64,000 nucleotides of DNA from positions 32,233 through 96,232 of the forward strand of contig DASPSE010000411.1 of the NCBI GenBank assembly GCA_035624085.1, written 5' to 3'. The notes under the pieces were generated by a model that made no database searches, was not told the DNA's origin, and saw only the letters and a program-made list of their open reading frames with translations. The stretch's first letter is position 1, and the number at the start of each line of letters is the position of its first letter. This DNA is from Terriglobales bacterium. GTDB lineage: Bacteria; Acidobacteriota; Terriglobia; Terriglobales; Acidobacteriaceae. This document shows, one piece after another, positions 1 to 64,000 of this stretch. The translations under genes were made by a program, and so were the position numbers.

Positions 1-261
1 GGCATTGTGGTGTCGTTCCGATCGGGTGGACCTGTCGTGTACCAATAAAGTCCAAGCAGGACGGCGACACCTCTCGGTTACATGTGCCCCCTGTTTTCGG
101 ATTCCCGTGCCCTTACCGGGACGCCGAATCCGTGGCTCCCAGTAGCGGGTCGAAGCCCCATAATCAAATTTGGACCGGCACCCGCTCCGACATTAGGCTC
201 GGACTACCCGCGACCAAACCCCCGGGCTCGGGGCGATACACCTGGGACAAGCACCTTACGC

Positions 262-3200
262 TCAGAATGCGAAGCGCAACGCGAACTGCATGAAACGCGG
301 CGTGGTTAGCGTGGATAGATATTTGCCGAAATGGCTCGGGTCATATCCCAGCGAAGGTTGAGCAGAACTGCCCACAGGTCCCCGCACGTCATAGCGAACC
401 GAATTCAGAGTGTTGAACGCTTGCCAGCTGAACTCGAGACGCCTCTGCTCACCGAGAGAGAAATCTTTGCTGACTCCGGTATCGATGTTGAACATGCCAT
501 CGCCAATTACGTTGTTGCGGACTCCCGATTCTCCCGGCCATTCTGGGCGGAACGCCGCCTCTGCCGCAGCAGGATTAGCGAAGATGTCTGGGCCGATGTC
601 CACGCCATTAACAATGGCGTGCTTGGGATTGGAAGCCACTGGAGGCGGGCCGTTCGGCATGGCGTCACCTTCGATATTGTAGTTCGTCGCCCAAGTGGGC
701 CCGTTGTCAACCGAAATGGGGAAGCCGCTTGTCCAACGGAATATGCCGGAGACGTTCCATCCTCCAATTAACGCTTCAAGCAGCGAACCTGCGTCGCCCG
801 CGAGCTTCTGGCCTTTGCCGAAGGGCAGATGGTAGACGAGGTTTGCATTCATCTGGTGGAAGGCATTGAAATCAGAAAGCCCGCGCAGTGACAGCGGGTC
901 CCATGCATTGATGACGATCCCTCCTCCATTTAAGTCGGTGCCGGTTCCACCCGTACCCTCATAGGGACCGATTCGCTCGGCGGCCGATGCCTCGTCAAGC
1001 GATTTGGAAAACGTGTAGTTAAACTGGCCCTGCAGGTTGGACCAGCGGGCACTGTAGGTCGCCTGCAACGCGTTGTAGTCGGAAGTACCAATGTTCCGCC
1101 AGCCATAGAGCGAGCTGAACTGCTCGTGGAAGAAGCTGTACGGTCCGTATTTGCTGTGTGGCAGTGCGGGGTTCAGTCCCGTAATGGAGTCAGGCAAATC
1201 CATTTGGAACAGCGAGAAAGTTTCGTTGTGCGGGTAACAAGTCCAGAGCTCATAAATGTTTTGTGTCGCCGTTGGATTGGCAGGGGTGGCTCCAGGTGCG
1301 CAAGCAAGGGAAGAAGCCTGGCTGCTGAGTGCATTTAGAGTAGCGGTTCCCGCCCATGCCGGGAAGAAATTCTCGAAGAACGGTATAGGCTGAATCTGAT
1401 TCACCGGAGTGCCGACGGCAGCAGCCTTCGAGAGCATGGTAGCTGCCTGGAAATACGTCATCTTGCTGGCTGGATCCGTCGGATCGGCGGGCATGGCCAA
1501 ATCCACCTGTAAAGGCAGGCGCCGTCCTATGCTACCCACGTACGCAACCTGAAGTGAGGAGTGGGGAGTAATTTGGCGCGAGAGCGAGAAATTGAACGTG
1601 TGGGCGTAAGGGGTCTTCAAGCTTTGATCCAGGCCCCAATCGTTAGCAAAGGTGGTCGGCGTGTATGGGAACGTGCTCGTCGGCGTCGGGCCAAACAAGC
1701 AGCCGGGACCACTTAATGACGGGCACGGGGGAGGCAAGCAGGACTGACCCGGTGATGCCGGAGTAAGGCAGGTGAAGCGCGGCGCATCGGAGACCGAGAC
1801 CACACCGGCAGGGTCTCCCAGGTCAGTCGCAAGCCCGAAAGAGCCGTGCTGATCAAAGCTATTCACGATGGGAATGCCGAAATGGTCGTAGCTGATGCTA
1901 TAGCCGCCACGAACCGCGAACTGGTCTTTCTTTCCCAGAATCCTTGAAATCCATCCCTCACCTGTATCTGGTGCCCATGCTACTGCTATGCGTGGTGAAA
2001 AATCCCTGTAATCCCAGTTCCAGAAACCCGGACCATGATTGGCGGGTCCGCCGAGGATGAAAGAAATCTCTCCGGCATTGTTGGCCGGCTGGCCCTGCGC
2101 CATTAGGCTGGCGGTGTGATTGAACCAGTCGGCCAGATTTTGATTTGTGCAGCCGCCGGTCGGAGCCGCAACGCACGGTGACACCTGCAAGCCATTGGTT
2201 TCGTAAGGTGGAGCCTCGAGCACCCAGCGTAGGCCGTAAGTCACTGTGAGTCGCGGCGTCATGCGCCACGTATCCTGTCCATAGAATTCGTAATCATTGA
2301 TCGCGTATCGGCGGCTGATGGGCGAGCCCTGGGGCAGCGCGGTGCCATTGCGGGCGAAGTTGTAAATACCGTCGCCTTCGGGGAAAATGCCCAGCACGAT
2401 GGTGGCCGCGTTGTTGTAGTTCGGACCAAAGTTGCTATCCACCGCTGGATAAAGCTGGCCCGTTGCCGGGTTGGTATTGTTGTGCGGATCCAACGGGCTC
2501 GAGGTGCCGACGATTGTTCCAGTGTTGAGGTAGGTCGCATTGGTTTGAACGTCGGAGAACGAGTTGGCGTAGCTGATGTGTTTGTCGCGAATGAGGAATA
2601 TATCTGTGCCGAACTGAAATGTGTGGTTTCCCCGTGGCCGGTTCAAATTGTCGCTGAACTGGTTTTCGGGAACAAACGTAGTAGTCGAACGAGTAAATGG
2701 AACGAGGTTATCAATCCCATTCAGAAGAACTGCCGGATAGCTCGAGACACCCGCATTTTTTACTCCCTGCCGCACAAAACCCCAGTGAAAATCATTAATG
2801 AGCCTTGGATTGAACAGAGAAGTCAATCCGACCGTTGAACCCTTGCTGTCATCCAGCAGTGTCGTCGCGGCCGATTGACCGGGCCATTGTTGCAGTCCGG
2901 GCTCTTTGAAGTTTTGTGTCTCGCCGCGCCAAAACAGGGTTTGCGAACCGTTGGCAGTAACGTGGTAATCGAGCCGCGTTATATATGTGTTGAAACTGGA
3001 GTCAGCATTGGATGCAAACCGGTAACCCAGCGTGTTCAAGCCGTCGCCGGCATTCTCGTTGGGCGTTGGGTACTGCTGGAGGATGCCTGCAACCGCAGAA
3101 CTGGGACCAATGTGGAGCGGATCCATCGCCTTTATCTGGGATGGCCCCAGCGCATAGTACCCTGCCGAGATGTTGCTCACGCCATTGACGGTGCCGCCGG

Positions 3201-4266
3201 GACAGTCAGCTGTGTCCAAGCTGCCATCCGAGTTCCGTTGACATAAGTAAAGGAGATCGCCTGCCCTGAGCGTTGAGCTGGGCACGGTCCGCAGTACGCT
3301 GGTGCCTTGCGCATCACGGCGCCCCTCATAATTGGCGAAGAAGAAGAGCCGGTTGCGCTTAATCGGACCTCCTAACGTCACTCCGAACACGTTGCGCAAG
3401 AGCTTTGGAGCCTTGTTCGACTGGCCACTGGTAATCTGGGCATTCTTCAAGAAGGGATCGTTGGCGCTGAAGATGGTATTACGGTTGTATTCGTAGATTG
3501 ACCCATGAAACTCGTTGGTGCCACTCTTGGTCACCATCGCCACCTGAGCGCCACTGGAATAGCCCGAGTCGGCGTTCGCGTTGGCTGTGGTAACTCTGAA
3601 TTCCTGTACGGAGTCTGGCGGCACGTTGAGCACGCTGGTAAACGCATATCCAAAATTCTGGTCATTCATCCCGATCCCGTCGACCGTTACATTCGATTGG
3701 TCACTGCGCATGCCGTTCACGGCGCCGCTGCGGGTGTCGGTATCGGCATCCACCTGGGTACCAAGGTACGCGACCCCGGGCTGTAGACTCAGCAGCTGAA
3801 CCACGTTACGGTCGGCAATGGGTAACTGCGCGATCTGATTTTCCTCAATGGTATTGCCGAGAGATGCATCCGTGCGATTGACAAGCGGCGTTTCCGCATG
3901 CACGGTGACCGATTCCGCCACGCCTGCGAGCCGAAACTGAATGTTTAAGGTGGAAGGGGTTTTGACAACGAGGTTCAGCTCGGGCACAAGAAAGGTTGCG
4001 AAACCTGTGGCCGCGGCCTCCAGCCGATATTTGCCGGGCGGCACATCCAAGAACTGATATAGTCCGGCGTTATTGCTCGTCGTTTTGCGCTGTAAACCTG
4101 TAGCTGCATCGGTCAGAGTAATGGTTGCACCTGCGACACCAGCACCCGACGGATCAGAAACGCTGCCGTTCAAGGAACTGGTTGACTGTGCCGATGCCGT
4201 CGCCGCCAGAAACGCCAGCGCTAGCTGAGCCGCCCATCGCTTCTTTGGCCAGATCCTGTGTCCCAT
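262..4266 (-). CDS. TonB-dependent outer-membrane receptor with N-terminal carboxypeptidase-regulatory-like domain (TBDR1)
   Basis: 1334-aa ORF with signal peptide (..AFLAATASAQS). N-terminus GSVSDPSGAGVAGATITLTDAATGLQRKTTSNNAGLYQFLDVPPGKYRL is the typical CarboxypepD_reg motif. Plug and barrel landmarks MVTKSGTNEFHGSIYEY and LFFFANYEGRR are present, and the C-terminus ends in an aromatic residue (ALRFAF). Confidence 0.9.
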   Translation of the reverse strand: MGHRIWPKKRWAAQLALAFLAATASAQSTSSLNGSVSDPSGAGVAGATITLTDAATGLQRKTTSNNAGLYQFLDVPPGKYRLEAAATGFATFLVPELNLVVKTPSTLNIQFRLAGVAESVTVHAETPLVNRTDASLGNTIEENQIAQLPIADRNVVQLLSLQPGVAYLGTQVDADTDTRSGAVNGMRSDQSNVTVDGIGMNDQNFGYAFTSVLNVPPDSVQEFRVTTANANADSGYSSGAQVAMVTKSGTNEFHGSIYEYNRNTIFSANDPFLKNAQITSGQSNKAPKLLRNVFGVTLGGPIKRNRLFFFANYEGRRDAQGTSVLRTVPSSTLRAGDLLYLCQRNSDGSLDTADCPGGTVNGVSNISAGYYALGPSQIKAMDPLHIGPSSAVAGILQQYPTPNENAGDGLNTLGYRFASNADSSFNTYITRLDYHVTANGSQTLFWRGETQNFKEPGLQQWPGQSAATTLLDDSKGSTVGLTSLFNPRLINDFHWGFVRQGVKNAGVSSYPAVLLNGIDNLVPFTRSTTTFVPENQFSDNLNRPRGNHTFQFGTDIFLIRDKHISYANSFSDVQTNATYLNTGTIVGTSSPLDPHNNTNPATGQLYPAVDSNFGPNYNNAATIVLGIFPEGDGIYNFARNGTALPQGSPISRRYAINDYEFYGQDTWRMTPRLTVTYGLRWVLEAPPYETNGLQVSPCVAAPTGGCTNQNLADWFNHTASLMAQGQPANNAGEISFILGGPANHGPGFWNWDYRDFSPRIAVAWAPDTGEGWISRILGKKDQFAVRGGYSISYDHFGIPIVNSFDQHGSFGLATDLGDPAGVVSVSDAPRFTCLTPASPGQSCLPPPCPSLSGPGCLFGPTPTSTFPYTPTTFANDWGLDQSLKTPYAHTFNFSLSRQITPHSSLQVAYVGSIGRRLPLQVDLAMPADPTDPASKMTYFQAATMLSKAAAVGTPVNQIQPIPFFENFFPAWAGTATLNALSSQASSLACAPGATPANPTATQNIYELWTCYPHNETFSLFQMDLPDSITGLNPALPHSKYGPYSFFHEQFSSLYGWRNIGTSDYNALQATYSARWSNLQGQFNYTFSKSLDEASAAERIGPYEGTGGTGTDLNGGGIVINAWDPLSLRGLSDFNAFHQMNANLVYHLPFGKGQKLAGDAGSLLEALIGGWNVSGIFRWTSGFPISVDNGPTWATNYNIEGDAMPNGPPPVASNPKHAIVNGVDIGPDIFANPAAAEAAFRPEWPGESGVRNNVIGDGMFNIDTGVSKDFSLGEQRRLEFSWQAFNTLNSVRYDVRGPVGSSAQPSLGYDPSHFGKYLSTLTTPRFMQFALRFAF

Positions 4267-4292
4267 GACTGGTCACCGTTGCTGGACGCGCA

Positions 4293-4356
4293 ACATAAAA
4301 CGGCTGGTAAGTGAAAGTCAAGCAAAAACGTATTCAGACCTTCATTCATTGTGTAC
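4293..4356 (-). promoter_or_regulatory. Bipartite hexamer site plus sigma70-like promoter upstream of TBDR1
   Basis: On the gene strand: GTACAC (4351-4356), N15, GAATAC (4330-4335), 8 nt containing a T-tract, TTGACT (4316-4321), N17, TTATGT (4293-4298). Same layout as six other sites in the window. Confidence 0.5.
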
Positions 4357-4527
4357 AGTTTCAATGATAGGAGTTGTGACGTCTTGTATTTGGGCATCTA
4401 GGACCTTGGCCGATGGATGATCGATACAGGAGGTAAAGAGTGTGCGCTGTCGCCCAGAAACAGCCCGTAGCGGCTCGCTTCACACTAAGCTCATTAAATT
4501 TCGATTGTTCAGGTCAGACTTGTGAGC

Positions 4528-5040
4528 CTATTCAAGTGCCGCCACACGCGGATGTCTTTCTAGATACTGGCTAACCAAGCTGGCGCACCGTTCGAGAAAC
4601 TCACGCAAGGCGTTATCAAACGCAGATTCAAAGAAACTATTGATGTCAATTTCCCCAACAACTTTGGAGGTCGCGAAGATGGGTATCACAATCTCAGATC
4701 GAGTAAATTCTGAGTCTGGCAAGTAACGCGGGTCGTCCTTGACCCGTTACACAACGATCGTTTTTCCGGCCGAAGCTGCCGCGCCGCAGATGCCGCTCTC
4801 GAAAGGTATAAGTTTGGTGGGGGTGTCCATTCCGGAATATGGTCCGAGTTGCAGCATTCTGGGGTTCTTTGAATCAACCACGTAGAATACTACCCAGTTA
4901 ATCCGCACCAGGCTCTCTCGTAGTCGGTCCTCGATTTTCTGCATAAGAGACTCGGGTGTTGATGTAGTGAGTGCATGTTGTCTGAACTCTTCGAGAAGTT
5001 TGCTGTAGACTTCCGCACTCATAGTGCCGCCACCTAACAT
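4528..5040 (-). pseudogene. GAF-domain protein (YebR / free-Met-sulfoxide-reductase-like fold) interrupted by an in-frame TAA
   Basis: ORFs 5040->4750 and 4722->4528 are in the same frame and are separated only by TAA at 4747-4749. The joined product (..INWVVFYVV..LGPYSG..GICGAAASAGKTIVV*RVKDDPRYLPDSEFTRSEIVIPIF..GEIDINS..) aligns end to end with single-domain GAF proteins of about 165 aa. Confidence 0.65.
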
Positions 5041-5094
5041 CTCGCTGACATCGCAGAAATTCTTACATCGATTCAGTGAGGTCTTTCTCCCCGA

Positions 5095-6240
5095 TTACGC
5101 GCAGAAAATGGATGCGGTAGCAAGCAGCGCATCATGGCAGGTGAGGACTTCGCTGAGGTTGCACCATTCCTCAACAGCGTGCGCTCCTGCTCCACCAGAA
5201 CCGAATATAACGGTCGGAATACCTGCAGCGGCGATCAACGCCGCGTCTGTCCACCCGCTGAATCCCTGAAAGCGTGGCTCCCGTTTCAATTGGATAGCCG
5301 CTGCTTTGCGCAACGTTGTTACAATCAGTTCTGTTTCGGGCACCTCCAGCGGTTCGCGAACTAGCCCGGTCGTGAACGTTCCTTTGAATCTTGGATTCGG
5401 TTTCGACTCTTGATCCAGGATCGACTTTATTTCATCCTGAATTTTAGTCCGGCTCTCACCCGGAATGGTCCTCCGCTCGACGCTGAGTCTGCAGTGTTCT
5501 GGATACGAAGAAAGTTCCTGTCCTCCACTGATTAATGAAGCATGAATTGATGCCGGACCGAGCAGAGGATGTCGTGGACCTTGCGCCAATATTTGGTTCA
5601 GACGGTCCACACCATTTAAGACTTTGCCCATCGCTACGATCGCGTCGACGCCCAAATCTGGCCGGGAGCCGTGAGCAGCAACACCCGAGGTTTCCACCGT
5701 GAACCAAGCAAAGCCTTTATGAGCGATGACGATATCTAGAGCCGTAGGTTCGGTAACAATTGCCGCGTCTGCGGATACTCGCTTCAAGACGGATTCAGTT
5801 CCAATGCTCGCATGTTCTTCATCACACACCGCGGTTAGGATTATGTCTCCACGAAATCGGAGGCGGGCAGCAGACGCAAGGGTTAGCATCGCAGCAGCGA
5901 CACCGGATTTCATGTCGTAGGATCCACGCCCAAAGAGCTTGTCGCCATCAACGCGTGACGTGTGCGGATTTTTCATGCCAGTGACACCAACAGTATCGAT
6001 GTGCCCATTCAGAAGCAGAGAACGACCGCCGCCCGTGCCGGGTACTCTGGCAATTACACTGACCCTTCCCGGTCGGGGTTCATCAAGCTCGACGCTCGCG
6101 CCAGCTTTTTGGAGCCAGTCCGCTATGTATGCGGCGATCTTGGCTTCACCTGCTCCGCCACGCACGAGTTCAGGATTTACCGAATCGATTGAAACGAGAG
6201 CTTCGATGAGATCGCGAACCTGATCTGGTTGTGTGCTCAT
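5095..6240 (-). CDS. M20 family metallopeptidase (ArgE/DapE-type deacylase)
   Basis: 381 aa with LLLNGHIDTVGV, GRGSYDMKSGVAA and a ..DEEHASIG.. metal-ligand pattern typical of acetylornithine deacetylase / succinyl-DAP desuccinylase relatives. Confidence 0.85.
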   Translation of the reverse strand: MSTQPDQVRDLIEALVSIDSVNPELVRGGAGEAKIAAYIADWLQKAGASVELDEPRPGRVSVIARVPGTGGGRSLLLNGHIDTVGVTGMKNPHTSRVDGDKLFGRGSYDMKSGVAAAMLTLASAARLRFRGDIILTAVCDEEHASIGTESVLKRVSADAAIVTEPTALDIVIAHKGFAWFTVETSGVAAHGSRPDLGVDAIVAMGKVLNGVDRLNQILAQGPRHPLLGPASIHASLISGGQELSSYPEHCRLSVERRTIPGESRTKIQDEIKSILDQESKPNPRFKGTFTTGLVREPLEVPETELIVTTLRKAAAIQLKREPRFQGFSGWTDAALIAAAGIPTVIFGSGGAGAHAVEEWCNLSEVLTCHDALLATASIFCA

Positions 6241-6282
6241 TGTTGGTCATTCGCCAGCGTTTGCACGAACCAACCCCTTTTA

Positions 6283-6347
6283 ACTGTATCGACCTCTCAA
6301 AGGAAGTCAAGAACAAACATGTACACAAGAGTGACGGCGTAGTATAC
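6283..6347 (-). promoter_or_regulatory. Bipartite hexamer site plus sigma70-like promoter upstream of the M20 peptidase gene
   Basis: On the gene strand: GTATAC (6342-6347), N15, GTGTAC (6321-6326), N10 (atgtttgttc), TTGACT (6305-6310), N16, TACAGT (6283-6288). Lies in the divergent intergenic region shared with dpaL. Confidence 0.5.
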
Positions 6348-6396
6348 GATCTGCGGCCGAGGTATGTTAGCTTTCGAGAAGGGGCTCGATTCGAAC

Positions 6397-7648
6397 ATGA
6401 CAGAGCCGTATAGCTTGTATGAAAATCCCCGTGCTACGCGACAAGGCTGCACCGACACTCCTGAATTCTCCAGTGCTATGTTCGGAGCGGCATGGAACGA
6501 GATTTCTTCCTGGTCAAATTATCGACCTACGCCCTTAATTTCGCTCTCAGGGTTAGCCAAAGCCAAGGGAATAGGAACGATCCTATACAAGGACGAAGGT
6601 GGTCGATTTGGGCTGGGCAGCTTCAAAGCTCTCGGTGGTGCTTACGCGGTTTGCAGGGTGCTGCAAGCAGCAATTCTAGATCGAATGGGAATGTCCCCGA
6701 GTTCAGAAGAACTTCGTCAGGGACGATTTCGGAATGTAACTGAGACGATTACGGTAGCTACTGCGACGGACGGCAACCACGGACGCTCAGTCGCCTGGGG
6801 GGCAAACCAGTTTCATTGCTGCTGCGTGGTTTATGTCCCGAAAAACTGCAGTCAGAGCCGCGGGCTTGCCATTGCGCGGTATGGTGCACTGGTGGTTCGC
6901 TCCGCTGTTGGATATGACGAAACGGTTCGTCAGTGTCTTCAGGATACGGAAGCTCACGGATGGCTGGTTGTCTCAGACACATCTTGGGAGGGCTATGAAA
7001 GGATTCCCGCGACAGTGATGCAAGGCTATACGGTAATGATAAGAGAAGTGCTGGACCAGTTGAGCGCGGCCAAGAGGCCAACCCATGTTTTTGTGCAGGG
7101 CGGCGTCGGGGGCTTAGCAGGAGCGGTGTGCGCTTTCTTCAGCGAGGCATTGAAAGCCCGAAGACCACGGCTGATTGTGGTGGAAGCCCTCAGGAGCGGC
7201 ATGCATGTTTGCGAGCGCACTTGCAGGTAAGCGTGTGTCCCTCGACAAAGTTCAGAGCATCATGGTGGGGCTTGAGAGTGGCGAGGCATCTCCCCTTGCT
7301 TGGAGGCTCATGGAGCAGGGAATCGACTTTTTCATGACGGTGCCTGATTCTGTCGTACCCGATTGTATGCGGCTCCTTGCATCGTCGCCATACGGAGATC
7401 CTCCGATCGTAGCCGGTGAATCCGCAGTGGCCGGCTTAGCAGGATTATTGTATTTGCTCGACAATCCCGCACTTCGCACTAAACTGGAACTGGATTCAAC
7501 GAGCTCAATCCTTCTTTTTGGCACAGAAGCGGACACTGATCCTGACCTCTATTACAAATTCGTAGGAATGTCGGCTGATCAAGTGAGGCGTCGTGCTGAT
7601 TTTGCCGAGCACAGGATTTCCGATTCTGGTCCTGCTTCGATTTCTTGA
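6397..7648 (+). pseudogene. dpaL: Diaminopropionate ammonia-lyase (PLP fold-type II) carrying a 1-nt frameshift
   Basis: The frame-1 ORF carries ..YRPTPL..KDEGGRFGLGSFKALGGAYAV.. (PLP-lysine motif). The continuation PSGAACMF..SIMVGLESGEASPLAW..IVAGESAVAGLAGL is in frame 2 (ORF 7175-7648). The junction RLIVVE|PSGAAC implies one extra base in GAAG at 7183-7186. Confidence 0.75.
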
Positions 7649-8074
7649 ACCCCGTGCGTTAGGATTGGGCAGTTCTTGCGTTTTCGTGGGGTATTAGTAT
7701 GCCAGGGAGTCAAGACTCCTGGGCCAACGCCGAGCTCTCAGTTGTTGTTGCCTTCCTTGTCGCTCGCGGAAGAAAAGAAAACGCAATGATGATCACGATA
7801 TATTCATCTATTAATTTCCTCGCGTGCCGGACGCTGCAGAGATGCCGGAGCGGCATTTGTCCAGCAGACACAAGCGATTCAATATTCAGCGAGGAAAATG
7901 CGAATCAGAGCATTGGTTTGGTCAGGACGGCAGCAGTCCCGATGCTTGCTCGGCTTTTGCCCCAACCTCGGTGACGTGAGGTTTCTGTCGCTGGCACCTA
8001 ACCATATTTCGGCTTCAACAGGGGCTATTTTTTTACCGGATTCAGGAACTTTAGTAGAATGCAAACCGGAAATT

Positions 8075-8746
8075 ATGAAAGCTTCACTTTTACAGTCTCG
8101 TCAGGCCAGCGACAACGGTCGTATTCCTCTACGCACGGATCTGCGCCGTAAAGTACTGGAGCGGATCCTCAACGGGAAGCTCTCTCCTGGAGTTCGCGTT
8201 AACGAGTCGCGGTTGGCCAAAGAGTTAAGCGTCAGCCGAACGCCTCTTCGTGAGGCGCTCTTCCAGTTAGAACGCGAGGGATTCGTACGCTCGGACAGAG
8301 ATCGCGGTTTTTCAGTGGAGCCCATGAGCGCACGTGAAATTCGCGAACTCTACCCGATGTTGTGGACACTTGAGTGCCTTGCACTTCGCTTGTGCGGCCC
8401 CCGCGCAACGCTGACCGTTCCTTCGCTTACCAGACTCAATAACGAGTTGCGTACTACGCGCAACCCGAAACGCGCTCTCATTCTGGACAATAGCTGGCAT
8501 GAAACACTCCTGGCTTCTTGTCCTAATCGCCGCCTCCAAGATGCTATTCAGGGGTTGCGACTGGCGATACGGAGATACGAACTCCTTTATATGCGGGAAC
8601 TTCCTTTGATCAACGTTTCTGTTCACCAGCATCAGGAGATCATCAAAGCGGTCAAGGACGGGGACACAGCACTCGCATTGGAGAAGCTGGAAGAAAATTG
8701 GCGGTTCAGCATGGAGGAACTTCTCGTCCGTGTGGGAGAACCTTGA
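8075..8746 (+). CDS. GntR-family transcriptional regulator, FadR subfamily (FCD C-terminal domain)
   Basis: Winged-HTH region RVNESRLAKELSVSRTPLREALFQLEREGFV, then an all-helical FCD-like C-terminus (..WHETLLASCPNRRL..HQHQEIIKAVKDGD..). The ATG at 8075 is chosen over the longer ORF start at 7898. Confidence 0.85.
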   Translation: MKASLLQSRQASDNGRIPLRTDLRRKVLERILNGKLSPGVRVNESRLAKELSVSRTPLREALFQLEREGFVRSDRDRGFSVEPMSAREIRELYPMLWTLECLALRLCGPRATLTVPSLTRLNNELRTTRNPKRALILDNSWHETLLASCPNRRLQDAIQGLRLAIRRYELLYMRELPLINVSVHQHQEIIKAVKDGDTALALEKLEENWRFSMEELLVRVGEP

Positions 8747-8821
8747 AGTAGCCGGGAATCTTTACGCCAAGCGCGTAGAACGGGCAAGCCACGCAGCTTC
8801 ACTGTCGAGGAGGTAAGCAGA

Positions 8822-10054
8822 ATGTCTCGGAAAGAGTTGGTGAGTCTGCTGGAAGTTGTTGCTCTGTTTCTCCTGGCAGCAACACCAGCCGCGGCGCAGC
8901 AGCCAAAACTCCACACGCTCACTGAGCAAGAACTGGCCGATATGATGCTGGGTGCAGCGATTCAAGCCAGCCGCGGGGACAACACCGCCGCTAACGTGGC
9001 GGAACTGAAAAAGGCGCTTGCGGAAGGCAAGAAGTTTCAGATGCTTTCGCTCGAAGATCTCCCGGACGATTGGACTGTCGTTTCGACGGGCGATGTTGGT
9101 GGCGGCGGGGCTTGGCCGTACGTGCATTTTCGTACCGAACAGCAGAAGCTGCCGCAGGTGTCCATTCCATACGGCGGAAACGTGATCGCTGCGCGCGAGT
9201 TGAGCAAATATACTGGCAAGCCGATCAAAGCCATAATCCGCAATGAGGCCGATGGGGCCACCCTCGAGGCGCTATTATTGTCCGCCGAGATGGGTGTGCC
9301 GGTGGTGGATGCCTGCATGGCAGGACGATCAGTGCCTGACGAACAGGAGATAATCCCGGCGGCAATGGGGATGCCCCTCGAACCATCCGTTTTGGTCTCG
9401 CAATGGGGCGACGTCGTGATTATTAAAAAGGCCGCGGATCCATTCCGCTTCGAGGACCTCGCCCGAGGATTGGCGGTGGCAAGCGGTGGCGATATTTCCT
9501 GCCTGAATGCAATGATGTCCGGCCGGGATGCCAAGCGCACTACGATCTCGGGGGCTTTGACTCAGGCGATTATGCTCGGACGGACGGCGCGGGAAGCAGT
9601 GGTCCAGAATCAGGATCCAGTACACGCCGTGCTGAAGTCTGTGCACGGCTACAAGCTGTTTCATGGTGTGGTGAACGAGTGCGACACCCGGGGCGACCGG
9701 GGATTCACCTGGAATGCAATCAAGCTCGAAGGAGTGCAGGAAGATGCAGGCCACACTTATAAGATCTGGAACAAGAACGAGAACATCGTCACCTGGTACG
9801 ACGGGAGAGTCGATGCCACTTCGCCCGATACCATGACTCCCCTGGACCCTAAAACCGCTGGAACGGTCAACGGACCGACAGATGGCACGCTTCCCATCGG
9901 TGCCGAAGTCATTATGGTCGGGTTCCCCGCCGATCCGCGCTGGAGAACACCAAAGGGAATCGAATACTTCGGCCCGCGGCACGAGGGATTCGATTTTGAT
10001 TACGTCCCCATCGAGCAATTACAAAAAGCGCGGAATAACGCTCCGGTGCAGTAA
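8822..10054 (+). CDS. DUF917-family protein with predicted N-terminal signal peptide
   Basis: 410 aa. Hydrophobic N-terminus LLEVVALFLLAATPAAAQQ, an STGDVGGGGAWPYV glycine-rich segment, and overall length and pattern resembling DUF917 (hydantoinase-associated) proteins. Family assignment is by recollection only. Confidence 0.5.
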   Translation: MSRKELVSLLEVVALFLLAATPAAAQQPKLHTLTEQELADMMLGAAIQASRGDNTAANVAELKKALAEGKKFQMLSLEDLPDDWTVVSTGDVGGGGAWPYVHFRTEQQKLPQVSIPYGGNVIAARELSKYTGKPIKAIIRNEADGATLEALLLSAEMGVPVVDACMAGRSVPDEQEIIPAAMGMPLEPSVLVSQWGDVVIIKKAADPFRFEDLARGLAVASGGDISCLNAMMSGRDAKRTTISGALTQAIMLGRTAREAVVQNQDPVHAVLKSVHGYKLFHGVVNECDTRGDRGFTWNAIKLEGVQEDAGHTYKIWNKNENIVTWYDGRVDATSPDTMTPLDPKTAGTVNGPTDGTLPIGAEVIMVGFPADPRWRTPKGIEYFGPRHEGFDFDYVPIEQLQKARNNAPVQ

Positions 10055-10249
10055 ATACCCTTTCTTGTTTGCTGGGCGGTTGAGCGATACTGCCCATTGC
10101 TGAAAATCAGAGGTCCGCGCTTAGCGTCCACGTATTAAATATTGCTCGCCACCCACGTGGTGATGCTATCTAGCGCCTACCGCAGATTCTCTAGAGAATT
10201 GGCCACGCTAAAGCACTCCGGGAACCACCGGACGGGCCCCGGCAGCAAG

Positions 10250-11911
10250 CTATTGTGCCGAAGGTTTCTTATTCCCACGCCCTCGGATTGCCCGGCCCGG
10301 CAAGGCGTCGGTTGGTTTTCCTTCGGAGACCACCGCCTGTCCGTTCACGAACAAATAACGCACGCCTACCGAATAATGGTTGGGATCCTCAAACGTGGCG
10401 ACGCCGGCGATGGTTTTTGGATCGAATACAGCCACATCTGCGAATTTTCCGGTGGCCAACACGCCTCGGTCTGTCAGTCTCAGAGTCGAAGCTGCAAGAG
10501 AGGTCATCCGCCGGATGGCCTCCTCCCAGCTCATCATATGTTGTTCACGCACGTAGGTGCCGAGCCAGCGCGGAAATGTGCCCAGATTCCGAGGATGTTG
10601 AAGCGGCATTAGTTGGATTTTGCTCGCAAGGTCTGTGGCAGATCCATCGGACCCTACAGACACGTACGGCTGGCGCATGACCTCCTGGAGAGTGTCTTCG
10701 TGATTATTCAAATCAATCACCAACCCTTCGCCTTTTTGCTCAAGCACAACATCCATGTAGGCGTCATCCGCTGAAATGTGCCGCAATGCTGCGACTTCCG
10801 ATACGAGTTTTCCATTTACCTTCGGGTCATTCACACTCAGCCGGACGTTCTGCCAGCCGATGCGCGCATAATATGGCGGATCAGTCTGGAATCCTCTTGC
10901 GATGCGCTTGCGTTGTGCCGGATCGCGCAAGCGGGCTAGCATGGCCTCGCGCCCTCCGGACAGTGCCCACGAAGGTAAGTAGTCAGCGAGTCCAGTGATT
11001 CCCCATGTATAAGGATAGGCATCGCCCGTCACATTCAACCCGCGGTTTCTTGCTTCTTCAATGATGGGAAGAAACTTGGGCGCTGACCAAGAAGCAATTG
11101 AATTCAGATGAAAGAAATGTACTGGAATGCCCGCCTTTTCTCCAATGGTAATGGCCTCGCGGATGGCTTCGGGATCTTCCCCGTTGATCGTGCGGGCGTG
11201 GGTTGCGTAAATTCCTCCTGCCGGTGCGACTTCCCTGGCCAGCGCGATCAGCTCTTCGGTGGACATGTAAATGTTGGGGACATAGCTTAATCCGCTGGCA
11301 AGCCCCATAGCGCCTTCCGCCATTGCGTCGCGCACAATCTTCTTCTCTTCCTCAATTTCCGCGGGTGTCGCCACACGATTGTCATAACCCACAACCACCG
11401 CTCGGACAGTGCCGGATCCAATATAAGAGCAGAAATTTACCGCGTTCCCCTTTTTCTCCAGTGTATCGAGAAATCCACCGAGGGTCGTCCATGTCGGTTT
11501 GCTGCCGTCGACGAAAGTCAACTCGTCGCGTTTTCCGCCCAAGGGTCCCATGGAAGAATCTTCACCATAAACTTCGGTGGTTACGCCTTGTAGGCTGAAG
11601 GACGGGCCGTGTGGCATAAGCAGGCGGGTCTCGTCCGAGTGGCTATGCATATCTATGAAACCGGGTGTCACCATTAATCCGCTGGCGTCGACTGTGAGCG
11701 GTGATTCGCCGTCCACCTTTCCAATGGCAGTGATGCGATCTCCCCGAATCGCCAGATCTTCGACGACTCCGGGTGCACCGGTTCCGTCAATCACAGTCCC
11801 GCCACGGAGAATCACATCGTACTTCTCCTTTTTTACGCAGCCACTAAGGAGAGATAAACCAAGCAATAGCAATCCTCCCCAGAAGGTGGTTCGTACGATC
11901 TTCGTTTTCAT
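10250..11911 (-). CDS. N-acyl-D-amino-acid deacylase (D-aminoacylase), lipoprotein
   Basis: 553 aa with lipobox LSLLSGC. YDVILRGGTVIDGTGAPG..LAIRGDRITAIG..PGFIDMHSHSD is the characteristic D-aminoacylase / amidohydrolase N-terminus. Confidence 0.85.
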   Translation of the reverse strand: MKTKIVRTTFWGGLLLLGLSLLSGCVKKEKYDVILRGGTVIDGTGAPGVVEDLAIRGDRITAIGKVDGESPLTVDASGLMVTPGFIDMHSHSDETRLLMPHGPSFSLQGVTTEVYGEDSSMGPLGGKRDELTFVDGSKPTWTTLGGFLDTLEKKGNAVNFCSYIGSGTVRAVVVGYDNRVATPAEIEEEKKIVRDAMAEGAMGLASGLSYVPNIYMSTEELIALAREVAPAGGIYATHARTINGEDPEAIREAITIGEKAGIPVHFFHLNSIASWSAPKFLPIIEEARNRGLNVTGDAYPYTWGITGLADYLPSWALSGGREAMLARLRDPAQRKRIARGFQTDPPYYARIGWQNVRLSVNDPKVNGKLVSEVAALRHISADDAYMDVVLEQKGEGLVIDLNNHEDTLQEVMRQPYVSVGSDGSATDLASKIQLMPLQHPRNLGTFPRWLGTYVREQHMMSWEEAIRRMTSLAASTLRLTDRGVLATGKFADVAVFDPKTIAGVATFEDPNHYSVGVRYLFVNGQAVVSEGKPTDALPGRAIRGRGNKKPSAQ

Positions 11912-12025
11912 AAATCGCCTCCGCTTGAAACAGTAGACTCAAGATGTCCCCTAATCCCACGCTCATGATCGCTGAAATCTTGTTCCTGAAGATCGCTCAG
12001 GCTGAAAATGAAATTGGTAACTATT

Positions 12026-12068
12026 CGACAACTAGAAAACCGTACACCACAAACAAAAAACTGTATAC
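12026..12068 (-). promoter_or_regulatory. Bipartite hexamer site upstream of the D-aminoacylase gene (weakest copy)
   Basis: On the gene strand: GTATAC (12063-12068), N15, GTGTAC (12042-12047), N10 (ggttttctag), TTGTCG (12026-12031). The -35 is poor and no convincing -10 was found. Confidence 0.35.
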
Positions 12069-12204
12069 AATTTTGTTCCTCGATTTTTTTATTGACTGGC
12101 CATCTTTACTGGCGCGGAGTTCACGCTCGTAAACCCTGACATGCGACGGTCAAAATCAGCACTGTCCGGGCTAGCTAAACAAGAGAAGGGGTGCGAGTGC
12201 GCTT

Positions 12205-13422
12205 CTACCCGCCTGAGGTCATCTTCTGCAGCGCCTGGTCTAGATCCGTTCTTAGATCCTCGACGTCCTCGAGGCCAATATTCAGTCGGACAATGCGATG
12301 GCCGTAGCCAGGGCGCGCCGGATTCGAACTGAAATCGTAGGCTACGGCTAGGCTGGTTACCCCACCCCAGCTATACCCGATCTTGAACAGTTCAAGCGCA
12401 TCCACAAACGCATGCACTTGCGGCTTAGTGAATTGCTGACGAAAGACAATAGAAAAGACTCCGGCCGATCCCGTAAAATCACGCTTCCAGATTTCGTGCC
12501 CTGGACATGACGCAAGTGCGGGATGCAGAACCAGTTCAATCTCAGACCGATTTGCAAGCCAATGAGCTATCTGCAAAGCTGCATTTTCAATATGCCTCAA
12601 ACGAACGGCCAGCGTCTTCATCCCTCGTAGCGCCAGGCTGCAATCGTCCGCAGAGACGGCGCAACCGACCAATTTATGTGTCAACCCGAGGCGGTGATAT
12701 ACCGCCTCATCCTGTACTGTGATGGAACCGAGCAATAGATCGCTGTGGCCACCGACATACTTCGTGAGCGCCTGCATGGTGATATCGACCCTGTGTGAAA
12801 GCGCGTCGAAGTAAATGCCAGCCGCCCATGTATTATCGAGCGCGACCATCAAGCCGGCTTGGTGTGCGGCTGCTACGATAGCTGGCAGGTCCTGGATTTC
12901 CATTGTGATCGATCCAGGGCTTTCACACCAGATTACGCGAGTGTTCGAGCGGAACAACGACTGAATCGCTTGACCTCGATTGGAGATGCTAGTCTCAGAC
13001 TGCCCAATCGTGGGCGCATAGAACGTCACGTCAATTCCAAACCGCGTCAACACCTGACAAGCAAATTGCCGGTGCGGACCATAGATACTTTCTGGCAGGA
13101 GCAGATGGTCCCCGGCCTTGAGCAAAGCAAAATTGATAAGAGAAATGGCGGCCTGGCCTCCCGGCGTGAGCATCGTTCGATAACCATGCTCGAGTTCGCA
13201 AATCCGCCCTGCGAGTTCGAGGGCTGTAGGTGTCCCATACAAGCCGTACGTGTACCCAGCTTCGTATTGATCCCAGTCGTCGGTGACCGCAGCTGCATTG
13301 GGAAACAGAACCGTAGAACCTCGAAAAACCGGGGAAGCTAGTGACTGAAATCCCTGAGGCGCCTGCACGTCGGGGTGAATAAGCTTGGTCTTCCAGGTTT
13401 TGCGCATAGCTGGAACACGCAA
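12205..13422 (-). CDS. metC: Cystathionine beta-lyase
   Basis: 405 aa that appears colinear with E. coli MetC as I recall it: ESPGSITMEIQDLPAIVAAA, DNTWAAG, TKYVGGHSDLLLG (PLP lysine), HPAL..GHEIWKRDFTGSAGVFS, YSWGG, RLNIGLEDVEDL. Confidence 0.9.
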   Translation of the reverse strand: MRVPAMRKTWKTKLIHPDVQAPQGFQSLASPVFRGSTVLFPNAAAVTDDWDQYEAGYTYGLYGTPTALELAGRICELEHGYRTMLTPGGQAAISLINFALLKAGDHLLLPESIYGPHRQFACQVLTRFGIDVTFYAPTIGQSETSISNRGQAIQSLFRSNTRVIWCESPGSITMEIQDLPAIVAAAHQAGLMVALDNTWAAGIYFDALSHRVDITMQALTKYVGGHSDLLLGSITVQDEAVYHRLGLTHKLVGCAVSADDCSLALRGMKTLAVRLRHIENAALQIAHWLANRSEIELVLHPALASCPGHEIWKRDFTGSAGVFSIVFRQQFTKPQVHAFVDALELFKIGYSWGGVTSLAVAYDFSSNPARPGYGHRIVRLNIGLEDVEDLRTDLDQALQKMTSGG

Positions 13423-13464
13423 CAGCTTTCTCTGTAGTTCTTCTGGTGGCGTAAACTCCCTGTG

Positions 13465-15045
13465 TTACCGTGCTTCTTGTAAGCGAGCGCTCGACGCGAC
13501 TGCGGTATCCGAGCAAATACCAGCTTCTTCGTTGAGCCGCTTGACTCGTTCGTCCCACAAAGGAACGATGTCACGCAGTTCTTGCCAAAAGCTCTGCTTT
13601 CTCCGTGACTCGAAATCCTCGATGGCTACTCCCTGCTGCTCGACCCAAGTGTAATAACCGAGATTAAAGATGCGGTTGCGATCAAATTCGGTGAGCTGCA
13701 GCATATGATCGGTGGCGACAGACTGAAGGAATCTCGCGCCGACTTCTGCTGCCTGACGCTCGCCAAAGCCCGTTGGATAACAGCGCCGTAGTGTTTTTTC
13801 TCGTTCCGAAGGATACAACTCAGAGCCATCGGTGGCGACGGTAATGAGAACGTCCTCCGGAGTCAGGTCCAGCAGCTTTGCTGTTTTAATCGCGGCCAGC
13901 ACATTCGCGGTTGAGGAGAAACCAAAATTTACGAGCTGCCCAACAACTTCCTGGGGGACGGCCGTTACATCACGCAAGTAGCGCTGTCCTGCAGACGTGT
14001 TAAAGAGCACATCCAAATGATCGGTCGCTTTGTCGCTGATCGCACAGACAATGTCGGTATTCATCACGTTATGAATCAGTGGAATGTGCTTATCGCCGAT
14101 CCCTTGGATGTTGTGCGTACCATAGCCGTTCATAAGCATAGTCGGGCATTCCAGAGCTTCGACAGCCACAATCATTGCGCCAAACCGCTCCTTCAAGTAG
14201 TCGCCAGCTGCGATCGTGCCAGCTGAACCTGTTGCGGAAATGAATCCGGCAAGCCGGAGCTTCTGACCGCCAGAGAGTTTTGCAGCAAGATGCTCGAACA
14301 CCGCAGCCATGGCTGGGCCTGTAACAAAATAATGCACCAGATAATTAGGAAACTCGCAGAACTGGTTCAAGATAATGTTGCGGCGATCTCGCGCCAGTTC
14401 TTTACAAGCGTCATAGATCTCTTTGACATTGCTCTCGGTCCCAGGGGTGCGCACGATGTCTTCGGCGTGCTCAGTCCATTTTTCCAACCACTCGAAACGC
14501 TCCCGACTCATGCCTTCAGGCAAGATCGCCGTCGCTCGGCAGCCCATCATGCGACTGATAGCAATTCCGCCGCGCGCGTAATTACCCGTGGATGGCCAGA
14601 CCGCACGGTGTACGGAAGGATCAAATTGCCCGGTCAACACACGTTGTAGCAGGCACGCATAAGCAGCGAGTACCTTGTGCGAGCGGATCATGGGGAACTT
14701 ATTGCCGATTAAGACGACAATCGGAGCCTTCACGCCGGTGAACTCGGGGGGGAGAATCACATGCACGGGTATCTCCGCGCGGCCATTGCGGTCAGCCGCG
14801 TTATACCAATTCACGCGCCACAAGTTGCGTGGATCACGCGTATCCGGGTTCACGCTGAGAAGATCGGTAAATGGGAATGGCAGAGCGAGCTTTGGATTGG
14901 CCAGTTCTGCAAACGTCGGCAGCGCGATGCGGTTCTCGTGAAAGCTCCGAACGGCATTTTGATAGTTCTTGGTGTCTATAACATCGACGCACAAGCCGAG
15001 CCTTGACTCTGAGTTTGGGTTCATAGTTCTCTTGATTTCTCCCAA
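13465..15045 (-). CDS. PLP-dependent fold-type-II enzyme (cysteine synthase / Trp-synthase-beta superfamily), long form, specificity unknown
   Basis: 526 aa. Candidate PLP lysine in FPMIRSHKV, then STGNYARGG and the glycine loop SATGSAGTIAAG. The core is flanked by N- and C-terminal extensions of roughly 100 aa each. Confidence 0.65.
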   Translation of the reverse strand: MGEIKRTMNPNSESRLGLCVDVIDTKNYQNAVRSFHENRIALPTFAELANPKLALPFPFTDLLSVNPDTRDPRNLWRVNWYNAADRNGRAEIPVHVILPPEFTGVKAPIVVLIGNKFPMIRSHKVLAAYACLLQRVLTGQFDPSVHRAVWPSTGNYARGGIAISRMMGCRATAILPEGMSRERFEWLEKWTEHAEDIVRTPGTESNVKEIYDACKELARDRRNIILNQFCEFPNYLVHYFVTGPAMAAVFEHLAAKLSGGQKLRLAGFISATGSAGTIAAGDYLKERFGAMIVAVEALECPTMLMNGYGTHNIQGIGDKHIPLIHNVMNTDIVCAISDKATDHLDVLFNTSAGQRYLRDVTAVPQEVVGQLVNFGFSSTANVLAAIKTAKLLDLTPEDVLITVATDGSELYPSEREKTLRRCYPTGFGERQAAEVGARFLQSVATDHMLQLTEFDRNRIFNLGYYTWVEQQGVAIEDFESRRKQSFWQELRDIVPLWDERVKRLNEEAGICSDTAVASSARLQEAR

Positions 15046-15117
15046 ACAACAATCTCAATCATCTTGCAAAGTTCGCAGCGGTCTTGGCACGAGCCGCTTC
15101 AGCTCTTACGTTGCTTA

Positions 15118-17238
15118 TCAGTCGGAAGCGGCAGTTTTGAGAGTAGTAGTAGCCCGTGCGATCGTATCCGTCAACGATTGTAGCTGGCGGCGCGCCTCTT
15201 CGAAATTGCCTGCGTCAATTGTTTCATGCACACCTGGCAATGGCACTGCTTCATATCCGTTGTAAAATCCGGGCGCAAAGATACAGTGCTTAAACCAGGG
15301 ACGCCGCGGCAAACCTGCCGAGAGGAGGAATTGCTTCTCAGTTTCTGCGAGCGCCCGATTGAGGCTGTAAAAATCATGTGATGAGCTACTGCCCGACAGA
15401 AGTTTCTGGGATTTTTCATGGAAGTCTCTTCCCGCCTGTGCGAGCGCCTCTGCAGCTGTTTGCGCAGCTTGCAAGTCGAGCTGCCGGCTCTGCCCAAGCA
15501 GTACCAGCTTGTCCGAGATGCCAGCTAAATGATTCCGGATCTCAACACCATAGGTTTCGTAATCGAGAGGCAGGATATCGGCGTCGGACAGTCGAAGCGC
15601 CTGCAGACCGTAGAATTGTGCAGCTGCCACGTGATACCGGAACGTTGGATCACCGAACTTCTTCATCCATTGGTGATTGTCAAAGATTGAGTGATACACC
15701 CCATAATCACCCTCAAAACTAAAATCAGTGGACGGAATTCCCATGTGATCGAAAAATGATACATAGTCTGTGCCACTGCCCAGGTCTCCAATCTCAAAGT
15801 CCTGATTGTTTATAGCTGCGGAAGCCGACTTGCCGGACGGTACGTGCCCAGGTCGGACTTCGTGTCGCAGGTGGTCCCGAAAAACTTGGTTTGCATGATC
15901 TAATACGGAGCCGCCCTTCGGATCAGGAGTGTCGGCTGCGACTTCCTTGATAAATTTTTTCAAAGAGGGAGTGGCTTGTGCAGTGAAGCGGTCGCCCGAG
16001 GTCGCTGAGTCGAGGTTCAAATATGCAGCCGCTTTTTCACTGAGTTCGCGGGAGTTTTTCTCTGCCCAATAGGTTGAGCCCAGTTCATCCGGTTCTTCGG
16101 CATCCCAACTGCACAGTACAATTGTGCGCTGAGGGTTCCATCCGCCACGCAGCAATGTGCCCAAACCACGAGCAACTTCCAACATTGCAACGGTGCCGCT
16201 GTTCGGATCCACCCCACCGAACGCCCAGGCATCCCGATGGTTGCCCAGAATCACGAGTTCCTCCGGCTGTGCTGTACCGTGAATCCTGGCAATCACATTC
16301 CACACCGGTCGTCTAATTTCGTTCATCTCTACACGCATTCGCACCTTTGTGGGGCCGGGACCGTAGTGGTACGTAAAAGGCAACCCTCCTTGCCAGTCGC
16401 GGGGAACAACTCCGCCTGATAAATGTTCAAGTATGGGGCGCGCATCCTCATAGGAAAGAGGCATTACTGGGATGTGCGGTACAGTGGATTTATCGGGCAA
16501 GGTGCCTGGATAAATGAAGTCATAGAGCACAGACCCGCGTTGAACACCAGACGCAGGACGCCATGAGCCTTGCGGATAACTCTCGCCCGCATGGTAGCCA
16601 TCGTCTTGCGGATCTGAGTAAATAATCAGCGCTGCGGCCTTATGTTCCTCGGCTGTTAATGCCTTTGCGCCGCGGTAACACTCGCCATAACGCACAATGA
16701 CAATCTTTCCTTCGGGGGAGACACCATTCGCGCGAAGCAAATCATAATCTTCCGGAAGCCCATAATTCGCGTAAACCACCTGAGCGGTGACATCGCCCGA
16801 TGCAGAGTACGCATTAAAGCCTATGGTGGTGTTCGGATTTCTTGACGCGGCATCCTCGGGGACGTTTTCCGGATGGGGACCCGAAAACCTCACCGGTTCG
16901 AGCATGTCTAGCTTTATTTCTTTCGGCTCAGAAAGAAGTACGGGGAATTCCTCGATCTCGGCGTCAAGCCCGAAACTACGAAATTGCTGCAGCACGAATT
17001 CGGCAGTTCGACGGTCAGCCGGGCTGCCTGCCAAATGCGGCTCGGCGGTGATCACTCGGTGATTTTCCTCAGCCTGGGTCGGATCGGGAACGGCCAAGAA
17101 TTGCTTCTCAACATCGCGCTCTCGAACGCTGTCCGCTCCAGTGAAACCGCCTAGCTGTTCATGGTTCGTTTGTGCCAGCGCGGCAGCAAAGATTACGGTG
17201 ATAAATGTAAGTTGAAATCCCACAAAACGAGCACTCAT
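15118..17238 (-). CDS. M28 metallopeptidase of the glutamate carboxypeptidase II (PSMA/NAALADase) type, with PA domain and TfR-like dimerisation domain
   Basis: Signal peptide (..IFAAALAQT), ITAEPHLAGSPADRRTAEFV, a PA-domain segment GKIVIVRYG, the M28 core ILGNHRDAWAFGGVDPNSG..SWDAEE, and a C-terminal helical dimerisation-like region. ATG at 17238 preferred over the ORF start at 17280. Confidence 0.85.
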   Translation of the reverse strand: MSARFVGFQLTFITVIFAAALAQTNHEQLGGFTGADSVRERDVEKQFLAVPDPTQAEENHRVITAEPHLAGSPADRRTAEFVLQQFRSFGLDAEIEEFPVLLSEPKEIKLDMLEPVRFSGPHPENVPEDAASRNPNTTIGFNAYSASGDVTAQVVYANYGLPEDYDLLRANGVSPEGKIVIVRYGECYRGAKALTAEEHKAAALIIYSDPQDDGYHAGESYPQGSWRPASGVQRGSVLYDFIYPGTLPDKSTVPHIPVMPLSYEDARPILEHLSGGVVPRDWQGGLPFTYHYGPGPTKVRMRVEMNEIRRPVWNVIARIHGTAQPEELVILGNHRDAWAFGGVDPNSGTVAMLEVARGLGTLLRGGWNPQRTIVLCSWDAEEPDELGSTYWAEKNSRELSEKAAAYLNLDSATSGDRFTAQATPSLKKFIKEVAADTPDPKGGSVLDHANQVFRDHLRHEVRPGHVPSGKSASAAINNQDFEIGDLGSGTDYVSFFDHMGIPSTDFSFEGDYGVYHSIFDNHQWMKKFGDPTFRYHVAAAQFYGLQALRLSDADILPLDYETYGVEIRNHLAGISDKLVLLGQSRQLDLQAAQTAAEALAQAGRDFHEKSQKLLSGSSSSHDFYSLNRALAETEKQFLLSAGLPRRPWFKHCIFAPGFYNGYEAVPLPGVHETIDAGNFEEARRQLQSLTDTIARATTTLKTAASD

Positions 17239-17288
17239 GAAACCCCCAAGAGCCGTACAATTTGCAAGGCCCACAACCATTCCAGAAT

Positions 17289-17352
17289 GTACACGATCAC
17301 TGTCGTCCTGTATACGAATTTTTATTGACTCTTACTGCTCAATGGGTATAAC
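17289..17352 (+). promoter_or_regulatory. Bipartite hexamer site plus strong sigma70-like promoter, now facing a dead TBDR fragment
   Basis: GTACAC (17289-17294), N15, GTATAC (17310-17315), N9 (gaattttta), TTGACT (17325-17330), N16, TATAAC (17347-17352). Also sits about 50-80 nt upstream of the divergent M28-PLP-metC genes. Confidence 0.5.
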
Positions 17353-17410
17353 CTCCTCGCTCCACAGCTAGCGGCCTTGCCAAGTGGTTCTCTGCGAAGG
17401 ATGGCTGCAA

Positions 17411-17905
17411 ATGCGACGGGCGGTCAACAGGGCGCGAGGATGCTCGGGTCTAAGACGCGTGCAGCACGGAGTCTTGATCTGTGCGGAAAACCGTGGCTGT
17501 CGCATCTGCACACGAGACAGGTCCCAGGAGTTCAAAGGCGGAGCCGTCGATAGAAAGCGCGTTGGCCCTAACCCGCGCTGCAGCGCGGTGAGACGCATCG
17601 CCGGAACGATAGCAGGTTGTGACCAAGCGCGGCACCAAGACTTTCCATGCCACCGCCTACGAATATACCTGGACGATAATTTCGGCGGTGCCAACACCTG
17701 AGACAATAATTCTACCGGATTCAAGCAACCGAGTTATCATTTCAGCCGGTTTGGCGTCGATGCTGGCGGAAAAATTCCCCATTCCAATTTCCTGGGCGGA
17801 GACTGGTATTTGTTTGGAGGCTACGAAGGTTTCCGCTACCCCCTGAGCCAAACCTTCGAGCGGAGCTTCCCCACCGCGTCGTTGCCGCGAGGATGCTCTG
17901 GATCG
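17411..17905 (+). pseudogene. Internal fragment of a TonB-dependent receptor (plug / early barrel region), with frameshifts and an in-frame TGA
   Basis: Pieces across frames match the window's intact TBDRs: AVNRARG..QEFKG.., VVTKRGTKTFHATAYEY (compare MVTKSGTNEFHGSIYEY), ..NFGGANT*DNN..RFGVDAGGKI..LFGGYEGFRYP..SFPTASL (compare FFFANYEGRR..VPSSTL). There is no signal peptide or CarboxypepD_reg part. The fragment ends at the IS remnant. Confidence 0.7.
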
Positions 17906-17927
17906 TTACAGAGCCGTAGGCCGTTTT

Positions 17928-18497
17928 GCTCACGGAAGCCGAGGCGTTTTCGACTGCCTGCATACGGACCTTTCCCGATGTTCTCTCTCGCACAGCGATT
18001 ACCGGAACTTTACTGGCGGCTCCTCTGCCGCGTGGACCTTTTCTTTTGCCGCCTACATAGGTTTCGTCAGCTTCGACGATCCCAGAGAACTTCTGACAGA
18101 ACTCATCATCTTCCGACATAGCGGTGCGGACGCGGTGAGCCATGTACCACGCTGTCTTGTAGGTCACCCCAAGCTGGCGTTGCAATTCCTTGGCGCTGAT
18201 TCCTTTCTTGCCAGAGCAAACCAGGTAGATCGCAAGGAACCATTTAGTGAGCGGGGTGTGCGAGTCGTGGAAGATGGTGCCAGTGGTCACGCTGTATTGA
18301 TAGCGGCAGTCAACGCACTCGTACAGGTGGCGAACCTTCTGAGTCTTTCCTTCGGCGTCAAACTTCATAATGCGCTTCGATTCGCAGCGCGGACACTCAA
18401 GACCTTTAGGCCAACGAATGCGCTCAAAGTGAGCGATGCACTTTTCTTCGTCGGCAAACTTGTTAACTATCTCGAAAATGGAGGGTTGCATCTTCAT
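17928..18497 (-). mobile_element. IS1595-family transposase gene, 3'-truncated (only the N-terminal ~190 aa are credible)
   Basis: N-terminal zinc-ribbon CPRCES..YECVDCRYQYSVTTGTIFH, HTH-like GISAKELQRQLGVTYKTAWYM, and VEADETYVGGKRKG..VIAVRERTSGKVRMQ. After about residue 190 the ORF runs into the antisense of the TBDR fragment and loses all similarity. The DDE catalytic part is missing. Confidence 0.75.
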
Positions 18498-18622
18498 GGC
18501 TGCCTCGCATTCTCAAAGTAGCAAATCCTCTATACTTTGTCAAGGGGATAATCACCAAAGAATTAAGACTTAGTTCCTTTCTAAGTCTCAGCGAAGCTAG
18601 ATATGGCGTTGACCATCCCTAG

Positions 18623-19432
18623 GGAATTTACGGTGTAACGCGTGTTGCCGACGCACTCATCGATTACATGCTGGCCTTGCCCGGAAATGAGGATGTCGAG
18701 TCCATCAATCCGCTGGTCGGCGAGACCAACGACGGATATCTGAACGACATTCGGGCACGCCCCATCAGGCGGGAGGATGTGTTCGCCGCCATCAAGAACG
18801 CCAACGGCGGGGCGGTAGAGGAGGGTTCGGTCGGTGCGAGCACTGGAACCGTGGCATTCGACTTCAAGGGTGGAATTGGAACCGCTTCTCGCCGTCTGCC
18901 GTCGCAGCTGGGCAGCTACTCGGTCGGCGTTCTAGTGCAGACGAACTTTGGGGGCGTGCTCACCATCGCGGGCGCTCCCGTAGGTCGGGAACTGGGTCGA
19001 TACTACCTTCGCAAGGAGCTTCAGCAAGAAGACACCGCAACGGATCGGGGAAACGGGTCGGTGATCGTTGTTATCGCGACCGATGCGCCCGTGGATGCAC
19101 GGAACCTGAAGCGGATGGCAGCGAGGGCGATGCTCGAGCTGGGTCGCACGGGTGCTGCGGGCTCGAACGGCAGTGGGGACTATGTGATTGCGTTTTCGAC
19201 CGCGCAGCAGGTGCGGATACGCTCAAACGATAAGGTGTCAACCCGGCATATCGAGTTGCTATCGAATGATGCGATGTCTCCGTTGTTCCTCGCGGTTATC
19301 GAAGCCACGGAAGAGGCGGTGTATAACTCCCTACTTCGAGCAACGACAATGACCGGACGTGGGCATACGGTCGATGCGCTGCCCATTGAGAAGACGACTG
19401 AAATATTGAAGAGCCATCGAGTCATCAAGTGA
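18623..19432 (+). pseudogene. S58 (DmpA / L-aminopeptidase-D-esterase) family peptidase, 5'-truncated
   Basis: Contains NPLVGETNDGYLNDI, GSVGASTGTVAFDFKGGIGTASR (nucleophile motif) and VVIATDAP. This motif normally lies about 230-250 aa into the protein, but here it is about 70 aa after an upstream TAG (18620-18622), so roughly 170 aa of N-terminus are absent. The gene abuts the IS remnant. Confidence 0.7.
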
Positions 19433-19489
19433 CGAACAATAATCTGAGAGACGCCTATGCCGCATTAAATGCTTTGCATTGAGTCATCC

Positions 19490-22117
19490 CTAATCGGTCA
19501 TTCCTGTCTCGGGGTAATAGAGCGCATTTAAGAACAGCTTGTAGGTGGCATGGCTCTGGGCACGGAAAAGCGGACGAAAGCCGAACATCACGATACGGCC
19601 CTTGCCGTCCTTTATGTCGACAACAGCCGCCTTGCCCGTCATCCTTTCGCCACCAACAATCCAACCCGAAAGAAGTTCGTTCTCGCCTGGATAGCTTGCT
19701 GCGATACGTGACTCCACGTTCACTCTGCCCGAATCGAAAATATCCATGGCGAGACTGTTGGCCCCGCCTGGCCGCGAACCGCTAAACATTACCGCGCCCT
19801 CGGTTGGCATGCCGAAGCCCAAAGGCTCGTTGGGATCTACGGTGATACGGATAATTGAGTTCGGTACGAAGAACTTCGAATGATCCACATCTCCCAGAGC
19901 ATCGCGAACCGGCACTTGGAGATCCTTCATCGCCAAACCGCAGGCCTCGTTCACCGTTACAAGCGTCCCGCCGGACTTGATGAAGTCCTTGATCGCGCGC
20001 AGGCCTTCTTCGCCGATCCCGCCCGTGTATTCTGGCGGGAGATTGGGTTCGATGTCCGGCCTCCCAGGTTGCGGTCCCCGCTTACCCGTCACGATCGTGT
20101 CGCGGCTTTCGGCGGGAAGAATCAGCACGTCGAACCTATTCGCCAGTCCGCCCTCTTTCACGTCCTGGTTGTGCAGCGTCACGTAGGGAATGTGCAGATC
20201 GTCGAGCACATAGCGTGTCCAGCCTTCGTCCATGCTGCTTTGGTACGACTGATAGAGGCCAATGCGCGGCGCCTTGAGGTTGCCGAGTTTCATCCCCTGC
20301 GTGCTGTTCAGCGCCGCCGGCGTGATGTGCCATTTGCTGAGCAGATCGGAGATGACGCTCTGCCCCTCACCATCCTGTTTGATGACGAAGGCCCCGGGAG
20401 CCAAGGTCTTCTGTCCCAGAGTAGCCGGCGCGAGTGTCCGCCCGACACTACCACCGTGGGCCAGCACTCCGGCCGCTACCGCATAGGAGGCGTTTAAGCT
20501 GGGATCGAGTACTACGTAGGCCGGATTGCCGGACGGCGTCTTGCCGGCAGGATAGACAGCCTCTTCAACTGGCTTGGTGCGTACATTGATGGGTTCGCTG
20601 ATGCGGTTGGTACTCACGCCCATCAGATACGGCAGTGTCCACCCACTGTTGTCATAAGGTGCAATCGGCGGTCCGTCCGGATACTGGCGGATATCCGGGT
20701 ACTTCTGCCGGTCCAGCAGCGTGATTGCCTGCGCACGATAGGGCTGGGCCAGCGGCACGATGAAGGAACCAACGGGATAGCTCTTACCCCCAGCCACAAA
20801 TGCGTCCTGAGCCTGCTTCACTTCGAGCCCGCCCATCAGCAAAGCATTCACCATCTTGATCGCTGTTAGCGAGTCGTGTTGTTCGGCCGAAATCACGAAC
20901 CCGCCTTCGCCGCCTGGCGCCTCAATACCTTCCTTGTTCATCTTGTAGAAGTTAAGAAGGAAGTCGGTCTTATGCTCATGGGCAGTGCGGATAGCGGCAA
21001 AGTTCAAAATCAGCTCATTGTCCACGATGTCCTGAAGGCGCCACCAGCCGCCCAGCCAAGGATGTGGGGTGTTTACGCCTATTCTCGTCAAATCGTCGGG
21101 AAGCTGATTAGGAGAAATGAAGATCGGGGTGGCCACTCGTGCGCTTGCCGCTTCCGTCAAGAAACTCACTATGTTATGAGTCCACGCTACCTCGTCTTCT
21201 CCACCGGTCCACCAACCCGTGTACCCTTCATTATGGGTGATGCCAGTCTTACCGGCCTCATCGAGGGCGTAGCGCATGTTAGCGCCCATGACCTCAATGC
21301 CTGTCCATACCAGGGAGTTAACGTCGGGAAGGAACGGATCGCCGTAAGGAGAAATAAACTGACGGGGGCTGGTGATCCCGCTCTGATGCTCTGAGATAAA
21401 AATCTGGGGCAACCAGTCTCGGAACAGCACGCCACCTTCGGCCCGGACTTCCGGCAGGTTGAACATGTAGAAGTCGCGGTTGTCGTCATGGCCGGCATAA
21501 TGATGGTAAAGCCACGGCATAGGCCCGCCCTCATATTCGGTGCCAACATACTTGCGGTACCATTCTGTCACCATCTGCTCGCCATCCGGGTTCACGCTCG
21601 GGATCAGAAGAACAATGACGTCGCTTAAGACTTTTTCCACGTCAAACGGAGCATCGCCCTTGGCCAGCCGGTACGCCAGCTCGAGCGACATCTGGCTGGC
21701 ACCGATCTCAGTTGAGTGAATGTTGCATCCCATGGCGATGATGACTCCGCCCTCTGCGGCGAGCTTAGCGGCCCCCTCCGGCGTGAGGCCGCGTGCGTCA
21801 CGCAACTGATGGCTGATTTGTTTATATCGATCCAAGTTCTTCATGTTCTCGGCCGTAGTGATGATCGCCATCATGTCCCGCTTCTTCAGGACCGTTTCGC
21901 CAATTTGAATTACCTTGACGCGAGGTGACTCGGAAGCCAGCATCTGGAGGTATCCCACGATTTGGGCGTAATCAGCGAGCTTGCGATCCGTTCCAGAGCG
22001 GAAGCCCAGGTACTGCTCGGGCGAGGTCTGCGCCAACCCGAGGAAGGGCAGCAAGAGCCAAATCGCCATTAAGCCGATGACGGCTCTACTGCAACGATGT
22101 TTATGAACGGCACCCAT
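19490..22117 (-). CDS. M14 family zinc carboxypeptidase, large multidomain form
   Basis: Signal peptide (..LLLPFLGLAQT); M14 zinc motif HSTEIGASQM (HxxE); LIPSVNPDG; YAGHDDNRDF. Has a long C-terminal extension. ATG at 22117 preferred over TTG at 22183. Confidence 0.85.
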   Translation of the reverse strand: MGAVHKHRCSRAVIGLMAIWLLLPFLGLAQTSPEQYLGFRSGTDRKLADYAQIVGYLQMLASESPRVKVIQIGETVLKKRDMMAIITTAENMKNLDRYKQISHQLRDARGLTPEGAAKLAAEGGVIIAMGCNIHSTEIGASQMSLELAYRLAKGDAPFDVEKVLSDVIVLLIPSVNPDGEQMVTEWYRKYVGTEYEGGPMPWLYHHYAGHDDNRDFYMFNLPEVRAEGGVLFRDWLPQIFISEHQSGITSPRQFISPYGDPFLPDVNSLVWTGIEVMGANMRYALDEAGKTGITHNEGYTGWWTGGEDEVAWTHNIVSFLTEAASARVATPIFISPNQLPDDLTRIGVNTPHPWLGGWWRLQDIVDNELILNFAAIRTAHEHKTDFLLNFYKMNKEGIEAPGGEGGFVISAEQHDSLTAIKMVNALLMGGLEVKQAQDAFVAGGKSYPVGSFIVPLAQPYRAQAITLLDRQKYPDIRQYPDGPPIAPYDNSGWTLPYLMGVSTNRISEPINVRTKPVEEAVYPAGKTPSGNPAYVVLDPSLNASYAVAAGVLAHGGSVGRTLAPATLGQKTLAPGAFVIKQDGEGQSVISDLLSKWHITPAALNSTQGMKLGNLKAPRIGLYQSYQSSMDEGWTRYVLDDLHIPYVTLHNQDVKEGGLANRFDVLILPAESRDTIVTGKRGPQPGRPDIEPNLPPEYTGGIGEEGLRAIKDFIKSGGTLVTVNEACGLAMKDLQVPVRDALGDVDHSKFFVPNSIIRITVDPNEPLGFGMPTEGAVMFSGSRPGGANSLAMDIFDSGRVNVESRIAASYPGENELLSGWIVGGERMTGKAAVVDIKDGKGRIVMFGFRPLFRAQSHATYKLFLNALYYPETGMTD

Positions 22118-22225
22118 GGTTCCCCCAAGTCTCTCGCGGGGACCTACAGGTGTAACGCCTAGGCTTACCCGCCGGATGTCCAAATCACCGATTCGCCTTC
22201 CCCCGTGCCGGATCTTGTCAGACTG

Positions 22226-23605
22226 TCATCGCGCTTTTGCGCGAGCCCACGCCAGCACCTGAATCGCTTTGGCCATGGCTGGATCCTTCCCCGTGGCCAG
22301 ATCGGAAGCGGAAAACAACGGAATCTCTATGTCAGGCGGAATTCCAGGCCCATCAAACGCCTTCCCCTCCGGCGTCAGAAAAACCTCATTGGGCAACCCG
22401 AATCTCCACCCATTGGGAAGTCTGCGGCCAAAAACATCAGAGAACACTCCTTGCGTGTTCTCGCCGATGCGCGTGATGTGCGGCGTCCGGCCCATCAGCG
22501 CCTGCGTGAAAGTTTCCCCGGCACTCACCGTACTGGGCCCGGTCAGCTCCACTACCGGACCCAGGAAGTGGGGCCGCGTACTTGGCTTGACGATACTCGG
22601 ATCACCGGGCGTCCAATTATTACGATCCACGGGATCGGCCCGAGCAACTTTGTTGTATGCCAAATACTCGTGCGTGGCCAGCCGGGACGCAATCGCCAGC
22701 CCGAGGGGATCCGCTCCACCACTGTTGATCCGGACATCGATCACGAGAGCCTTTAGATTTGGGTCCGAAAAGATTGTGTCCAGCGCGTTCTCCAGCTCTG
22801 CCAGGTCCGATTCGAATTCACCAGTGGCACTATACCCCTCGAAGGAGAGAATTCTGAGATATCCCGTGGCTGTATCGATGTGGCCGTACTGAACCTGATC
22901 TAGACAAAACTTGCGCAAGGGCCCCGTCACATATGCGCTGTCGGTGACCTTCAGCACAGACTGCGGCGAGCGTTTGATGCCTAGACGAAATCCCTGAAAG
23001 CTCATCCCGATGCCTGGGGCATCGATGCTCGTATGCGCGTCACCAAAAGGCTGAATCATGCCCGCAAGGATGGCGAACAGGTCGATTGGGCTCGTCTCCG
23101 CCGTGACCTTCGGCCGGTTGGCGGTCACCAACTTGCCCCAATCCACATGCTTGAGATCGAACGAAATGTATTGCTCCGCCCAGGTTCTGGTAAACACCTC
23201 GAAGTTATCCTGAGGCGTGTCCGGAGTGAGATGGTCGCAAACCGCCGGCATGCAGGAGATGCGTTCCATCCGGATATCGGAAGCCGCGCCTTCCAGATGC
23301 AAGCGTTTGTGATCGTTGCTACCGTTCAAGCGGATAAAAAACTCCTGCGAATCAGTGTCGAAGTCTTCGTTTGCCCTGAAAGTGGCTTCCCGGTCCCCGG
23401 TGGCGCCGGTCGAGCGAGTCGCGCTGAAACCAGCCACGCAGGTTGTCGAGGTGACCTCAAACGTCTTCCAATCCGCGCCCTTGACAACAAAGACGTTGCC
23501 GTAACCCTCACTGCGCCACACCCCATCCAGCGACTGTGCCGCCAGGGGCAGGCAGGAAATCAACGAAATCAAGACCATTTCGGCCGAGCGGATTCTCATT
23601 TTCAC
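22226..23605 (-). CDS. S41 family peptidase (tail-specific / tricorn-core type), paralog a
   Basis: 459 aa with signal peptide. LVIDVRINSGGADPLGLAIASRL and TGPSTVSAGETF (Ser nucleophile motif). Near-duplicate of 23815-25239. Confidence 0.85.
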   Translation of the reverse strand: MKMRIRSAEMVLISLISCLPLAAQSLDGVWRSEGYGNVFVVKGADWKTFEVTSTTCVAGFSATRSTGATGDREATFRANEDFDTDSQEFFIRLNGSNDHKRLHLEGAASDIRMERISCMPAVCDHLTPDTPQDNFEVFTRTWAEQYISFDLKHVDWGKLVTANRPKVTAETSPIDLFAILAGMIQPFGDAHTSIDAPGIGMSFQGFRLGIKRSPQSVLKVTDSAYVTGPLRKFCLDQVQYGHIDTATGYLRILSFEGYSATGEFESDLAELENALDTIFSDPNLKALVIDVRINSGGADPLGLAIASRLATHEYLAYNKVARADPVDRNNWTPGDPSIVKPSTRPHFLGPVVELTGPSTVSAGETFTQALMGRTPHITRIGENTQGVFSDVFGRRLPNGWRFGLPNEVFLTPEGKAFDGPGIPPDIEIPLFSASDLATGKDPAMAKAIQVLAWARAKAR

Positions 23606-23639
23606 AAACTATCTCCCAAGAGTGTTTAAGAGCGCTGCA

Positions 23640-23790
23640 TCAGAATGCGATCCGGGCGCTTAACTGAAGAGAGCACTCCTCAATGCAAACTTCTTGAACT
23701 GCGATACCGAGATGGCCTGTGTTCCGGAACCGAATCCGCGTAAGAACGGGATTCGCGCAAGAACATCTCCGGGTGACGTCTTCGCAACAG
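23640..23790 (-). pseudogene. Remnant of the 3' end of a TonB-dependent receptor gene
   Basis: tcagaatgcgatccgggcgcttaac matches the last 25 nt of TBDR2 (25417..) and TBDR3 (31419..). It translates to ..LQLSARIAF* (compare MMLSARITF*, MQISARITF*). Another frame gives GSGTQAISVSQFKKF (compare GPGTQAVSLSLFKS). An internal deletion separates the two pieces. Confidence 0.6.
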
Positions 23791-23814
23791 CTTGTCCCAG
23801 CTTCGTCCGATAAC

Positions 23815-25239
23815 TTATTTTCCTGCCGACGCTCGGGTAGCACCGCCAGTGGGCGTATGTGCCTTGATCGAAGCAAGCACCTCAATCGCTTTGGCCATCG
23901 CTGGATCCTTCCCCGCGGCCAGATCGGAAGCGGCGAACACCGGAACCTCTATGTCAGGCGGAATTCCAGGCCCATCAAACGCTTTCCCCTCCGATGTTAG
24001 GAAGACCTCATTGGGCAAGCCAAATCTCCACCCATTGGGAAGTCTGCGGCCCAAAACGTCAGAGAACACTCCTTGCGTGTTCTCGCCGATGCGAGTGATG
24101 TGCGGCGTCCGCCCCATCAGCGCCTGGGTGAAGGTTTCTCCGGCGCTCACCGTGCTCGGTCCAGTCAATTCCACCACCGGACCGCGAAATCCCGGCCGCG
24201 TACCTGGCTTGACGACGCTCGGATCGGTGGGCGTCCACTTATTACGATCGGCGGGATCGGCGCGAGCGACTTTGTTGTAAGCCAAATACTCGCGGGTCGC
24301 CAGACGGGATGCAATCGCCAGCCCGTAGGGATCGGATCCACCACTGTTGATCCGGACATCAATCACCAGCGCTTTCATGCTCGTATCGGAAAAGATTGTG
24401 TCCAGCGCGTTCTCCAACTCCGCCAGACCAGATGCAAAATCGCCGGCAGCACTGAAGCCGCTAAACGAAAGAATCCTGAGGTATCCGGTGGCTTCGTCAA
24501 TATGGCCGTACTGCACCTGGTTTTCGCAAAACTTCTGCAATGGGCTTTTCAGGTATGCACTGTCGGTGACCGTCAGCGCATCCTTCTGCGAGCGTTCGAC
24601 GCCCAGCCGGAATCCGTGAAAGCTCATCCCGATGGCCGGGGCGTTGATGCTCGTATGCGCGTCACCAAAAGGCTGAATCATGCCCGCAAGGATGGCGAAC
24701 AGGTCGATTGGTCTCGTCTCGGCCGTGACCTTCGGCCGGTTGGCGGCCACCACCTTGTCCCAATCCACATGCTTGAGATCGAACGAAATGTATTGCTCCG
24801 CCCAGGTTCTGGCAAACACTTCGAAGTTGTCGGGGAGGGTGTCGGGCGTGGGATGGTCGCATATCGCTGGCATCCGTGAAAGGCGATCGATCCGCATGTC
24901 CGAGGCTGAGCCATCGAAATGCAATACCTTGTGGTCGTTGCTGCCACCAGGTCGCAAGAAGAACGGCCGACCCTCTTTTGTTTTGAAAGTGGCCTCGCGG
25001 TCCGACATTGCGTCTCCGGAGCGAGTTGCAGTGAATCCTGGCACGCAAGTGGTGGACGTGATTTCGAAGGCTTCCCATTCCCCGCCTCGAACATTGAAGG
25101 CGTAGCCATAGCCCTCGCTGCGCCATGTTCCATCAAGCAATTGCCCGGTAGCTGGCGCAACCGAAAGGAGAGCGGCAGCAAGCAGAATAGGAATCTGAAT
25201 GGCCCATCGCATCACGTTCTTACTTAACCGGCTTGCCAT
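23815..25239 (-). CDS. S41 family peptidase, paralog b
   Basis: 474 aa with the same motifs as paralog a (LVIDVRINSGGSDPYGLAIASRL, TGPSTVSAGETF). Colinear and highly similar to paralog a at both protein and DNA level. Confidence 0.85.
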   Translation of the reverse strand: MASRLSKNVMRWAIQIPILLAAALLSVAPATGQLLDGTWRSEGYGYAFNVRGGEWEAFEITSTTCVPGFTATRSGDAMSDREATFKTKEGRPFFLRPGGSNDHKVLHFDGSASDMRIDRLSRMPAICDHPTPDTLPDNFEVFARTWAEQYISFDLKHVDWDKVVAANRPKVTAETRPIDLFAILAGMIQPFGDAHTSINAPAIGMSFHGFRLGVERSQKDALTVTDSAYLKSPLQKFCENQVQYGHIDEATGYLRILSFSGFSAAGDFASGLAELENALDTIFSDTSMKALVIDVRINSGGSDPYGLAIASRLATREYLAYNKVARADPADRNKWTPTDPSVVKPGTRPGFRGPVVELTGPSTVSAGETFTQALMGRTPHITRIGENTQGVFSDVLGRRLPNGWRFGLPNEVFLTSEGKAFDGPGIPPDIEVPVFAASDLAAGKDPAMAKAIEVLASIKAHTPTGGATRASAGK

Positions 25240-25416
25240 ATCGCCTCCCAGGAGATGTGGTCACTTTCATGACCCGCAGTAAACATGGGACTCATCGTTC
25301 TGAATTCCAATCCCTGCCTCGCCTTTGCGAACGCTGCGGGTGGGCAGTCGATGCGTGGCGCGTCCTGCCATCATCACCGGACCCGATTTGAGAGCCGGAC
25401 TGTTGTGAACGCCCAA

Positions 25417-28400
25417 TCAGAAAGTGATCCGGGCGCTTAACATCATTTGACGCGGACCTGCGGCGTCGACGGTTTGTACGTTTGAGATCGTGTTGAAATT
25501 GGGCAGGCCAATATCCAGATTTGTTGGCGGCTGATAGTTGGGATGGTTGAACACGTTCGCTACCGATGCTCCCAGTCTAAATTGCACCCGCTCCTGATAG
25601 AGTGGAATCGATTTGAATAGCGACAAAGATACGGCTTGGGTGCCAGGACCGACCACCGAACCCACCTGCGAGTCCCCAAAGCGGCCAATGTTGTTCGCCG
25701 GAACTGAAAAGGCTGCGGGGTTGATCCACTCGTTAATCGACTTATGTGCGGGATACAGAGGTACCCCGGGAACTCTATCTGCGCGCTCGTCGGTTCCATT
25801 GATAATGTCCCAGCCCGTTCCGGAGGGATCGACGCCATTTGCCTGTACCGACAAGAAAGGCCCCGTCTGGAACAACACAACGCCAGCCAGTTCCCATCGG
25901 CTCACGACCTGGTCGAGCAGCGCATTGCTCTTGTAGGTGAACGGTAAATTGTAAATGAAGGTGGTCTGGAAGCGTTGGCGGCGAGTGAAAGAGACGTTGC
26001 CGTAGTCATAGTTTATATCGTAGATATTGCTCGGAACGCCTCCATCGTCGCCTGAGGTGAACGAGCGTGGAGAGGCGCCTTCGACATTGGACAAGTTTAC
26101 AGCGTGGTTGTAGCTGGCTTCGAACTGGAGGCCATGGGAAAAGCGCTTGTTTAGATCGATCGTAAAGGCTTCGTAATTGGTTCGCCCCCCGGTTGCATAA
26201 TCATAGATCGGGCCAATTTGAGGAAATGGCTCTGTTGCTGCCACCGCGGCATAACCTAGCGTGTTGGGTTGAACTTGATTGATCTGCGGCAAGTAGCCCT
26301 GCTGGCTGCCATGACTTCCGTCATAGGTGAGCCGGAGACCGGTTTGGAAACCGAGGTCGCGCTCGTAGGTCAGGTTCCACTGGTGAACACGGGGATCCAG
26401 ATGATGATAATCATAGGCATCACAGATAATGTCGGTTCCCGGCACCGCTTGCGGGGTGGGGAAAGGATGTGGGCTCGAGGCAGTTAATGATAAAGCCGGG
26501 ATGTTGCCGTTCGGCCCGCTAAAGCTATTCGTGAAGAAACCATCAAAACCGGACTCAATGGCGAACATACCTTGGATGACTTCGCTATAGAGCGTCTGGT
26601 AGTAGAGTCCATAGCCGCCTCGCAGAACGTTCTTGCTATCCCTGGTAATGCGCCATGCAAACCCAAGTCGTGGGCCAAAATCGGTTGTCGGTGTATAACG
26701 CCCGATCGGCGGAAGTCCTAGCTGCGACGCGAGTACGAGGGGCGTCGGAGCGAGGGAAGTCGCCACGTTCGGATTCACGTAACCGGCCGCTATTTGATTC
26801 GGCAGCACGAAATCGCCATGCACTGATCCGACGCCGGTGCTGCTTGGACAAACTGAAGGCACGTACGTGTTTATTGTAGCGTTGCAGTTGATAGGGGTAT
26901 AGATGTTCGGATCGAAGTTCGCCTCGTTCCAGCCGTAATCCTGCATGACGGGCTGATATTCCCAGCGCAGACCGAAGTTGAGCGTGAGGCTCGGCGTCAC
27001 TTTCCAACTGTCCTGGCCGAAGAAAGCCCAAATGTTCGACCAACCGTCAAATGGATCCTTGGTGCTTGTCGCAACCGCCGTTTCATCCGGGATTCCCAGC
27101 AGAAAAGCGGCAAACGGATTCCCAATCAATGATGCGCTTTCGGAGTTATTGAAATCATACGATCCATAGCGGTTCTGGAATGAGTTGGAGCGATAGGCGG
27201 TCAGGTGCTGGAAACTTCCGCCGAATTTAAACGTGTGATTGCCCCGCACGATTGTCAGGTTATCGAGCGCTTGGACGACTCCGCTCCTTTGCACCTGGTC
27301 GTAAATGCTGGATGTCCCTGTGAAACCAGAAATCTCGAAATCCGGAATGACATTGAAACTGGGCGGCGGGAAACCAGTGGGTAGCAGTGTACTGAGACCG
27401 ATTTGTTGGGCAACGGTAGCGCCTAACAATTTGTTAAACCCAAAGTTCTGGGGCGAGCCGCTCCAGCCCGCGCGGATTTCATTGACCACATTCGAGTTAA
27501 AAACGTAGTTGTAGGCGCCCATCACAGCCCAGTATTTCTGGTAAGTAGTAAAGGGACCCGCCAAGGGTGTGCCGGCGTTATCCTCACCGTTCAGATTTAG
27601 CGCTATTGCGTTGGGTGTTTGCGATAAATTTCTGATCTTGTAAGTCCCCCGGATGAACAACGACTGCTTCGCGTTGATGACCTCATCGAGCCGCAAATCG
27701 CCCTGGTTGCTGCTGATCGGGGTAGGAAAATTCTGGACATAGTTATTCACGATAGAGTTGGCTGGCCCGGTATTCGGCAGCGGGAACATGTACTGCAGCA
27801 CGTTTTGCGCGTATGGCGAGATCAGGTTCTTTGGAATTTGGTTGCTGGGGAAGAACGTACATGGCGGCGAGCTGCATGCCGTGTCAGTGGGGCTGAAGGG
27901 ATTGCCAATTGGTGTCGTAAAAACGGAAAGATCGCCACTGCGCATCGCTAGCGACGGCACGCTGTCGACTATCACGGTCTGGTTGGGCAGACGCAATCCC
28001 TCGTATGCCATGAAGAAAAACGTCCGGTCCTTCACGATGGCCCCGCCGAGACTGGCCCCGAAATCGTTCATATGGAGCGCTGGAAGCGTGTGGCTGATCG
28101 GGTTCCGGGCGTCGAAATCAGTGTTCATAAAATTGTCGTAAGCGTTGCCGTGAAACGTATTGGTGCCGCTTTTGCTGATGGTGGTGACATTGGCTACGGA
28201 GCCGTATTCCGCTGTGTTGTCGCTTTCATTGATGTGAATTTCCGAGATGGCGTCAAACGCCGGAAACAGCTCCGTCGCTGGGCCCTGGGCAAAAGGGCTT
28301 TGGGTGCTGAGGCCATCGATGCTGGTTGTCACCTGGGCCGGTCTCAAGCCGGCGACGGAAATATTGTTGCTATTGTCGATTTCCACTCCGGGCTGCGTCG

Positions 28401-28956
28401 TCAGCGTGGTCCACGCGCTTGTCGAGCCCGAAGCGCGGGTCGCGATGGCGACGGGAAGATCAACGAGTTCTTTTGACGTCTTCGTCTCGGAAATATCGGA
28501 AACCTCGGTGGAAATGGGGGCTTCTGCGGCCGCATTCACTTCGATCTTCTCGTTTGCGCTGCCCACCCTCAGGCTGCGATCAACACGGATCTTTTGCTGG
28601 GTGAGAAGCTGAATATTGGTAACTTCCTCGGACGCGAATCCCGGCGCTTCCATACGAATCTGATATCCGCCGGGCATGAGATTCAGCACCTCGTAGTTGC
28701 CGTTGGCATCGGTCTTCGTGGTTCTCCGCTCGCCAGTACCGACGTTTGTCACAGTAATCGCGACCCCCGGAACGACGGCTCCCGAGGGATCGCGCACTGT
28801 GCCGACCAGAGAACCAAAGGTTGTTTGAGCCGAACCGGTAACAATTAACAAACTCAACGTGCCGAACAAGACGCCAAAGATGAGAAGCCCCTGTAACCAG
28901 GCAGCGAATCTTTGTTCCCTCTGACGCGGAATAGCCTCTCGCGGTGAAATGGCCAT
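25417..28956 (-). CDS. TonB-dependent receptor with CarboxypepD_reg domain (TBDR2)
   Basis: 1179 aa. GTVRDPSGAVVPGVAITVTNVGTGERRTTKTDANGNYEVLNLMPGGYQIR, ISKSGTNTFHGNAYD, FFFMAYEGLR, C-terminal ..SARITF. Confidence 0.9.
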   Translation of the reverse strand: MAISPREAIPRQREQRFAAWLQGLLIFGVLFGTLSLLIVTGSAQTTFGSLVGTVRDPSGAVVPGVAITVTNVGTGERRTTKTDANGNYEVLNLMPGGYQIRMEAPGFASEEVTNIQLLTQQKIRVDRSLRVGSANEKIEVNAAAEAPISTEVSDISETKTSKELVDLPVAIATRASGSTSAWTTLTTQPGVEIDNSNNISVAGLRPAQVTTSIDGLSTQSPFAQGPATELFPAFDAISEIHINESDNTAEYGSVANVTTISKSGTNTFHGNAYDNFMNTDFDARNPISHTLPALHMNDFGASLGGAIVKDRTFFFMAYEGLRLPNQTVIVDSVPSLAMRSGDLSVFTTPIGNPFSPTDTACSSPPCTFFPSNQIPKNLISPYAQNVLQYMFPLPNTGPANSIVNNYVQNFPTPISSNQGDLRLDEVINAKQSLFIRGTYKIRNLSQTPNAIALNLNGEDNAGTPLAGPFTTYQKYWAVMGAYNYVFNSNVVNEIRAGWSGSPQNFGFNKLLGATVAQQIGLSTLLPTGFPPPSFNVIPDFEISGFTGTSSIYDQVQRSGVVQALDNLTIVRGNHTFKFGGSFQHLTAYRSNSFQNRYGSYDFNNSESASLIGNPFAAFLLGIPDETAVATSTKDPFDGWSNIWAFFGQDSWKVTPSLTLNFGLRWEYQPVMQDYGWNEANFDPNIYTPINCNATINTYVPSVCPSSTGVGSVHGDFVLPNQIAAGYVNPNVATSLAPTPLVLASQLGLPPIGRYTPTTDFGPRLGFAWRITRDSKNVLRGGYGLYYQTLYSEVIQGMFAIESGFDGFFTNSFSGPNGNIPALSLTASSPHPFPTPQAVPGTDIICDAYDYHHLDPRVHQWNLTYERDLGFQTGLRLTYDGSHGSQQGYLPQINQVQPNTLGYAAVAATEPFPQIGPIYDYATGGRTNYEAFTIDLNKRFSHGLQFEASYNHAVNLSNVEGASPRSFTSGDDGGVPSNIYDINYDYGNVSFTRRQRFQTTFIYNLPFTYKSNALLDQVVSRWELAGVVLFQTGPFLSVQANGVDPSGTGWDIINGTDERADRVPGVPLYPAHKSINEWINPAAFSVPANNIGRFGDSQVGSVVGPGTQAVSLSLFKSIPLYQERVQFRLGASVANVFNHPNYQPPTNLDIGLPNFNTISNVQTVDAAGPRQMMLSARITF

Positions 28957-29010
28957 GAGTTCCCCCTTGTCTCAGCAATACCGGCGAGTCCCCACCCCCC
29001 GTGGCTGGAA

Positions 29011-29077
29011 ACAGTAGACCCAGCTGTCAGTAGGTGTCAAGCAGAAAAATGTATACTGGAGAGCATTAATTGTGTAC
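29011..29077 (-). promoter_or_regulatory. Bipartite hexamer site plus sigma70-like promoter upstream of TBDR2
   Basis: On the gene strand: GTACAC (29072-29077), N15, GTATAC (29051-29056), N10 (atttttctgc), TTGACA (29035-29040), N18, TACTGT (29011-29016). Confidence 0.5.
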
Positions 29078-29124
29078 AGTCCCAAAAAAAATTGCTGCGC
29101 GGCGCTAGTATTTCTAGCGGTAAT

Positions 29125-29300
29125 CTACATTTTAAACACCGCTCGGGGGACTTCTTTGGGGTGGCACAGCGCCCGTCAACGGAATTGAGATTCGCTTCAA
29201 TCCGAAGGAGGAGTATGTTCCCGTTGATCACCTTCAATCCCCCCCGGCCAGAACTTCTGGCCCTTTGACCCAGGCTCGCGAGGGCAAGGCACATATCCCG
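29125..29300 (+). pseudogene. Remnant of the 3' end of a sulfite-oxidase-family gene (paralog of 35180-36364)
   Basis: About 150 nt align closely by eye with 36125-36290 (gggacttctttggggtggc..gcccgtcaa..ttgagattcgcttcaatcc..gaggagta..ccccggccagaac..ggcacatatc). It translates to ..WGGTAPVNGIEIRFNPKEEYVPVDH.., compared with ..WGGSAPVKKLEIRFNPDEEYVSVDH.., and then decays. Confidence 0.65.
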
Positions 29301-29320
29301 GCACGGGCTCCGGCATTTCA

Positions 29321-31195
29321 CTACTTCGCCGCAGCGCGCGGCTTGAGAAGGCCGGAAAGGGTGTCTGGGGCAGAGTTCCTCTCGAGCTGCGGGTATTGCA
29401 ATCCCTTGTGATGGTCGATGGTCGCCTTGAAAATGGCAGATTGGCTTTGGACGGTCATCTTCATCGGAGCGGAAGTTCCATGATCCGCCGCAATCGCATC
29501 GCGCAAGTTCTGCGCAGACCACGTACGGCCGTTGACGGCTAATACCTTCATGCCCGGGCCGAGGCCCGCCTTCCACGCCGGCGAATCGCGCACGACATCA
29601 ACGATGGTGCCATCGGAGTGGATGAAAAGACCGATCGAGTAACGCTCTTCGACGGTGTGATGATCGGTATCGCGGGCGGTGAGCACGGGGCCGGGAACAT
29701 CGCCATAGGTCAAATTCCAGCCGCTGGCGGCGAGTCCTTCGAGCGGCGGTTTGTCGGTTTTATATACGCCGTGCTCAAAAAAATCTGCCCAATCGTAAGG
29801 GGCGATGGCACTGAGAGCGTTGACCACGTCATCGAGCGTGTACGGTTTGACGGTGGGCGCACCACCGGGCGGGCCGAAAAAGGCGCGACAGAAGTCGTCG
29901 AGCGACTTCTGGCCGGAGGTCCTACTCCGGATGATCTGGTCGGCCTCCAACCAGATCAGGAGCGACTCATCGTAGTAGTCGGTACTCCGGCGCAAGGATT
30001 CCCACTCGCCGCCGCCATAGAGAAGTTGGACGGACACGGCGGTGTCTTCCAAGGGTCGCCACTGGCGCCCGGTGCGATGTTCCATCTCGGCGGCGATAAT
30101 TGCCGCGTAGTCGCGGGCCTGCTCCGGGGTAAACAGGCCTGAACGAGCAGCCAAAACCCAATTCAAGTAACGGGTCAAGCCTTCGTAAACCCAGAGCAAG
30201 CTCCCCTGCATGGGATCCTGATAATTTTTCGTGTACAAATCGGCGGGCCGCCGATATTTCCCATTCCACGAATGCACGTACTCATGAGGGAGGAGATAAA
30301 GGGAAGCGACACGGTCCGATTGATCGAGAAAACCGCGCTCGCGCAAAGTGATATCGGTGGACTGATGATGTTCGGTGCCGTCTTCACCGACTTCGTCGGA
30401 AAGGGCGAGCAGAAAGACGTAATGCTCGTAGTGACGGGCGCCGAACAAGGCGTCGGTTTCCCGAACCATTCTTTTAAAGTTTTCGAGCAGCTGCGGTGAC
30501 TGATCGAGAGCTTCCTCGCTGTCCGCAGCAACACTCATGGCGACCGGGATCGGGCCATTGTCCAGAGTAAAGGTGCGGAAATGCTCTCCCGCGAGCAGCG
30601 GGGAATCGACCAGAGTGGTCAGTGAGACCACGGGGAACTTAACCGTATCGTTGGCCAATGCCTTGCCGGGCATGGCACAGGCAAACTTCCAGCCCGAAGG
30701 CAAACGAATCTCCCCCTGAATATCGATGTCATCCGTGTTTACGCCTTGCGGATAGAGCAGAACCGCATTCCAAAACAGATAGAACAGAAAAGGGGTTGCC
30801 TCGTGGGGTTGGAGAGCGCAATCGAGGGCGATATCGAGTTTCTGCGCTCCCGGGGGTATCTGGAGGTGGAAGGCGAACATATCTACGGGGTCGCGCGTCC
30901 AGGAGACCGGCTGGCCGGCGACGGAGAATTTCATCCACACCACCCTGTTCAGCGGGCCTGAAGGCGTGTGCTCTCCTGGAATCCATTTCGGAAAAACGAG
31001 AGTGAGGGAGCCGGGCTTCGCTGGAATTTCCAGCTCTGCATGAATGAGCTTGCGACGGACGTCTGTAGCGTCCACACGCAAGGAAATGGCCTGCCGATCC
31101 GCTCCAACCGCGGCCGTGGTAAGAACGAGCAAGAACACAAGCACTATTGACTTTGGCAGCAGACTCGCCAACTGTGTGGAAGCTTTAACCCACAT
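29321..31195 (-). CDS. M61 family glycyl aminopeptidase with C-terminal PDZ domain
   Basis: Signal peptide (MWVKAST..LTTAAVGA); HEYVHSWNGKYRRP (HExxH plus the downstream pattern typical of M61); PDZ-like C-terminus AGLGPGMKVLAVNG. ATG at 31195 preferred over the ORF start at 31327. Confidence 0.85.
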   Translation of the reverse strand: MWVKASTQLASLLPKSIVLVFLLVLTTAAVGADRQAISLRVDATDVRRKLIHAELEIPAKPGSLTLVFPKWIPGEHTPSGPLNRVVWMKFSVAGQPVSWTRDPVDMFAFHLQIPPGAQKLDIALDCALQPHEATPFLFYLFWNAVLLYPQGVNTDDIDIQGEIRLPSGWKFACAMPGKALANDTVKFPVVSLTTLVDSPLLAGEHFRTFTLDNGPIPVAMSVAADSEEALDQSPQLLENFKRMVRETDALFGARHYEHYVFLLALSDEVGEDGTEHHQSTDITLRERGFLDQSDRVASLYLLPHEYVHSWNGKYRRPADLYTKNYQDPMQGSLLWVYEGLTRYLNWVLAARSGLFTPEQARDYAAIIAAEMEHRTGRQWRPLEDTAVSVQLLYGGGEWESLRRSTDYYDESLLIWLEADQIIRSRTSGQKSLDDFCRAFFGPPGGAPTVKPYTLDDVVNALSAIAPYDWADFFEHGVYKTDKPPLEGLAASGWNLTYGDVPGPVLTARDTDHHTVEERYSIGLFIHSDGTIVDVVRDSPAWKAGLGPGMKVLAVNGRTWSAQNLRDAIAADHGTSAPMKMTVQSQSAIFKATIDHHKGLQYPQLERNSAPDTLSGLLKPRAAAK

Positions 31196-31418
31196 GAGCC
31201 AACCTCCGTCGCCACATTCACCGAGGAACCCGCCGCGCAGAGCAAAGCTGTTCGCCCGCGCGCCCTCCAACAATTTGTCGCCCAACGCTGCCTGCTTCAT
31301 ACGGTCGACCGACAATTCACAGGCCAATGCCGGGAAGAGGCGTTTCGCGCTTAGAAGGCGCCGACCCAGAGAGGCATGGCCGCTAGGCTCGGCCGAGCCG
31401 GAGTCTTGTGACGCCCGA

Positions 31419-34400
31419 TCAGAAAGTGATCCGCGCGCTTATCTGCATGGCGCGCGGGCCGGAAGCGTCGGCGCTTTGCATGCCGGAGATCGTGCCAAAA
31501 GTATCCAAGCCGAGATCCAGCGCCGGCGGAGCGAAGTTGGGATGGTTGAACGCATTGGCTACCTGCGCTCCAATCTTCAGTTTCGCGCGCTCGTAAATGG
31601 GAAACGTTTTGAACAGCGATAGCGACACGGCTTGCGTTCCGGGACCGACCACCGAACCCACCTGCGAGTCCCCCATACGGCCAATGTTGTTCGCCGGAAT
31701 CGCAAAAGCTGCCGGATTTACCCAGGCATTGACAGTCTGATGCGCAGGATACTTGGGCACACCGGGAACGATATCGGCGCGCGGGTCAGTGTAGAAATTC
31801 TCGAAGTTGTCTCCGCCAGGGTCGGCGCCGGCCGCCTGGACCGAGAGGAACGGGCCGGTCTGAAACAGCAGAACGCCAGCTACCTCCCATCCGCTCACGA
31901 CGTGGTCGAGCAGCGCATTGCTCTTGTAGCTGAACGGTAAATTGTAAATGAAGGTCGTCTGGAAGCGCTGGCGGCGAGTGAAAGAGACGTTGCCGTAGTC
32001 ATAGTTGACGTCATAGATGTTGGTCACCTGACCGCCGCCCTCGAACTGAAAACTCGTCGAGGTGCCGCCTTCGGCATTCGAGAGGTTCACGGCGTGGTTG
32101 TAGCTGGCTTCGAACTGGAGGCCGTGGGAGAAGCGCTTGTTCAAGTCGATAGTAAATGCATTGTAATTGCTGCGTCCGGGGGTTGCGTAGACATTGATTG
32201 CGGACCAAAGGGGATAGGGCTCTTGCACGCCCGGTGTGCCAAACCCCGAGGTATTGAGCGGGACCTGGTTTGCGTTTTCGGCGGCGCCCAGAGCGCTGCC
32301 ATGACTTCCGTCATAGGTGAGCCGGAGACCGGTTTGGAAACCGAGATCGCGCTCGTAGGTCAGGTTCCACTGGTCAACACGGGGGTCTTTATAGTTCCAG
32401 TCGAAGGCGGCGCAGAAAATCACACTGCCGGGGATCGCCAGGTTGGAGGGGAAAGGCCTAGCGTTCGGGAGGCTGCTTGAAGGGAACGCCAACTGCGGCA
32501 ATCCGTTCGAGGCAAAAGCGTTGTTGAAGCCAGCGATGTAGCTGGACTCGGCGTCAAGCATCTCGTTAACCACGTTGCTGTAAAGCGTCTCATAGTAGAC
32601 GCCAAAGCCTCCACGGAGGACATTCTTGCTATCTCGGGTCATGCGCCAGGCAAACCCGAACCGCGGTGCAAAGTCGGTTTTTGGGTTAAAGCGCATGTCC
32701 GAGGGAAGACCGAGCTGGGCTGCGGTGTAGAGGGGTGTCGGCGCAATGGAAGCCAGCAAAAGCGGATTCAGATACTTGAGCGCTCTGTCATCCGGTATCA
32801 CCAGAGCGCCATTCACGGTTTGCCCGTTGACTACAGTAGAGGTGTTGCCGTAGAAGTTGCCCACGTTGCCGGCATAATCCTGCATAATCGGCTGGTATTC
32901 CCAACGCAAGCCGTAGTTGAGCGTCAGGCTCGGCGTTACTTTCCAACTGTCCAGGCCGTAGAAAGCCCAAAGGTTGGAGTAGGAGTCCACCCCATCTTTG
33001 AGCACCGAGGAAACTTCGGTGAAATCGGGAGTTCCGAGCAGGAACTCGGCGAACGGATTGCCGATCGTTGAGCCGACGGCGGAAGAACCGTTGTAAGTGT
33101 ATTCTCCGAGCCGGGCATAGCCGTCGTTGCTGAAGTAAGATGCGCCGAAGTGCTGGAACTGGACGCCGAATTTGTAGGTGTGGTTGTGGTGCATGATCGA
33201 TAGGTTGTCGACGCCCTCAGAGACTCCACTGTGCGACGCATATTGATGCACGTTGCCGGTCTCGTCAAAACCAGAGATATTGAAATTGGGAACGAGATCG
33301 TAATCGGGAGGAGCTTGGGGCAGAAATGACGTCAGGCCGATCTGGTTGGCAATCGTGCCGGCGGGCATGGGAAAGGTGTACTGGTAAGGGGTGTTCGTCC
33401 AACCGCCACGGAGCTCGTTAATGACGTTCGAGCTAATGATGAAGTTCCAGCCACCGGCCAGATTTAAATACTTATAAGTAAACGAAATCGGGCCGATCAA
33501 GGGGGTCGCGTCGGAATAGTACGTGCCTGGCGCGTCGACCTGATCCACGTGCTTGTAGGTGAGCCGGGCGAAAACCGAATGCCGCGTGCCGATATTCTGA
33601 TCCACGCGCACGTCGCCCTGGTTCGTGGAGATGGGTGTCGGGAAATTATCCACGTAGTTGTTCACGAGTGAGTTAGGGCCGCCGGTGTTCGGCAGCGGGA
33701 ACAGATATTGCAGGGTCCTCTGCGCGAATGGCGAGATCATCGACTGAGGAATCTGGTTGTTGAGGAAGGGCTGGCCGGTGAAGGGATTCGTAATTGGCGT
33801 TGAGTAGGCCGAAAGATCGCCGCTGCGCAACGCCAGAGAAGGCACGCTTTTGACGAGCACCGTCGCGCCGGGCTTGCGCAACCCCTCGTAATCGATGAAG
33901 AAGAACGTCCGATTCTTCACCACGGGCCCGCCGAGACTGGCCCCAAAATCGTTCATGTGGAGCGGCGTTACCTTGGAACTGAAGTAGTTCCGGGCATCGA
34001 AATAGTCGTTCTGGAAATAATCGTAGAGGGAACCGTGCAAGGTATTGGTGCCGCTCTTGGAGATGGTCGTGACGTCGGCGACGGAGCCGTATTCCGCCGA
34101 GTTGTTCACTTCATTCACGTGAATTTCCGAGATGCCTTCAAAGGAAGGAAACAGCTCGGCCGACGGCCCCATCTCGTAGGGGCTCACGGTGCTGAGGCCG
34201 TCGATGGAGGCTGCCACCTGGGCCGGTCTCAACCCGGCGACGGAAATGTTGTTGCTGTTATCGATTTCCACCTCGGGCTGCGTCGTCAGGGTGGTAAACG
34301 CACTGGTCGAGCCCGATGCGCGGCTGGCGATAGCGACGGGAAGATCGAGCAGTTCCTGTTCGGTCTTCGTCTCGGCAATATGAGAGACCTCGGTGGCAAT

Positions 34401-34841
34401 CGGGGCCTCCACGGCTGCGCTCACCTCGATCTTCTCGTTTGCGCTGCCTACCCTCAGGCTGCGATCAACACGGACCGTCTGCTGGGTGAGGAGCTGAATA
34501 TCGGTAACTTCCTCGGATGCGAATCCCGGAGCTTCCAGACGAATCTGATATCCGCCGGGCATGAGATTCAACACCTCGTAGTTGCCGTTGGTATCAGTCT
34601 TCGTGGTTCTCCGCTCGCCGGTACCTACGTTGATCACAGTAATCTTGGCACCGGGGACGACGGCTCCCGAGGGATCGCGTACTGCGCCGACGAGAGAAGA
34701 AAACGTTGTTTGAGCCCAACCGCTCTCAACCAGCAGAGTCAAAGTCAAAATCGAGACGCCGACGAGGCGGAGTCGCCGTAACAAGGCACAAGACCCTCGG
34801 TGTCTCTGATGCAGAATAGACGGTTGCCTTGAGATAGGCAT
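31419..34841 (-). CDS. TonB-dependent receptor with CarboxypepD_reg domain (TBDR3), paralog of TBDR2
   Basis: 1140 aa. GAVRDPSGAVVPGAKITVINVGTGERRTTKTDTNGNYEVLNLMPGGYQIR, ISKSGTNTLHGSLYD, FFFIDYEGLR, C-terminal ..SARITF. The N- and C-terminal thirds are nearly identical to TBDR2. Confidence 0.9.
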   Translation of the reverse strand: MPISRQPSILHQRHRGSCALLRRLRLVGVSILTLTLLVESGWAQTTFSSLVGAVRDPSGAVVPGAKITVINVGTGERRTTKTDTNGNYEVLNLMPGGYQIRLEAPGFASEEVTDIQLLTQQTVRVDRSLRVGSANEKIEVSAAVEAPIATEVSHIAETKTEQELLDLPVAIASRASGSTSAFTTLTTQPEVEIDNSNNISVAGLRPAQVAASIDGLSTVSPYEMGPSAELFPSFEGISEIHVNEVNNSAEYGSVADVTTISKSGTNTLHGSLYDYFQNDYFDARNYFSSKVTPLHMNDFGASLGGPVVKNRTFFFIDYEGLRKPGATVLVKSVPSLALRSGDLSAYSTPITNPFTGQPFLNNQIPQSMISPFAQRTLQYLFPLPNTGGPNSLVNNYVDNFPTPISTNQGDVRVDQNIGTRHSVFARLTYKHVDQVDAPGTYYSDATPLIGPISFTYKYLNLAGGWNFIISSNVINELRGGWTNTPYQYTFPMPAGTIANQIGLTSFLPQAPPDYDLVPNFNISGFDETGNVHQYASHSGVSEGVDNLSIMHHNHTYKFGVQFQHFGASYFSNDGYARLGEYTYNGSSAVGSTIGNPFAEFLLGTPDFTEVSSVLKDGVDSYSNLWAFYGLDSWKVTPSLTLNYGLRWEYQPIMQDYAGNVGNFYGNTSTVVNGQTVNGALVIPDDRALKYLNPLLLASIAPTPLYTAAQLGLPSDMRFNPKTDFAPRFGFAWRMTRDSKNVLRGGFGVYYETLYSNVVNEMLDAESSYIAGFNNAFASNGLPQLAFPSSSLPNARPFPSNLAIPGSVIFCAAFDWNYKDPRVDQWNLTYERDLGFQTGLRLTYDGSHGSALGAAENANQVPLNTSGFGTPGVQEPYPLWSAINVYATPGRSNYNAFTIDLNKRFSHGLQFEASYNHAVNLSNAEGGTSTSFQFEGGGQVTNIYDVNYDYGNVSFTRRQRFQTTFIYNLPFSYKSNALLDHVVSGWEVAGVLLFQTGPFLSVQAAGADPGGDNFENFYTDPRADIVPGVPKYPAHQTVNAWVNPAAFAIPANNIGRMGDSQVGSVVGPGTQAVSLSLFKTFPIYERAKLKIGAQVANAFNHPNFAPPALDLGLDTFGTISGMQSADASGPRAMQISARITF

Positions 34842-34895
34842 GAGATTCCCCCACTGTCCAGAAATGCGCGGCGTGTCTCACCCTTTGGGGCGGGA

Positions 34896-34961
34896 AGAAT
34901 AGTACCGGTCCCTAGTGAAAGTCAAGCCAAAAATGTATACCCCGCATCGCTAATCGTATAC
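34896..34961 (-). promoter_or_regulatory. Bipartite hexamer site plus sigma70-like promoter upstream of TBDR3
   Basis: On the gene strand: GTATAC (34956-34961), N15, GTATAC (34935-34940), N9 (atttttggc), TTGACT (34920-34925), N18, TATTCT (34896-34901). Confidence 0.5.
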
Positions 34962-35179
34962 ACCCATTAAAGTCGCGGCGCTCATTCGGAACGGAAATCT
35001 ACTCCATGAAAGGTGTCACCCCCCGAGAGCGAGTCGGTTTACTGTGCACGGCGCAGCAACATGAAGCAGTCCAAGGACTCCGACTTGCCTAACCGCCACT
35101 AGGTCGCAATTTCGCTGCGTGGGGAAGTGGAAGAAGTGTTATAGTGCCCGAACTGGAGGTCCAAATCAGAAGTTCCGGG

Positions 35180-36364
35180 ATGACACGCGACATCCAGGCC
35201 GGGTTCAGCCGCAGAGACTGGCTTCGAATGTCGCTGATTGCTGGTGCGGCTGTCGTCACGGGTTTCAATCGTTCGTGGTGGCTGCCGGTTGCCTTCGCCG
35301 AGACGCAGGACGCGTTTCACGGTGGCAAGAAAATTGGTGACGTCGATTTCGTGGGAGAGATTCCGGTCGAGATGAACGCGGTCATCGGGACGGAGCTCGA
35401 TGGCCGGCTTTACACGGATCTTTCCACCCTGGCTCCTGACCATCCTATTACTCCGACAAAGGACTTCTACATACGCACGTGCGTTTCGAAGCTGCTGGGG
35501 GATGACACGCGCGGATGGACAATACGGCTTGCGGGGCTTGCTCGGGAACGGGCCAATCTCAGCTTGGCCCGCCTCACAGCCATGGAAAAACCCTTGGGCG
35601 TCCATGTCATGGAGTGTGTCGGAAATCAGCGTGGATGTCATTTCGGACTCGTGAGCGCTGCATCCTGGACGGGCGTGGCGTTGTCCGAGATTTTGAATAC
35701 GGTCCACATTGGACCGCGCGCGTCGCACGTGTTGGTCTCAGGGTTCGATCGTTACCAAGCCGAGTCGGTCAGCTCGATTCCGGGCGCCAGTTGGATATTC
35801 AAGCTTGAAGAGCTGAGGGCAAGGGGTGCGTTTCTGGCAACGCGGATGAACGGCGAATTGCTGCCGAGAGATCATGGCGCGCCGGTACGCCTAGTCGTGC
35901 CCGGTTGGTACGGATGCGCGTGCATCAAGTGGGTAAATGAAATCGCTCTCGTTCCCGATGATGCCCCGGCAACTTCGCAAATGAAGGAGTATGCTGAGCG
36001 AACGGGGCAGCAAGGGATCCCGGATCTCGCAAGAGACTACCTTCCTGCTGCCATGGAGTATGCCGCCACACCAATCAGAATCGAACGATGGTCGGTGGAC
36101 GGCGGGTTTAAGTACCGTGTCGTGGGACTTCTTTGGGGTGGCTCGGCGCCCGTCAAAAAACTTGAGATTCGCTTCAATCCCGATGAGGAGTACGTTTCTG
36201 TAGATCACGTCGACACCCCCGGCCAGAACTCCTGGCGCTTCTGGACCCACACTTGGTCTCCTCGAAGCGAGGGCACATATCTGATACGCCTCCGAGTGAA
36301 AGATCCGATCGTGCAGGCAAAGCGCCTGGAGTCTGGCCGCTATGAGCGCGCGGTTGTGATCTGA
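35180..36364 (+). CDS. Molybdopterin-dependent oxidoreductase of the sulfite-oxidase family, Tat-exported
   Basis: Twin-arginine signal SRRDWLRMSLIAGAAVV. Core pattern HVMECVGN (Mo-ligand Cys region), RMNGELLPRDHGAPVRLVVPGWYGCACIKWV, and a C-terminal Ig-like dimerisation-type domain. Confidence 0.8.
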   Translation: MTRDIQAGFSRRDWLRMSLIAGAAVVTGFNRSWWLPVAFAETQDAFHGGKKIGDVDFVGEIPVEMNAVIGTELDGRLYTDLSTLAPDHPITPTKDFYIRTCVSKLLGDDTRGWTIRLAGLARERANLSLARLTAMEKPLGVHVMECVGNQRGCHFGLVSAASWTGVALSEILNTVHIGPRASHVLVSGFDRYQAESVSSIPGASWIFKLEELRARGAFLATRMNGELLPRDHGAPVRLVVPGWYGCACIKWVNEIALVPDDAPATSQMKEYAERTGQQGIPDLARDYLPAAMEYAATPIRIERWSVDGGFKYRVVGLLWGGSAPVKKLEIRFNPDEEYVSVDHVDTPGQNSWRFWTHTWSPRSEGTYLIRLRVKDPIVQAKRLESGRYERAVVI

Positions 36365-36381
36365 GAGATGAGGATAGCGAA

Positions 36382-38037
36382 TTGCCGGAAAGGAACCCGA
36401 ACACCTTCTTGTTGCGCTTGAGCGCTTGGTTGCTTCTTGCTGCGACTGGCTGGGTGTGTGTTTCCCGGCCGGCGCTAGCTCAAACCGACGTCGGCTCACC
36501 CGGCGAAAAGATCGGTTGGGTGCCCCGGGCGATTCTCGAACGCCCGGTTCCAGTGCGTCAGGGGATTGGCAACCTTCATGAAAAAGTAACCACGTCTTCG
36601 CTAGAGGCTCAGACGTTTTACGATCAAGGACTTGATTATTTCTCTGGGTATGACTGGATCGAGGCGGCTCGGTCGTTCAATCAGGCGCTGCGTCTCGATC
36701 CAAGTTTGGCAATGGCATATATCCGGCTGAGCGAAGTATACACTCAGCTACAGGACAACTCCGCGGCGCGCATTGCCTGCAACAAAGCCCAGTCGCTTTC
36801 CAGCCGGGTGAGCGAGCGCGAACGGGCCCGGATTCAGATCCGTGCCGATCACCTTGACTACATCGAAGATCCTGATTCCGAGCAAAAGTACGTTGTTTGG
36901 AGAAAGGCGATCAGTGAGGCGCTCACGGCGAATCTTACGGATTGGGGGCTGTGGATCCTGCTTGGCAATGCTATCGGCGACGGCGAAGGTATAGAATCGG
37001 TAGCGGACTACGAAACTGCGCTCGCGTTCTCTACAAACAATTCCGCGGCCCATCATATTCTCGCCCATACATTCGAACATCTCGGTCAGACGCAACAAGC
37101 GCTTGCGCATGCCGAAGCCTTTGTGCGCGTGGCTCCCTCCATTCGTCATGCCCATCACATGCTGGGACATGAATTGCGAAGACTCGGACGGACCGCAGAG
37201 GCGATCACGGAATTTCGCAAGGCAGACGAACTGGAAAACTCCTATTATCGTACCGAGAATATTCCCGCCAGATATGATTGGCACCGCGCTCACAATCTTC
37301 TTCTCCTCGCCATGTGCTACGAGGCGTTGGGGCAGATGAAAGCCGCGGCACCGCTTCTGCACGAGGCCTTTTCGCTTCCCGCCTATACCGACACCGCCGA
37401 GTATTATCGGCGCGAATGGCCGGATTTCCTGCTCGATCGCGGCCGGCCGGAGGAATCGCTCACGGCAGCGCGGGAATTGATCGAAAGCAGTGCCTGGCCC
37501 TCGGGCCGCTTAGCCGGTCATGAGTCGGCCGGCAGAGCCCTGCTGGCACTGCACCGCAGCGATGAAGCCAAGAACGAGCTCGAATTGGCGGAACGAGAGA
37601 TGGAACGCCTTCCGGCGCATTTGTCCAGCGAGCTGCCCGGAAGCGGAATCTTGAGCGGTGAAATATTGCTACGCGATCAAAAGCAGCCGGAAGCCGACGC
37701 AGTGTTCAAGAAGGTCGAAGCCGACCTTCGAGCTATGCCCGGGGCCGACACCTGGAGTCTGGCGTTGTTTCAACTCCAGTTTATCGCCCAGTTGGCTCGG
37801 CAATTTGGCGATTGGAATCTCGCGGAATTCACTGCCCGACAAATGATCGAGCATGATCCCAGCTATGCCGGCGGCTACTACGCCCTGGGCCTGGCTGCGG
37901 AGCACTCAGGTGATACGGCTTCGGCACGTCGGCAATTTCAGATGGCGGAAAAGCTTTGGGGTAGCGCCGATCCTGGATTACCCGAGCTCGTCCACCTCCA
38001 GGAAAGCTTGGCGGCAACGAGGCATGGCTCTGATTGA
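36382..38037 (+). CDS. Exported TPR-repeat protein
   Basis: 551 aa with signal peptide (..CVSRPALAQ) and multiple TPR-like helical pairs (AQTFYDQGLDYF..WIEAARSFNQALRLDP, AMAYIRLSEVY.., YYALGLAAEHSGD). The start is a TTG taken from the ORF track. Confidence 0.7.
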   Translation: MPERNPNTFLLRLSAWLLLAATGWVCVSRPALAQTDVGSPGEKIGWVPRAILERPVPVRQGIGNLHEKVTTSSLEAQTFYDQGLDYFSGYDWIEAARSFNQALRLDPSLAMAYIRLSEVYTQLQDNSAARIACNKAQSLSSRVSERERARIQIRADHLDYIEDPDSEQKYVVWRKAISEALTANLTDWGLWILLGNAIGDGEGIESVADYETALAFSTNNSAAHHILAHTFEHLGQTQQALAHAEAFVRVAPSIRHAHHMLGHELRRLGRTAEAITEFRKADELENSYYRTENIPARYDWHRAHNLLLLAMCYEALGQMKAAAPLLHEAFSLPAYTDTAEYYRREWPDFLLDRGRPEESLTAARELIESSAWPSGRLAGHESAGRALLALHRSDEAKNELELAEREMERLPAHLSSELPGSGILSGEILLRDQKQPEADAVFKKVEADLRAMPGADTWSLALFQLQFIAQLARQFGDWNLAEFTARQMIEHDPSYAGGYYALGLAAEHSGDTASARRQFQMAEKLWGSADPGLPELVHLQESLAATRHGSD

Positions 38038-38130
38038 GCCACAGCGCGATTACTTCTTGTGCTCGTTCGCCATATCAGGTGTGTGTCCCCCGAGCTCCGC
38101 TAATCGGTACATCCTTGCAGCCAAACCAGC

Positions 38131-38196
38131 GTAGACAATCGCAGGCACATTGTATACAAGTTTCCTGTTGACTTTGCGCACCGGCTGTCCTACGTT
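38131..38196 (+). promoter_or_regulatory. Bipartite hexamer site plus sigma70-like promoter upstream of the CapA-like gene
   Basis: GTAGAC (38131-38136), N15, GTATAC (38152-38157), N10 (aagtttcctg), TTGACT (38168-38173), N17, TACGTT (38191-38196). Confidence 0.5.
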
Positions 38197-38254
38197 ATCA
38201 GTCCAAAAGCAAGCGGCCGTGCCAGGTGATTCTCTCAAGTTGACACTTGGAGGA

Positions 38255-39706
38255 ATGAGGATGCGACTCCATCGCTGCTCCACCTTTCGCCGTGTCGTTG
38301 TAGCCGCAGCATTCTCCACTCTTGGCCCCATCGCTCTCAGCTTACAAGCTGGCGGCCAGTCTGCCATACTAGGGAAACCTTCGGACCAAAAGGAACTGGC
38401 CTGCAATGTGCCCGACGGGTTCAGCGTAGCAGCCGTGGGCGATGTGCTCACGCCGCAGCCATTTTCGATGATAGCCGATCCGCAGTTTCAGCACTCAGCC
38501 GACATTCTGCGCAACGCCGATATTGGTTTCGGCAATTTCGAGGGCAATATCATCGACATCCGCTACTTCAAAGGCTACCCCGCTGGCTCTCTCGATGATG
38601 TGGATATTACCGGCACCCCCGACCTGGCAAAGAGTCTCAAAAGCATGGGTTTCAAAATGATGTCGCACGCCAACAATCACAGCACCGACTGGGGGATTGA
38701 GGGCATGTTCCTGACTGATCGGGCGTTGGATGAAGCGGGAATTGTCCATGCCGGGACCGGCGAGAATCGCGCGGCTGCTCGCGCGGCCCGCTATCTGAAC
38801 ACGCCCAAGGGACGGGTCGGCTTGGTATCCCTCGCCTCCACTGTCGGTCCCAACTCGATGGCATTGGCACCGGTAGGCGAGGCACCGGGGCGGCCGGGTG
38901 TGGATGCTCTCCGGACAACGCGCTACGTGCTGGTAACTGCGGAAATGATGCGGGACTTGCGCAAGATTCGCGACGCACAGCCAAAAGGATCCTCGGGAAG
39001 CTTTGGGGAGAAGGAGAACCCGAATGAGCTTACCATGTTCGGCACGCATTATAGGGTGGGCGAACATACCGGATTGACTTTTGAGATGAATACGGTGGAC
39101 CTCCACGAGATCCTAACGGCGATTCGCCAGGGAAAACTCAACTCAGACTTCGTGATTGTCACAATCCATGCGCACGATCCCGGCAACTGGAGCGAACTGC
39201 CAGCCGATTTCCTCCCCGCGCTGGCGCATGATGCGATCGATGCCGGTGCGGACATGTTCATCGGGCACGGCCCGCACCGCCTGCGTGGGATTGAGATTTA
39301 CAAAGGGAAGCCGATCTTTTACAGTCTCGGAAATCTCATCTATCAGGATCAACTGCAGCAGCCGATGACAGAATCGCTGTACGAGGATCTGAAACTCGAT
39401 CCGCGGCAAACCACCGATGCCGATCTTGGCATGGAATTCGTCGAGCACGACTTTCCTGACGTTGTTTATTACCAAAGCGTGATCGCAGTAAGCGAGTTCC
39501 GGCAGGGACAGGTTTCCGAAATCAAGCTGTATCCCCTGGATCTCGGCTTCACGTCGAGGTTCGCCGATAAAGGGGTGCCGCGACTGGCCTCGCCGGAAGT
39601 GGCCCGAACGATTCTGGAGCGGCTCCAAAGGCTGTCGCATCCCTATGGCACTACTATCAGCATCGAGCAAAACATAGGCGTCGTTCGTATTTCGAATGGG
39701 AGTTAA
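38255..39706 (+). CDS. CapA-family (PGA_cap, metallophosphatase-fold) exported protein
   Basis: GGAGGA RBS before the ATG at 38255, plus a signal peptide. GNFEGNI.., MMSHANNHSTDWGIEGM..T...LDEAGIVHAGTGEN, HAHDPGNW and GHGPHRLRGIEIYKGKPIFYSLGN are typical of CapA/PGA_cap proteins. Confidence 0.8.
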   Translation: MRMRLHRCSTFRRVVVAAAFSTLGPIALSLQAGGQSAILGKPSDQKELACNVPDGFSVAAVGDVLTPQPFSMIADPQFQHSADILRNADIGFGNFEGNIIDIRYFKGYPAGSLDDVDITGTPDLAKSLKSMGFKMMSHANNHSTDWGIEGMFLTDRALDEAGIVHAGTGENRAAARAARYLNTPKGRVGLVSLASTVGPNSMALAPVGEAPGRPGVDALRTTRYVLVTAEMMRDLRKIRDAQPKGSSGSFGEKENPNELTMFGTHYRVGEHTGLTFEMNTVDLHEILTAIRQGKLNSDFVIVTIHAHDPGNWSELPADFLPALAHDAIDAGADMFIGHGPHRLRGIEIYKGKPIFYSLGNLIYQDQLQQPMTESLYEDLKLDPRQTTDADLGMEFVEHDFPDVVYYQSVIAVSEFRQGQVSEIKLYPLDLGFTSRFADKGVPRLASPEVARTILERLQRLSHPYGTTISIEQNIGVVRISNGS

Positions 39707-39829
39707 CGCGCAAAACCCTGTCGAACATGTGTGTACTGGTGCGCGCATTGAGGCCTGTCCGATGACTGGCAGCGTCGCCCAAGTTTTGGTTCCAAGCGCA
39801 TACGACCAAGCGAGGTTGCAAAATCCACT

Positions 39830-41056
39830 ATGAGAAAAACCGCCGTCACATTTCCTGTACTGTTTGTATCTCTCATCTCATGCAGCCCCTTAAGAGGGCA
39901 GGCTGCGCCTGACCGCTACCACCAGAAGCTGCAGCCTGTGCTGGAAAAACTGATCCAGCAGCAGAAGTTGCCGGGCTTTGCGATCGCCGTCGTGGAGAAT
40001 GACCGCGTCGCGTATGCCGCCGGTTTTGGCCTCAAGAACGTTAGCCGCCAGGACGACCCCATCACAACCCGGTCGCTCTTCCACATGTGCTCGATCACTA
40101 AACCTTTCGTCGCCACGTCCATCATGCAGCTTGTCGAGCGCGGCCAGATCGATCTCGACAAGCCGGTCACGACTTACCTGCCATATTCCCGCCTGGCGGA
40201 CGAGCGGTACAAGGTTATCACCGTCCGCCAGATGGTGACTCACACTTCCGGCATGCCCGACGTGGAAGATTACGAGTGGGACAAGCCGCAATACGACGCC
40301 GGCGCCCTGGAGCGGTACGTGCGCAGCCTTGCCGATCTCCGGCTCATCTTCGCGCCTGGCACGCAGTACAAGTACAGCAACATGGCCTTTGAAGTCCTCG
40401 GCGATGTGATTGCGAAGGTCTCAGGCGAATCATTTGAGGATTACGTCCAGCATCACATCCTGACTCCGCTTGGCATGAAGGACAGCACGCTGCTGGTCAA
40501 GCAAGCCGACCCGAAGCTGCTCGCCTGGCCTCACGAACTGGATGCGGCCGGCAAACCGTTTCCCTGCAAGGTATACACCTACAATCGAATGCATTCGCCT
40601 AGCTCCGATCTGCACTCGAATGTGGTGGACATGTCGCGTTGGGCTATCGCCAACTTGAATCGCGGCGAGCTGGATGGCATGAGAATCCTCAAGACATCGA
40701 CCTACGACGTAATGTGGAAATCAGTGGATGACTTCCGGTTGACCGGAGACGTTCCGGCAACCGCAGACGCGCGTATCGGAATTAGCTGGCGTCTGGGCGA
40801 ATATCGCGGGAACAAGATCGTCTGGCACAACGGTTCGGACACCGGTTTCCGTTCCGGATTCGCGATGCTTCCGGACAAGAAGACCGCAGTGGTGTGGGTG
40901 GCCAACGGCGAGTGGCTCCGGGTCGGAGACGAGGTTACTCGCGCAGCTCTGGACACGGCCTTAGGGCTGGAGCCGCAGCCGATTGAAGCGAAGCCCGTTA
41001 CCGCGGAGGCGTTGTCCACCGCCGCTCCGCCCAATTGCCCGAGCCTCGAGGATTGA
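39830..41056 (+). CDS. S12-type serine hydrolase (class-C beta-lactamase / DD-peptidase / D-aminopeptidase family), exported
   Basis: Signal peptide; SxxK motif in FHMCSITKPF; YxN motif in YKYSNMAFEVLG; HTSGMPD. Confidence 0.85.
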   Translation: MRKTAVTFPVLFVSLISCSPLRGQAAPDRYHQKLQPVLEKLIQQQKLPGFAIAVVENDRVAYAAGFGLKNVSRQDDPITTRSLFHMCSITKPFVATSIMQLVERGQIDLDKPVTTYLPYSRLADERYKVITVRQMVTHTSGMPDVEDYEWDKPQYDAGALERYVRSLADLRLIFAPGTQYKYSNMAFEVLGDVIAKVSGESFEDYVQHHILTPLGMKDSTLLVKQADPKLLAWPHELDAAGKPFPCKVYTYNRMHSPSSDLHSNVVDMSRWAIANLNRGELDGMRILKTSTYDVMWKSVDDFRLTGDVPATADARIGISWRLGEYRGNKIVWHNGSDTGFRSGFAMLPDKKTAVVWVANGEWLRVGDEVTRAALDTALGLEPQPIEAKPVTAEALSTAAPPNCPSLED

Positions 41057-41115
41057 ACCAAGTGCCGTCTTCGAAGCGTCCTCAGCAGATGTCGAAATTG
41101 GAAGGAGGAAGAGCC

Positions 41116-42840
41116 ATGACGCATGAACAGCGTAGCCGCAGGGATTTTCTAGGCCTGGCCGGGACGGGAATCGCCGCTGCCATGGGTAATTTCGCCGTCA
41201 CTGGCCAAGCGCAGGGCGCTGATTCCGACCCGGGGAAAGCCGACCTCGTGGTCTTCAACGCCAAAGTCTATACGGTCGACTCTCAGATGCCGAAAGCGCA
41301 GGCCTTTGCCGTCAAGGCCGGCCGATTCATCGCTGTGGGGACCACCGACGACATGAAAGCGTTCATCGGCAAAGGGACCCAAACCTTCGACGCCAAGCAG
41401 ATGACAATCGTGCCCGGCTTCATCGACTGCCACAATCACGCTCCTGGCAACACATTGCTGTACGAAGTTCTTGTCGGCAATCCGTATATTCCCGAGGTTG
41501 TCACTATTGCCAGCATCCTCGATAAGCTCCGCACCAAGGCCAGCCAAACTCCACCCGAGTTCTGGGTGACGGGGTACTACTACGACGACACCAAGGTGAA
41601 GGAAAACCGTCAGCTCAACATCCAGGACCTCGACCAAGTCTCGAAGGATCTGCCGGTCGTCGTCCATCACGAGGGCGGGCACACCGCATACTACAACAGC
41701 AAGGCATTCGAGATGGCCGGTATTAATCGGAACACACCCAATCCTTTTGGCGGAACTTTCGACCACGATGCGAACGGCGATCTGAACGGTCGGGTTACCG
41801 ACAATGCAATGAGGGTGGTCAACAGCGTGGGCAAGCGGCCGACCTATACGCCCGAACAGAAGCTGCAACGCGACCGCGATGGGCTGGCGTTCATCTCCAA
41901 GCAGTACGTCCGCTTCGGATTGACCAGCGTTGTTCACGAAAGTGGCGATCTGTTAGCCCTGCAGCAGGTGCGTGAGCGCGGAGAACTTCTGCACCGGGTG
42001 CAGTACGAATCCAGCGGCGATGTGATCGATTCGCTCATCGCTGCCGGCATCGGAACTGGCTTCGGCGACGAGTGGATCCGCATCGGAGCTACGTCTGAGC
42101 ACACGTGCGACGGCTCTTTCGAAGAGCGGACGATGTCGCGCAGCAGTCCTTATCCCGGCTCCCAACCGCCTTACCACGGCAATGTCACGACGACGCAAAA
42201 TGACCTCAATGCCTGGGTCGAGCGGGTGCACCGAGCGGGGATTGAGGCCAACTGCCACGCGAATGGGGACGTCGCTATCGACATGGTGCTCACGGCATAC
42301 GAGCGCGCACTGCAGCTGATGCCGCGAAACAACGTCCGTCACAAGATCACCCATTGCACGCTACTTAATGATGATCTCGTGCACCGTATCAAGGCGATCG
42401 GCGTCGTTCCCAATGTGTTTACTACGTATCTTTATTGCGATGGCGAGAAATTCCATTTTTATGGCGAAGAGCTCATGAACCGGTGCGTGGCCTTTCGTAC
42501 TTTGCTCGATGCCGGGATTCCGGCGGCGACAGGGACGGACTGCCCTCCGGGACCGTTCGACCCGCGAGTCGGCATTCAAGGTATGGTGACGCGCACAGGC
42601 TGGAATGGAGAGACCTGGGGAGCCAAACAACGGGTCAGCGTAGACGAGGCGCTGCGGGTCAACACGCTCAACGGCGCCTATTATATGCATGAGGAAGTGA
42701 TCAAGGGATCCATCACGCCCGGCAAACTGGCCGACTTCGTCGTACTGGCTGACGATCTCCACACGGTCGATCCGAACAAAATCAAGGATATCGAAATCGT
42801 GCGCACGGTGACAGGCGGCTCGACGGTCTATCCGGTGTGA
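41116..42840 (+). CDS. Amidohydrolase-3 (YtcJ-like) metal-dependent hydrolase, Tat-exported
   Basis: GGAGGA RBS; twin-arginine signal SRRDFLGLAGTGIAAAMG; VPGFIDCHNH metal-binding motif; HANGD..; a C-terminal GSITPGKLADFVVL motif typical of this family. Confidence 0.85.
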   Translation: MTHEQRSRRDFLGLAGTGIAAAMGNFAVTGQAQGADSDPGKADLVVFNAKVYTVDSQMPKAQAFAVKAGRFIAVGTTDDMKAFIGKGTQTFDAKQMTIVPGFIDCHNHAPGNTLLYEVLVGNPYIPEVVTIASILDKLRTKASQTPPEFWVTGYYYDDTKVKENRQLNIQDLDQVSKDLPVVVHHEGGHTAYYNSKAFEMAGINRNTPNPFGGTFDHDANGDLNGRVTDNAMRVVNSVGKRPTYTPEQKLQRDRDGLAFISKQYVRFGLTSVVHESGDLLALQQVRERGELLHRVQYESSGDVIDSLIAAGIGTGFGDEWIRIGATSEHTCDGSFEERTMSRSSPYPGSQPPYHGNVTTTQNDLNAWVERVHRAGIEANCHANGDVAIDMVLTAYERALQLMPRNNVRHKITHCTLLNDDLVHRIKAIGVVPNVFTTYLYCDGEKFHFYGEELMNRCVAFRTLLDAGIPAATGTDCPPGPFDPRVGIQGMVTRTGWNGETWGAKQRVSVDEALRVNTLNGAYYMHEEVIKGSITPGKLADFVVLADDLHTVDPNKIKDIEIVRTVTGGSTVYPV

Positions 42841-42849
42841 CGATTGTCT

Positions 42850-43250
42850 ACGAACCTCTCATGCCACCTGGCTGAAGATGGCCCGGCGCGCATGTGAAGG
42901 ATGCCCCAGCACAGCTGCGACACTCCAGGGCTTGCCCGATGCTCGACATCTACGAGCAATTCGCGCTCGCTATCCCCGGAGATCAGGCGTACCGGTTCAC
43001 AAGGCCCAAGAGCGCAGCTCATAGTTGCTATCACTCTTTCGGAAGGACCATACACGTTCTCGTTTTGGTCTAGAAGAATGACAGCGCGAGTCTGCCCACT
43101 GGGGGCAATTCCGAAAACCGGAAGCGAAATGGAGCGCAGAGGCGTAACGGCCGCAGCGAACCCGGATCCCACAGCACCACAGAACTGCCTTCTCGAGATA
43201 AACTTATGGCTCTGTATCGACACCCCATGGGGAATGTCTCGGGTATTCAC
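42850..43250 (-). pseudogene. N-terminal fragment of a Tat-signal-bearing class-II (HisC-like) aminotransferase, frameshifted and truncated
   Basis: SRRQFCGAVGSGFAAAV (Tat-like), then ILLDQNENVYGPSERVIATM (the LxxNENPxGPS motif of HisC-type aminotransferases). The expected ..ALLGLVNRY.. motif is in another frame. The ORF runs into the 3' end of the convergent amidohydrolase gene after about 130 aa, whereas this family is normally about 360 aa. Confidence 0.55.
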
Positions 43251-43461
43251 GGCCCGACATGTTGCCAGGAAATTTCTCGAAATTATGAAGGGCTTGTTGA
43301 GTTGCTTTCTTTTCAGCTACGCGGTACTAAACCTACGTTCCACTAACATAACGATGTCCGGCCGGCGAGCTATACGAGAAATCACTGGATTCCAGTGTGG
43401 TCCACCTCTGGCAATTCGCTGCTCGTTGAAAATCTTGGTCGTTTGTTGAAATGGAGGCTGT

Positions 43462-44166
43462 GTGCATCTGCTAATCCTAGGGCGCGGAAAAACGGGAACA
43501 GTAGCCGCGGAAGTCGCTCGGGAACGGAAACACGATGTGCGAATTTTGGGTGCAAGCGACAATCCGGATGGCTCTGCGCTCACTGCCGAGAAGCTACGCG
43601 ATGTCGATATGGTGATCGACCTTACGACACCACATGCCGTCACGCATAACATGCATGCATGTATACAAGCTAGAAAGAGTATGGTTGTAGGCACAACCGG
43701 CTGGTACCAGGGACTGCCTTCTATCCGCACTCTCGTCGAAAACAGTGGCACCGGGTTTCTCTGGGGCTCGAATTTCTCCGTGGGAGTAAATCTTTTCTTT
43801 GAGATTGTGCACAAAGCTGCTGATGCATTTCGTTATGGCTATTACGGCGAGATCATTGAACGGCATCATTCACACAAAAAGGACGCACCCTCAGGAACTG
43901 CCATTACAATTCAGAAGCTGATCCACGAAATCTCTGGCCAGGATGTGAAGATTACCTCATTTCGTGAGGGGGACATAGTCGCAATGCATGAACTTAGGCT
44001 CGAGTCGGCAAGTGACACCATTCATATACATCATGATGCCAAGTCGCGCCGCGGGTTTGCTGAGGGGGCGGTTCGAGGCGCGGAATGGTTGGTGGGCAAA
44101 AAGGGTTTTTTCAATTTTAGCGAAATCTGGCAGCAACTGTGCGATCAAGACGCTACACAGGCCTAA
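43462..44166 (+). CDS. dapB: 4-hydroxy-tetrahydrodipicolinate reductase
   Basis: 234 aa. N-terminal Rossmann ILGRGKTGT, VIDLTTPHAV, VVGTTGW, NFSVGVNLF and the diagnostic IIERHHSHKKDAPSGTA. GTG start. Confidence 0.85.
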   Translation: MHLLILGRGKTGTVAAEVARERKHDVRILGASDNPDGSALTAEKLRDVDMVIDLTTPHAVTHNMHACIQARKSMVVGTTGWYQGLPSIRTLVENSGTGFLWGSNFSVGVNLFFEIVHKAADAFRYGYYGEIIERHHSHKKDAPSGTAITIQKLIHEISGQDVKITSFREGDIVAMHELRLESASDTIHIHHDAKSRRGFAEGAVRGAEWLVGKKGFFNFSEIWQQLCDQDATQA

Positions 44167-44421
44167 GCAGATCGGACGCCTGCAGCATTACATTGCTGGG
44201 GCGCGCACTCCAGAGCTTGTTGATTGAGTCTCTGGAATGCGCGAAACCCGCGTCAAACGAAGCGACAAGGACTTCCCAAGACCTGTAGCTTCGTTTGTGA
44301 CAGAAAATGGGAGCGGTTCAATCGGAGACGAAACCAAAGATGCGGCCGCTGAAAGAATGCGATGCCCGTGGGGAAACTGATGTGACGGGCCGCCGTAGAA
44401 GCGTGGCCCAAGCCAACTCGC

Positions 44422-45192
44422 TTACTTTTGCTCGTGGGAGAATGCCCGGAGCGTAACTCCCTTTTGCCGTAGGGTCCGGGCCACTGCCGCAGCAATGTCC
44501 GGAGCTCCCGGAGTGTCGCCGTGAATGCACAGGGTCTGCGCGTTCACCAGCACTTCGCTCCCATCCGAAGCAGTCACTGAGCCTCGTTCCACGATTCTCA
44601 ATGCCTGCCGCTGTGCTTCCTCCGGATTGCAAATCAATGCGTCCTGAAACTTGCGTGAGCGCAAGCTGCCATCAGCTTCGTAGCGCCGGTCGGCAAACGC
44701 TTCGGCAGCCACGGCAAAGCCGGCTTCCCGAAACACCTCGAGCATGGGCGACCCTGCAAAACCCACCAGCGCAACGTCGCGGCTCCAGCGTGCGACACCA
44801 TTGGCAATCGCTGCCGCCAACTCACGATTACGCGCCGCCTGATTGTACAGAGCGCCGTGCGGCTTCACATGTACCACGGGCGTGCCGCACTTGGCAGCAA
44901 CTGCTGCCAGGGTCTGGACCTGTTCGAATACAAATTTGCTCACCGCTTCCACAGGCAAGTTAAGTTCCACCCGGCCAAAATTCGACCGGTCAGGATAACC
45001 CGGGTGCGCCCCGATCGCTAGCTTCCAACGAAGCGCTTGCTCGATGGTCGTCTGCATCGTCCGCTCATCGCCCGCATGACCTCCGCAGGCCACGTTGACC
45101 GACGTCAGCGACGGCATCAGCGCTTCTTGCGTGCCATCCGCAATAGCTTTCGGCAGTTCGCCCATATCGCAGTTCAGATCGAGCTGTTTCAT
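44422..45192 (-). CDS. pxpA: 5-oxoprolinase subunit A (LamB/YcsF family)
   Basis: LDLNCDMGE, SVNVACGGHAGD, GAHPGYPDRSNFGR. AAGGAG RBS before the ATG at 45192. Confidence 0.85.
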   Translation of the reverse strand: MKQLDLNCDMGELPKAIADGTQEALMPSLTSVNVACGGHAGDERTMQTTIEQALRWKLAIGAHPGYPDRSNFGRVELNLPVEAVSKFVFEQVQTLAAVAAKCGTPVVHVKPHGALYNQAARNRELAAAIANGVARWSRDVALVGFAGSPMLEVFREAGFAVAAEAFADRRYEADGSLRSRKFQDALICNPEEAQRQALRIVERGSVTASDGSEVLVNAQTLCIHGDTPGAPDIAAAVARTLRQKGVTLRAFSHEQK

Positions 45193-45199
45193 TCCACGA

Positions 45200-46135
45200 T
45201 CAACTCCTTGGAGGCCAGCAGCGCCTCCTGCTCGCACAACAGGCTTCCCATCCGACCAGTTCAAATCGAATTTCATCGCGCGGGCGAAGTTGTCCCAGAC
45301 TGGGCAGGTCGGCGGAAATCACATTGGCGATCTTTCGGTATCCTCCGGTGGTTTGCTGCTCTACAAACAGGATGATCGGCAATCCTCCGTGCGGCACCTG
45401 AATGGCGCCCAGCGAAACGCCCTCGGTCACCATCTCCCCGGCGAAACTCGTCGGAATGGGCGGGCCCTGTAGGTGTGGGCCCACTAGGCGAAGACCCATT
45501 CTATTCGATTCCTCAGTCACACGATACCTGCTCCCATAGAACAATTGCCGCGACGATTCTGGAAACCAGAGAGCCTGCGGGCCCGGAGTAACGCGTAAGA
45601 TCTGTCGCGGTGCCAGACGCTCCCGCGCTTGCTCGGCCAGCTTTCGTTTCCTAAAGGAGCCTTCCGTGGGCCCGTTGTTGAGCACATCTCCTTTGCGCAG
45701 CGCTCTGCCCTCGAACCCGCCCAACCCGCTCAAGATGTGGGTCGATGCACTGCCCAGAAATGGCTGGACCGCAATTCCACCCTGCACACACAGATAACAA
45801 CGCGCTCCGGAACGCGTATCCCTCACGCGCAAGATCTGACCCGGACTGACCTCAACCGATGTCCACAACTCCACGGGTACTCCGTCCAATGTCGCCCCAA
45901 AATCAGACCCGGTCAGCGCCACGACAGCGCCCTGCGGAAACAAGAACGTTCCGCCCAGCAAGGTCATCTCCAGTGCCGCCGAGGTATCAGGGTTCCCCAG
46001 CAATCGATTTCCCAACCGCAAAGAAACCGGATCAGCCGCGCCCGAAGGTGAGACGCCGATCGGCCCGAACCCTTCTCGTCCCAAGTCCTGCACTGTTGTG
46101 AGCAGGCCCGGCAGCTTTACATGAATTTCCGTCAT
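45200..46135 (-). CDS. pxpC: 5-oxoprolinase subunit C (KipA / allophanate-hydrolase-subunit-2 family)
   Basis: 311 aa. LTTVQDLGREGFGPIGVSPSGAADPVSLRLGNRLLGN, typical of the AHS2/CT_A_B domain. Confidence 0.85.
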   Translation of the reverse strand: MTEIHVKLPGLLTTVQDLGREGFGPIGVSPSGAADPVSLRLGNRLLGNPDTSAALEMTLLGGTFLFPQGAVVALTGSDFGATLDGVPVELWTSVEVSPGQILRVRDTRSGARCYLCVQGGIAVQPFLGSASTHILSGLGGFEGRALRKGDVLNNGPTEGSFRKRKLAEQARERLAPRQILRVTPGPQALWFPESSRQLFYGSRYRVTEESNRMGLRLVGPHLQGPPIPTSFAGEMVTEGVSLGAIQVPHGGLPIILFVEQQTTGGYRKIANVISADLPSLGQLRPRDEIRFELVGWEACCASRRRCWPPRS

Positions 46136-46824
46136 GCCTTGTCCAGTGCCGCGAATCTCTCTCGGGAAATCGGTTGAAACCGGACCCGGTCACCGATCGA
46201 TAGCAGACTCTTCGGGCTTGTGTCACCGCAGTCCGGCCGAAACATTTGCAACGGTGTGCGTCCCAGCAGTCTCCAGCCACCGGGCGTGGCAAACGGATAA
46301 ACCGCGGTTTGGCTACCCGCAATGCCAACACTGCCCGCCGGAACCCTTCGTCGCGGCGTGGTCAGACGCGGAGTTACCAGAGCCGCTGGCAGTTCTCCGA
46401 GGTAAGCAAATCCAGGTACGAACCCGAGGAAATAAACTTCGTACATTGCCGAAGCATGCAGTTCGATAACCTGTGCTGGTGTCATACCATGCATCTCTGC
46501 GACCTCGTTCAAGTCCGGACCGTGCTCTCCGCCGTAGCACACAGGGATCTCTATGTTCCGAGCCTCAGGAAGACACACGGCTTCTAGCCGGTCGAGATAG
46601 GGCCGCAGAATCGCTTCGAGATCGTCGTGTCCAAGCTTCAGCACGTCGAACTTGATCAGCAAGGAGCAATATGCAGGATGAAGATTGCGGATGCCCGCAA
46701 TCGGTTCTGACTCGAGCAACCGCAACAGCTGCATGACATGCTGATGTGCCTCAAGCGTGATGTGTTGGCCGAAGTAAACCAGCAGCGATTGGTCGCTCGC
46801 AGGTTGGAATCGCACGTCACTCAT
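46132..46824 (-). CDS. pxpB: 5-oxoprolinase subunit B (KipI / allophanate-hydrolase-subunit-1 family)
   Basis: 230 aa. FQPASDQSLLVYFG.., NLHPAYCSLLIKFD, FLGFVPGFAYLG. Overlaps pxpC by 4 nt. Confidence 0.85.
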   Translation of the reverse strand: MSDVRFQPASDQSLLVYFGQHITLEAHQHVMQLLRLLESEPIAGIRNLHPAYCSLLIKFDVLKLGHDDLEAILRPYLDRLEAVCLPEARNIEIPVCYGGEHGPDLNEVAEMHGMTPAQVIELHASAMYEVYFLGFVPGFAYLGELPAALVTPRLTTPRRRVPAGSVGIAGSQTAVYPFATPGGWRLLGRTPLQMFRPDCGDTSPKSLLSIGDRVRFQPISRERFAALDKA

Positions 46825-47143
46825 ACGTGCAATTCCTTACTCTTTGTTCTCGGCAACAAGACCGTAGCCAGAATCATGATTACGTACGTGCCCTCGACAA
46901 AGATGGCAATGACATGTCCCCGCGACAGCCGGGCACTCAGGACTCCGACCATGGTTGGAAATGACGCCCCAAGCCGTGGCCAAAGTTGTAGCTGAATCCC
47001 TGGCTAGTGCCGCGTAGTCGTCCGGGAAAACATCGGTTTAGAAGGCAATCAAAGGCCTGAAACGATCCCGAAGCAAAGAAGCCGAGCGGGACGCCGAGCG
47101 CCAGCAATGGCCGCCTCACGCTGTCTTCGTTGAAGTGGACCAC
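46821..47143 (-). pseudogene. C-terminal remnant of an MFS transporter gene, frameshifted
   Basis: ..PLLALGVPLGFFASG..FPGRLRGTSQGFSYNFGHGLG, then after a frame change ASFPTMVGVL..ILATVLLPRTKSKELHV*. This matches the last roughly 100 aa of an MFS permease. Its TGA overlaps the pxpB ATG (ATGA), and nothing upstream of 47143 is left. Confidence 0.6.
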
Positions 47144-47196
47144 ATTCCGACCACCGGTTGCGATTCGTCGCGACTGAGAGCAAGCGCAAGCCTACT

Positions 47197-48324
47197 TCAC
47201 CGACCCGGTCCACGGTCAACAACTTTCTTTAACGTTTGGACGCTCAGTCGGCCCATGCCAAGGCCGTTGAGGTCACGAGCTCTCGAACGAAGATCGATCT
47301 GAATCAATTCGCTAGCTAAAGTTATGATTGCGCTTGTGACGGGGGTGCAGATGCCTGTTAATCTCCCGAGCGATTCCATCGGCACCATTCCATAAGGAAT
47401 ATCCTCCAACAAGAATCGATGCTGGAGTGTAGGTGGTGCATAATCCTTCGCATAGACCGGATTTGTGGAAAGGACTTCCTGCAGGTTGGTTCCCTTGGCG
47501 CCTTCATGCCCGTACCACTCCAAAGAAACTTCTAACATGGAGTCCAGCGTCAAGCCGAACCGCTTTCCAAGAGAGATCCGTTCACGATCTACCGCCTCCG
47601 CTGTACGAGCAACCGCTGGCGTGCAGCCATCCCAATAAAAAAGAAAATCACCTTTCGTCTTCTCGGCCCAGCCAGCATTGTGGATCAGAATCGGCGCGTG
47701 GACCACTGTGTTTATATTTCGAAGCCCAGTTTCGAGGACGTTCTTCGCTGCGCGCACATCGGCATAAACGTTTAGAAGCGTTCTCATTACTCCTGGCGTA
47801 TCTGAGCCAGGATAGGCAGCCACCCGAAGGCCCTTCTTATAACCGCTCACCCAGGCCACTGTCGGCTCCGACTTGAAGCCGGAATAGATCATGCACTCCA
47901 TCTCAGCAACTTTTACTTCCCGCTTATTTCCCTTTGCTCTCAAAACGCGCGCAAACTCGATCGCTCCTCCGAAATTTCCTGGCGTAAGGACCACAACCTG
48001 ACCATCTTCCAGATGCGGAGCGCAGACTTCGGCGAATCTCTTCTGGCCAAAAGCCGGGACGACGACCAAGACAACATCTGCCCCTGAAAGAGCTTCCTTG
48101 GGATCTGTTGTGACCACGTCCAACTTGGCCAAGCCTCCGTGGATTCCAGGATTACCGACAATCTGGAGTTCGATTGACTTGCTCTTTAAGATGCCTTCGA
48201 TGTTGTTCTCGAATTCCGGCACCTCACAGATGGACACACGGTGTCCCCGCAGCTTCAAATCAGCGGCAGTGATGAACGCGCCGTTGCCGCCTCCTAGAAC
48301 TGCTATATTCGGCTTCGTTGCCAT
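47197..48324 (-). CDS. Opine (octopine/nopaline) dehydrogenase family NAD(P) oxidoreductase, paralog 1
   Basis: 375 aa. N-terminal Rossmann IAVLGGGNGAFITAADLKLRGHRV, plus a C-terminal helical domain pattern (..YAKDYAPPTLQHRFLLEDIPYGMVPM..) typical of the family. Confidence 0.8.
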   Translation of the reverse strand: MATKPNIAVLGGGNGAFITAADLKLRGHRVSICEVPEFENNIEGILKSKSIELQIVGNPGIHGGLAKLDVVTTDPKEALSGADVVLVVVPAFGQKRFAEVCAPHLEDGQVVVLTPGNFGGAIEFARVLRAKGNKREVKVAEMECMIYSGFKSEPTVAWVSGYKKGLRVAAYPGSDTPGVMRTLLNVYADVRAAKNVLETGLRNINTVVHAPILIHNAGWAEKTKGDFLFYWDGCTPAVARTAEAVDRERISLGKRFGLTLDSMLEVSLEWYGHEGAKGTNLQEVLSTNPVYAKDYAPPTLQHRFLLEDIPYGMVPMESLGRLTGICTPVTSAIITLASELIQIDLRSRARDLNGLGMGRLSVQTLKKVVDRGPGR

Positions 48325-48363
48325 TGCTCCCCCTTCGATGTGGACACGTGTGGAATCGCGGAA

Positions 48364-49458
48364 CTATCCGTTTTCAACGTAAGAAATCAACTGCTCCAGA
48401 TTCATTCCCTGAATACCCAATCTTTCCGGCGTCCAACCGGTCTGCCAGTAATCGGTTTGGTTGATTAAAGAAGCAATATCAATAAGAGCGTTGATTGTTG
48501 GTGTTCGCACACCCAGCATCTTGCCGAGATATGCCATCGGAACGATGCCATAGGGGACATCTTCGCTCAAAAAGCGGTGCGAAAGATTCTCAGGGGCGCG
48601 GATGAATCGGTTAGGCTCGCTCTCCTGCAGTGCGGTGTAGACCGAACCCGATTTGAATGCATTTTCGCTGGTTGAACCTGCCTTGTAAAAGTGTTCGACA
48701 AAACGGTCGCTTGAGTAACCGATCCGTTTGCAAATAGAGATCCTTTCTTTATCAATTTCATCAATCACTTTGGCAACAGCAGGCGTTGTGCCTTCGCAAT
48801 AATAAGAAAAGTTTCCTTTGGTGAATTCAATCCAGCCGGCATTCATAATCATGCCCGGGGCATGCATCACCGCGTTGAAATTGGCAAGTGAAGTTTCCAG
48901 GACGTTCCTACGCGCCGTGCCGCCCGGAAATATCTCCTGAAAAACCTTGAAACACATGTTGGCTTGTTTCCCCGGTAGGGATGCAAATTGAGTCTTGGTC
49001 CGTACCGTAATCTTTACCTTGGCGCTTCCCGTGAGCCTGCAGACATATGCCAGAGTATTTGTTTCACACACCGGGATATCGGCACTGACTCTTTTGTCCC
49101 TGAGTATCTTTCTAAACGCCAAAGCACCTCCGGTGGAACCGGGGTTTAGAACCACGATCTGACCGGCCTTGAGATAAGGAGCACAACCATCGGCATAGGC
49201 CGCATGGGCGAGAGCTGGAACGATAATCAGGACAATCTCAGCTTCCTCCAGCGCCTCGGGGAGTTGCTCGCACACTCGATAAATCGGAACTAGACGCTCA
49301 CCGCAGTCATCTATCAACGTGATGCCGCCCAGCTGCCGTATAAGATCGAGCACTTGTGAGGATAGGGAAAACAGCTTCACGCTGAATCCCTTCAGGGTCA
49401 AATCGGCGGCAGCCGCATGTGCTCCGTTTCCTCCTCCCAAAACGGTGACGGTTCTCAT
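48364..49458 (-). CDS. Opine dehydrogenase family NAD(P) oxidoreductase, paralog 2
   Basis: 364 aa. VTVLGGGNGAHAAAADLTLKGFSV and ..RFIRAPENLSHRFLSEDVPYGIVPM... Colinear with paralog 1. Confidence 0.8.
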   Translation of the reverse strand: MRTVTVLGGGNGAHAAAADLTLKGFSVKLFSLSSQVLDLIRQLGGITLIDDCGERLVPIYRVCEQLPEALEEAEIVLIIVPALAHAAYADGCAPYLKAGQIVVLNPGSTGGALAFRKILRDKRVSADIPVCETNTLAYVCRLTGSAKVKITVRTKTQFASLPGKQANMCFKVFQEIFPGGTARRNVLETSLANFNAVMHAPGMIMNAGWIEFTKGNFSYYCEGTTPAVAKVIDEIDKERISICKRIGYSSDRFVEHFYKAGSTSENAFKSGSVYTALQESEPNRFIRAPENLSHRFLSEDVPYGIVPMAYLGKMLGVRTPTINALIDIASLINQTDYWQTGWTPERLGIQGMNLEQLISYVENG

Positions 49459-49576
49459 TTATGTCTCCGTCAGAACATACGAACACCAAGCCGCAACTTT
49501 CTCGCAAACCAAACTACTAAGTGGTCGCAAGCATATGAACTCGGGCCTCAGCAGGACATGGTAGTCGCCTTCTGAG

Positions 49577-50491
49577 TTAGTGTTCCCGGGCCGCGGCAAC
49601 AGACAACAGCTCCAGCTGTTTCAGCGCGTCTTTGAGATCGTTCCGCTGGGCCGACGTAAGCGATGGCAGGGGAGCTCTTACCGGTCCACCTGGAAGCCCC
49701 ATCATTCTGAGAGCTTCCTTGCAAGGGGCAACATAGCCGGGATCATATTCCAAAAACCGGTTAAGGATCTGCAAGTTCATATGCGTTGCCAACGCTCTCT
49801 TATGGTCTCCCTGCAGAAAAGCATCGTAAATCTCAACCATCATTCTTGGAGCCACACAGGCTGCTGTAGAAAAGATGCCCACCGCACCGACGCACAGCGC
49901 GGGATAAAACTGGCTGTCAATACCCGTGAGAATGGAAAATCCTTTGCGCGACGTGCGGAGGACTTCCACAAGCTGTCCAAGGTCGGGGTTGCTTTGTTTC
50001 AGTCCGATGATTCCCGGAATATTCGATATCCGAGCAATCAGCTCGGGGGACATATTATTGCCGGTGTATAGAGGGTTGTTGTAAATCACGACCGGGAGTC
50101 CGGCACTTCCAGCCACTGCTTCGAAGTGAGCATAGATGGATTCGTCGGGCAGCCTAAAATAATATGGTGGCACCAAAATCACAGCATCAGCGCCGCCGAG
50201 CTTTGCATCGTGGCAGAGCTGAATAGCTTCCATAGTGCCGCAGGCTGCGGTCCCGGCGATCACGCAGGCCTTACCTTTGGCGACCTTGGCAACGTTCTCG
50301 GTGACTGCCCTTTTTTCTTCGCGGGAAAGGTGCGGAAACTCTCCAGTCCCGCCGCAGGTCATAATTGCGTGACATCCTCCATCGAGCACATACCGCGTAA
50401 GTGTCGCCACCCCTTTAACGTCGAGAAGGCCCTCGTTGTCGAACGGTGTGGCAATCGCCGCAATTACGCCTTTGAGATTTTCTGCCTCCAT
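49577..50491 (-). CDS. DHDPS / N-acetylneuraminate-lyase family class-I aldolase (DapA-like)
   Basis: GVIAAIATPFD, TCGGTGEF..LSREEK, VPPYY, and the Schiff-base lysine context IIGLKQS. ATG at 50491 preferred. Confidence 0.8.
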   Translation of the reverse strand: MEAENLKGVIAAIATPFDNEGLLDVKGVATLTRYVLDGGCHAIMTCGGTGEFPHLSREEKRAVTENVAKVAKGKACVIAGTAACGTMEAIQLCHDAKLGGADAVILVPPYYFRLPDESIYAHFEAVAGSAGLPVVIYNNPLYTGNNMSPELIARISNIPGIIGLKQSNPDLGQLVEVLRTSRKGFSILTGIDSQFYPALCVGAVGIFSTAACVAPRMMVEIYDAFLQGDHKRALATHMNLQILNRFLEYDPGYVAPCKEALRMMGLPGGPVRAPLPSLTSAQRNDLKDALKQLELLSVAAAREH

Positions 50492-50555
50492 ATGTCTCCT
50501 TGTTCTTTTACAAATGACTACGATGCTTGCCGCTCGAGAACGTACACCGGTCAAT

Positions 50556-52829
50556 TTAGGTCGGCTTCCTTCGCCTTCTCCGTGCTTGCAGAAGGGTGAA
50601 CAACGCTTCAGGCGTGATTGGAATTTGCCTTAGACGTACTCCAGTGGCAGCGGCCACCGCGTTCATAATGGCAGGCGCCGTAGGGAGCAAAGCAGGCTCG
50701 CCCACGCCCTTTGCCCCAAATGGGCCAGTAGGCTCTTCTCTTTCCACAAAAAAGGAAGTGATTTCGGGCACATCCAAAACGGTTGGCACGATGTAATCAG
50801 TGAATTGGGGATTCCGAATGGTTCCATCTTTAACGACGACATGCTCGAGGAGTGCATAACCGATCCCCATTGCTACACCGCCTTCAATCTGGCCTGTTAC
50901 ATTGAGAGGGTTCACGGCCTTGCCGACGTCATGGGCTGCTACGACTGACAGCACGTCTATTCCACCTGTTTGCATGTCCACTGAGATTAACGCGGCTTGA
51001 GTCGCAAAGGCATAGGTGGCATAAGGATTTCCTTGGCCGGTGTTTGGGTCGAGCGCTGTCGTTTCGGGATCAAACGAGGCTTCCGCCAGAGTCGCGATGC
51101 CCTTCCTTTTCATGCTGCTGACCACCTCCGAAATAGAGACCTCTCGGGTTGGGCATTTAGAAAGGTAGAATGTTTCATCATCAACAGCAACATCCTGCTT
51201 AGCGGCTCCGAGCAGCAATGCTGCGGATTCTCGGAGTGATTCGCGTAGAAGTTCTGAGGCTAGCTGAACCGCGCGTCCTACAATATAGGTGGTACGGCTA
51301 GAAGACGAGGTCCCTGAATCCGGGCAGATTTCTGTATCGCCTATAACAGCACGCACAGTTTCAGGGGCAGTGTTAAGCGTTTCTGCTGCAATCTGAATCA
51401 TGGCTGATTCGATTCCCTGTCCGCCATCGCCACAACCGAGATAAAGTACAAACTTTCCGGAATCTTCTGCCGCGATGCGTGCACACCCAGGATTTGGGCC
51501 AGCAGTCTTCCCGCATCCATAGAACATCGAGGCTATTCCCCAACCATATTTTTTGTAATTAGTGGATGCCGGCATATCTCGTTTCGCAATCTCATCGCGC
51601 ACTTTCCGAATGGTTTCAGCCAAACCAACAGAATTCTCCAGTTTCTGTCCTGTTGCGGTGCAAGAGCCTCGCCGAAGTCCATTCTTAAGCCGAATCTCAA
51701 ATGGGTCCATCTTGAGAGTCTCGGCGAGAATATCCATCTGAGATTCATGCGCAATCACGATCTGGGCAACACCAAATCCCCGCATGGCTCCAGCAATGGG
51801 GTTGTTCGTGTAAGCCACGCGCGACCGCACCAGAACATTCGGTACATCGTAAGGGCCTGCACCATAAATCATGGCGCGCATGAGAGTCGTAACGCTATAA
51901 GACGCGTAGGCTCCGCCGTCCGCCTTGATGGCAACCTTCACTGCCGTAATCCGGCCTTCGCGCGTTGCGCCGGTGGTGTAATCGATAACGAAGGGGTGCC
52001 TCTTCGTCGAGGCGATAAATGATTCTTCCCGGTCGTATACCATCTTGGCCGGCCGCCGGGTTTTAGCACTGACAAGGGCAGCATAGTAGCCTGGGTTCAC
52101 GCAATGCTTGTCTCCAAAGCATCCGCCAACCGTGGTTAGAATGCATCGCACGTGGTCGATGGGTACGCCTAGCATGGCGGCGATTTGCTTATGGTCATCG
52201 TGGATGTATTTGCTGGGCATCCAGACATTGACTTTGCCTTCCACCCAGGCTGCCACACCCGCTTCCGGTTCCGTGTAGGCGTGCTCGACCATTTGGGTTC
52301 GATAAGTATTCGTGGTCACTATTTCGGCATCTCTCAATGCCTGGTCCGGATCGCCCTTTCTAAGCACCCGATCCAGCAGCAGATTCCCGGATTCGTGAAT
52401 TTTAACGGCGTCAGACGCAAGCGCCTCTTCAAACGAAAAAATTGCTGGCAGGTCCTCGTAATCCACTTCAATTAATCCGGCGGCCTTCGCTGCAATTTCA
52501 GTGGTTTCCGCGGCCACTAGCGCCACTGGATCGCCAACCCGGCGGACCTTCTCATCGCATAGTATGGGTTGGTCTTTAATTCCGACTCCGGAACGATTCA
52601 AGCCTGGGATGTCGCGGCTGGTGTATATCTCAACAACGCCAGTAAACGCTTTGGCTTTCTCCGTGTGAATGCCCAGAATCTTGGCATGAGGCCGGTTGCT
52701 GCGGAAGACCTTAAGATAAAGCGTTCCAGGCAAACTAACATCTGCTGCGTAAATTGCTTTACCCGTCACCTTTGCCAACGCATCGACGCGCGCGAGTGGC
52801 TTGCCTAGGATTTGATGAGATTCCTTCAT
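50556..52829 (-). CDS. Xanthine-dehydrogenase-family molybdopterin-binding (large) subunit
   Basis: ILGKPLARVDALAKVTGKAIYAADV at the N-terminus; GGCFGDK, GAMRGFG; overall about 757 aa. ATG at 52829 preferred over 53003. Confidence 0.9.
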   Translation of the reverse strand: MKESHQILGKPLARVDALAKVTGKAIYAADVSLPGTLYLKVFRSNRPHAKILGIHTEKAKAFTGVVEIYTSRDIPGLNRSGVGIKDQPILCDEKVRRVGDPVALVAAETTEIAAKAAGLIEVDYEDLPAIFSFEEALASDAVKIHESGNLLLDRVLRKGDPDQALRDAEIVTTNTYRTQMVEHAYTEPEAGVAAWVEGKVNVWMPSKYIHDDHKQIAAMLGVPIDHVRCILTTVGGCFGDKHCVNPGYYAALVSAKTRRPAKMVYDREESFIASTKRHPFVIDYTTGATREGRITAVKVAIKADGGAYASYSVTTLMRAMIYGAGPYDVPNVLVRSRVAYTNNPIAGAMRGFGVAQIVIAHESQMDILAETLKMDPFEIRLKNGLRRGSCTATGQKLENSVGLAETIRKVRDEIAKRDMPASTNYKKYGWGIASMFYGCGKTAGPNPGCARIAAEDSGKFVLYLGCGDGGQGIESAMIQIAAETLNTAPETVRAVIGDTEICPDSGTSSSSRTTYIVGRAVQLASELLRESLRESAALLLGAAKQDVAVDDETFYLSKCPTREVSISEVVSSMKRKGIATLAEASFDPETTALDPNTGQGNPYATYAFATQAALISVDMQTGGIDVLSVVAAHDVGKAVNPLNVTGQIEGGVAMGIGYALLEHVVVKDGTIRNPQFTDYIVPTVLDVPEITSFFVEREEPTGPFGAKGVGEPALLPTAPAIMNAVAAATGVRLRQIPITPEALFTLLQARRRRRKPT

Positions 52830-52830
52830 A

Positions 52831-53217
52831 TTAAACTTGTTGCGCCTGGCCTCCTCCCTCGAAAAGCTCGATTTTGTTGCCGTCAGGATCGGCGACATAG
52901 ATGGTAAGACCATAAATGCCCTGATGAAGATCCTGGTAGAAGCTTGCACCCGCTTCCCTGAGGCGCGTGGCAATTCCGGCCACATCGTGCACTTTGAAAG
53001 CAATATGATCGATCTTCAGCGCTTCCGCAGAACCCCCGGAGGTTAGTGCGAGCCCTCCGTAAAAAGCAAGGAAAGAACGCCCGTCAGCAAGAGGCTTGGC
53101 GGGCCGAACCTTGAAGCCGAGAAGATCAACGTAAAAACGTTCCGAGCGAGTGATATCGGAGACCTTCAGCAGTATGTGCGCAAGTTGCGCAACTTCTGGG
53201 ATGCCCTGAGTAGGCAT
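52831..53217 (-). CDS. VOC (glyoxalase / bleomycin-resistance / extradiol dioxygenase) family protein
   Basis: 128 aa. HILLKVSDITRSERFYVDLLGF, DHIAFKV, DPDGNKIELFE. Confidence 0.8.
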   Translation of the reverse strand: MPTQGIPEVAQLAHILLKVSDITRSERFYVDLLGFKVRPAKPLADGRSFLAFYGGLALTSGGSAEALKIDHIAFKVHDVAGIATRLREAGASFYQDLHQGIYGLTIYVADPDGNKIELFEGGGQAQQV

Positions 53218-53220
53218 TGA

Positions 53221-54132
53221 TCACGACTCCGATTGGATTATCTTCTCAATGCGCTCGCGAATTCCTTCCCACTGGCTCGCGCCGACGGTTACAGGCGCGC
53301 GGCTCCCCAACCCCCGCGCCCAGATTGCTTTGATTCCAAACTTCTTTGCCGCCTCACGGTCAACACTTCCGGGAGGCGCGGCGATATCCAACACAAGAGC
53401 TGCCTTATTCAATCGACCTAGAATGTCCTCACCTACAGCACGTGCAGGAACGGTCGAGAAAAGGATGTCTAACTGAGAGGCCAAATTTTCCAACTCCTCA
53501 GGGAGATGGATCTCCGCGCCCGACACGTAGGCTGCCGCCCTCCGATCGGGAGAGCGTGCTACGACATGAACCTCGGCGCCAAGGGCGATGAGATAGCGGG
53601 TCAGTAAAGATCCGATTGTCCCGTGTCCGACCACACAGACCCGCGCTTTGTGGATCGTGATGGCTGTGTTCTCGATGGTGACTTTCAGCAAGCCCTCGAT
53701 AATTGCTGGGGCACGCCGCAACATCATTCCCCGGTCCGCTTCGTATTCGTGGAGTTGAATGGAAAGGTCTGCGGCATGGGTCTTAAGCTTATCGTCTGCC
53801 CATCCCAAAATGATGTGTGCAGGCGGTTTCATGCCGGCCAGCATGGATCTGTCGGGGATTATCGGTTTAGGACTTTTCGGCGCGAAAAGAGCACCGTCAG
53901 CGCCGATGCCGGGGATCGGGAAAAGCGCAAATTTGGCGCCCTTTAGTACGGCGGCTGGGTCGGCGAGGTGTTGGACTCTAGGAATCCCATGCTCCGGCCA
54001 GGGGATGCCGCAAGCGCGGACCTCTGCACCTGTCGCCGCAGCCAGGCGCGCAATCTCCTGTTCCCTCTCATCGCCGCCGAGCATGCCGATGGTCAATGTG
54101 GCCCAGTTCACTCGCGGCGTTTTAACCGCCAT
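53221..54132 (-). CDS. Dipicolinate-synthase-subunit-A-like (DpaA/SpoVFA-like) NAD(P) dehydrogenase
   Basis: Appears colinear with B. subtilis SpoVFA as I recall it: IGMLGGDEREQEI (IAVIGGDARQLEI), LFPIPG, EGLLKVTIENTAITIHKARVCVVGHGTIGSLL..LGAEVHVVARS, VLDIAAPPGSVD..GIKAIWARGLGSRAPVTVG (ILDLASRPGGTD..GIKALLAPGLPGIVAPKTAG). Confidence 0.65.
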   Translation of the reverse strand: MAVKTPRVNWATLTIGMLGGDEREQEIARLAAATGAEVRACGIPWPEHGIPRVQHLADPAAVLKGAKFALFPIPGIGADGALFAPKSPKPIIPDRSMLAGMKPPAHIILGWADDKLKTHAADLSIQLHEYEADRGMMLRRAPAIIEGLLKVTIENTAITIHKARVCVVGHGTIGSLLTRYLIALGAEVHVVARSPDRRAAAYVSGAEIHLPEELENLASQLDILFSTVPARAVGEDILGRLNKAALVLDIAAPPGSVDREAAKKFGIKAIWARGLGSRAPVTVGASQWEGIRERIEKIIQSES

Positions 54133-54405
54133 TGCTCTGGCTCCAAAAGTGGTTACAAGGTCACCGCACTTATCTTATGTGGCTTCTGCGTCTAGCCGGT
54201 GATCTACTCATAGTCTTACGCTTCTGTTCGCCCAAGAGTTTCGCATGAGCGTTGCAACCCTGCCACATTCTCTCTAGCACAAACCACAATCACGAGAGCG
54301 AGGGCGATTTCCAACAGTTGATGAACCGACCGCAGACCTCGCGGGGAATTGGGCACAAGTCGATCTAGCGACTACGTACGTTGTAGTCCGTCCCTATCTG
54401 CGGGT

Positions 54406-54888
54406 TCAACGTGATGTGGCTCGTTGCAACACTGCGGCCGCCTTCTCGATCGACTGGACAATCTTCAAATATCCCGTGCAGCGGCAGATATTGCCGGCGA
54501 TGCCCTCGCGAATCTCTTGCTCAGTGGGATCGGGGTTCTTCCTCAAAAGGGCCCCTGCTGATATCAGCAGTCCAGGAATGCAAAAACCGCATTGCACGGC
54601 GCCATTGTCGATAAACGCCTGTTGCAGAGGATGCAGGTTGGACGGGTCGCCCAAGCCTTCGACAGTAACAATCCCTTTTCCCTCCATTGCAATTGCGAGG
54701 CACAGACAGGAATTGACCGCCTCACCATCCAGCAGAACCGTACATGCGCCGCACTCACCTGTACCGCAACCCTCCTTCGTGCCCGTTAGACCAACCTTCT
54801 CGCGAATTACATCGAGCAGCAGGTCCTTTGCATCAACTACCAAGGCACGAAGCTTCCCATTTACGTTTAGGGTGATGTTCTTTTTCAT
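54406..54888 (-). CDS. Xanthine-dehydrogenase-family [2Fe-2S] (small) subunit
   Basis: 160 aa. CGTGECGACTV and QCGFCIPG..CRCTGY cluster-binding motifs. Confidence 0.9.
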   Translation of the reverse strand: MKKNITLNVNGKLRALVVDAKDLLLDVIREKVGLTGTKEGCGTGECGACTVLLDGEAVNSCLCLAIAMEGKGIVTVEGLGDPSNLHPLQQAFIDNGAVQCGFCIPGLLISAGALLRKNPDPTEQEIREGIAGNICRCTGYLKIVQSIEKAAAVLQRATSR

Positions 54889-55760
54889 GATCGATCTGCT
54901 CCTCGTCGAAGCACATGTTCCAAGGCGCGGCCGACTAGCACGGTAGTGAGTTTGCGGCGGTATTCGGCCGACGCCCGCAAGTCGCTGATCGGCGATATAT
55001 CGGTTGCAGCCATCGATGCAGCTTGCGCCAGTAATTCCAAACTTACCTTGCGCCCTTGCAGAAGCTGCTCTGTTTTATACGCACGGATCGGAGTCGGCGC
55101 AACTGCCCCTAGCGCAATGCGCGCGTTGACGATTTCCCGGTTGCCTTTGATGGCCAGCCCCACCGCTCCATTTACGATCGGCAGCGTCAATGCTTTGCGC
55201 CGGCCAAAGCGCAGAAAATTGACTCGGAACTGTTCCTCCATGGGCACGATAAGCTCGGTCAGGATCTCTCCTGGCTGCAACACTGTCCGCCGTGGGCCCA
55301 CGAAAAAATCTTCCGACCGTACGATGCGCTCTCTGCCTTTGCTCTGCAGCCGGAAGCTAGCTCCTAGTGCGAGTAGTGGAGGACCCGAATCCAGCGAGGG
55401 AACTGCGTTGCACACATTACCACCAATGGTGGCCAGGTTTCGGCACTGTACCGCACCCACCTCGATGGCCGCTTCCGCGATAGCTGGCAGCTTTCTCCTA
55501 ATCCCTGGATGCTCACAGAGGGTCGTAAAGGTAACCAGGGCGCCAATCCTGACGTGGTCGCTCTCAAAAATGAGATCATCAAGTCCCTTATCGGCAAGAT
55601 CGACCACGTAGTCGGGTTTCCTTATCCCAGACCGCAACATGGGGATCAGGTCGGTTCCTCCAGCCAGAACCTCAACCTTCTTGTCCTTAAGTTGGTTCAA
55701 GACATCTAACGTGCCTGCCAAATCAGGAGGCTTCAGATATTCGAACGTGCTCGGTAACAT
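54885..55760 (-). CDS. Xanthine-dehydrogenase-family FAD-binding (medium) subunit
   Basis: 291 aa. FEYLKP..L..AGGTDLIPMLR, ATIGGN. 4-nt overlap with the 2Fe-2S gene. Confidence 0.9.
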   Translation of the reverse strand: MLPSTFEYLKPPDLAGTLDVLNQLKDKKVEVLAGGTDLIPMLRSGIRKPDYVVDLADKGLDDLIFESDHVRIGALVTFTTLCEHPGIRRKLPAIAEAAIEVGAVQCRNLATIGGNVCNAVPSLDSGPPLLALGASFRLQSKGRERIVRSEDFFVGPRRTVLQPGEILTELIVPMEEQFRVNFLRFGRRKALTLPIVNGAVGLAIKGNREIVNARIALGAVAPTPIRAYKTEQLLQGRKVSLELLAQAASMAATDISPISDLRASAEYRRKLTTVLVGRALEHVLRRGADRS

Positions 55761-55782
55761 AAAAACTAATCCATTCGTTGAG

Positions 55783-56790
55783 CTACTTGTGACCGACGAA
55801 AGATTCTGTCAGCTCCCGCACCAACTGCAACGCGAGTCCTCTTTCTATGGCATCTCCAACAATGGACACTACCGGCTCTTCTACTCCAGCGTCAATGAAG
55901 GATTTCAGACGATCGCGGCAGTGATTAGGTGTACCTGCCACCGCGAAGGTCTCTACCGCTTCGTCCGGCACAAGCCGCGCCGCCCCGCTCAGATCCCGGC
56001 GAGACACGGCGGCGATAATGGCTTCCTGGTCTATAGCGATTTTGGCGGCCGCGATATTTTCGGCGAAGAACTTGTTCCGGAAGACGAAGGCTAGCTGGCC
56101 GCGTACCAACTCCTTGGCACGCCCATCATCTCTGGCGACACCTAGAAAAAGGCGGGCTGCTTTGCGCAAGGATTTAGGATCTCGTCCTGCTCTCCGGGCA
56201 CCCTCATCTACAAAGGACAAAGACTGGTTGATGAACTCTGGCGACAAACCGGCAGTGAGGACTACGCCATCTGCGAAACGCCCGGCGAGACGAAGCATGT
56301 TGGGTCCCATCGCGGCAATGTAGATGGGAATCGGGGTGGCGGGTCGGAAGCCCATACGAGCACCCGCGAGGCGGATCGTTTCGCCTGAGTAGTGAACTGC
56401 TTCCCCCGACCAGAGGGCGCGCAAGCATCCGACGAACTCTTCCACAGCACGAACAGGTTTGATCGGCTCCTTCCCTGATTCCTGGAGAAACAGAGGGTTG
56501 CCAATGCCCACGGCCAGTGCCACCCGTCCCGGCGCTGCCTCCGCTAGCGTTGTCATGGCCATCGCCGTGGGCGTTGGATGCCAGAGATACGGGCTTACTG
56601 CCGTGGGGACGAGTACGGCACCATCTGTCGATGTGGCGAATGCCATGCACACGAGGGTTGCTTCCCTGTAGCCGAGATGTTCGGCCGCCCACAAGCTCGT
56701 GGCACCAGCGGAAACGGCCTCCCGTGCCAGTTGCACCGCTTCAAGAATTGGGAGGAAGCCGTCGAACGCTACCCCTACAGGAAGCTTCAT
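55783..56790 (-). CDS. LLM-class (luciferase-like) flavin/F420-dependent oxidoreductase
   Basis: A..AGATSLWAAEHLGYREA, ALAVGIGNP, and a TIM-barrel-length protein. ATG at 56790 with a GGAGGA RBS preferred over TTG at 56805. Confidence 0.8.
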   Translation of the reverse strand: MKLPVGVAFDGFLPILEAVQLAREAVSAGATSLWAAEHLGYREATLVCMAFATSTDGAVLVPTAVSPYLWHPTPTAMAMTTLAEAAPGRVALAVGIGNPLFLQESGKEPIKPVRAVEEFVGCLRALWSGEAVHYSGETIRLAGARMGFRPATPIPIYIAAMGPNMLRLAGRFADGVVLTAGLSPEFINQSLSFVDEGARRAGRDPKSLRKAARLFLGVARDDGRAKELVRGQLAFVFRNKFFAENIAAAKIAIDQEAIIAAVSRRDLSGAARLVPDEAVETFAVAGTPNHCRDRLKSFIDAGVEEPVVSIVGDAIERGLALQLVRELTESFVGHK

Positions 56791-56959
56791 AGCGCGCTCC
56801 TCCAAGCGCTTTTCTCATCATCTTGGCCAATAATTTCTTGCCTAACCTGCTCCGCGGGCGAAGTCCGCCACGGAGGAGACTCTCCCACGACGTTTTGACT
56901 GACGTGCCATGTCTTATGTCTTGACGCTGCTGAGAAAGGATTCCCTATAAAATAAGGAA

Positions 56960-58093
56960 TCATTGGATGACCAGCAGCTTATCCGTATTCGCATAATCGG
57001 ATAAAAGCTCGCATCCGCTCTTGGTGACGAGGATCATATCCTTGTTCTGCATGCCGAAACCGTAGCCTGTTTGATAACACAATGGTTCGACGCCAAGAAC
57101 CATTCCGGGTTCGAGCTCGGCATCAGTGGTCTTCCCAAGGATCGGGGTCTTCCCGAGATAGGGGTTCTCGTGCAAGTGCAACCCAATTCCGTGGCCAACA
57201 AAGGAGATGGGGGGCAAGTTCATCTCTTCAAGTTTCTTAATAAACGCCCTGTAAATAGCACGACAACTCGCTCCTGGCTTGATCATCTCCATGATTTGGT
57301 ACTTGCACTCGACCAAATGCCGCCAAATTCCTTCGGCATTGGGCGGGGCATCTCGCACCACCGCCGTTCGGCATACCCCGGCATGATAACCGTTCATCAC
57401 GGAGAATATCTCGATGCGGCAGACATCCTGGGGCTGAAGGCGCCGCTCTGTGGGCCCAACATTCGGGAGTTGGCTGCGTTCACCGGTTGCGACAATCATC
57501 AGTTTGAAGTGCTCCGCTCCCAGCGCATAGATGTTGCGGGTGAGAGCAGCGGCAATGTCCATCTCGGAGCTTCCGGCCCTGACTGTGCCAATTGCGTCTG
57601 TAATTGACTGATCCGCAATTCGCGAGAGATGCCGCAGGAGGCTGATTTCATCCTGAGTCTTGATCTGGCGGAGCCGGGAGAGAAGATCTTCGGCGGGCAC
57701 AAATGTTGTCCCCGGCAGACAAGCTTGCAGAGAAACCATGTCTCTCGCCGGCAGATAATCCGTTTCAATGCCAATTTTGGCATGAGACAAGCCAAGTTCA
57801 GCGAGCAGGCTGGCAAGGACCTGCGTGCAGTTGTCAGAAAACTCTGACCAGATGCGCGTCTTCGTGTTTGGCTCACGTTTTTTCAGCGTGGTCGCCTCCA
57901 TATCCACGCCGAGGATCGCACAATCACCATTCCGGGTCACAATCGCCATCGCATGGCGGTGACGAATCAGAGGCTGCGAGGGAACGACAAATCCGGTTAC
58001 ATAAGCGAAGTTCTCAGGCGAGCAAGAAATGATTGCGTCCAAATTTTCCGGTTCCATGGCCGCAACTTGGCGGCTGGCGATCTCGCTCCGCAT
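56960..58093 (-). CDS. M24 family metallopeptidase (Xaa-Pro peptidase / creatinase type)
   Basis: 377 aa. Creatinase-like N-domain, then a pita-bread core: ..CRIEIFSVMNGYHAGVCRT.., VGHGIGLHLHE, GMVLGVEP. Confidence 0.85.
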   Translation of the reverse strand: MRSEIASRQVAAMEPENLDAIISCSPENFAYVTGFVVPSQPLIRHRHAMAIVTRNGDCAILGVDMEATTLKKREPNTKTRIWSEFSDNCTQVLASLLAELGLSHAKIGIETDYLPARDMVSLQACLPGTTFVPAEDLLSRLRQIKTQDEISLLRHLSRIADQSITDAIGTVRAGSSEMDIAAALTRNIYALGAEHFKLMIVATGERSQLPNVGPTERRLQPQDVCRIEIFSVMNGYHAGVCRTAVVRDAPPNAEGIWRHLVECKYQIMEMIKPGASCRAIYRAFIKKLEEMNLPPISFVGHGIGLHLHENPYLGKTPILGKTTDAELEPGMVLGVEPLCYQTGYGFGMQNKDMILVTKSGCELLSDYANTDKLLVIQ

Positions 58094-58427
58094 CTTTGAT
58101 TCCTTTGTGGACTAGGATCCGCTCTTTTAGAAGCGGAAGAAGTTTACTAGAAATGAATCCCGCCATTCTTAACTACCGTAGAAATGGAATTCAAATAGAA
58201 AGAACTGCCCTCTGCCGATAGACTTCTTGGCTTGAAAAGCAGGAGACAGTTATTATGCTCATCCAGCGGTCTGGATGCGAACTTTGATCCGACATCTGAA
58301 CACAGATCAAGTGTTCGTCACTAAACTACCATCTTCTTCACTTTGCAATACGTGTCTTCGGCGAGAGGCATTCAAGCCAACGTCGTCAGATGACGATTGA
58401 TCAGAACTGATTCACAATCGAACTCAG

Positions 58428-59783
58428 ATGGGAAGCACGGAGCAAGCCCCGCATTCGAAAACCGCAGCTGAAATCATCGAGGATCTCCCTTGGAGTTTCG
58501 GTGTGCAAGGAGTGATTTTCCTCGCTTGCGGCTTGGCCTACATGTTTGACGCCGGGAATGTGCTGCTGACAGGCTTCGTCATGTCAATGATTAAACCTCT
58601 CTGGAAACTGAGTGCGATCCAAGTGGGGACCTTTGGCATGGTTACTTTTCTCGGCATGGGGATTGGAGCAATGATAAGCGGTGCCCTGGCCGATACCTTT
58701 GGCCGTAAGCGCACCTATGTTGGCACCCTCCTCTGTTTTTCGTTGTTTTCGTTTGCCTGCGCTCTGGCGCCATCTTTCCCCTGGCTTTTGGCCGCCCGAT
58801 TCCTCGTCGGACTCGGACTCGGCGGTATTGTTCCAGTGGTCTACTCCTTGGTTGCCGAGTTTATGCCGGCACGGGTGCGCGGAAAAGCTCTCAACGTGAT
58901 CGATGTTTTCTGGGGAGTAGGAGGCATCTTCAACGGGTTTGTCGCGACCTTGCTAGCACCCTATGAGAATTGGCGCTTGCTTTTCTTGCCCACCGTACTT
59001 CCTTTAGTGCTCGCTTTATGGGCGATATTTTATCTTCCCGAATCCCCATCTTTCCTGGCCCAGAAAGGACGCTGGAAAGAGGCGTCTTCCATAATCAATC
59101 GACTGATTCAGAAAACGCACGCCGAGCTTGGCGATTGGACCTTAACCTTCGGAGAGCAGCCCCCTCCGCGAAATTATGGGGTTATTTCCCGTTTTACGAA
59201 GCTCCTTGAATTTGACTGGAAGCTCACGGTCCAGTTATGGATTGTCGTGATGTTAATCTTTGTGCACCGGAAAGGCGTAGAGGTCTGGCTCCCCTCCATA
59301 TTAGTTGCTGAAGGATATAGTCATCAAAAAGCGTTCCTGACGGCGGGTATTATGTATCCTGCCGGTTTGGCGGGCATTCTCGTATCCACCTGGCTCATCG
59401 ACGTTTGGGGTCGGAAGAGATTTATTATTGTGAGCTCGGTCCTTTCAGCCGTGCTGATCGTCGGATTCACAAAAGTGCTGGCGATGCCAGGCTGGGCTCA
59501 CCTCGCGATTGTGTTGTATGGCTTTGTAGGGGAGGCAGCGATCGCAACGCTTTATACATTCACTTCCGAGAGTTACCCCACCGACTTGCGTGCTACAGGA
59601 TTCGGATGTGCTTCGCTAGTCGGCCGCCTTACGATGGCATTCCTCGTTTCGCTCGTATTCGGCGGTATCTTGTGGCCCACAGTCGGACCTTCAAATGCTT
59701 TTATCGTCGTCGGGATTCTTCTCATTGCAAGCATGGTGATATTGAATCGCTTGCCTGAGACTCGCGGTAAGGCGCTGAACTGA
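58428..59783 (+). CDS. MFS transporter (metabolite:H+ symporter type)
   Basis: 451 aa with about 12 hydrophobic segments; GALADTFGRKRT loop motif; C-terminal LPETRGKAL. Confidence 0.85.
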   Translation: MGSTEQAPHSKTAAEIIEDLPWSFGVQGVIFLACGLAYMFDAGNVLLTGFVMSMIKPLWKLSAIQVGTFGMVTFLGMGIGAMISGALADTFGRKRTYVGTLLCFSLFSFACALAPSFPWLLAARFLVGLGLGGIVPVVYSLVAEFMPARVRGKALNVIDVFWGVGGIFNGFVATLLAPYENWRLLFLPTVLPLVLALWAIFYLPESPSFLAQKGRWKEASSIINRLIQKTHAELGDWTLTFGEQPPPRNYGVISRFTKLLEFDWKLTVQLWIVVMLIFVHRKGVEVWLPSILVAEGYSHQKAFLTAGIMYPAGLAGILVSTWLIDVWGRKRFIIVSSVLSAVLIVGFTKVLAMPGWAHLAIVLYGFVGEAAIATLYTFTSESYPTDLRATGFGCASLVGRLTMAFLVSLVFGGILWPTVGPSNAFIVVGILLIASMVILNRLPETRGKALN

Positions 59784-59905
59784 AATCTGGGAAATCAGGG
59801 CGGCAAAACGAGAATCGATCAACTCCGGCGCGTGACTGCAAATGCCTCCGCTCACGATCACAGCCGAAGCGGGGTTACCCGGGTAATTTTCGAAGGAGGT
59901 CCTTG

Positions 59906-60100
59906 ATGGCAGTAGTCATTGTCGAGATGTGGCAAGGGCGCACGCTTGAGCAAAAACGAAAATTGGTCGAAGCGATTGCTGCGGCCATGAAAGAGCACTG
60001 CGGTGCGGGTACGGAGCACCTGCATGTGATTATTCATGAGGTAGCGCGGGAAAATTGGGGGCGTAACGGTAAGTTGGCTGTGAATGACAAGAACAAATAA
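59906..60100 (+). CDS. 4-oxalocrotonate-tautomerase-family protein lacking the canonical N-terminal proline
   Basis: 64 aa. AAGGAGG RBS 6-7 nt before the ATG. MAVVIVEMWQGRTLEQKRKLVEAIAAAMKEHCGAGTEHLHVIIHEVARENWGRNGKL has the beta-alpha-beta 4-OT pattern (..GRT.EQK..L...I.....G......V.I.E....W..G) but begins Met-Ala rather than Met-Pro. Confidence 0.7.
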   Translation: MAVVIVEMWQGRTLEQKRKLVEAIAAAMKEHCGAGTEHLHVIIHEVARENWGRNGKLAVNDKNK

Positions 60101-60181
60101 CTATTCCAGGTCGTCAGTTGCGGGGTAGAGCACTTGCCCAAGCATGCGCTTTGGAATCAGAATCGGGCCGGTCAGTTCCAG

Positions 60182-61867
60182 CTACTGCGCTTTGCACACG
60201 AAGTTTGCTGCCACCCAATTGCGCGAATCATTTTGGCCGCCAGCCGGTCCCTGATACACGGCCTGCTGCGGATAAGGGCAGAGCTTACGTTCATCATCGA
60301 CCGGTGCATCAGTGGGCACGCCGTTTCTCTTATCGCTGCGATGCACGGCAACGACATAGTCGGGTGCCTTCCCGTTCTCCACCCATTCAGCCAGCGGCGC
60401 CAGCTTGTCCCACTCGTTCGGTCCCGGCCCTCCTCCGCAGTGCCCCATCCCCGGCGCCATGAACAGCCTTGTTTTGTTCGCTGCGGCGGCGGAATCGCCG
60501 TTGAAAGTGGCCTTTACCATTTCTTTGTAGTAGTCGATGATGGCCCCGGGATAGGCATCGCCGTCACCCCAGCCTTGATAGAAGATCAGCTTGCCGTTGT
60601 GCCTGTTTAAGAACCTTGTCAGATCCGGGTAAGTAGCATCTAGCAGCTTTGACTTGGAATCCCCCTTTCCAGCGGTGACATCGTCGATGTTGAACTCCCA
60701 CCAGGCATATTCTGGGAAAGGTGCCTTCTTATCCGGAGGGAAGGAGAGGTCTTTTATATTCGTCGGAGCGACACCTGGAGAGTGCTCGAAAAACAAGAAA
60801 TTCACGTGATCTACCTCATAGATCAGATGTGAAGGGGTGAGGTTATTTCCCCCATACGGAATCACGTTTTCGGGCCACGAGAACTCCGATCCGTAAGCAA
60901 GCCCGTTAAAAATGCGAACGCCCTTGCTGTCGTGTGGTCCGGCATAAAGTTTCTTGATGGTTTGCACCTGCACCTTCGTGAAACATGTATCGGCGTTCTT
61001 GTCACCCGGACACATCTTATCCGCCAAGTCGGTATCGGGGTTGAAGTTGCAACTTTCGGGATCACTGACGATCCCGTCCTTGATTCCATCCCTGGCGTCG
61101 CATTTGTCGAGCACGGCTTTGCGCAGTATCTCCAGCTTGGTCAGGCTTTTATAGGTACCGTCGCCAGATACATCATAGGCGAGGTTGCCAGCAAAGTGGT
61201 CTTTCATCAGTAGCTGCAGGCTCCACAGGTCCTCAATGTTCAGTCTTTCATAACTAAAAACCGGGGCGGTAACAGCGATGCCGTCGAAGTCCTCGGGGAA
61301 ACGTTGTGCCTCCATCATGCCTTGGCGACCACCCTGCGAGCAGCCTTGCCAATAGGCGTACCGCTGAGGCTTGCCGTAGTACGCCTTAACCAGAGTCTTC
61401 GATGCGTTGGCCGTTACGTGGACAGCACGATAGGCAAAGTCGATCAGGGCTTGCTCGTTTGCGAAGGCGAACGAAGCATAAGGTTCTGAGCCATTGTCGT
61501 GGCCCGTGTTGCTATTCGCTACGGCATACCCTTGGGTTAAATGTTCGCTGTCGTAGACCAGGTTGCCTGCTTTTCCTCCGTTACCGATATTCAGCAGTTT
61601 CCCATTCCAGTTCGCCGGCAACGGCAGCTGCGCATGCCAGTGGATGCCGGGAGAGATCAGGCCGGTCACATGGCAATATCGCGGCGTTGTGCCGTTCGCT
61701 TCGGTGATCTCGGCGGAGAGAATGGTCAGATTCGGAAGACGCAGCAACGCATGGCAGGCAGCTTCCTCGCTCAGCGCGGTTGCTTGCCCTGCGCTATTAA
61801 GCGCAGTCGCTATCATCAGGACCAACAGCAGGAAGATCCTAAGCGGTAACCGCGCTGTAGCTGCCAT
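60182..61867 (-). CDS. Tannase / feruloyl-esterase family alpha/beta hydrolase, exported
   Basis: Signal peptide (..MIATALNSAGQ); YWQGCSQGGRQG (GCSxGG nucleophile motif of the tannase family); several conserved Cys; C-terminal ..CPYPQQAVY. Confidence 0.85.
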   Translation of the reverse strand: MAATARLPLRIFLLLVLMIATALNSAGQATALSEEAACHALLRLPNLTILSAEITEANGTTPRYCHVTGLISPGIHWHAQLPLPANWNGKLLNIGNGGKAGNLVYDSEHLTQGYAVANSNTGHDNGSEPYASFAFANEQALIDFAYRAVHVTANASKTLVKAYYGKPQRYAYWQGCSQGGRQGMMEAQRFPEDFDGIAVTAPVFSYERLNIEDLWSLQLLMKDHFAGNLAYDVSGDGTYKSLTKLEILRKAVLDKCDARDGIKDGIVSDPESCNFNPDTDLADKMCPGDKNADTCFTKVQVQTIKKLYAGPHDSKGVRIFNGLAYGSEFSWPENVIPYGGNNLTPSHLIYEVDHVNFLFFEHSPGVAPTNIKDLSFPPDKKAPFPEYAWWEFNIDDVTAGKGDSKSKLLDATYPDLTRFLNRHNGKLIFYQGWGDGDAYPGAIIDYYKEMVKATFNGDSAAAANKTRLFMAPGMGHCGGGPGPNEWDKLAPLAEWVENGKAPDYVVAVHRSDKRNGVPTDAPVDDERKLCPYPQQAVYQGPAGGQNDSRNWVAANFVCKAQ

Positions 61868-61960
61868 CACTAAATCCCCCAAGTCAGATATCGCCAAGCT
61901 GATGTCCATACTTCCGTCCAGAGCGAACACCTCCGCCAGGTTGGCCCGATTATCAGACGC

Positions 61961-62338
61961 CTACCCTGCTTGGGTCTGTTGAATGCCCAGCCAGTCTTTG
62001 GCTTCGTCCATGGTCCTAAACACCGCGATGCTCTTATCACCCCGTGCCATCTGATACATATGAACCGTCGCCGATGTAGCCGCTCTGGGCGCCACAAAAG
62101 CGCGTCTTGTTTCCCGCGAAAATGGATCAATGTCGCGGGCGAGCATCATGGCTGCTTGAAAGTCCAGGTCCGAACTGACGACTTGCGTCAAGTCGACGAG
62201 CTCGCGAAAAGTCGCTTCGAACGTGGCATCAGATTTCAACTTCGCAAGATACTCCCTCACATCCTGTACGGTCACATTGCTATCGAAGCGAACCGTCACA
62301 AGACGCTCGCTGGAATCGACCTTGAAGTGAGCTGCCAC
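61961..62338 (-). CDS. Hypothetical protein, 125 aa (possibly a STAS/SpoIIAA-like fold)
   Basis: Clean ORF with no internal stops and ordinary composition. The pattern ..VTVRFDSNVTVQDVREYL....ELVDLTQV.. resembles small alpha/beta STAS-like modules. No confident family recognition. Confidence 0.35.
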   Translation of the reverse strand: MAAHFKVDSSERLVTVRFDSNVTVQDVREYLAKLKSDATFEATFRELVDLTQVVSSDLDFQAAMMLARDIDPFSRETRRAFVAPRAATSATVHMYQMARGDKSIAVFRTMDEAKDWLGIQQTQAG

Positions 62339-62461
62339 TCGCGCTCGGTATCAACGAATTTTCTGCTCCAGTCCGTTTGGGTTTCAATTGCCGCTGCAAT
62401 TTTTGAGCCTCAGCCGGTTGCGGACGGGGAGCGTTCGCCACGGACAAGGTGATTTCCTACG

Positions 62462-64000
62462 CTATACGGCGTCCAGCAATTCGCGCTGGCACGCTAAGCG
62501 CTGCTCACGATCTTCTGCGAACCGCTGAATGCCGGCGAAAATCGACGCTTGATCCAAATGGGCTTCCACAATCACGTCCGGCTCTAGACCGCCGGTCAGC
62601 CACTGATTGTCCCAGTCGGAGGTAAGGGAATACTTGTCAGTGAGAGGGCCGACGTTGCGTAGGGGCCAAACACGGCGTGTACCGGTGCTGATCACCATCA
62701 GGTCAAAAAGAGCCTCGTGAGGCAGCACCATTCGGCGGTAGCTGTCCGGCTGCCTATCGAACAAATCTTCGCTTATGGCGGAAATGATCTTCACGTTGAT
62801 TCCGCGCTCGTCCAAGTGCGGCAGCTCTTTTACGACATTGACGGTCGTACTGGCGCCCTGAACGATAACGTAGCCCTGACGAGGCCGGTCCGGGGCAAAA
62901 TCGCGAATCACGTAAAGCCCCTTGGCGGCGGCTTTCAGATCGGGATCGGCAAAACGGCTGCGGTCGGCCACCGGGAAATCGGGCCGCGCCACCTCAAGAA
63001 TGATGATGCCCACCTTGGGGTCACGCGCAGCAATCTCCGCTGCGGCAAAGTATCCCGGCGCGACATCATTGTAGTCCCAGAAATTTAAGTTAATAGTTTG
63101 TCCCCGTGGGAAGAGCTTCCATACTTGTGGAGCGAAAATGCCGAAGTGGGTGCGGGCATCCGCCGCCGTTTCCGGTCCGGAATGTCCTGCCAAAATGTGT
63201 AGCACCCCCATGCGGAACTTGCTGTCCTGATTCTGTTGGCTCCAAACGCGGGCTGGCGTGTACATCAATGGCGTGAACGCGCCGTAGGTGCCACTCAAAG
63301 CCCACACTCCCGCAAATTTAGCGGGATCGACTGAGGCACTCTGGTTCACAAGCCCAATCGCGGTCGAGACGTTACCAGCTTCCTGAATGGCGGCCTTCAA
63401 CCGCGTGCCGAGCGGGTTTTTCTCGGGATCGTAGTGGCCCCACAAGCTGCCGTGCTCGACGTTGATCGACTCGGACAGATCGGCGGCGATGGTAAAGAAC
63501 CGGTTATCGGTCACATAGTTCATCCACTTGATGATTTCCGAAACGGCCCGCCTCGCCCCCGCAGCTTCCCCGGGTTTGCGAAAGAGCGTAATCCCGACTT
63601 CCTTCTGTTCCTCCGAAATTGGATTCGTTACCGAAAGCTTCTGCGGTTCGCGCGGCAAGTTTGCGACTCGCAAGCGATCATCGAGAAAGGGGTCGTTTCG
63701 GACATCGATGCGAACGGCAATCTCGTCCTTGACTGTATCGCCAATCTCAATCAACCGATCCGCGACCCAGTCGCCCAAACCGTTGCGATCGAGCACCGAC
63801 ATGATAATGTCAATGTTGGTTTTGAACTGGATCAGGCGTTCTCTGGGATCCGTCACGGGCCCCTGACGGATGCCGTTGAATTGGACATCATAGTGACGCT
63901 CAAAGGTCTCTGCGAGGGCGACAAAATAGTCCGAGTTCATCTTGAGCGAGTAAGGATGGCTGGCGTAGCCAACCAGCTGCTGGCCGTAATTGGCGATCTC
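62462..64000 (-). CDS. Transketolase-superfamily protein (Pyr and C-terminal domains visible), 5'-partial at the window edge
   Basis: The reading frame stays open through 64000 (EIANYGQQLVGYASHPYSLKMNSDY..). IAADLSESI.. corresponds to the transketolase ADLxxS motif. ..ILAGHSGPETAADARTHFG sits where GEDGPTHQ normally is. A C-terminal alpha/beta domain follows. Confidence 0.55.
   Translation of the reverse strand, partial: EIANYGQQLVGYASHPYSLKMNSDYFVALAETFERHYDVQFNGIRQGPVTDPRERLIQFKTNIDIIMSVLDRNGLGDWVADRLIEIGDTVKDEIAVRIDVRNDPFLDDRLRVANLPREPQKLSVTNPISEEQKEVGITLFRKPGEAAGARRAVSEIIKWMNYVTDNRFFTIAADLSESINVEHGSLWGHYDPEKNPLGTRLKAAIQEAGNVSTAIGLVNQSASVDPAKFAGVWALSGTYGAFTPLMYTPARVWSQQNQDSKFRMGVLHILAGHSGPETAADARTHFGIFAPQVWKLFPRGQTINLNFWDYNDVAPGYFAAAEIAARDPKVGIIILEVARPDFPVADRSRFADPDLKAAAKGLYVIRDFAPDRPRQGYVIVQGASTTVNVVKELPHLDERGINVKIISAISEDLFDRQPDSYRRMVLPHEALFDLMVISTGTRRVWPLRNVGPLTDKYSLTSDWDNQWLTGGLEPDVIVEAHLDQASIFAGIQRFAEDREQRLACQRELLDAV

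What the first reader, a model, noticed from the sequence alone, without database searches (positions are those of the whole stretch)
262..42840. TBDR and peptidase supercluster whose enzyme families lean toward D-amino-acid, gamma-glutamyl and diamino-acid chemistry
Seen: within about 43 kb there are three intact TBDRs plus two TBDR remnants, and at least eleven predicted exported or lipid-anchored hydrolases. These are M20 (ArgE/DapE type), D-aminoacylase, a GCPII-like M28, an S58/DmpA remnant, M14, two S41, M61, a CapA/PGA_cap protein, an S12 DD-peptidase/D-aminopeptidase-type hydrolase and an amidohydrolase-3. Cytoplasmic dpaL, metC, a second PLP enzyme and a GntR regulator accompany them. 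Established family knowledge: D-aminoacylases act on N-acyl-D-amino acids; DmpA and S12 members include D-aminopeptidases and DD-peptidases; GCPII cleaves gamma-linked glutamate; CapA is tied to poly-gamma-glutamate; M14 includes gamma-D-Glu-DAP peptidases; DapE-type M20 enzymes and DpaL act on diamino acids. Inference: the region may be a peptide-utilisation locus, analogous in logic to polysaccharide utilisation loci, specialised for peptidoglycan stem peptides, poly-gamma-glutamate or other D-residue-containing necromass peptides. This is a hypothesis from family membership only.
Basis: inference. Interest (0 to 1): 0.6.

Follow-up and report, generated by a model that had tools for sequence, protein, structure and literature searches.

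The report
Co-regulated receptor and peptidase gene locus
A peat-soil acidobacterium carries about 44 kb of outer-membrane receptor genes and exported peptide-cutting enzyme genes that share one regulatory DNA motif found nowhere else in its genome, so it looks like a single peptide-scavenging system, though a specialisation for D-amino-acid or gamma-linked peptides is only partly supported.

Summary
Three intact Oar-type TonB-dependent receptors, two receptor fossils and all eleven named enzyme families are at the stated coordinates. Three corrections: M20 has no signal peptide, S58 and dpaL are broken, and the PGA_cap protein is closest to the peptide epimerase MslH, not a hydrolase.

The main new result is a two-box operator, GTRYAC-N15-GTRYAC, lying 7-10 nt upstream of a TTGAC -35 box. 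It heads seven promoters between 4.3 and 38.2 kb. The exact pattern occurs six times in the 4.57-Mb genome, and all six are here. The only regulator in the locus, a GntR/FCD protein, has no orthologue in 60 relatives. The region is therefore best read as one regulon, PUL-like in logic.

The D/gamma specialisation is only partly supported. A lipoprotein of the D-aminoacylase clade, a full-length GCPII-clade M28 and the MslH-like epimerase (all eight catalytic residues kept) point that way. M14, S41, M61, S12 and the second amidohydrolase cannot be assigned. No peptidoglycan-specific or poly-gamma-glutamate-specific marker is present.

The locus is not conserved in relatives. One other genus has a compact M14, D-aminoacylase, beta-lactamase-fold, M28 and receptor cluster. 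An earlier scan note describes a GntR, receptor and M14 locus in another acidobacterium.

The parts
262..4266 (-). TBDR1, an Oar-type TonB-dependent receptor (1334 aa) with a signal peptide
   Evidence: Pfam CarboxypepD_reg + Plug + OMP_b-brl_4; N-terminus
4317..4356 (-). Operator/promoter module 1 (boxes 4330-4335 with one mismatch and 4351-4356; -35 at 4317-4322), driving TBDR1
   Evidence: (D13)
4528..5094 (-). GAF-domain gene broken by an in-frame stop at 4747-4749
   Evidence: the stop is reproduced in contigs of three runs
5095..6240 (-). M20 ArgE/DapE-family deacylase, no signal peptide (cytoplasmic)
   Evidence: Pfam; TIGR01910 232.9 bits, above its 217.6 cut-off
6306..6347 (-). Module 2 (boxes 6321-6326 and 6342-6347), driving M20 and divergent from dpaL
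6364..7648 (+). Diaminopropionate ammonia-lyase gene, frameshifted near 7175-7230
   Evidence: two PALP ORFs; the N-terminal half scores above the equivalog cut-off of NF006058; no indel variant in three runs
7898..8746 (+). GntR/FCD transcription regulator (probable start about 8075), the candidate cognate regulator
   Evidence: Pfam GntR + FCD; no orthologue in 60 relatives
8822..10054 (+). DUF917 / S-Me-THD-like protein with a signal-peptide-like N-terminus
10250..11911 (-). Amidohydrolase of the D-aminoacylase clade, lipoprotein (lipobox LLSGC)
   Evidence: 1M7J 3e-67, 3GIP 3.5e-58
12042..12068 (.). Module 3 operator, 131 nt upstream of the D-aminoacylase gene; its strong TTGACT points the other way, into metC
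12205..17280 (-). Apparent operon M28 (GCPII-like, exported; probable start 17238), 526-aa PALP enzyme and MetC cystathionine beta-lyase
   Evidence: gaps of 72 and 42 nt
17289..17352 (+). Module 4 (boxes 17289-17294 and 17310-17315, TTGACT-N16-TATAAC). It points into the TBDR fragment and lies about 50 nt from the M28 start
17372..19432 (.). Rearrangement scar: internal TBDR fragment, truncated IS1595 transposase (17742-18497, -) and 5'-truncated S58 peptidase (18668-19432, +)
   Evidence: identical in contigs of three runs
19490..28956 (-). Apparent operon TBDR2, S41b, S41a and M14, all exported, with a TBDR 3' fossil at 23630-23664
29036..29077 (-). Module 5, driving TBDR2; a molybdoenzyme-gene remnant lies at 29143-29243
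   Evidence: (D10, D13)
29321..34841 (-). Apparent operon TBDR3 and M61 glycyl-aminopeptidase-family protein with a PDZ domain
34896..34961 (-). Module 6, driving TBDR3 and divergent from the Mo-enzyme/TPR pair
35144..38037 (+). Tat-exported sulfite-oxidase-family molybdoenzyme and an exported TPR protein
38131..38196 (+). Module 7 (boxes 38131-38136 with one mismatch and 38152-38157; TTGACT 38168-38173; TACGTT 38191-38196)
38150..44166 (+). Apparent operon: MslH-like PGA_cap protein (probable start 38255), S12 beta-lactamase-fold hydrolase, Tat-exported Amidohydro_3, a 182-aa unknown and DapB

Best explanation
The stretch from about 262 to 44166 is one lineage-specific regulon, probably controlled by the local GntR/FCD regulator acting on seven copies of a two-box operator. 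It couples three Oar-type TonB-dependent receptors to a set of exported, mostly exo-acting peptide and amide hydrolases, one exported peptide epimerase, and a small cytoplasmic set (M20 deacylase, MetC, a PALP enzyme, formerly DpaL). The proposed working is as follows. An effector derived from the substrate changes binding of the GntR protein at the boxes just upstream of the -35 elements. The receptors then take peptide-like compounds across the outer membrane. Periplasmic and lipid-anchored enzymes trim these, largely from the C-terminal end (M14, S41, GCPII-like M28, S12, D-aminoacylase), with an MslH-like enzyme able to invert a C-terminal residue. Small products are deacylated and deaminated in the cytoplasm to pyruvate and ammonia. 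The substrate class is peptide-like and includes some non-canonical linkages (N-acyl-D or L-Xaa-D-Xaa amides, acidic C-termini), but it is not resolved further. Shown here: the gene families, the closest solved relatives, and the operator and its uniqueness. The export signals were read by eye only. Inferred: who binds the operator, the direction of transport, the substrates, and the operon structure.
For: The exact pattern GTRYAC-N15-GTRYAC occurs 6 times in 4.57 Mb, always inside window 6321-34961. Other spacings give 0-3 hits each, and the reversed-pattern control gives 0. Allowing one mismatch and requiring TTGAC within 32 nt gives 10 sites genome-wide, 7 of them here and each in front of a transcription unit; the other three lie in coding sequence. 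Aligning the seven modules shows invariant columns only in the two boxes, a T-run and the -35 box, with divergent spacers. That argues for constraint rather than recent copying. The only regulator gene in the locus is GntR/FCD, and it has no orthologue in 60 relatives, like the operator. Nine enzymes and DUF917, TPR and the Mo enzyme carry export signals. Subfamily links: D-aminoacylase, GCPII, MslH with D11, E44, N87, H88, D91, H259, H261 and H295 all conserved (residue list from PMC10406935). Of 14 other Oar-type TBDR genes in this genome that have a same-strand downstream gene, only one is followed by a peptidase-like gene, against two of three here. An M14, D-aminoacylase, beta-lactamase-fold, M28 and TBDR cluster recurs independently in G015 at 26-39% identity. 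M61-M28 are adjacent in G019, and S12 lies next to two MslH-like genes in G038.
Against: No inner-membrane transporter, TonB or ExbBD lies in the locus. No expression data exist. The operators lie upstream of -35, which is unusual for GntR repressors. Module 3 points the wrong way, and module 4 drives a dead receptor fragment. Several members are pseudogenes, and an IS scar lies mid-locus, so the system may be decaying. The locus is not conserved. PALP526, GntR and (within the same family) PGA_cap have no orthologues in relatives, and M28 and D-aminoacylase homologues reach only 40-51% identity. Neighbourhoods of 80 metagenomic D-aminoacylase homologues and 29 phylum-wide M14 homologues rarely contain the other families. 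Signal peptides were judged by eye, not by a predictor.
Confidence: 0.55

Rival explanations
1. One reading: the regulon is dedicated to D-residue-containing or gamma-linked peptides, such as peptidoglycan stem peptides, poly-gamma-glutamate or other necromass peptides.
For: A lipoprotein of the D-aminoacylase / N-acyl-D-Glu deacylase clade. A full-length GCPII-clade M28. An exported MslH-like epimerase with a complete catalytic set. An S12 enzyme whose distant relatives include DD-peptidases, ClbP and D-peptidases. The G015 cluster again joins a D-aminoacylase, a beta-lactamase-fold protein, M28 and M14. 5-oxoprolinase genes pxpABC lie next door. The closest metagenomic D-aminoacylase contig has dpaL directly upstream.
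Against: The S12 enzyme is about as close to esterases and class C beta-lactamases as to DD-peptidases and ClbP. The M14 matches no solved M14 structure at all. S41, M61 and the second amidohydrolase carry no D/gamma signal. No amidase, LD-carboxypeptidase, NlpC/P60, gamma-glutamyltransferase or muropeptide permease family appeared. dpaL and S58 are broken. GCPII-like and D-aminoacylase-like genes are ubiquitous multi-copy families in relatives. A motif comparison made from memory, not tool-tested, suggests that the Lys binding the glutamate side chain in human GCPII is Gly here.
Confidence: 0.2
2. Export rather than import: like Oar of Myxococcus xanthus, the receptors secrete the peptidases encoded next to them across the outer membrane.
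For: All three receptors have the Oar-subclass architecture, a PF13620 N-terminal extension plus Plug plus barrel. Oar with that architecture is required for secretion of the protease PopC (PMC6434023). TBDR2 and TBDR3 are directly followed by exported peptidase genes. There is no inner-membrane importer in the locus.
Against: Only one such case is known. There are about 41-45 Oar-type receptor genes in this genome, most not next to peptidases. Lipoprotein and Tat signals suggest that several enzymes stay in the periplasm or at the membrane. Cytoplasmic catabolic enzymes in the same regulon fit uptake better.
Confidence: 0.12
3. Not a functional unit: a rearrangement-prone, decaying region in which a receptor promoter module was spread by duplication, and unrelated hydrolase genes accumulated.
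For: Segmental duplication of TBDR, operator and Mo gene, and of S41. An IS1595 fragment, two receptor fossils and three further broken genes. Module 4 drives a dead gene and module 3 faces metC antisense. No synteny in 40-60 relatives.
Against: Modules also head non-receptor units (M20, D-aminoacylase, PGA_cap operon), with unrelated spacers but conserved boxes. The exact motif is absent from the remaining 4.5 Mb, which holds about 40 other receptor genes. Parts of the family combination recur independently in G015, G019 and G038.
Confidence: 0.1

Closest known systems
Polysaccharide utilisation loci of Bacteroidota (SusC/SusD type), defined as operons or regulons encoding binding, degradation and uptake of one substrate class (PMC6298971)
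   Same: A TonB-dependent outer-membrane transporter sits in the same regulon as exported degradative enzymes and a dedicated regulator, with stepwise extracytoplasmic breakdown.
   Different: No SusD-like lipoprotein. The receptors are Oar-type (PF13620/PF25183), not SusC. The enzymes are peptidases and amidohydrolases, not CAZymes. The regulator is GntR/FCD, not a hybrid two-component or ECF system. The phylum is Acidobacteriota.
RagAB oligopeptide importer of Porphyromonas gingivalis (bioRxiv 10.1101/755678)
   Same: Shows that TonB-dependent transporters can import protease-generated peptides.
   Different: RagA is SusC-like and works with a RagB lid. No such partner is present here, and peptide import by Oar-type receptors is untested.
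Oar TonB-dependent transporter of Myxococcus xanthus (PMC6434023)
   Same: Same domain architecture as the three receptors, and a functional link to a protease.
   Different: Oar exports PopC. The transport direction here is unknown, and popC is not encoded beside oar in an operator-defined regulon.
MslH, Ca(II)-dependent C-terminal Trp epimerase of lasso peptide MS-271 (PDB 8GQ9; PMC10406935)
   Same: Full-length similarity (E 5e-66, residues 92-506 against 5-428), with all eight catalytic and metal residues conserved.
   Different: The window protein has a signal peptide. It sits with hydrolases and receptors, and no lasso-peptide biosynthesis gene family appeared. A catabolic periplasmic role would be new for this family.
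D-aminoacylase of Alcaligenes faecalis (1M7J) and N-acyl-D-glutamate deacylase (3GIP)
   Same: Closest solved relatives of the 10250-11911 product (3e-67 and 3.5e-58).
   Different: The window protein is a predicted lipoprotein. Carbohydrate de-N-acetylases also belong to the same clade (9KB1, 1e-43), so activity on D-amino-acid amides is likely but not certain.
Earlier scan finding e1-2311095: GntR + TonB receptor + giant M14 + oxoprolinase-type locus in another soil acidobacterium
   Same: A GntR regulator, an Oar-type receptor and an M14 peptidase of the large acidobacterial family. A GntR-M14-TBDR arrangement was also seen here in G181.
   Different: Different gene set (HyuA/HyuB, MFS, DUF2891) and no shared operator. 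G181 shows no GTRYAC two-box motif.

Membership tests
Bacteroidota-type PUL | SusC-like transporter paired with an adjacent SusD-like lipoprotein | tested here: not met
   No SusD family among the Pfam hits for any gene in 262-44166. The receptors are PF13620 + PF07715 + PF25183.
Bacteroidota-type PUL | Co-regulated degradative enzymes for one substrate class | tested here: inconclusive
   A shared operator heads seven units. Co-expression is untested because no RNA run is listed.
TBDR-centred utilisation locus (CUT-locus logic) | TBDR plus degradative enzymes plus a regulator plus an inner-membrane transporter | tested here: not met
   The first three are present. No transporter family was found in 262-44166, and the upstream flank is a polysaccharide-synthesis cluster.
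GntR family, FadR/FCD subfamily regulon | Winged-helix GntR domain plus C-terminal FCD domain | tested here: met
   PF00392 2.3e-13 and PF07729 4.1e-16.
GntR family, FadR/FCD subfamily regulon | Operators built on GT-Nx-AC inverted repeats and bound by the regulator | not testable with these tools
   The boxes GTATAC / GTACAC fit the GT..AC core, which I recall from the GntR literature and did not check. Binding needs EMSA or DAP-seq.
Oar subclass of TonB-dependent transporters | CarboxypepD_reg N-terminal extension + Plug + 22-strand barrel | tested here: met
   architecture as described in PMC6434023.
D-aminoacylase (amidohydrolase superfamily) | Closest characterised relatives are D-aminoacylases | tested here: met
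   1M7J 3e-67 and 3GIP 3.5e-58. The NCBIfam subfamily PRK09061 scores 254 bits, below its 340 cut-off.
D-aminoacylase (amidohydrolase superfamily) | Metal and catalytic residues, and D-stereospecific activity | not tested
   No residue-level alignment was printed. Activity needs an assay.
GCPII / M28B glutamate carboxypeptidase | PA + M28 + TFR-dimer architecture, full-length similarity | tested here: met
   Pfam; 3FEC 5.3e-95 over residues 75-718.
GCPII / M28B glutamate carboxypeptidase | Glutamate-specific S1' pocket | tested here: inconclusive
   Only a comparison with a remembered human motif (NKYAGE against NGYEAV here), which would replace Lys699 by Gly.
MslH-type peptide epimerase (PGA_cap fold) | Catalytic dyads His88/Asp91 and His295/Asp11, and Ca ligands Glu44, Asn87, His259, His261 | tested here: met
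   All eight align to identical residues (residue list from PMC10406935).
MslH-type peptide epimerase (PGA_cap fold) | Encoded in a lasso-peptide biosynthetic cluster | tested here: not met
   No lasso cyclase, B1/B2 protease or precursor family. The NCBIfam equivalog scores 258.8 bits, below its 700 cut-off.
Peptidoglycan stem-peptide catabolism or recycling | Amidase, LD-carboxypeptidase, MpaA-type M14, L-Ala-D/L-Glu epimerase, muropeptide permease | tested here: not met
   None of these families appeared. The M14 matches no solved M14 structure.
Poly-gamma-glutamate degradation | PgdS-type NlpC/P60 hydrolase or gamma-glutamyltransferase | tested here: not met
   Neither family appeared. The PGA_cap protein resembles MslH rather than membrane-anchored CapA.

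The most novel reading that the evidence does not exclude
The regulon is a dedicated 'invert and trim' pathway for D-residue-containing or N-blocked peptides. Oar-type receptors import them. A periplasmic MslH-family enzyme epimerises the C-terminal residue. A lipoprotein D-aminoacylase, an S12 enzyme and C-terminus-directed peptidases (M14, S41, GCPII-like) then release amino acids. This would be the first catabolic role for the MslH/PGA_cap epimerase family and the first substrate class assigned to Oar-type receptors in Acidobacteriota.
Probability: 0.15. Interest if true: 0.75.

Novelty: new variant of a known kind. Interest (0 to 1): 0.5.

Why it matters
Acidobacteriota are dominant in peat and soil and encode dozens of Oar-type TonB-dependent receptors, none with an assigned substrate. 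A locus in which three such receptors, about ten exported peptide-active enzymes and a private regulator are tied together by an operator unique in the genome gives a defined set of testable parts: seven binding sites, one regulator and several expressible enzymes. These could be used to study how such bacteria take up organic nitrogen, including D-amino-acid-containing microbial necromass, a large and poorly understood soil nitrogen pool. It also suggests a possible degradative role for MslH-like epimerases, so far known only from lasso-peptide biosynthesis.

Tried and rejected

2. No RNA holder is listed for the stretch, so co-expression could not be examined.

3. The operator was sought in 40 relatives. 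Hit numbers equal the reversed-pattern control, and the similar-looking hits in G002, G008, G009 and G014 lie in coding sequence with no window-protein homologue nearby.

4. Three further one-mismatch sites with TTGAC nearby, on C350 and C467, lie in coding sequence. The C467 pair was checked.

5. PALP526 was used as a synteny anchor in 80 genomes of other phyla. None of the locus genes came with it except M28 once and M20-like genes six times.

6. D-aminoacylase was used as an anchor in 80 metagenome contigs, and M14 in 29 phylum-wide loci. There was almost no recurrence of the other families.

7. PDB searches for the M14, both whole and as the N-terminal domain at E up to 1, gave no meaningful hit. 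The ESM Atlas returned only unnamed M14 clusters.

8. The terminator scan of 19-39 kb found fewer sites than shuffled sequence and none in the intergenic gaps, so operon borders remain inferred from spacing.

9. NCBIfam could not name the molybdoenzyme, the regulator, S41 or M61.

10. A literature search found no paper using 'peptide/protein utilization locus'.

11. G181's GntR-M14-TBDR locus has no GTRYAC two-box motif.

Full report
**Observation**

- Three receptors (262-4266, 25417-28956, 31419-34841) carry CarboxypepD_reg, Plug and OMP_b-brl_4 domains.
- Two receptor fossils exist. One is an internal fragment at about 17372-17905 with frame breaks. The other is a 35-nt 3'-end relic at 23630-23664 between the two S41 genes.
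- N-termini read by eye show a signal peptide, lipobox or Tat motif for the D-aminoacylase-like protein (LLSGC), M28, M14, both S41, M61, PGA_cap, S12 (LISC) and the second amidohydrolase (SRRDFL). DUF917, the TPR protein and the molybdoenzyme also have one.
- M20, DpaL, MetC, the 526-aa PALP enzyme and the regulator have none.
- Several genes are broken: dpaL by a frameshift, the GAF gene by an in-frame stop, and S58 and the IS1595 transposase by truncation.
- TBDR2/TBDR3 (with operator and Mo gene) and S41a/S41b are local duplications.
- Per-run contigs from three peat metagenome runs that may be the source samples reproduce 4000-22354 with no difference, lesions and scar included. They break only at the S41 repeat.

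**Subfamily assignment**
- The 10250-11911 product is closest to Alcaligenes D-aminoacylase (3e-67) and N-acyl-D-glutamate deacylase (3.5e-58). A carbohydrate de-N-acetylase is also in range.
- The M28 matches GCPIII/GCPII over its full length (5e-95).
- The PGA_cap protein matches the lasso-peptide epimerase MslH over its full length (5e-66; NCBIfam 259 bits, below the 700 cut-off). All eight residues that the MslH paper defines as catalytic or Ca-binding are identical in the alignment.
- M20 passes the ArgE/DapE subfamily cut-off. MetC passes a cystathionine beta-lyase equivalog. The N-terminal half of dpaL and DapB pass their equivalogs.
- S12 is about as far from esterases and class C beta-lactamases as from Pab87, ClbP and DD-peptidases.
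- The second amidohydrolase matches only uncharacterised hydrolases.
- The M14 matches no solved structure. It belongs to a family of about 870 aa present in 90 of 151 sampled genomes of the phylum.
- S41, M61, the molybdoenzyme and the regulator cannot be named.

**The operator**

Following a lead in earlier scan notes, I found a two-box motif, GTRYAC-N15-GTRYAC, followed after 7-10 nt by TTGAC and a TAnnnT -10 element.
- The exact pattern occurs six times in the 4.57-Mb assembly, all within window 6321-34961. Other spacings give 0-3 hits each, and the reversed-pattern control gives 0.
- Allowing one mismatch and requiring TTGAC within 32 nt gives ten sites genome-wide, seven of them here. 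They lie in front of TBDR1, M20 (divergent from dpaL), the D-aminoacylase gene, the dead receptor fragment (about 50 nt from the M28 operon start), TBDR2, TBDR3 (divergent from Mo-TPR) and the PGA_cap operon. The other three are in coding sequence.
- In the alignment of the seven modules, invariant columns lie almost only in the boxes, the T-run and the -35 box.
- Given the short same-strand gaps, nearly every gene between 262 and 44166 lies in a unit headed by this module.
- The only regulator gene in the locus is GntR/FCD, and the GT..AC core fits that family (a point recalled from the literature, not checked here).

**Comparative genomics**
- The regulator has no orthologue in 60 relatives; the best match is 35% identical. 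The operator does not cluster in any of 40 relatives.
- PALP526 has no match in 60 relatives.
- The MslH-like gene is found in 0 of 24 same-family genomes and 4 of 16 genomes of the sister family.
- M28 and D-aminoacylase homologues are ubiquitous but reach only 40-51% identity, the same as paralogues within this genome.
- These tallies include genomes flagged as unpublished (G010, G041, G046, G047, G048, G050, G052, G055, G084). One of the four PGA_cap hits (G048) and two weak GntR hits (G046, G055) rest on them. No named example below does.
- Partial recurrences are independent by their low identity. G015 has M14, D-aminoacylase, Beta-lactamase2 and M28 in a row, divergent from an Oar-type receptor. 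G019 has M61 next to M28. G038 has S12 next to two MslH-like genes. G181 has GntR-M14-TBDR without this operator.
- Broad anchors showed almost no linkage: 80 PALP526 loci, 80 metagenomic D-aminoacylase loci and 29 M14 loci.

**Background within the genome**

There are about 41-45 Oar-type receptor genes. Of 14 others that have a same-strand downstream gene, only one is followed by a peptidase-like hydrolase. Upstream of the window lies a polysaccharide-synthesis cluster, so TBDR1 is the left border.

**Reading**

The best-supported explanation is a private, GntR-controlled, receptor-centred peptide-scavenging regulon. Three enzymes point to non-canonical linkages. Most of the exported enzymes act at or near a free C-terminus. 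The D/gamma specialisation remains a minority reading. Export by Oar-like receptors (PMC6434023) and 'decaying accretion' are real rivals. The missing inner-membrane transporter, the operator position upstream of -35, the misdirected module 3 and the pseudogenes are unexplained.

**Novelty**

No paper in the searched library describes such a locus. The logic is that of PULs (PMC6298971) and of TonB-dependent peptide uptake (bioRxiv 10.1101/755678). I therefore rate it a new variant of a known kind, of moderate interest.

Noticed in passing
window 13465-15045; loci L002-L081: The 526-aa PALP enzyme belongs to a very large family, about 60% identical across Actinomycetota, Acidobacteriota and Chloroflexota. 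In 58 of 80 genome loci a second 439-aa PALP enzyme follows 28 nt downstream. In 23 of 80 an Ala_racemase_N + D-ser_dehydrat protein lies divergently upstream. Here MetC takes the partner's place. The function is unknown.
   Followed up: partly
L099 12681-20000 and L100 (G015:C5): A compact M14 (942 aa), D-aminoacylase, Beta-lactamase2 and GCPII-like M28 operon, divergent from an Oar-type receptor, in another genus of the same family, at 26-39% identity to the window proteins.
   Followed up: partly
L125 2-2479: The closest metagenomic homologue of the D-aminoacylase-like gene (60% identity) has a dpaL gene directly upstream. This hints at a functional link between the two that the window keeps only as a broken dpaL.
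   Followed up: no
window 44422-46824: pxpA, pxpC and pxpB 5-oxoprolinase genes lie convergent to the end of the PGA_cap operon, followed by two octopine-dehydrogenase-like genes and a DHDPS-like gene. These belong to a neighbouring cluster covered by another finding.
   Followed up: no
window 22203-23867: A contig from a fourth peat study, about 90% identical, joins the M14/S41a gap directly to the start of S41b (depth 3, 33-nt side). This suggests a related strain with a single S41 gene, and therefore a recent tandem duplication here.
   Followed up: no
window 8822-10054: A DUF917 / S-Me-THD-like protein with a clear signal-peptide-like N-terminus, encoded directly after the regulator. An exact operator-pattern match (9620-9646) lies inside its coding sequence.
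   Followed up: no
window 35144-36364 and 4528-5094: A Tat-exported sulfite-oxidase-family molybdoenzyme (MsrP is among its weak matches) and a broken single-domain GAF gene lie in the same regulon as MetC and a cysteine-synthase-like enzyme. This may be a sulfur-amino-acid side theme.
   Followed up: no
L082 837 and 4087; L083 10014; L085 10033: Operator-pattern hits in relatives fall in near-identical conserved sequence with no window-protein homologue nearby. By eye it reads as a coding motif, which was not checked. It is a source of false positives for this pattern.
   Followed up: yes
L106 (G000:C2:12233-32232): Directly upstream of the window lies a polysaccharide/O-antigen-type biosynthesis cluster: flippase, Wzy-like ligase, glycosyltransferases, DegT aminotransferase and a PAPS reductase.
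   Followed up: partly

Follow-up and report, generated by a model that had tools for sequence, protein, structure and literature searches.

Paired GTATAC-type boxes as candidate double operators of an FCD-type GntR regulator at TonB-dependent receptor and peptidase promoters in a Terriglobales bacterium

DipR of Alcaligenes faecalis is a dimeric repressor of the GntR/FadR family that controls dipicolinate catabolism; it binds GTATAC or GAATAC hexamers (GWATAC) at six promoters with a footprint of 23-24 bp per hexamer, is autoregulated, and is released from DNA by its effector (PMC11472048). Atu1419 of Agrobacterium fabrum is a GntR repressor of the FCD/VanR group whose FCD domain carries a metal site (PDB 6z74 and related structures). 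One Atu1419 dimer occupies each ATGTATACAT palindrome, the two palindromes of a control region are held by a dimer of dimers, and Arg45 recognises the palindrome's G (PMC7797058).

The window analysed here, a stretch of 64,000 nucleotides from a Terriglobales bacterium, contains seven intergenic sites of the form GTAYAC-N15-GTRTAC, exact or with one mismatch, together with a gene for an FCD-type GntR protein. The likeness to DipR lies in the same 6-bp palindrome, in the same tolerated variant GAATAC, and in the proposed arrangement of one regulator serving several promoters of a catabolic cluster (six for DipR). DipR, compared here by description and not by sequence, differs in that it uses single hexamers overlapping -35, -10 or +1, whereas the window has in-phase pairs upstream of -35; it also belongs to an unrelated pathway and phylum. 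The window protein and Atu1419 have in common an FCD effector domain, two palindromes per control region, and a recognition-helix arginine, in that R55 of the former aligns with Arg45 of the latter (by alignment only; ungapped phmmer range 27-100 versus 17-90). Their overall similarity is weak (E about 1e-6) and limited to the winged-helix region, and DNA looping connects the Atu1419 palindromes over 109-190 bp, whereas the window boxes, at a distance of 21 bp, share one face of the helix. By analogy with these two regulators, each hexamer would be a full dimer operator, a complete short palindrome in place of the half-site described in the initial annotation.

FadR of E. coli, GlcC and CitO likewise join a GntR winged helix to an all-helical effector domain, as in the window regulator, and can activate from sites immediately upstream of or overlapping -35 and repress other promoters. 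Unlike the window system, they have operators of TGGTNNNACCA type and one site for each promoter, and their ligands are different. The regulons of Bacteroidota polysaccharide-utilisation loci offer an analogy only: there, TonB-dependent transporters (SusC-type) are co-regulated with hydrolases for the imported polymer, through hybrid two-component or ECF/anti-sigma regulators. The substrates inferred for the window are peptides, the candidate regulator is a cytoplasmic one-component GntR protein, and the putative regulon has no SusD partner.

Exact matches to GTAYAC-N15-GTRTAC occur five times in the window (at 6321, 12042, 17289, 29051 and 34935), against none in 100 dinucleotide shuffles. 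When one mismatch is allowed, eight matches are obtained against 0.08 expected: the seven intergenic sites and a coding-region match at 9620-9646, which has neither T-tract nor -35 and is therefore regarded as chance. All 14 hexamers of the seven sites are GTATAC or a one-base variant of it (GTACAC, GTGTAC, GTAGAC, GAATAC), and every one of the seven intergenic GTATAC hexamers in the window falls within these sites. The hexamers and -35 elements were re-derived from the sequence, and all coordinates given in the initial annotation proved correct. The weight-matrix check that it had proposed, run on the window with a 39-column matrix built from the seven sites, placed them at 35-47 bits, clear of the top unrelated position at 7.8 bits; the scan is partly circular, but the margin is wide.

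Each site faces a gene, with the start codon 63-130 nt beyond the proximal hexamer. Candidate operator pair 1 (GTACAC-N15-GAATAC, 4330..4356, minus strand) lies upstream of TonB-dependent receptor 1 (TBDR1; CarboxypepD_reg, Plug and OMP_b-brl_4 domains; 262..4266, minus strand), and its promoter consists of a T-tract, a -35 TTGACT at 4316-4321 and a -10 TATGTT at 4292-4297. Pair 2 (GTATAC-N15-GTGTAC, 6321..6347, minus strand; -35 at 6305-6310, -10 TACAGT at 6283-6288) precedes an M20 peptidase gene of ArgE/DapE type (5095..6240, minus strand) and stands 17-50 nt from the start of a divergent, split diaminopropionate ammonia-lyase gene. Pair 3 (GTATAC-N15-GTGTAC, 12042..12068, minus strand), with a degenerate -35 (TTGTCG, 12026-12031), is found upstream of a D-aminoacylase-like Amidohydro_3 amidohydrolase gene (10250..11911, minus strand). 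Pair 4 (GTACAC-N15-GTATAC, 17289..17315, plus strand; -35 TTGACT at 17325-17330) adjoins the 5' end of a divergent M28-PALP-cystathionine beta-lyase operon and faces a putative TBDR remnant cut off by IS1595; the earlier reading of a dead TBDR fragment is kept tentatively, on a blastx match to TBDR1 residues 244-271 with E=0.01.

Pair 5 (GTACAC-N15-GTATAC, 29051..29077, minus strand; -35 TTGACA at 29035-29040) lies upstream of a string encoding TBDR2, two S41 peptidases and an M14 carboxypeptidase (19490..28956, minus strand), which, from the common strand and short gaps, we infer to be an operon. Pair 6 (GTATAC-N15-GTATAC, 34935..34961, minus strand; -35 at 34920-34925, -10 TATTCT at 34896-34901) precedes TBDR3 and an M61 aminopeptidase (29321..34841, minus strand). 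Pair 7 (GTAGAC-N15-GTATAC, 38131..38157, plus strand; -35 at 38168-38173) precedes a string of genes for a PGA_cap (CapA-like) protein, whose likely start is at about 38255-38261, a beta-lactamase-family protein and an Amidohydro_3 protein (38255..42840, plus strand).

The proximal hexamer is followed after 8-10 nt, always with TTT at +4..+6, by TTGACW in six of the seven sites and by TTGTCG in the D-aminoacylase copy. A consensus promoter scan independently finds three of the seven modules (TTGACT-18-TATGTT, TTGACT-16-TACAGT and TTGACT-18-TATTCT) among just 11 promoter-like matches in 29 kb; the -10 hexamers of the remaining four are weaker, and the sigma70-like promoters originally proposed for all copies stay putative. 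Rfam covariance models run against the window gave no structured RNA or riboswitch family at gathering score. A mobile repeat of MITE or REP type does not fit: the copies have only boxes, T-tract and -35 in common, with unrelated spacers, and all of them stand at promoter positions facing genes and not at arbitrary places.

Together with nine sites from relatives, whose flanking genes are 68-91% identical at the amino acid level, the seven window sites form a set of 16 canonical sites. Twelve box positions are conserved in 14-16 of the 16, the known Y/R position excepted, TTT at +4..+6 is present in 16 of 16, and spacer positions are near random. Orthologous sites were recovered for pair 2 (related loci L030, L066 and L069), pair 5 (L005, L057 and L013/L058) and pair 6 (L037/L041/L058). 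At the promoters of TBDR, M20 and S41 orthologues the fused module is retained and its 15-nt spacer drifts, as in the four M20 orthologues (tacgccgtcactctt, tataataataagatt, cataatggtaacatt and cataataataatagt). In relatives, S41 or PGA_cap genes follow either a TBDR or the site itself, a pattern suggesting that the promoters were kept through rearrangements. The fusion of box pair, T-tract, TTGACT and -10 is, among the loci compared, confined to a narrow Terriglobia lineage.

The candidate cognate regulator is a protein of 223 aa (8075..8746, plus strand) with a GntR winged helix and an FCD effector domain (FadR/VanR-type): the product of 7898/8075-8746 matches Pfam GntR (2.3e-13) and FCD (4.1e-16), and its nearest PDB relatives are all FCD GntR regulators. 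No box lies upstream of the regulator gene in the window (7649-8074, 430 bp). The homologues found by protein similarity come from Terriglobia contigs with rearrangements and from a single genome of the Chloroflexota. At 53-90% identity, GTATAC boxes 20-21 bp apart occur near or upstream of the regulator's own gene in six contexts, directly upstream of its own operon in four of them. Orthologues at 90% identity remain in the same peptidase cluster despite a rearranged gene order, with sites 3-6 kb away from the GntR gene and not upstream of it (L066, L069). The locus of a 67% homologue (L071) has three box pairs, none fused to a T-tract and -35; at the loci of 54-59% homologues (L073, L074, L075/76), the homologue's own operon, PALP-GntR or GntR-S41, is directly preceded by a pair or triplet of boxes. 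At the PALP-GntR genes of Ktedonosporobacter rubrisoli (53%), three GTATAC boxes spaced by N14 begin over the -10 of the TTGACA promoter; beside a Longimicrobium homologue (51% identity), boxes were not found.

The GntR-homologue loci, 120 kb in all, contain 11 sites; 1000 shuffles gave 1.5 on average and never more than 6. A search of public DNA with the pattern alone led to FCD-GntR genes beside the site in two unrelated taxa (a Burkholderiaceae MAG and another contig). The recognition helix VSRTPLREAL, and R55 with it, is invariant in the alignment of homologues, but SRTPxREAL helices also occur in many FCD regulators whose operators differ, and this is no proof of specificity. The boxes are, on comparative sequence grounds, most likely the operator of the FCD-type GntR encoded at 8075-8746. 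The initial annotation had read the sites as bound by a protein, with the GT..AC core of GntR operators, and had proposed that one regulator, possibly this one, co-controls the genes; the homologue loci, the pattern-only matches and the published operators support this inference.

Each 27-bp element would then serve as a double operator, with one dimer of the 8075-8746 regulator on each GTATAC-type palindrome; two dimers placed 21 bp, or two helical turns, apart would share one DNA face with touching footprints. Within the Terriglobia lineage, the double operator would have been joined 8-10 bp upstream of a T-tract/TTGACT/TAnnnT promoter at no fewer than seven transcription units, namely those of three TonB-dependent receptors and a remnant, the M20 peptidase, the amidohydrolase, and the CapA-like and beta-lactamase-family genes, with the S41, M14 and M61 peptidases carried along within these putative operons. 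As the double operator stands before all units, a single regulator would couple outer-membrane uptake to peptide and amino-acid breakdown. When a small carboxylate or amino-acid-derived ligand is lacking, the regulator would fill both boxes; the promoter-proximal dimer would cover the T-tract up to the -35 edge and exclude RNA polymerase (alpha-CTD/sigma region 4), and the bound protein would also block the divergent operons of diaminopropionate ammonia-lyase and M28, whose starts adjoin two of the sites. Ligand binding at the FCD domain would release the DNA. This account as a whole, a GntR double operator with ligand-relieved repression, is offered tentatively, as somewhat short of an even chance; if the regulator-operator assignment is accepted, repression is the slightly favoured sign.

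A duplicated promoter cassette with no dedicated regulator, in which paralogous TBDR promoters had spread through gene duplication and rearrangement and the hexamers were part of an extended promoter or UP-like element, would fit the leader sequence that TBDR2 and TBDR3, and likewise the dead-TBDR and CapA modules, have in common beyond the motif, as well as the S41 and PGA_cap genes placed behind a TBDR or a site in relatives. Because these leaders are paralogous, the seven promoters are not fully independent, and the argument originally drawn from non-homologous downstream genes is weakened, several modules being paralogous TBDR-type promoters. This explanation is nonetheless highly improbable: box pairs without T-tract or -35 occur at different promoter positions and in different phyla, in every case next to a gene of this GntR family, spacers vary freely among orthologues while boxes stay fixed, and the M20 and amidohydrolase modules are alike in functional elements alone. 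Alternatively, the pairs might be bound by some other transcription factor whose gene lies beyond the window (a GntR paralogue, or one of MocR or LysR type), with the FCD-GntR acting only locally on its own operon. In favour of this, the genome extends beyond the 64 kb of the window, many GntR subfamilies share GT..AC cores, the window GntR gene has no box in front, and locus L030 keeps the M20/ammonia-lyase site with no GntR gene within the recovered 5 kb. Against this, only the GntR family recurs beside boxes across the window and L071, L073, L074, L075 and L077, none of the site-bearing loci showed a MocR, LysR or other recurrent regulator, and the pattern-only matches in unrelated taxa also adjoin FCD-GntR genes, making another factor quite improbable. 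The MocR type of bipartite site finds no support, as no gene joining a winged helix to an aminotransferase-like domain is present in the window or the site-bearing related loci.

The same regulator and double operator could also work by activation, or in a dual mode as in FadR, GlcC and CitO, and FadR-type activators do exist (FadR at fabA, GlcC, CitO). Two in-phase dimers centred near -50 and -71 would recruit RNA polymerase to promoters whose -10 elements are weak, and the same bound protein would repress the operons of ammonia-lyase and M28 on the divergent side. The canonical sites overlap neither -35 nor -10 nor start, and the operator-to-(-35) gap is 8-10 nt in 16 of 16, orthologues with diverged spacers included, a distance held to +/-1 bp. 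If transcription starts 7 nt after the proposed -10, the 27-mer is centred at about -59 to -61, close to the -61.5 of class I activators, and the activator-like position noted initially stands as a matter of geometry. The -10 hexamers, matching TATAAT at 3-4 of six positions with long spacers of 18 nt, would likewise suit activator dependence. Fixed geometry can, however, be partly inherited, several modules being paralogous TBDR promoters. Repression is favoured by the homologues' own boxes, which overlap -10 and leader, by a 23-bp footprint that would extend to the edge of the -35 if its centre lay on the proximal box, and by the near-consensus TTGACT -35, which with its T-tract is untypical of activator-dependent promoters; both characterised GTATAC-binding relatives are repressors (PMC11472048, PMC7797058). 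Activation or dual control is a possible reading, though on the unlikely side.

The putative regulon of this soil acidobacterial (Terriglobia) lineage would be ordinary in kind and previously undescribed. A broader scenario, which we consider speculative and unlikely, is that an ancestral self-repressing FCD-GntR became a master switch, possibly an activator acting from a fixed class-I-like position, and that spread of the cassette joined several TBDRs with over ten peptidases and amidohydrolases in a necromass-peptide role. If true, the spread, specific to this lineage, of an operator-promoter cassette would have built one regulon in an uncultured Terriglobia lineage, serving TonB-powered uptake and digestion of necromass-derived peptides. 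Many of its members would have a D-amino-acid or peptidoglycan-peptide flavour, among them D-aminoacylase-like, S58/DmpA-like, beta-lactamase-family, diaminopropionate ammonia-lyase and CapA-like proteins.

The box pair GTAYAC-N15-GTRTAC, a 27-bp site made of a distal and a proximal hexamer relative to the promoter, occurs in exact form five times in the 64-kb window and never in 100 dinucleotide-preserving shuffles, while allowing one mismatch yields eight matches against 0.08 expected. The eight include the five exact matches, and seven of them are the sites reported in the initial annotation upstream of the genes for three TonB-dependent receptors (TBDR1, TBDR2 and TBDR3), a dead TBDR, an M20 peptidase, a D-aminoacylase-like amidohydrolase and a CapA-like protein; all coordinates assigned there were correct when checked against the sequence. 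The eighth match (9620-9646) lies inside an S-Me-THD-like gene and is treated as chance, being coding and carrying neither a T-tract nor a -35 element. Every intergenic GTATAC hexamer of the window falls within the seven sites, which score 35-47 bits with a 39-column weight matrix trained on these same seven, the best unrelated window position reaching 7.8 bits. Each site is followed by 8-10 nt with TTT at +4 to +6, after which comes TTGACW, replaced by TTGTCG at the amidohydrolase gene, and start codons lie 63-130 nt past the proximal box. A sigma-70 consensus scan, giving 11 promoter-like matches in 29 kb, independently picks out three of the seven modules, with spacers of 16-18 nt and the -10 hexamers TATGTT, TACAGT and TATTCT. 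The 38-64 kb part of the window contains no further site, and the seven promoters could account for the transcription of nearly every gene from 0.3 to 43 kb.

Gene families in the window were assigned with Pfam and NCBIfam. The three large TBDRs are of the CarboxypepD_reg/OMP_b-brl_4 type, which is typical of Acidobacteriota, and the peptidases comprise M20, M28, M14, M61 and S41 (two copies) enzymes together with a truncated S58; two Amidohydro_3 proteins, a beta-lactamase-family protein, a PGA_cap (CapA-like) protein, a cystathionine beta-lyase and an IS1595 transposase are also encoded. The sole transcription factor, encoded at 8075-8746 (+), combines a GntR winged helix with an FCD effector domain, and a search for a second regulator in the window, including the small ORFs of the 4267-5094 gap, returned only a split GAF-domain gene. 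The seven sites are likely to belong to the GntR/FCD regulator, and the earlier interpretation, in which one regulator (this GntR or another) co-controls the uptake and peptidase genes, was judged essentially right.

Close orthologues of the regulator share 88-93% identity and more distant ones 67-71%, while at 60% or less the family is broad, spanning several phyla; the VSRTPLREAL recognition helix is invariant among homologues. Loci fetched by the regulator protein alone, independently of the box pattern, contain 11 sites in 120 kb, whereas 1000 block shuffles averaged 1.5 and never exceeded 6. In the homologue loci L066 and L069 (90% identity to the window regulator), the gene order is rearranged to M28-PALP-GntR, facing M14-PALP-S41-PALP and then M20; the regulator remains within the peptidase cluster, and of the two box pairs one is canonical and the other occurs in another promoter setting. 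A more distant locus (L071, 67%) carries three box pairs no more than 5 kb from the regulator: two follow it closely and precede a cysteine-dioxygenase gene, the third lies between asparaginase and amidohydrolase genes, and none is fused to a T-tract and -35. In loci L073 (59%), L074 (54%) and L075/76 (56%), the operon containing the regulator gene, organized as PALP-(deformylase)-GntR or GntR-S41, is directly preceded by boxes. Ktedonosporobacter rubrisoli (Chloroflexota, 53%) has three GTATAC boxes with N14 spacing upstream of PALP-GntR, beginning over the -10 of a TTGACA promoter, a design shared by L074; the Longimicrobium homologue (51%) has no boxes. The idea that the operator itself serves as promoter was rejected in the window, where the distal-box flanks lack a TTG -35 element, but it does fit L073 and L075. 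In Acidobacteriota and Chloroflexota, the GntR homologue is directly preceded by a conserved gene for a PALP protein of about 325 aa (serine/threonine-dehydratase-like, 46-58% identity; L073 4090-5076, L076 7141-8136, L077 4997-5971), and in the window lineage the GntR gene has no adjoining PALP partner; the substrate or product of this partner is a candidate effector of the GntR family.

Two GTATAC-binding regulators have been characterised. DipR, a dimeric FadR-type GntR repressor, binds GTATAC/GAATAC with footprints of 23-24 bp at six promoters and is released by dipicolinate (PMC11472048), and Atu1419, an FCD GntR, binds one ATGTATACAT per dimer, with the G read by Arg45, and represses as a tetramer, looping the DNA between palindromes separated by 109-190 bp (PMC7797058). 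R55 of the window regulator aligns with Arg45 of Atu1419. Judging from these binding modes, each window hexamer would be a complete dimer operator, which replaces the half-site reading of the initial annotation. A MocR-type regulator, considered for the two-turn spacing, was rejected because no such gene is present, as was a LysR T-N11-A architecture, given that each box is a hexamer palindromic in itself. Centred 21 bp apart, two footprints of about 23 bp each would adjoin on one face of the DNA, the proximal one reaching as far as the upstream edge of the -35.

We tentatively read this arrangement as ligand-relieved repression, favoured by the fact that DipR and Atu1419 are both repressors, by the overlap of the homologues' own boxes with the -10 and leader, by a near-consensus -35 with a T-tract, by the fitting footprint reach, and by the coherence of a substrate-induced catabolic regulon as a design. 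The strictly conserved distance from box pair to -35, the absence of overlap between the sites and core promoter elements, an inferred site centre near -60, and weak -10 hexamers with 18-nt spacers speak instead for activation, and activation or dual control is rated as less likely than repression.

To follow the module beyond the window, a strict pattern (site, TTT and TTGAC) was searched in 185,579 species, one genome each, giving eight matches, about the number estimated from base frequencies. Only one of the eight is a true relative, a Terriglobia MAG in which the TBDR2 orthologue (75% amino acid identity) keeps site, promoter and leader; the same kind of scan of viral contigs gave a single irrelevant match. 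A slightly relaxed pattern retrieved 55 loci from metagenome contigs, nine of them relatives (GC 0.54-0.58, flanking genes 68-91% identical) with the module upstream of TBDR2, TBDR3 and M20 orthologues and of a further TBDR; on one contig, an S41 peptidase gene follows the module directly. Since the species search yielded one true relative, the fused module is, as far as these sequences indicate, restricted to a narrow, poorly sampled Terriglobia lineage. Across a footprint of 16 canonical sites, the boxes are invariant apart from the Y/R position, TTT is present in all 16, and the distal box, with A at -2 and AT at +2/+3 in 14-15, is thereby lengthened to a 12-bp palindrome that is imperfect. 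Spacers of 15 nt, by contrast, are near random, even among orthologues; this combination of fixed boxes and TTT with a near-random spacer is what selection for protein binding leaves behind. No canonical module showed autoregulation, as no regulator gene was found beside canonical sites in the metagenome matches, only transporters, enzymes and a LuxR-type response regulator about 2.7 kb from the site (L052).

Among unrelated pattern-only matches, two have an FCD-GntR gene directly adjoining GTAYAC-N15-GTATAC: a Burkholderiaceae MAG (L004 4690-4716, also L029 and L032), where the site is divergent from a Rieske/LigXa-like oxygenase gene, and a further contig, likewise unrelated, with a GC of 0.47 (L014 6223-6249). 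In-phase double GTATAC operators may thus be a wider habit of FCD regulators. Six loci from several metagenomes (L008, L010, L025, L033, L039 and L042) carry a conserved Clostridia/Peptostreptococcaceae sequence with GTAYAC-N15-GTATAC, TTT and TTGAC, and no FCD-GntR gene was detected near it. Contig L044 (GC 0.62, without a regulator gene) has a full module (box pair, T-tract, TTGACT) at 96-122, upstream of a gene for an ABC-transporter family-5 peptide-binding protein, and may reflect the same regulon logic in another acidobacterial lineage.

The leaders of TBDR2 and TBDR3 are paralogous, sharing a G/C-rich segment on the minus strand (28957-29034 and 34842-34919; TTTCCAGCCA...GGGGTGGG...GCCG) that is also kept in orthologues on two other contigs, L005 and L057, and may form a hairpin. 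The dead-TBDR and CapA leaders share a 24-nt block, AGCGGCCNTGCCANGTGNTTCTCT, in identical register (17370-17393 and 38212-38235, plus strand), which has no further copy in the window or in any of the 78 loci retrieved. It may represent an RNA element of the leader or a remnant left by promoter transplantation. Rfam models matched nothing anywhere in the window, this block included, so the conserved leaders are not known RNAs. In relatives, some S41 and PGA_cap genes follow a TBDR and others come straight after a site; together with the shared leaders, this suggests that the fixed site-promoter geometry may be partly inherited.

Acidobacteriota dominate many soils and encode very large TBDR and peptidase sets, and to our knowledge almost nothing is known of their transcriptional regulation; a literature search on Acidobacteria, TonB, peptidase and GntR together found nothing. 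If correct, the assignment would provide a concrete regulator-operator pair in this phylum, a peptide-utilisation regulon placing outer-membrane uptake and peptidases under joint control, and a sequence signature for spotting such loci in metagenomes, and would illustrate the recruitment of a self-regulating GntR operator to many promoters within one narrow lineage. The kind of mechanism is not new, as multi-promoter regulons of GTATAC-binding FadR/FCD regulators are already documented; the novelty lies in the regulon and in how its operators are arranged, the regulator being of a known type and the phylum one whose regulation is largely unexplored.

Several further features of the window were recorded. 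A second T-tract with TTGACT (12085-12097, +) is separated by 23 nt from the amidohydrolase site's distal box; it has the reverse orientation, running into the convergent cystathionine beta-lyase gene at its 3' end with no gene beyond, and may be a relic or antisense promoter. The IS1595-family transposase gene (17742-19432) lies between the TBDR remnant and the N-terminally truncated S58 (DmpA-like) peptidase gene, suggestive of a deletion caused by the IS within the peptidase cluster. Genes for DHDPS-family, xanthine-dehydrogenase-family molybdenum hydroxylase (MoCoBD, Fer2_2, FAD_binding_5) and DpaA-like dehydrogenase proteins at 49577-55760 (-), adjoining two octopine-dehydrogenase-like genes and 5-oxoprolinase subunits, contain no GTATAC box pair and may form an N-heterocycle or dipicolinate-type catabolic cluster. 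The GAF-domain gene (free-Met-sulfoxide-reductase-like, 4528-5040, -), between the TBDR1 promoter and the M20 gene, is broken into ORFs of 97 and 64 aa and is probably a pseudogene or a sequencing frameshift. The diaminopropionate ammonia-lyase gene consists of two overlapping ORFs (6364-7230 and 7175-7648, +) matching positions 24-265 and 264-400 of NCBIfam PRK08206; the same split occurs in a relative (L030, 75% amino acid identity) and in a 4.4-kb Logan contig identical to the window (L001, SRR7004342), the L066/L069 orthologue is a single intact gene of 417 aa, and the split may represent either a conserved frameshift or a gene truly made of two pieces.

What the first reader, a model, noticed from the sequence alone, without database searches (positions are those of the whole stretch)
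47197..61867. Candidate catabolic island for an N-heterocyclic or imino-acid substrate, with an unusual enzyme combination
Seen: a 15-kb block, almost entirely on the minus strand, encodes two opine dehydrogenases, a DHDPS-family lyase, a three-subunit xanthine-dehydrogenase-family hydroxylase, a VOC protein, a DpaA-like dehydrogenase, an LLM oxidoreductase and an M24 creatinase/prolidase-type enzyme. A divergent MFS transporter, a 4-OT-family tautomerase and a tannase-family esterase complete the block. pxpBCA (an ATP-dependent lactam hydrolase) and dapB lie immediately to the left. Established: XDH-family enzymes hydroxylate N-heteroaromatic rings such as nicotinate, picolinate and quinoline; VOC dioxygenases and 4-OT tautomerases are typical ring-cleavage pathway components; DHDPS and DpaA act on dihydrodipicolinate and dipicolinate in their canonical roles. 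Inference: the combination does not match the nicotinate or picolinate clusters I know. It could encode degradation of a pyridine-dicarboxylate such as dipicolinate (abundant in endospore necromass), or of an opine-like or cyclic imino acid. This is speculative.
Basis: inference. Interest (0 to 1): 0.65.

Follow-up and report, generated by a model that had tools for sequence, protein, structure and literature searches.

The report
Orphan N-heterocyclic acid catabolic gene cluster
A peat-soil acidobacterium carries a real but uncharacterised degradation gene cluster, probably for a ring-shaped nitrogen-containing acid. Its core is a relative of the spore enzyme DpaA paired with a small tautomerase, and this pairing recurs in many soil and water bacteria, but the compound it degrades is still unknown.

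Summary
Ten minus-strand genes encode an M24 hydrolase, an LLM oxidoreductase, XDH FAD and 2Fe-2S subunits, a DpaA-like dehydrogenase, a VOC protein, the XDH Mo subunit, a DHDPS-like lyase and two opine dehydrogenases. A divergent aromatic-acid-type MFS transporter and a 4-OT tautomerase complete the block.

The proposed co-conservation test passes for a core only. In 47 non-redundant genomes with full flanks, the DpaA-like gene sits beside the tautomerase in 47, VOC in 42, an opine-DH-like gene in 26 and the M24 enzyme in 25. XDH appears in 8, and tannase, pxpABC and dapB in none. Close acidobacterial relatives keep DpaA-like–VOC–XDH_L–DHDPS–ODH–ODH–M24.

The XDH large subunit scores nearest nicotinate dehydrogenase, not CO dehydrogenase. 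The DHDPS-like protein lacks DapA's Arg138 and Thr44. The M24 protein lacks two of five metal ligands. The window's tautomerase has Ala in place of the catalytic Pro1.

The cluster does not match the published dipicolinate (dip) cluster.

Most likely function: hydroxylation, a change of ring redox state and ring opening of a carboxylated N-heterocycle. The substrate is unidentified, and dipicolinate specifically is unsupported.

The parts
56960..58093 (-). M24-fold hydrolase with a Creatinase_N domain. It is a non-canonical subfamily: the prolidase metal ligands D/D/H/E/E read E/G/H/E/K.
   Evidence: Pfam match. Alignment to P. furiosus prolidase 1pv9. The same substitutions occur in 35 of 36 family members. 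It is 57-81% identical in 36 of 81 related loci.
55783..56790 (-). Luciferase-like (LLM) oxidoreductase. Its best matches are F420-type families, all below their cut-offs.
   Evidence: Homologues at 45-54% identity occur in 4 loci; in L009, L012 and L031 one sits directly upstream of the DpaA-like gene in place of the opine-DH-like gene.
54885..55760 (-). FAD-binding (medium) subunit of the XDH-family enzyme.
   Evidence: FAD_binding_5 and CO_deh_flav_C domains. Overlaps the next gene by 4 bp.
54406..54888 (-). 2Fe-2S (small) subunit of the XDH-family enzyme.
   Evidence: Fer2 and Fer2_2 domains. XdhC/glyceraldehyde-DH gamma-type matches below cut-off.
53221..54132 (-). DpaA-like two-domain NAD(P) dehydrogenase, the signature gene of the conserved module.
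   Evidence: DpaA_N domain at 3e-18. DpsA and spore_dpaA models score below cut-off, 190 vs 261 and 166 vs 320 bits. AF2 model with pLDDT 89; best PDB fold matches are DpaA 3d4o and 2rir, TM 0.84-0.87. About 2000 homologues; 56-73% identical in 81 loci.
52831..53217 (-). Single-domain VOC metalloprotein with an invariant His14/His71/Glu117 triad.
   Evidence: Pfam Glyoxalase. Triad invariant in 70 of 70 family members. Gene starts 3 bp after the DpaA-like gene and ends 1 bp before XDH_L. Present in 42 of 47 full loci.
50556..52829 (-). Molybdopterin (large) subunit of the XDH-family hydroxylase.
   Evidence: Ald_Xan_dh_C, MoCoBD_1 and MoCoBD_2 domains. Nearest PDB entry is E. barkeri nicotinate dehydrogenase 3hrd chains A and B, 368 + 266 bits. 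GVGEPAL motif present and no AYRCSFR motif. No NCBIfam equivalog cut-off is reached.
49577..50491 (-). DHDPS/NAL-family class I lyase. It is not a true DapA.
   Evidence: Lys161, Tyr133 and Tyr107 are kept, but Thr44 is Gly and Arg138 is Tyr when aligned to P. aeruginosa DapA 3noe. Conserved at 81-93% in acidobacterial relatives only.
48364..49458 (-). Opine-dehydrogenase-family protein ODH2.
   Evidence: Octopine_DH, 1e-42. 35% identical to the proteobacterial ODH that overlaps the DpaA-like gene.
47197..48324 (-). Opine-dehydrogenase-family protein ODH1.
   Evidence: Octopine_DH, 6e-45. Nearest PDB entry is Arthrobacter N-(1-D-carboxyethyl)-L-norvaline dehydrogenase 1bg6, 2e-53. 36% identical to ODH2.
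58094..58427 (.). Divergent intergenic region between the M24 and MFS genes; probable promoter region.
   Evidence: Gene coordinates. Sigma-70-like hexamers on both strands at 58227-58281, although the region-wide count is no higher than in shuffles.
58428..59783 (+). MFS transporter of the aromatic-acid/H+ symporter type.
   Evidence: MFS_1 and Sugar_tr domains. Best NCBIfam match is TIGR00895, the aromatic acid/H+ symport family, followed by MhpT and PcaK, all below cut-off. A 75%-identical copy follows M24 in L088 and L093.
59906..60100 (+). 4-OT-family tautomerase with Ala in place of the catalytic Pro1.
   Evidence: Tautomerase domain, 8e-16. Relatives start MPVV or MPFV; the window starts MAVV. 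The base is confirmed in three independent assemblies. A tautomerase is present in 47 of 47 full loci, normally directly after the DpaA-like gene.

Best explanation
The block is a chromosomal catabolic gene cluster of an acidobacterium from peat, near Ca. Korobacteraceae. It most likely degrades a carboxylated N-heteroaromatic acid of the pyridine-2-carboxylate type, taken up by the aromatic-acid-type MFS transporter. It is built around a conserved module that is uncharacterised in the resources searched here: a DpaA-like NADP-type dehydrogenase with a 4-OT tautomerase, a VOC metalloprotein and a non-canonical M24 hydrolase.

Proposed mechanism (inferred, not shown):
1. The three-subunit Mo hydroxylase puts an oxo group on the ring next to nitrogen, giving a pyridone.
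2. The DpaA-like enzyme runs the DpaA reaction in reverse, converting pyridine or pyridone to a dihydro or tetrahydro ring using NADPH. The opine-DH-like and/or LLM enzymes carry out a further C=N or C=C reduction.
3. The creatinase-like M24 enzyme opens the cyclic amide or amidine hydrolytically.
4. The tautomerase converts the resulting enamine or enol dicarboxylate to the imine or keto form, which loses ammonia.
5. The resulting 2-oxo-dicarboxylate is cleaved by the DHDPS-family lyase in this lineage, or decarboxylated by a split TPP enzyme in most other lineages.

Shown: gene content, operon-like packing, co-conservation, and the family and active-site features. Inferred: the substrate class, the order of steps, and the direction of the DpaA-like reaction.
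For: - Tight packing with overlaps and 1-3 bp gaps across DpaA-like–VOC–XDH_L.
- The DpaA-like gene pairs with the tautomerase in 47 of 47 full-flank loci, VOC in 42, ODH-like in 26 and M24 in 25.
- The order DpaA-like–VOC–XDH_L–DHDPS–ODH–ODH–M24–MFS is kept in acidobacterial relatives.
- XDH-family enzymes of at least two different clades have been recruited next to the module: about 27% identity between window and proteobacterial copies, present in 19 of 81 loci.
- The window XDH_L is nearest to nicotinate dehydrogenase and has the catalytic Glu motif.
- Its 63-66% orthologues carry a UbiD (hetero)aromatic-acid decarboxylase between the subunit genes, at least in L095.
- The only characterised relatives of the DpaA-like protein interconvert dihydropyridine-dicarboxylate and pyridine-dicarboxylate, and the fold match is TM 0.84-0.87.
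- Its Rossmann motif GHGTIG…VVARS lacks an acidic residue after beta-2, which is NADP-like (sequence, my reading). pntAB lies next to the cluster in Aminobacter and Shinella.
- Proteobacterial versions add an allantoinase/dihydropyrimidinase-like cyclic amidohydrolase, deaminases and a RutB/BiuH-like hydrolase. This reduce-open-deamidate logic is known from reductive pyrimidine and nicotinate catabolism (established knowledge).
- The M24 protein lacks two metal ligands, resembling creatinase rather than a peptidase.
- Transporters are of the aromatic-acid MFS, TTT and DASS types. The TTT binding protein is nearest to PDB 5oei/5oku and to BugE.
Against: - No substrate, transcript or enzyme data exist. 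No RNA runs were found and there is no riboswitch.
- Xanthobacteraceae versions lack any XDH or cyclic amidohydrolase, so hydroxylation is not obligatory for the core.
- The VOC has a 2-His-1-Glu triad, and its best hits include extradiol dioxygenases. A formamidase gene sits in relatives. Both fit oxidative ring cleavage better than hydrolysis.
- In L006 the TPP decarboxylase genes lie between XDH subunit genes. This would also fit an aldehyde-oxidoreductase role for the XDH.
- NADPH alone is a weak reductant for aromatic pyridines (established chemistry).
- The window's own tautomerase lacks Pro1.
- The accessory genes differ so much between lineages that a single shared substrate is hard to name.
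Confidence: 0.35

Rival explanations
1. Oxidative, meta-cleavage-like route. XDH, and possibly the LLM acting as a monooxygenase, hydroxylate the heteroaromatic ring. The DpaA-like enzyme works in its native aromatising direction on a dihydro intermediate. The VOC protein is a small extradiol-type dioxygenase that opens the ring. The 4-OT tautomerase isomerises the ring-fission product. Amidases (M24, and formamidase in relatives) remove nitrogen. The DHDPS-family enzyme acts as the terminal pyruvate-forming aldolase.
For: - VOC has an invariant His/His/Glu triad, plus an invariant Tyr 10 residues before the Glu.
- VOC's best hits include homoprotocatechuate and catechol 2,3-dioxygenases.
- VOC plus 4-OT is the classical meta-pathway pairing (established knowledge).
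- The second-best NCBIfam hit of the DHDPS-like protein is the HpaI-type 2,4-dihydroxyhept-2-ene-1,7-dioate aldolase model.
- An FmdA_AmdA formamidase follows the cluster in L088.
Against: - The VOC is a 128-aa single domain, and no histidine occupies the usual second-sphere position (sequence, my reading).
- In type B clusters VOC is fused to an isochorismatase-type hydrolase, an odd partner for a dioxygenase.
- No aldehyde dehydrogenase or hydratase of a meta pathway is present.
- Xanthobacteraceae versions have no hydroxylase at all.
- The roles of the two ODHs are unexplained.
Confidence: 0.2
2. Catabolism of a saturated cyclic imino acid or an opine-like secondary-amine dicarboxylate, such as a (hydroxy)pipecolate or proline derivative, piperidine-2,6-dicarboxylate or an N-carboxyalkyl amino acid. 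The opine-DH-like enzymes oxidise the C-N bond to a cyclic imine. The DpaA-like enzyme dehydrogenates further. The tautomerase handles the enamine/imine shift. The DHDPS-family enzyme acts like the Pyr4H2C deaminase of the hydroxyproline pathway. The M24 enzyme and the MLE-like enolase process a peptide or amidino precursor.
For: - The ODHs are true opine-DH relatives: CENDH 1bg6 at 2e-53 and 4e-53.
- In Proteobacteria the ODH gene overlaps the DpaA-like gene by about 4-11 bp.
- M24 is adjacent to an MLE-subgroup enolase in more than 30 loci.
- DHDPS-family deaminases act on cyclic imine carboxylates in hydroxyproline catabolism (established knowledge).
- RidA and a D-amino-acid dehydrogenase lie in the Aminobacter cluster.
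Against: - It gives no role to a Mo hydroxylase nearest nicotinate dehydrogenase, nor to the aromatic-acid-type MFS.
- It does not explain the deaminases and the hydantoinase-like enzyme in type B clusters.
- ODH is absent from 21 of 47 full loci, being replaced by LLM, SGL or a beta-lactamase-fold gene.
- M24 lacks peptidase metal ligands.
Confidence: 0.15
3. For example: XDH hydroxylates C4 to give chelidamate, the DpaA-like and ODH enzymes reduce the ring to 4-hydroxy-tetrahydrodipicolinate, and the DHDPS-like enzyme cleaves it by retro-aldol reaction to pyruvate plus aspartate semialdehyde.
For: - DpaA, DapA and DapB homologues lie within 11 kb of one another.
- The DHDPS-like protein just reaches the dapA model cut-off, 209.4 vs 206.15 bits.
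- The scheme assigns a role to XDH, the DpaA-like enzyme, the ODHs, the tautomerase and DHDPS (inference).
Against: - The DHDPS-like protein lacks Arg138, which binds aspartate semialdehyde, and Thr44.
- dapB is on the other strand beyond pxpABC, passes the housekeeping dapB equivalog, and is never co-conserved.
- DHDPS is absent from nearly all proteobacterial loci.
- The only genetically defined DPA pathway is Mo-independent and starts with the DipD monooxygenase (PMC11472048).
- Its DipR operator GTATAC is not enriched: 33 observed against about 150 expected, with almost none in promoters.
- Type B clusters carry a toolkit for nitrogen-rich rings.
Confidence: 0.08
4. There is no single pathway. 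The window block is a mosaic in which the conserved DpaA-like/4-OT/VOC(/M24) module serves a general role, for example detoxifying or salvaging a reactive keto or enamine acid. The XDH, DHDPS-like, ODH and LLM genes belong to separate functions that merely lie alongside.
For: - Accessory genes vary widely between lineages.
- XDH_L orthologues at 63-66% identity occur without the module.
- Intergenic gaps of 273 bp before the DpaA-like gene and about 170 bp after M24 allow separate transcription.
Against: - XDH_L starts 1 bp after VOC, and the XDH subunit genes flank the DpaA-like and VOC genes.
- The order is retained in relatives at about 69-93% XDH_L identity.
- Dedicated transporters and GntR or IclR regulators accompany the module in most loci.
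Confidence: 0.1

Closest known systems
Anaerobic nicotinate pathway of Eubacterium barkeri (nicotinate dehydrogenase, 6-hydroxynicotinate reductase, enamidase) and the related Azorhizobium caulinodans route
   Same: The logic is hydroxylate, then reduce, then hydrolyse. The window's Mo subunit is most similar to the E. barkeri nicotinate dehydrogenase large and medium Mo chains, 3hrd.
   Different: There is no homologue of the ferredoxin-dependent 6-hydroxynicotinate reductase, and none of enamidase, 2-(hydroxymethyl)glutarate dehydrogenase or the B12 mutase. The candidate reductase here is a DpaA-like protein and the candidate ring-opening enzyme is an M24 protein. No NCBIfam equivalog is reached.
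Dipicolinate synthase DpaAB (SpoVFA/SpoVFB) of endospore formers
   Same: The signature protein shares the DpaA_N domain and the two-domain DpaA fold, TM 0.84-0.87.
   Different: Identity is only 24%. Scores fall below both curated cut-offs. No DpaB flavoprotein is called next to it, and its constant partner is a 4-OT tautomerase. The hosts are non-sporulating Acidobacteriota and Proteobacteria, and the context is catabolic.
dip cluster for dipicolinate catabolism, Alcaligenes faecalis JQ135 (PMC11472048)
   Same: It is a multi-operon cluster for a pyridine carboxylate, is widespread in Alpha- and Betaproteobacteria, and is regulated by a GntR/FadR-type repressor. Many proteobacterial loci here also carry a GntR/FCD regulator.
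   Different: DPA degradation in JQ135 does not need the molybdenum cofactor and starts with the DipD monooxygenase, giving 3-hydroxy-DPA. The DipR operator GTATAC is absent from the promoters of the loci studied here. The Dip protein sequences could not be obtained for a direct comparison.
pic (picolinate) and nic (nicotinate) aerobic clusters of Alcaligenes, Bordetella and Pseudomonas
   Same: They begin with an XDH-family hydroxylation of a pyridine carboxylate and include an Amidohydro_2 decarboxylase (PicC-like). Freshwater Burkholderiales versions of the cluster also carry an Amidohydro_2 gene.
   Different: The window has no flavin monooxygenase, 2,5-dihydroxypyridine dioxygenase, deformylase, maleamate amidase or maleate isomerase. 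The DpaA-like, 4-OT, VOC and M24 genes are, to my knowledge, not part of those clusters.
Reductive pyrimidine catabolism and the Rut pathway
   Same: Type B relatives have a dihydropyrimidinase/allantoinase-like enzyme, a RutB/BiuH-like isochorismatase, deaminases and RidA. The window has an LLM, the same superfamily as RutA.
   Different: None of these reaches an equivalog cut-off. No dihydropyrimidine dehydrogenase is present. The window itself lacks all the amidohydrolases.
Catechol meta-cleavage lower pathway (extradiol dioxygenase, 4-oxalocrotonate tautomerase, decarboxylase, aldolase)
   Same: VOC is paired with 4-OT. A pyruvate-type lyase is present here, and a decarboxylase is present in relatives.
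   Different: The VOC is a single 128-aa domain. The decarboxylase in relatives is a split TPP enzyme of the sulfopyruvate/phosphonopyruvate type, not a 4-OD. No semialdehyde dehydrogenase or hydratase is present.

Membership tests
Dipicolinate synthase subunit A (DpaA/DpsA) | DpaA_N domain plus Rossmann domain, and the DpaA fold | tested here: met
   PF16924 at 3e-18. Foldseek matches 3d4o and 2rir, TM 0.84-0.87.
Dipicolinate synthase subunit A (DpaA/DpsA) | Score above the curated equivalog cut-offs | tested here: not met
   NF006162 scores 189.7 against 261; TIGR02853 scores 165.8 against 319.65.
Dipicolinate synthase subunit A (DpaA/DpsA) | Adjacent DpaB flavoprotein partner | tested here: not met
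   No flavoprotein gene appears in the window or in the Pfam-annotated gene calls of L001-L006 and L087-L090. The constant neighbour is a tautomerase.
4-hydroxy-tetrahydrodipicolinate synthase (DapA) | Schiff-base Lys161 and Tyr133/Tyr107 | tested here: met
   Alignment to P. aeruginosa DapA 3noe.
4-hydroxy-tetrahydrodipicolinate synthase (DapA) | Arg138 (binds aspartate semialdehyde) and Thr44 of the catalytic triad | tested here: not met
   Arg138 is Tyr and Thr44 is Gly. The TIGR00674 score only just reaches its cut-off, 209.4 vs 206.15.
Xanthine-dehydrogenase-family Mo hydroxylase | Three components (Mo, FAD, 2x[2Fe-2S]) and the catalytic Glu in a GxGEP motif | tested here: met
   Pfam domains on three genes. 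GVGEPAL at residue 710.
Aerobic CO dehydrogenase (CoxL) | AYRCSFR or AYRGAGR active-site loop, with best similarity to CoxL | tested here: not met
   Motif absent. CODH models score 260-295 bits against 585 for pucD. PDB CoxL scores 262 bits against 368 + 266 for nicotinate dehydrogenase.
Nicotinate dehydrogenase, xanthine dehydrogenase or 4-hydroxybenzoyl-CoA reductase (specific equivalogs) | Score above the curated cut-off of any substrate-specific model | tested here: not met
   pucD scores 585 against 784; XdhA 492 against 780; 4-HBCR alpha 493 against 995.
dip (dipicolinate) catabolic cluster | DipR operator GTATAC in the promoter regions, which the paper reports in all cluster types | tested here: not met
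   33 occurrences against about 150 expected over 86 loci, almost none intergenic, and none in the window cluster's promoter regions.
dip (dipicolinate) catabolic cluster | Homology to DipD and the other Dip proteins | not testable with these tools
   The primary paper is not held and the JQ135 genome is not in any searchable collection.
4-oxalocrotonate tautomerase family | Beta-alpha-beta monomer of about 60 aa with the catalytic N-terminal Pro1 | tested here: not met
   The fold and family are met (PF01361 at 8e-16). However, the window protein starts Met-Ala, whereas the 75 relatives, including acidobacterial L093, start Met-Pro.
M24 metallopeptidase (prolidase/aminopeptidase P) | Five metal ligands Asp, Asp, His, Glu, Glu | tested here: not met
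   The ligands read E228, G239, H301, E336 and K351. The pattern is conserved in 35 of 36 members.
Opine dehydrogenase family | Octopine_DH helical domain and similarity to characterised opine dehydrogenases | tested here: met
   PF02317 at 6e-45 and 1e-42. CENDH 1bg6 at 2e-53. Catalytic residues and substrate were not tested.
5-oxoprolinase PxpABC as part of this cluster | Co-conservation with the core genes | tested here: not met
   The genes are genuine Pxp (cut-offs met). They are absent from 81 of 81 related loci and adjacent only in L151, a relative about 90% identical.

The most novel reading that the evidence does not exclude
The DpaA-like proteins outside endospore formers are a widespread family of NADPH-linked enzymes that, together with a dedicated 4-OT tautomerase, reduce and tautomerise hydroxylated pyridine- or pyrimidine-carboxylate rings. 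This would let the rings be opened hydrolytically without oxygenases. It would be a previously unrecognised, oxygen-independent catabolic strategy for N-heteroaromatic acids, possibly including picolinate- or dipicolinate-type compounds from necromass. It would be shared by soil and freshwater Proteobacteria and by peat Acidobacteriota.
Probability: 0.2. Interest if true: 0.8.

Novelty: new variant of a known kind. Interest (0 to 1): 0.55.

Why it matters
Pyridine and related N-heterocyclic acids are abundant in necromass, plant exudates and humified peat. Examples are picolinate, nicotinate, quinolinate and dipicolinate. Their turnover links the carbon and nitrogen cycles, yet only a few pathways are defined genetically.

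This work identifies a conserved module that is uncharacterised in the resources searched here. No curated NCBIfam equivalog exists and no paper was found. It is present in at least 163 species-level genomes. Its signature enzyme is annotated everywhere as 'dipicolinate synthase subunit', a name that is almost certainly wrong in these non-sporulating hosts.

Cultured, sequenced isolates carry the module: Aminobacter aminovorans KCTC 2477, Shinella sp. HZN7, Pandoraea terrae LMG 30175 and Rhodoplanes spp. The function is therefore directly testable. Success would correct a widespread misannotation and might reveal a new ring-opening strategy.

Tried and rejected
- **Known dip cluster.** Rejected. 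The DipR operator is absent and the published pathway is Mo-independent. The primary DipD paper could not be read and the supplement is not held.
- **True DapA running in reverse.** Rejected on Arg138Tyr and Thr44Gly.
- **M24 as a prolidase or dipeptidase.** Rejected on the missing metal ligands.
- **CO dehydrogenase.** Rejected.
- **Mobile genomic island.** No tRNA and no GC shift.
- **Riboswitch or other RNA clue to the ligand.** No Rfam match at E<=1.
- **Co-expression.** No RNA runs hold the gene, and only peat or soil DNA runs were found.
- **Literature.** Searches for the gene combination found nothing relevant.
- **Opine-catabolic plasmid context.** The 14 plasmid hits are chromid-like replicons of Aminobacter, Shinella and Phyllobacterium, and the two regions inspected carry only generic annotation; no Ti- or Ri-type plasmids were among them.
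- **Ligand hints from solved relatives.** The TTT binding protein and the cog0402 deaminase were not discriminating.
- **Gene calling.** A longest-ORF gene caller failed on the high-GC loci and was replaced by GC3-weighted selection. Cluster counts from that step are approximate; the tblastn counts are the ones relied on.

Full report
**Observation.** On the minus strand, in transcription order, they are:

- an M24/Creatinase_N hydrolase (56960-58093);
- a luciferase-like oxidoreductase (55783-56790);
- the FAD subunit (54885-55760) and 2Fe-2S subunit (54406-54888) of an XDH-family enzyme;
- a DpaA_N-domain dehydrogenase (53221-54132);
- a 128-aa VOC protein (52831-53217);
- the XDH molybdopterin subunit (50556-52829);
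- a DHDPS-family protein (49577-50491);
- two Octopine_DH-family proteins (48364-49458 and 47197-48324).

An MFS transporter (58428-59783) and a 64-aa 4-OT-family tautomerase (59906-60100) lie divergently on the plus strand. A tannase-family esterase follows (60182-61909, minus). pxpB/C/A (44422-46824) and dapB (43462-44166) lie to the left. An independent gene caller on the public contig gives the same set.

The XDH genes are split. The DpaA-like and VOC genes lie between the 2Fe-2S and Mo subunit genes, with gaps of 3 bp and 1 bp. There is no GC shift and no tRNA, so 'island' should be read as 'cluster'.

**Source.** The contig comes from peat metagenomes. The closest genome locus is a Candidatus Korobacteraceae (Acidobacteriota) MAG with 69-83% protein identity (L059). 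The upstream genes, CarboxypepD_reg/OMP beta-barrel proteins, are what I would expect of Acidobacteriota (Pfam hits; the taxonomic reading is mine).

**Co-conservation.** The DpaA-like protein has about 2000 detectable homologues. The best 120 are 68-91% identical, and sources label them 'dipicolinate synthase subunit A'. A scan of one genome per species found 163 genomes with a relative. The best 80 loci are mostly Xanthobacteraceae and Hyphomicrobiales (Rhodoplanes, Pseudolabrys, Aminobacter) and Burkholderiales (Pandoraea terrae, Caldimonas, Ramlibacter), plus Rhodobacteraceae, two Actinomycetota MAGs and the Korobacteraceae MAG.

I ran tblastn with every window protein against the 81 non-redundant loci, 47 of which have the full ±10 kb flanks:

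| Window protein | Loci (of 81) | Full-flank loci (of 47) | Identity |
|---|---|---|---|
| Tautomerase | 75 | 47 | 48-66% |
| VOC | 68 | 42 | 42-80% |
| Opine-DH-like | 45 | 26 | about 30-35% in Proteobacteria |
| M24 | 36 | 25 | 57-81% in all but one locus (33%) |
| XDH large subunit | 19 | 8 | about 27% in Proteobacteria |
| LLM | 4 | 4 | 45-54% |
| DHDPS | 2 | 1 | 32-81% |
| MFS | 1 | 0 | 75% |
| Tannase, pxpA/B/C, dapB, Amidohydro_3 | 0 | 0 | – |

The tautomerase normally lies directly downstream of the DpaA-like gene.

A second scan with the XDH large subunit against metagenome contigs looked at closer relatives. Relatives with 69-93% XDH_L identity keep DpaA-like–VOC–XDH_L, and the longer contigs continue DHDPS–ODH2–ODH1–M24–MFS…tautomerase (L087-L094, L100, L101, L151). 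An IclR regulator lies upstream in L087 and L089. A split TPP decarboxylase plus a DASS transporter lies upstream in L090. pxp adjacency recurs only in L151, at about 90% identity.

The tannase, pxpABC and dapB are neighbours, not members.

**Architectures elsewhere**.

- **Xanthobacteraceae.** TTT binding protein–ODH–DpaA-like–tautomerase–VOC, next to split TPP decarboxylase–TTT–M24–MLE-like enolase–GntR.
- **Burkholderiales and Rhizobiales.** MLE-like–M24–cog0402 deaminase–(cytosine-deaminase-like)–CobW–GntR–NMT1-type ABC transporter–ODH–DpaA-like–allantoinase/dihydropyrimidinase-like amidohydrolase–unknown protein–tautomerase–isochorismatase::VOC fusion (RutB/BiuH-like). In Aminobacter and Shinella, RidA and pntAB follow, and Aminobacter also has a D-amino-acid dehydrogenase and malate synthase G.
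- **Freshwater Burkholderiales.** Other XDH enzymes, CoxG, an Amidohydro_2 decarboxylase-type gene and alpha/beta hydrolases surround DpaA-like–tautomerase–(VOC)–TTT.

In three loci an LLM that is 45-49% identical to the window's replaces ODH directly upstream of the DpaA-like gene.

**Residue-level checks.**

- *XDH_L.* It has the GVGEPAL catalytic-Glu motif and no CODH loop. It scores best against E. barkeri nicotinate dehydrogenase (368 + 266 bits), then 4-hydroxybenzoyl-CoA reductase (332), Desulfovibrio aldehyde oxidoreductase (302) and CoxL (262). Among NCBIfam models pucD is best, at 585 bits against a cut-off of 784. It is therefore a hydroxylase-type enzyme of unassigned specificity. 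Its 63-66% orthologues lack the DpaA-like module, and where the flanks were annotated (L095) a UbiD-family decarboxylase sits between the subunit genes, with MFS and TRAP transporters nearby. This points to (hetero)aromatic carboxylates.
- *DHDPS-like protein.* It keeps Lys161, Tyr133 and Tyr107 but has Gly for Thr44 and Tyr for Arg138. It is a class I lyase but not DapA.
- *M24 protein.* It has E/G/H/E/K at the five prolidase ligand positions, conserved in 35 of 36 members. In this it resembles the metal-free creatinase and not a peptidase.
- *VOC.* It has an invariant His14/His71/Glu117 triad in 70 of 70 members. The mapping used my recollection of the E. coli GloA sequence and agrees with the 1f9z match.
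- *DpaA-like protein.* It models confidently (pLDDT 89) and superposes on DpaA structures at TM 0.84-0.87 and 24% identity. The next-best matches are transhydrogenase dI/AlaDH-type folds. Its GHGTIG…VVARS segment looks NADP-type (my reading).
- *Opine dehydrogenases.* Both, and the proteobacterial one, match Arthrobacter N-(1-carboxyethyl)-norvaline dehydrogenase at about 1e-53. ODH1 and ODH2 are 36% identical to each other.
- *Tautomerase.* The window's copy starts Met-Ala, whereas every relative, including acidobacterial L093, starts Met-Pro. Three independent assemblies carry the same base.
- *MFS transporter.* Its best match is the aromatic-acid/H+ symporter family.

**Comparison with the known dipicolinate pathway.** The A. 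faecalis JQ135 dip cluster starts with the DipD monooxygenase, giving 3-hydroxy-DPA. It works without the molybdenum cofactor genes and is controlled by DipR through GTATAC operators that are reported in all dip cluster types (PMC11472048). GTATAC is depleted, not enriched, in the loci studied here and is almost never intergenic. The Dip protein sequences could not be obtained, so direct homology is untested. On these two criteria, though, this is a different system.

**Interpretation.** What is shown is a conserved, transporter- and regulator-associated module: DpaA-like + 4-OT + VOC ± M24/MLE-like ± ODH/LLM ± TPP decarboxylase. Different lineages have attached to it either Mo hydroxylases, from at least two XDH clades, or deaminases and cyclic amidohydrolases. 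Both kinds of enzyme make or process oxo-substituted N-heterocycles.

The only characterised relatives of the signature enzyme interconvert a dihydropyridine-dicarboxylate and a pyridine-dicarboxylate. I therefore favour, at about 0.35, a hydroxylate–reduce–hydrolyse route for a carboxylated N-heteroaromatic acid. The DpaA-like enzyme would be the ring oxidoreductase and M24 the ring-opening hydrolase. The tautomerase would handle the enamine or enol product, and a lyase (here) or a TPP decarboxylase (elsewhere) would handle the resulting 2-oxo-dicarboxylate.

The rivals are:

- an oxidative, meta-cleavage-like route with VOC as the dioxygenase (0.2);
- catabolism of a cyclic imino acid or opine (0.15);
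- a mosaic of unrelated functions (0.1);
- dipicolinate specifically (0.08).

The remaining probability is for something not considered here.

**Novelty.** No curated NCBIfam equivalog (release of June 2026) covers the DpaA-like, ODH or M24 proteins. RefSeq annotates them generically. Four literature searches on the gene combination found nothing. The module therefore appears uncharacterised. It is a new variant of a known kind of system, a bacterial N-heterocycle catabolic cluster, with an unexpected signature enzyme and cultured hosts in which it can be tested.

Noticed in passing
window 59906-59911: The 4-OT-family tautomerase begins ATG GCA (Met-Ala), where all 75 relatives have Met-Pro, the catalytic Pro1. 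This includes the acidobacterial relative L093. The base is identical in three independent peat assemblies at 10-20x depth, so it is a real variant and may weaken the enzyme.
   Followed up: yes
window 34935-34961: Two GTATAC hexamers lie 21 bp apart in the divergent intergenic region between a CarboxypepD_reg/OMP beta-barrel gene (31419-34841, minus) and a sulfite-oxidase-type molybdoenzyme gene (35144-36364, plus). GTATAC is the published core of the DipR (GntR/FadR) operator, but no such regulator was seen nearby.
   Followed up: partly
L095 6593-12253 (also L096-L098, L103): Orthologues of the window's XDH large subunit at 63-66% identity lack the DpaA-like and VOC genes. In L095, the one whose flanks were annotated, a UbiD-family decarboxylase sits between the 2Fe-2S and Mo subunit genes, where the window has DpaA-like and VOC. 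It is flanked by MFS and TAXI-TRAP transporters and an aldehyde:ferredoxin oxidoreductase.
   Followed up: partly
L006 3530-8827: Split TPP-dependent decarboxylase genes of the sulfopyruvate/phosphonopyruvate type lie between XDH subunit genes, immediately upstream of ODH–DpaA-like–tautomerase–VOC–M24. This suggests the XDH-family enzyme there could act on the decarboxylase's aldehyde product.
   Followed up: no
L091 25270-28452; L092 27387-30432: In Aminobacter aminovorans pAA01 and Shinella sp. HZN7 pShin-03 the cluster is followed by pntAB (proton-translocating NAD(P) transhydrogenase). This hints that the pathway consumes NADPH.
   Followed up: no
L057 12967-14127 and 24 other loci: In Burkholderiales and Rhizobiales versions the VOC domain is fused to the C-terminus of an isochorismatase-family (RutB/BiuH-like) hydrolase.
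   Followed up: partly
L009 8819-9805, L012, L031: A luciferase-like oxidoreductase 45-49% identical to the window's LLM takes the place of the opine-DH-like gene directly upstream of the DpaA-like gene. The two may be interchangeable partners.
   Followed up: partly
L088 10429-11445: In a close acidobacterial relative, an FmdA_AmdA formamidase/acetamidase gene lies between two MFS genes downstream of M24. The window has no counterpart.
   Followed up: no
window 25417-34841: Two very large CarboxypepD_reg + OMP beta-barrel (TonB-dependent-receptor-like) genes flank an M61 glycyl aminopeptidase gene. I take such receptor genes to be typical of Acidobacteriota (from general knowledge, not tested here).
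   Followed up: no
window 42901-43449 and 61961-62338: Two conserved ORFs (182 aa and 125 aa) called as genes on the source contig have no Pfam match.
   Followed up: no
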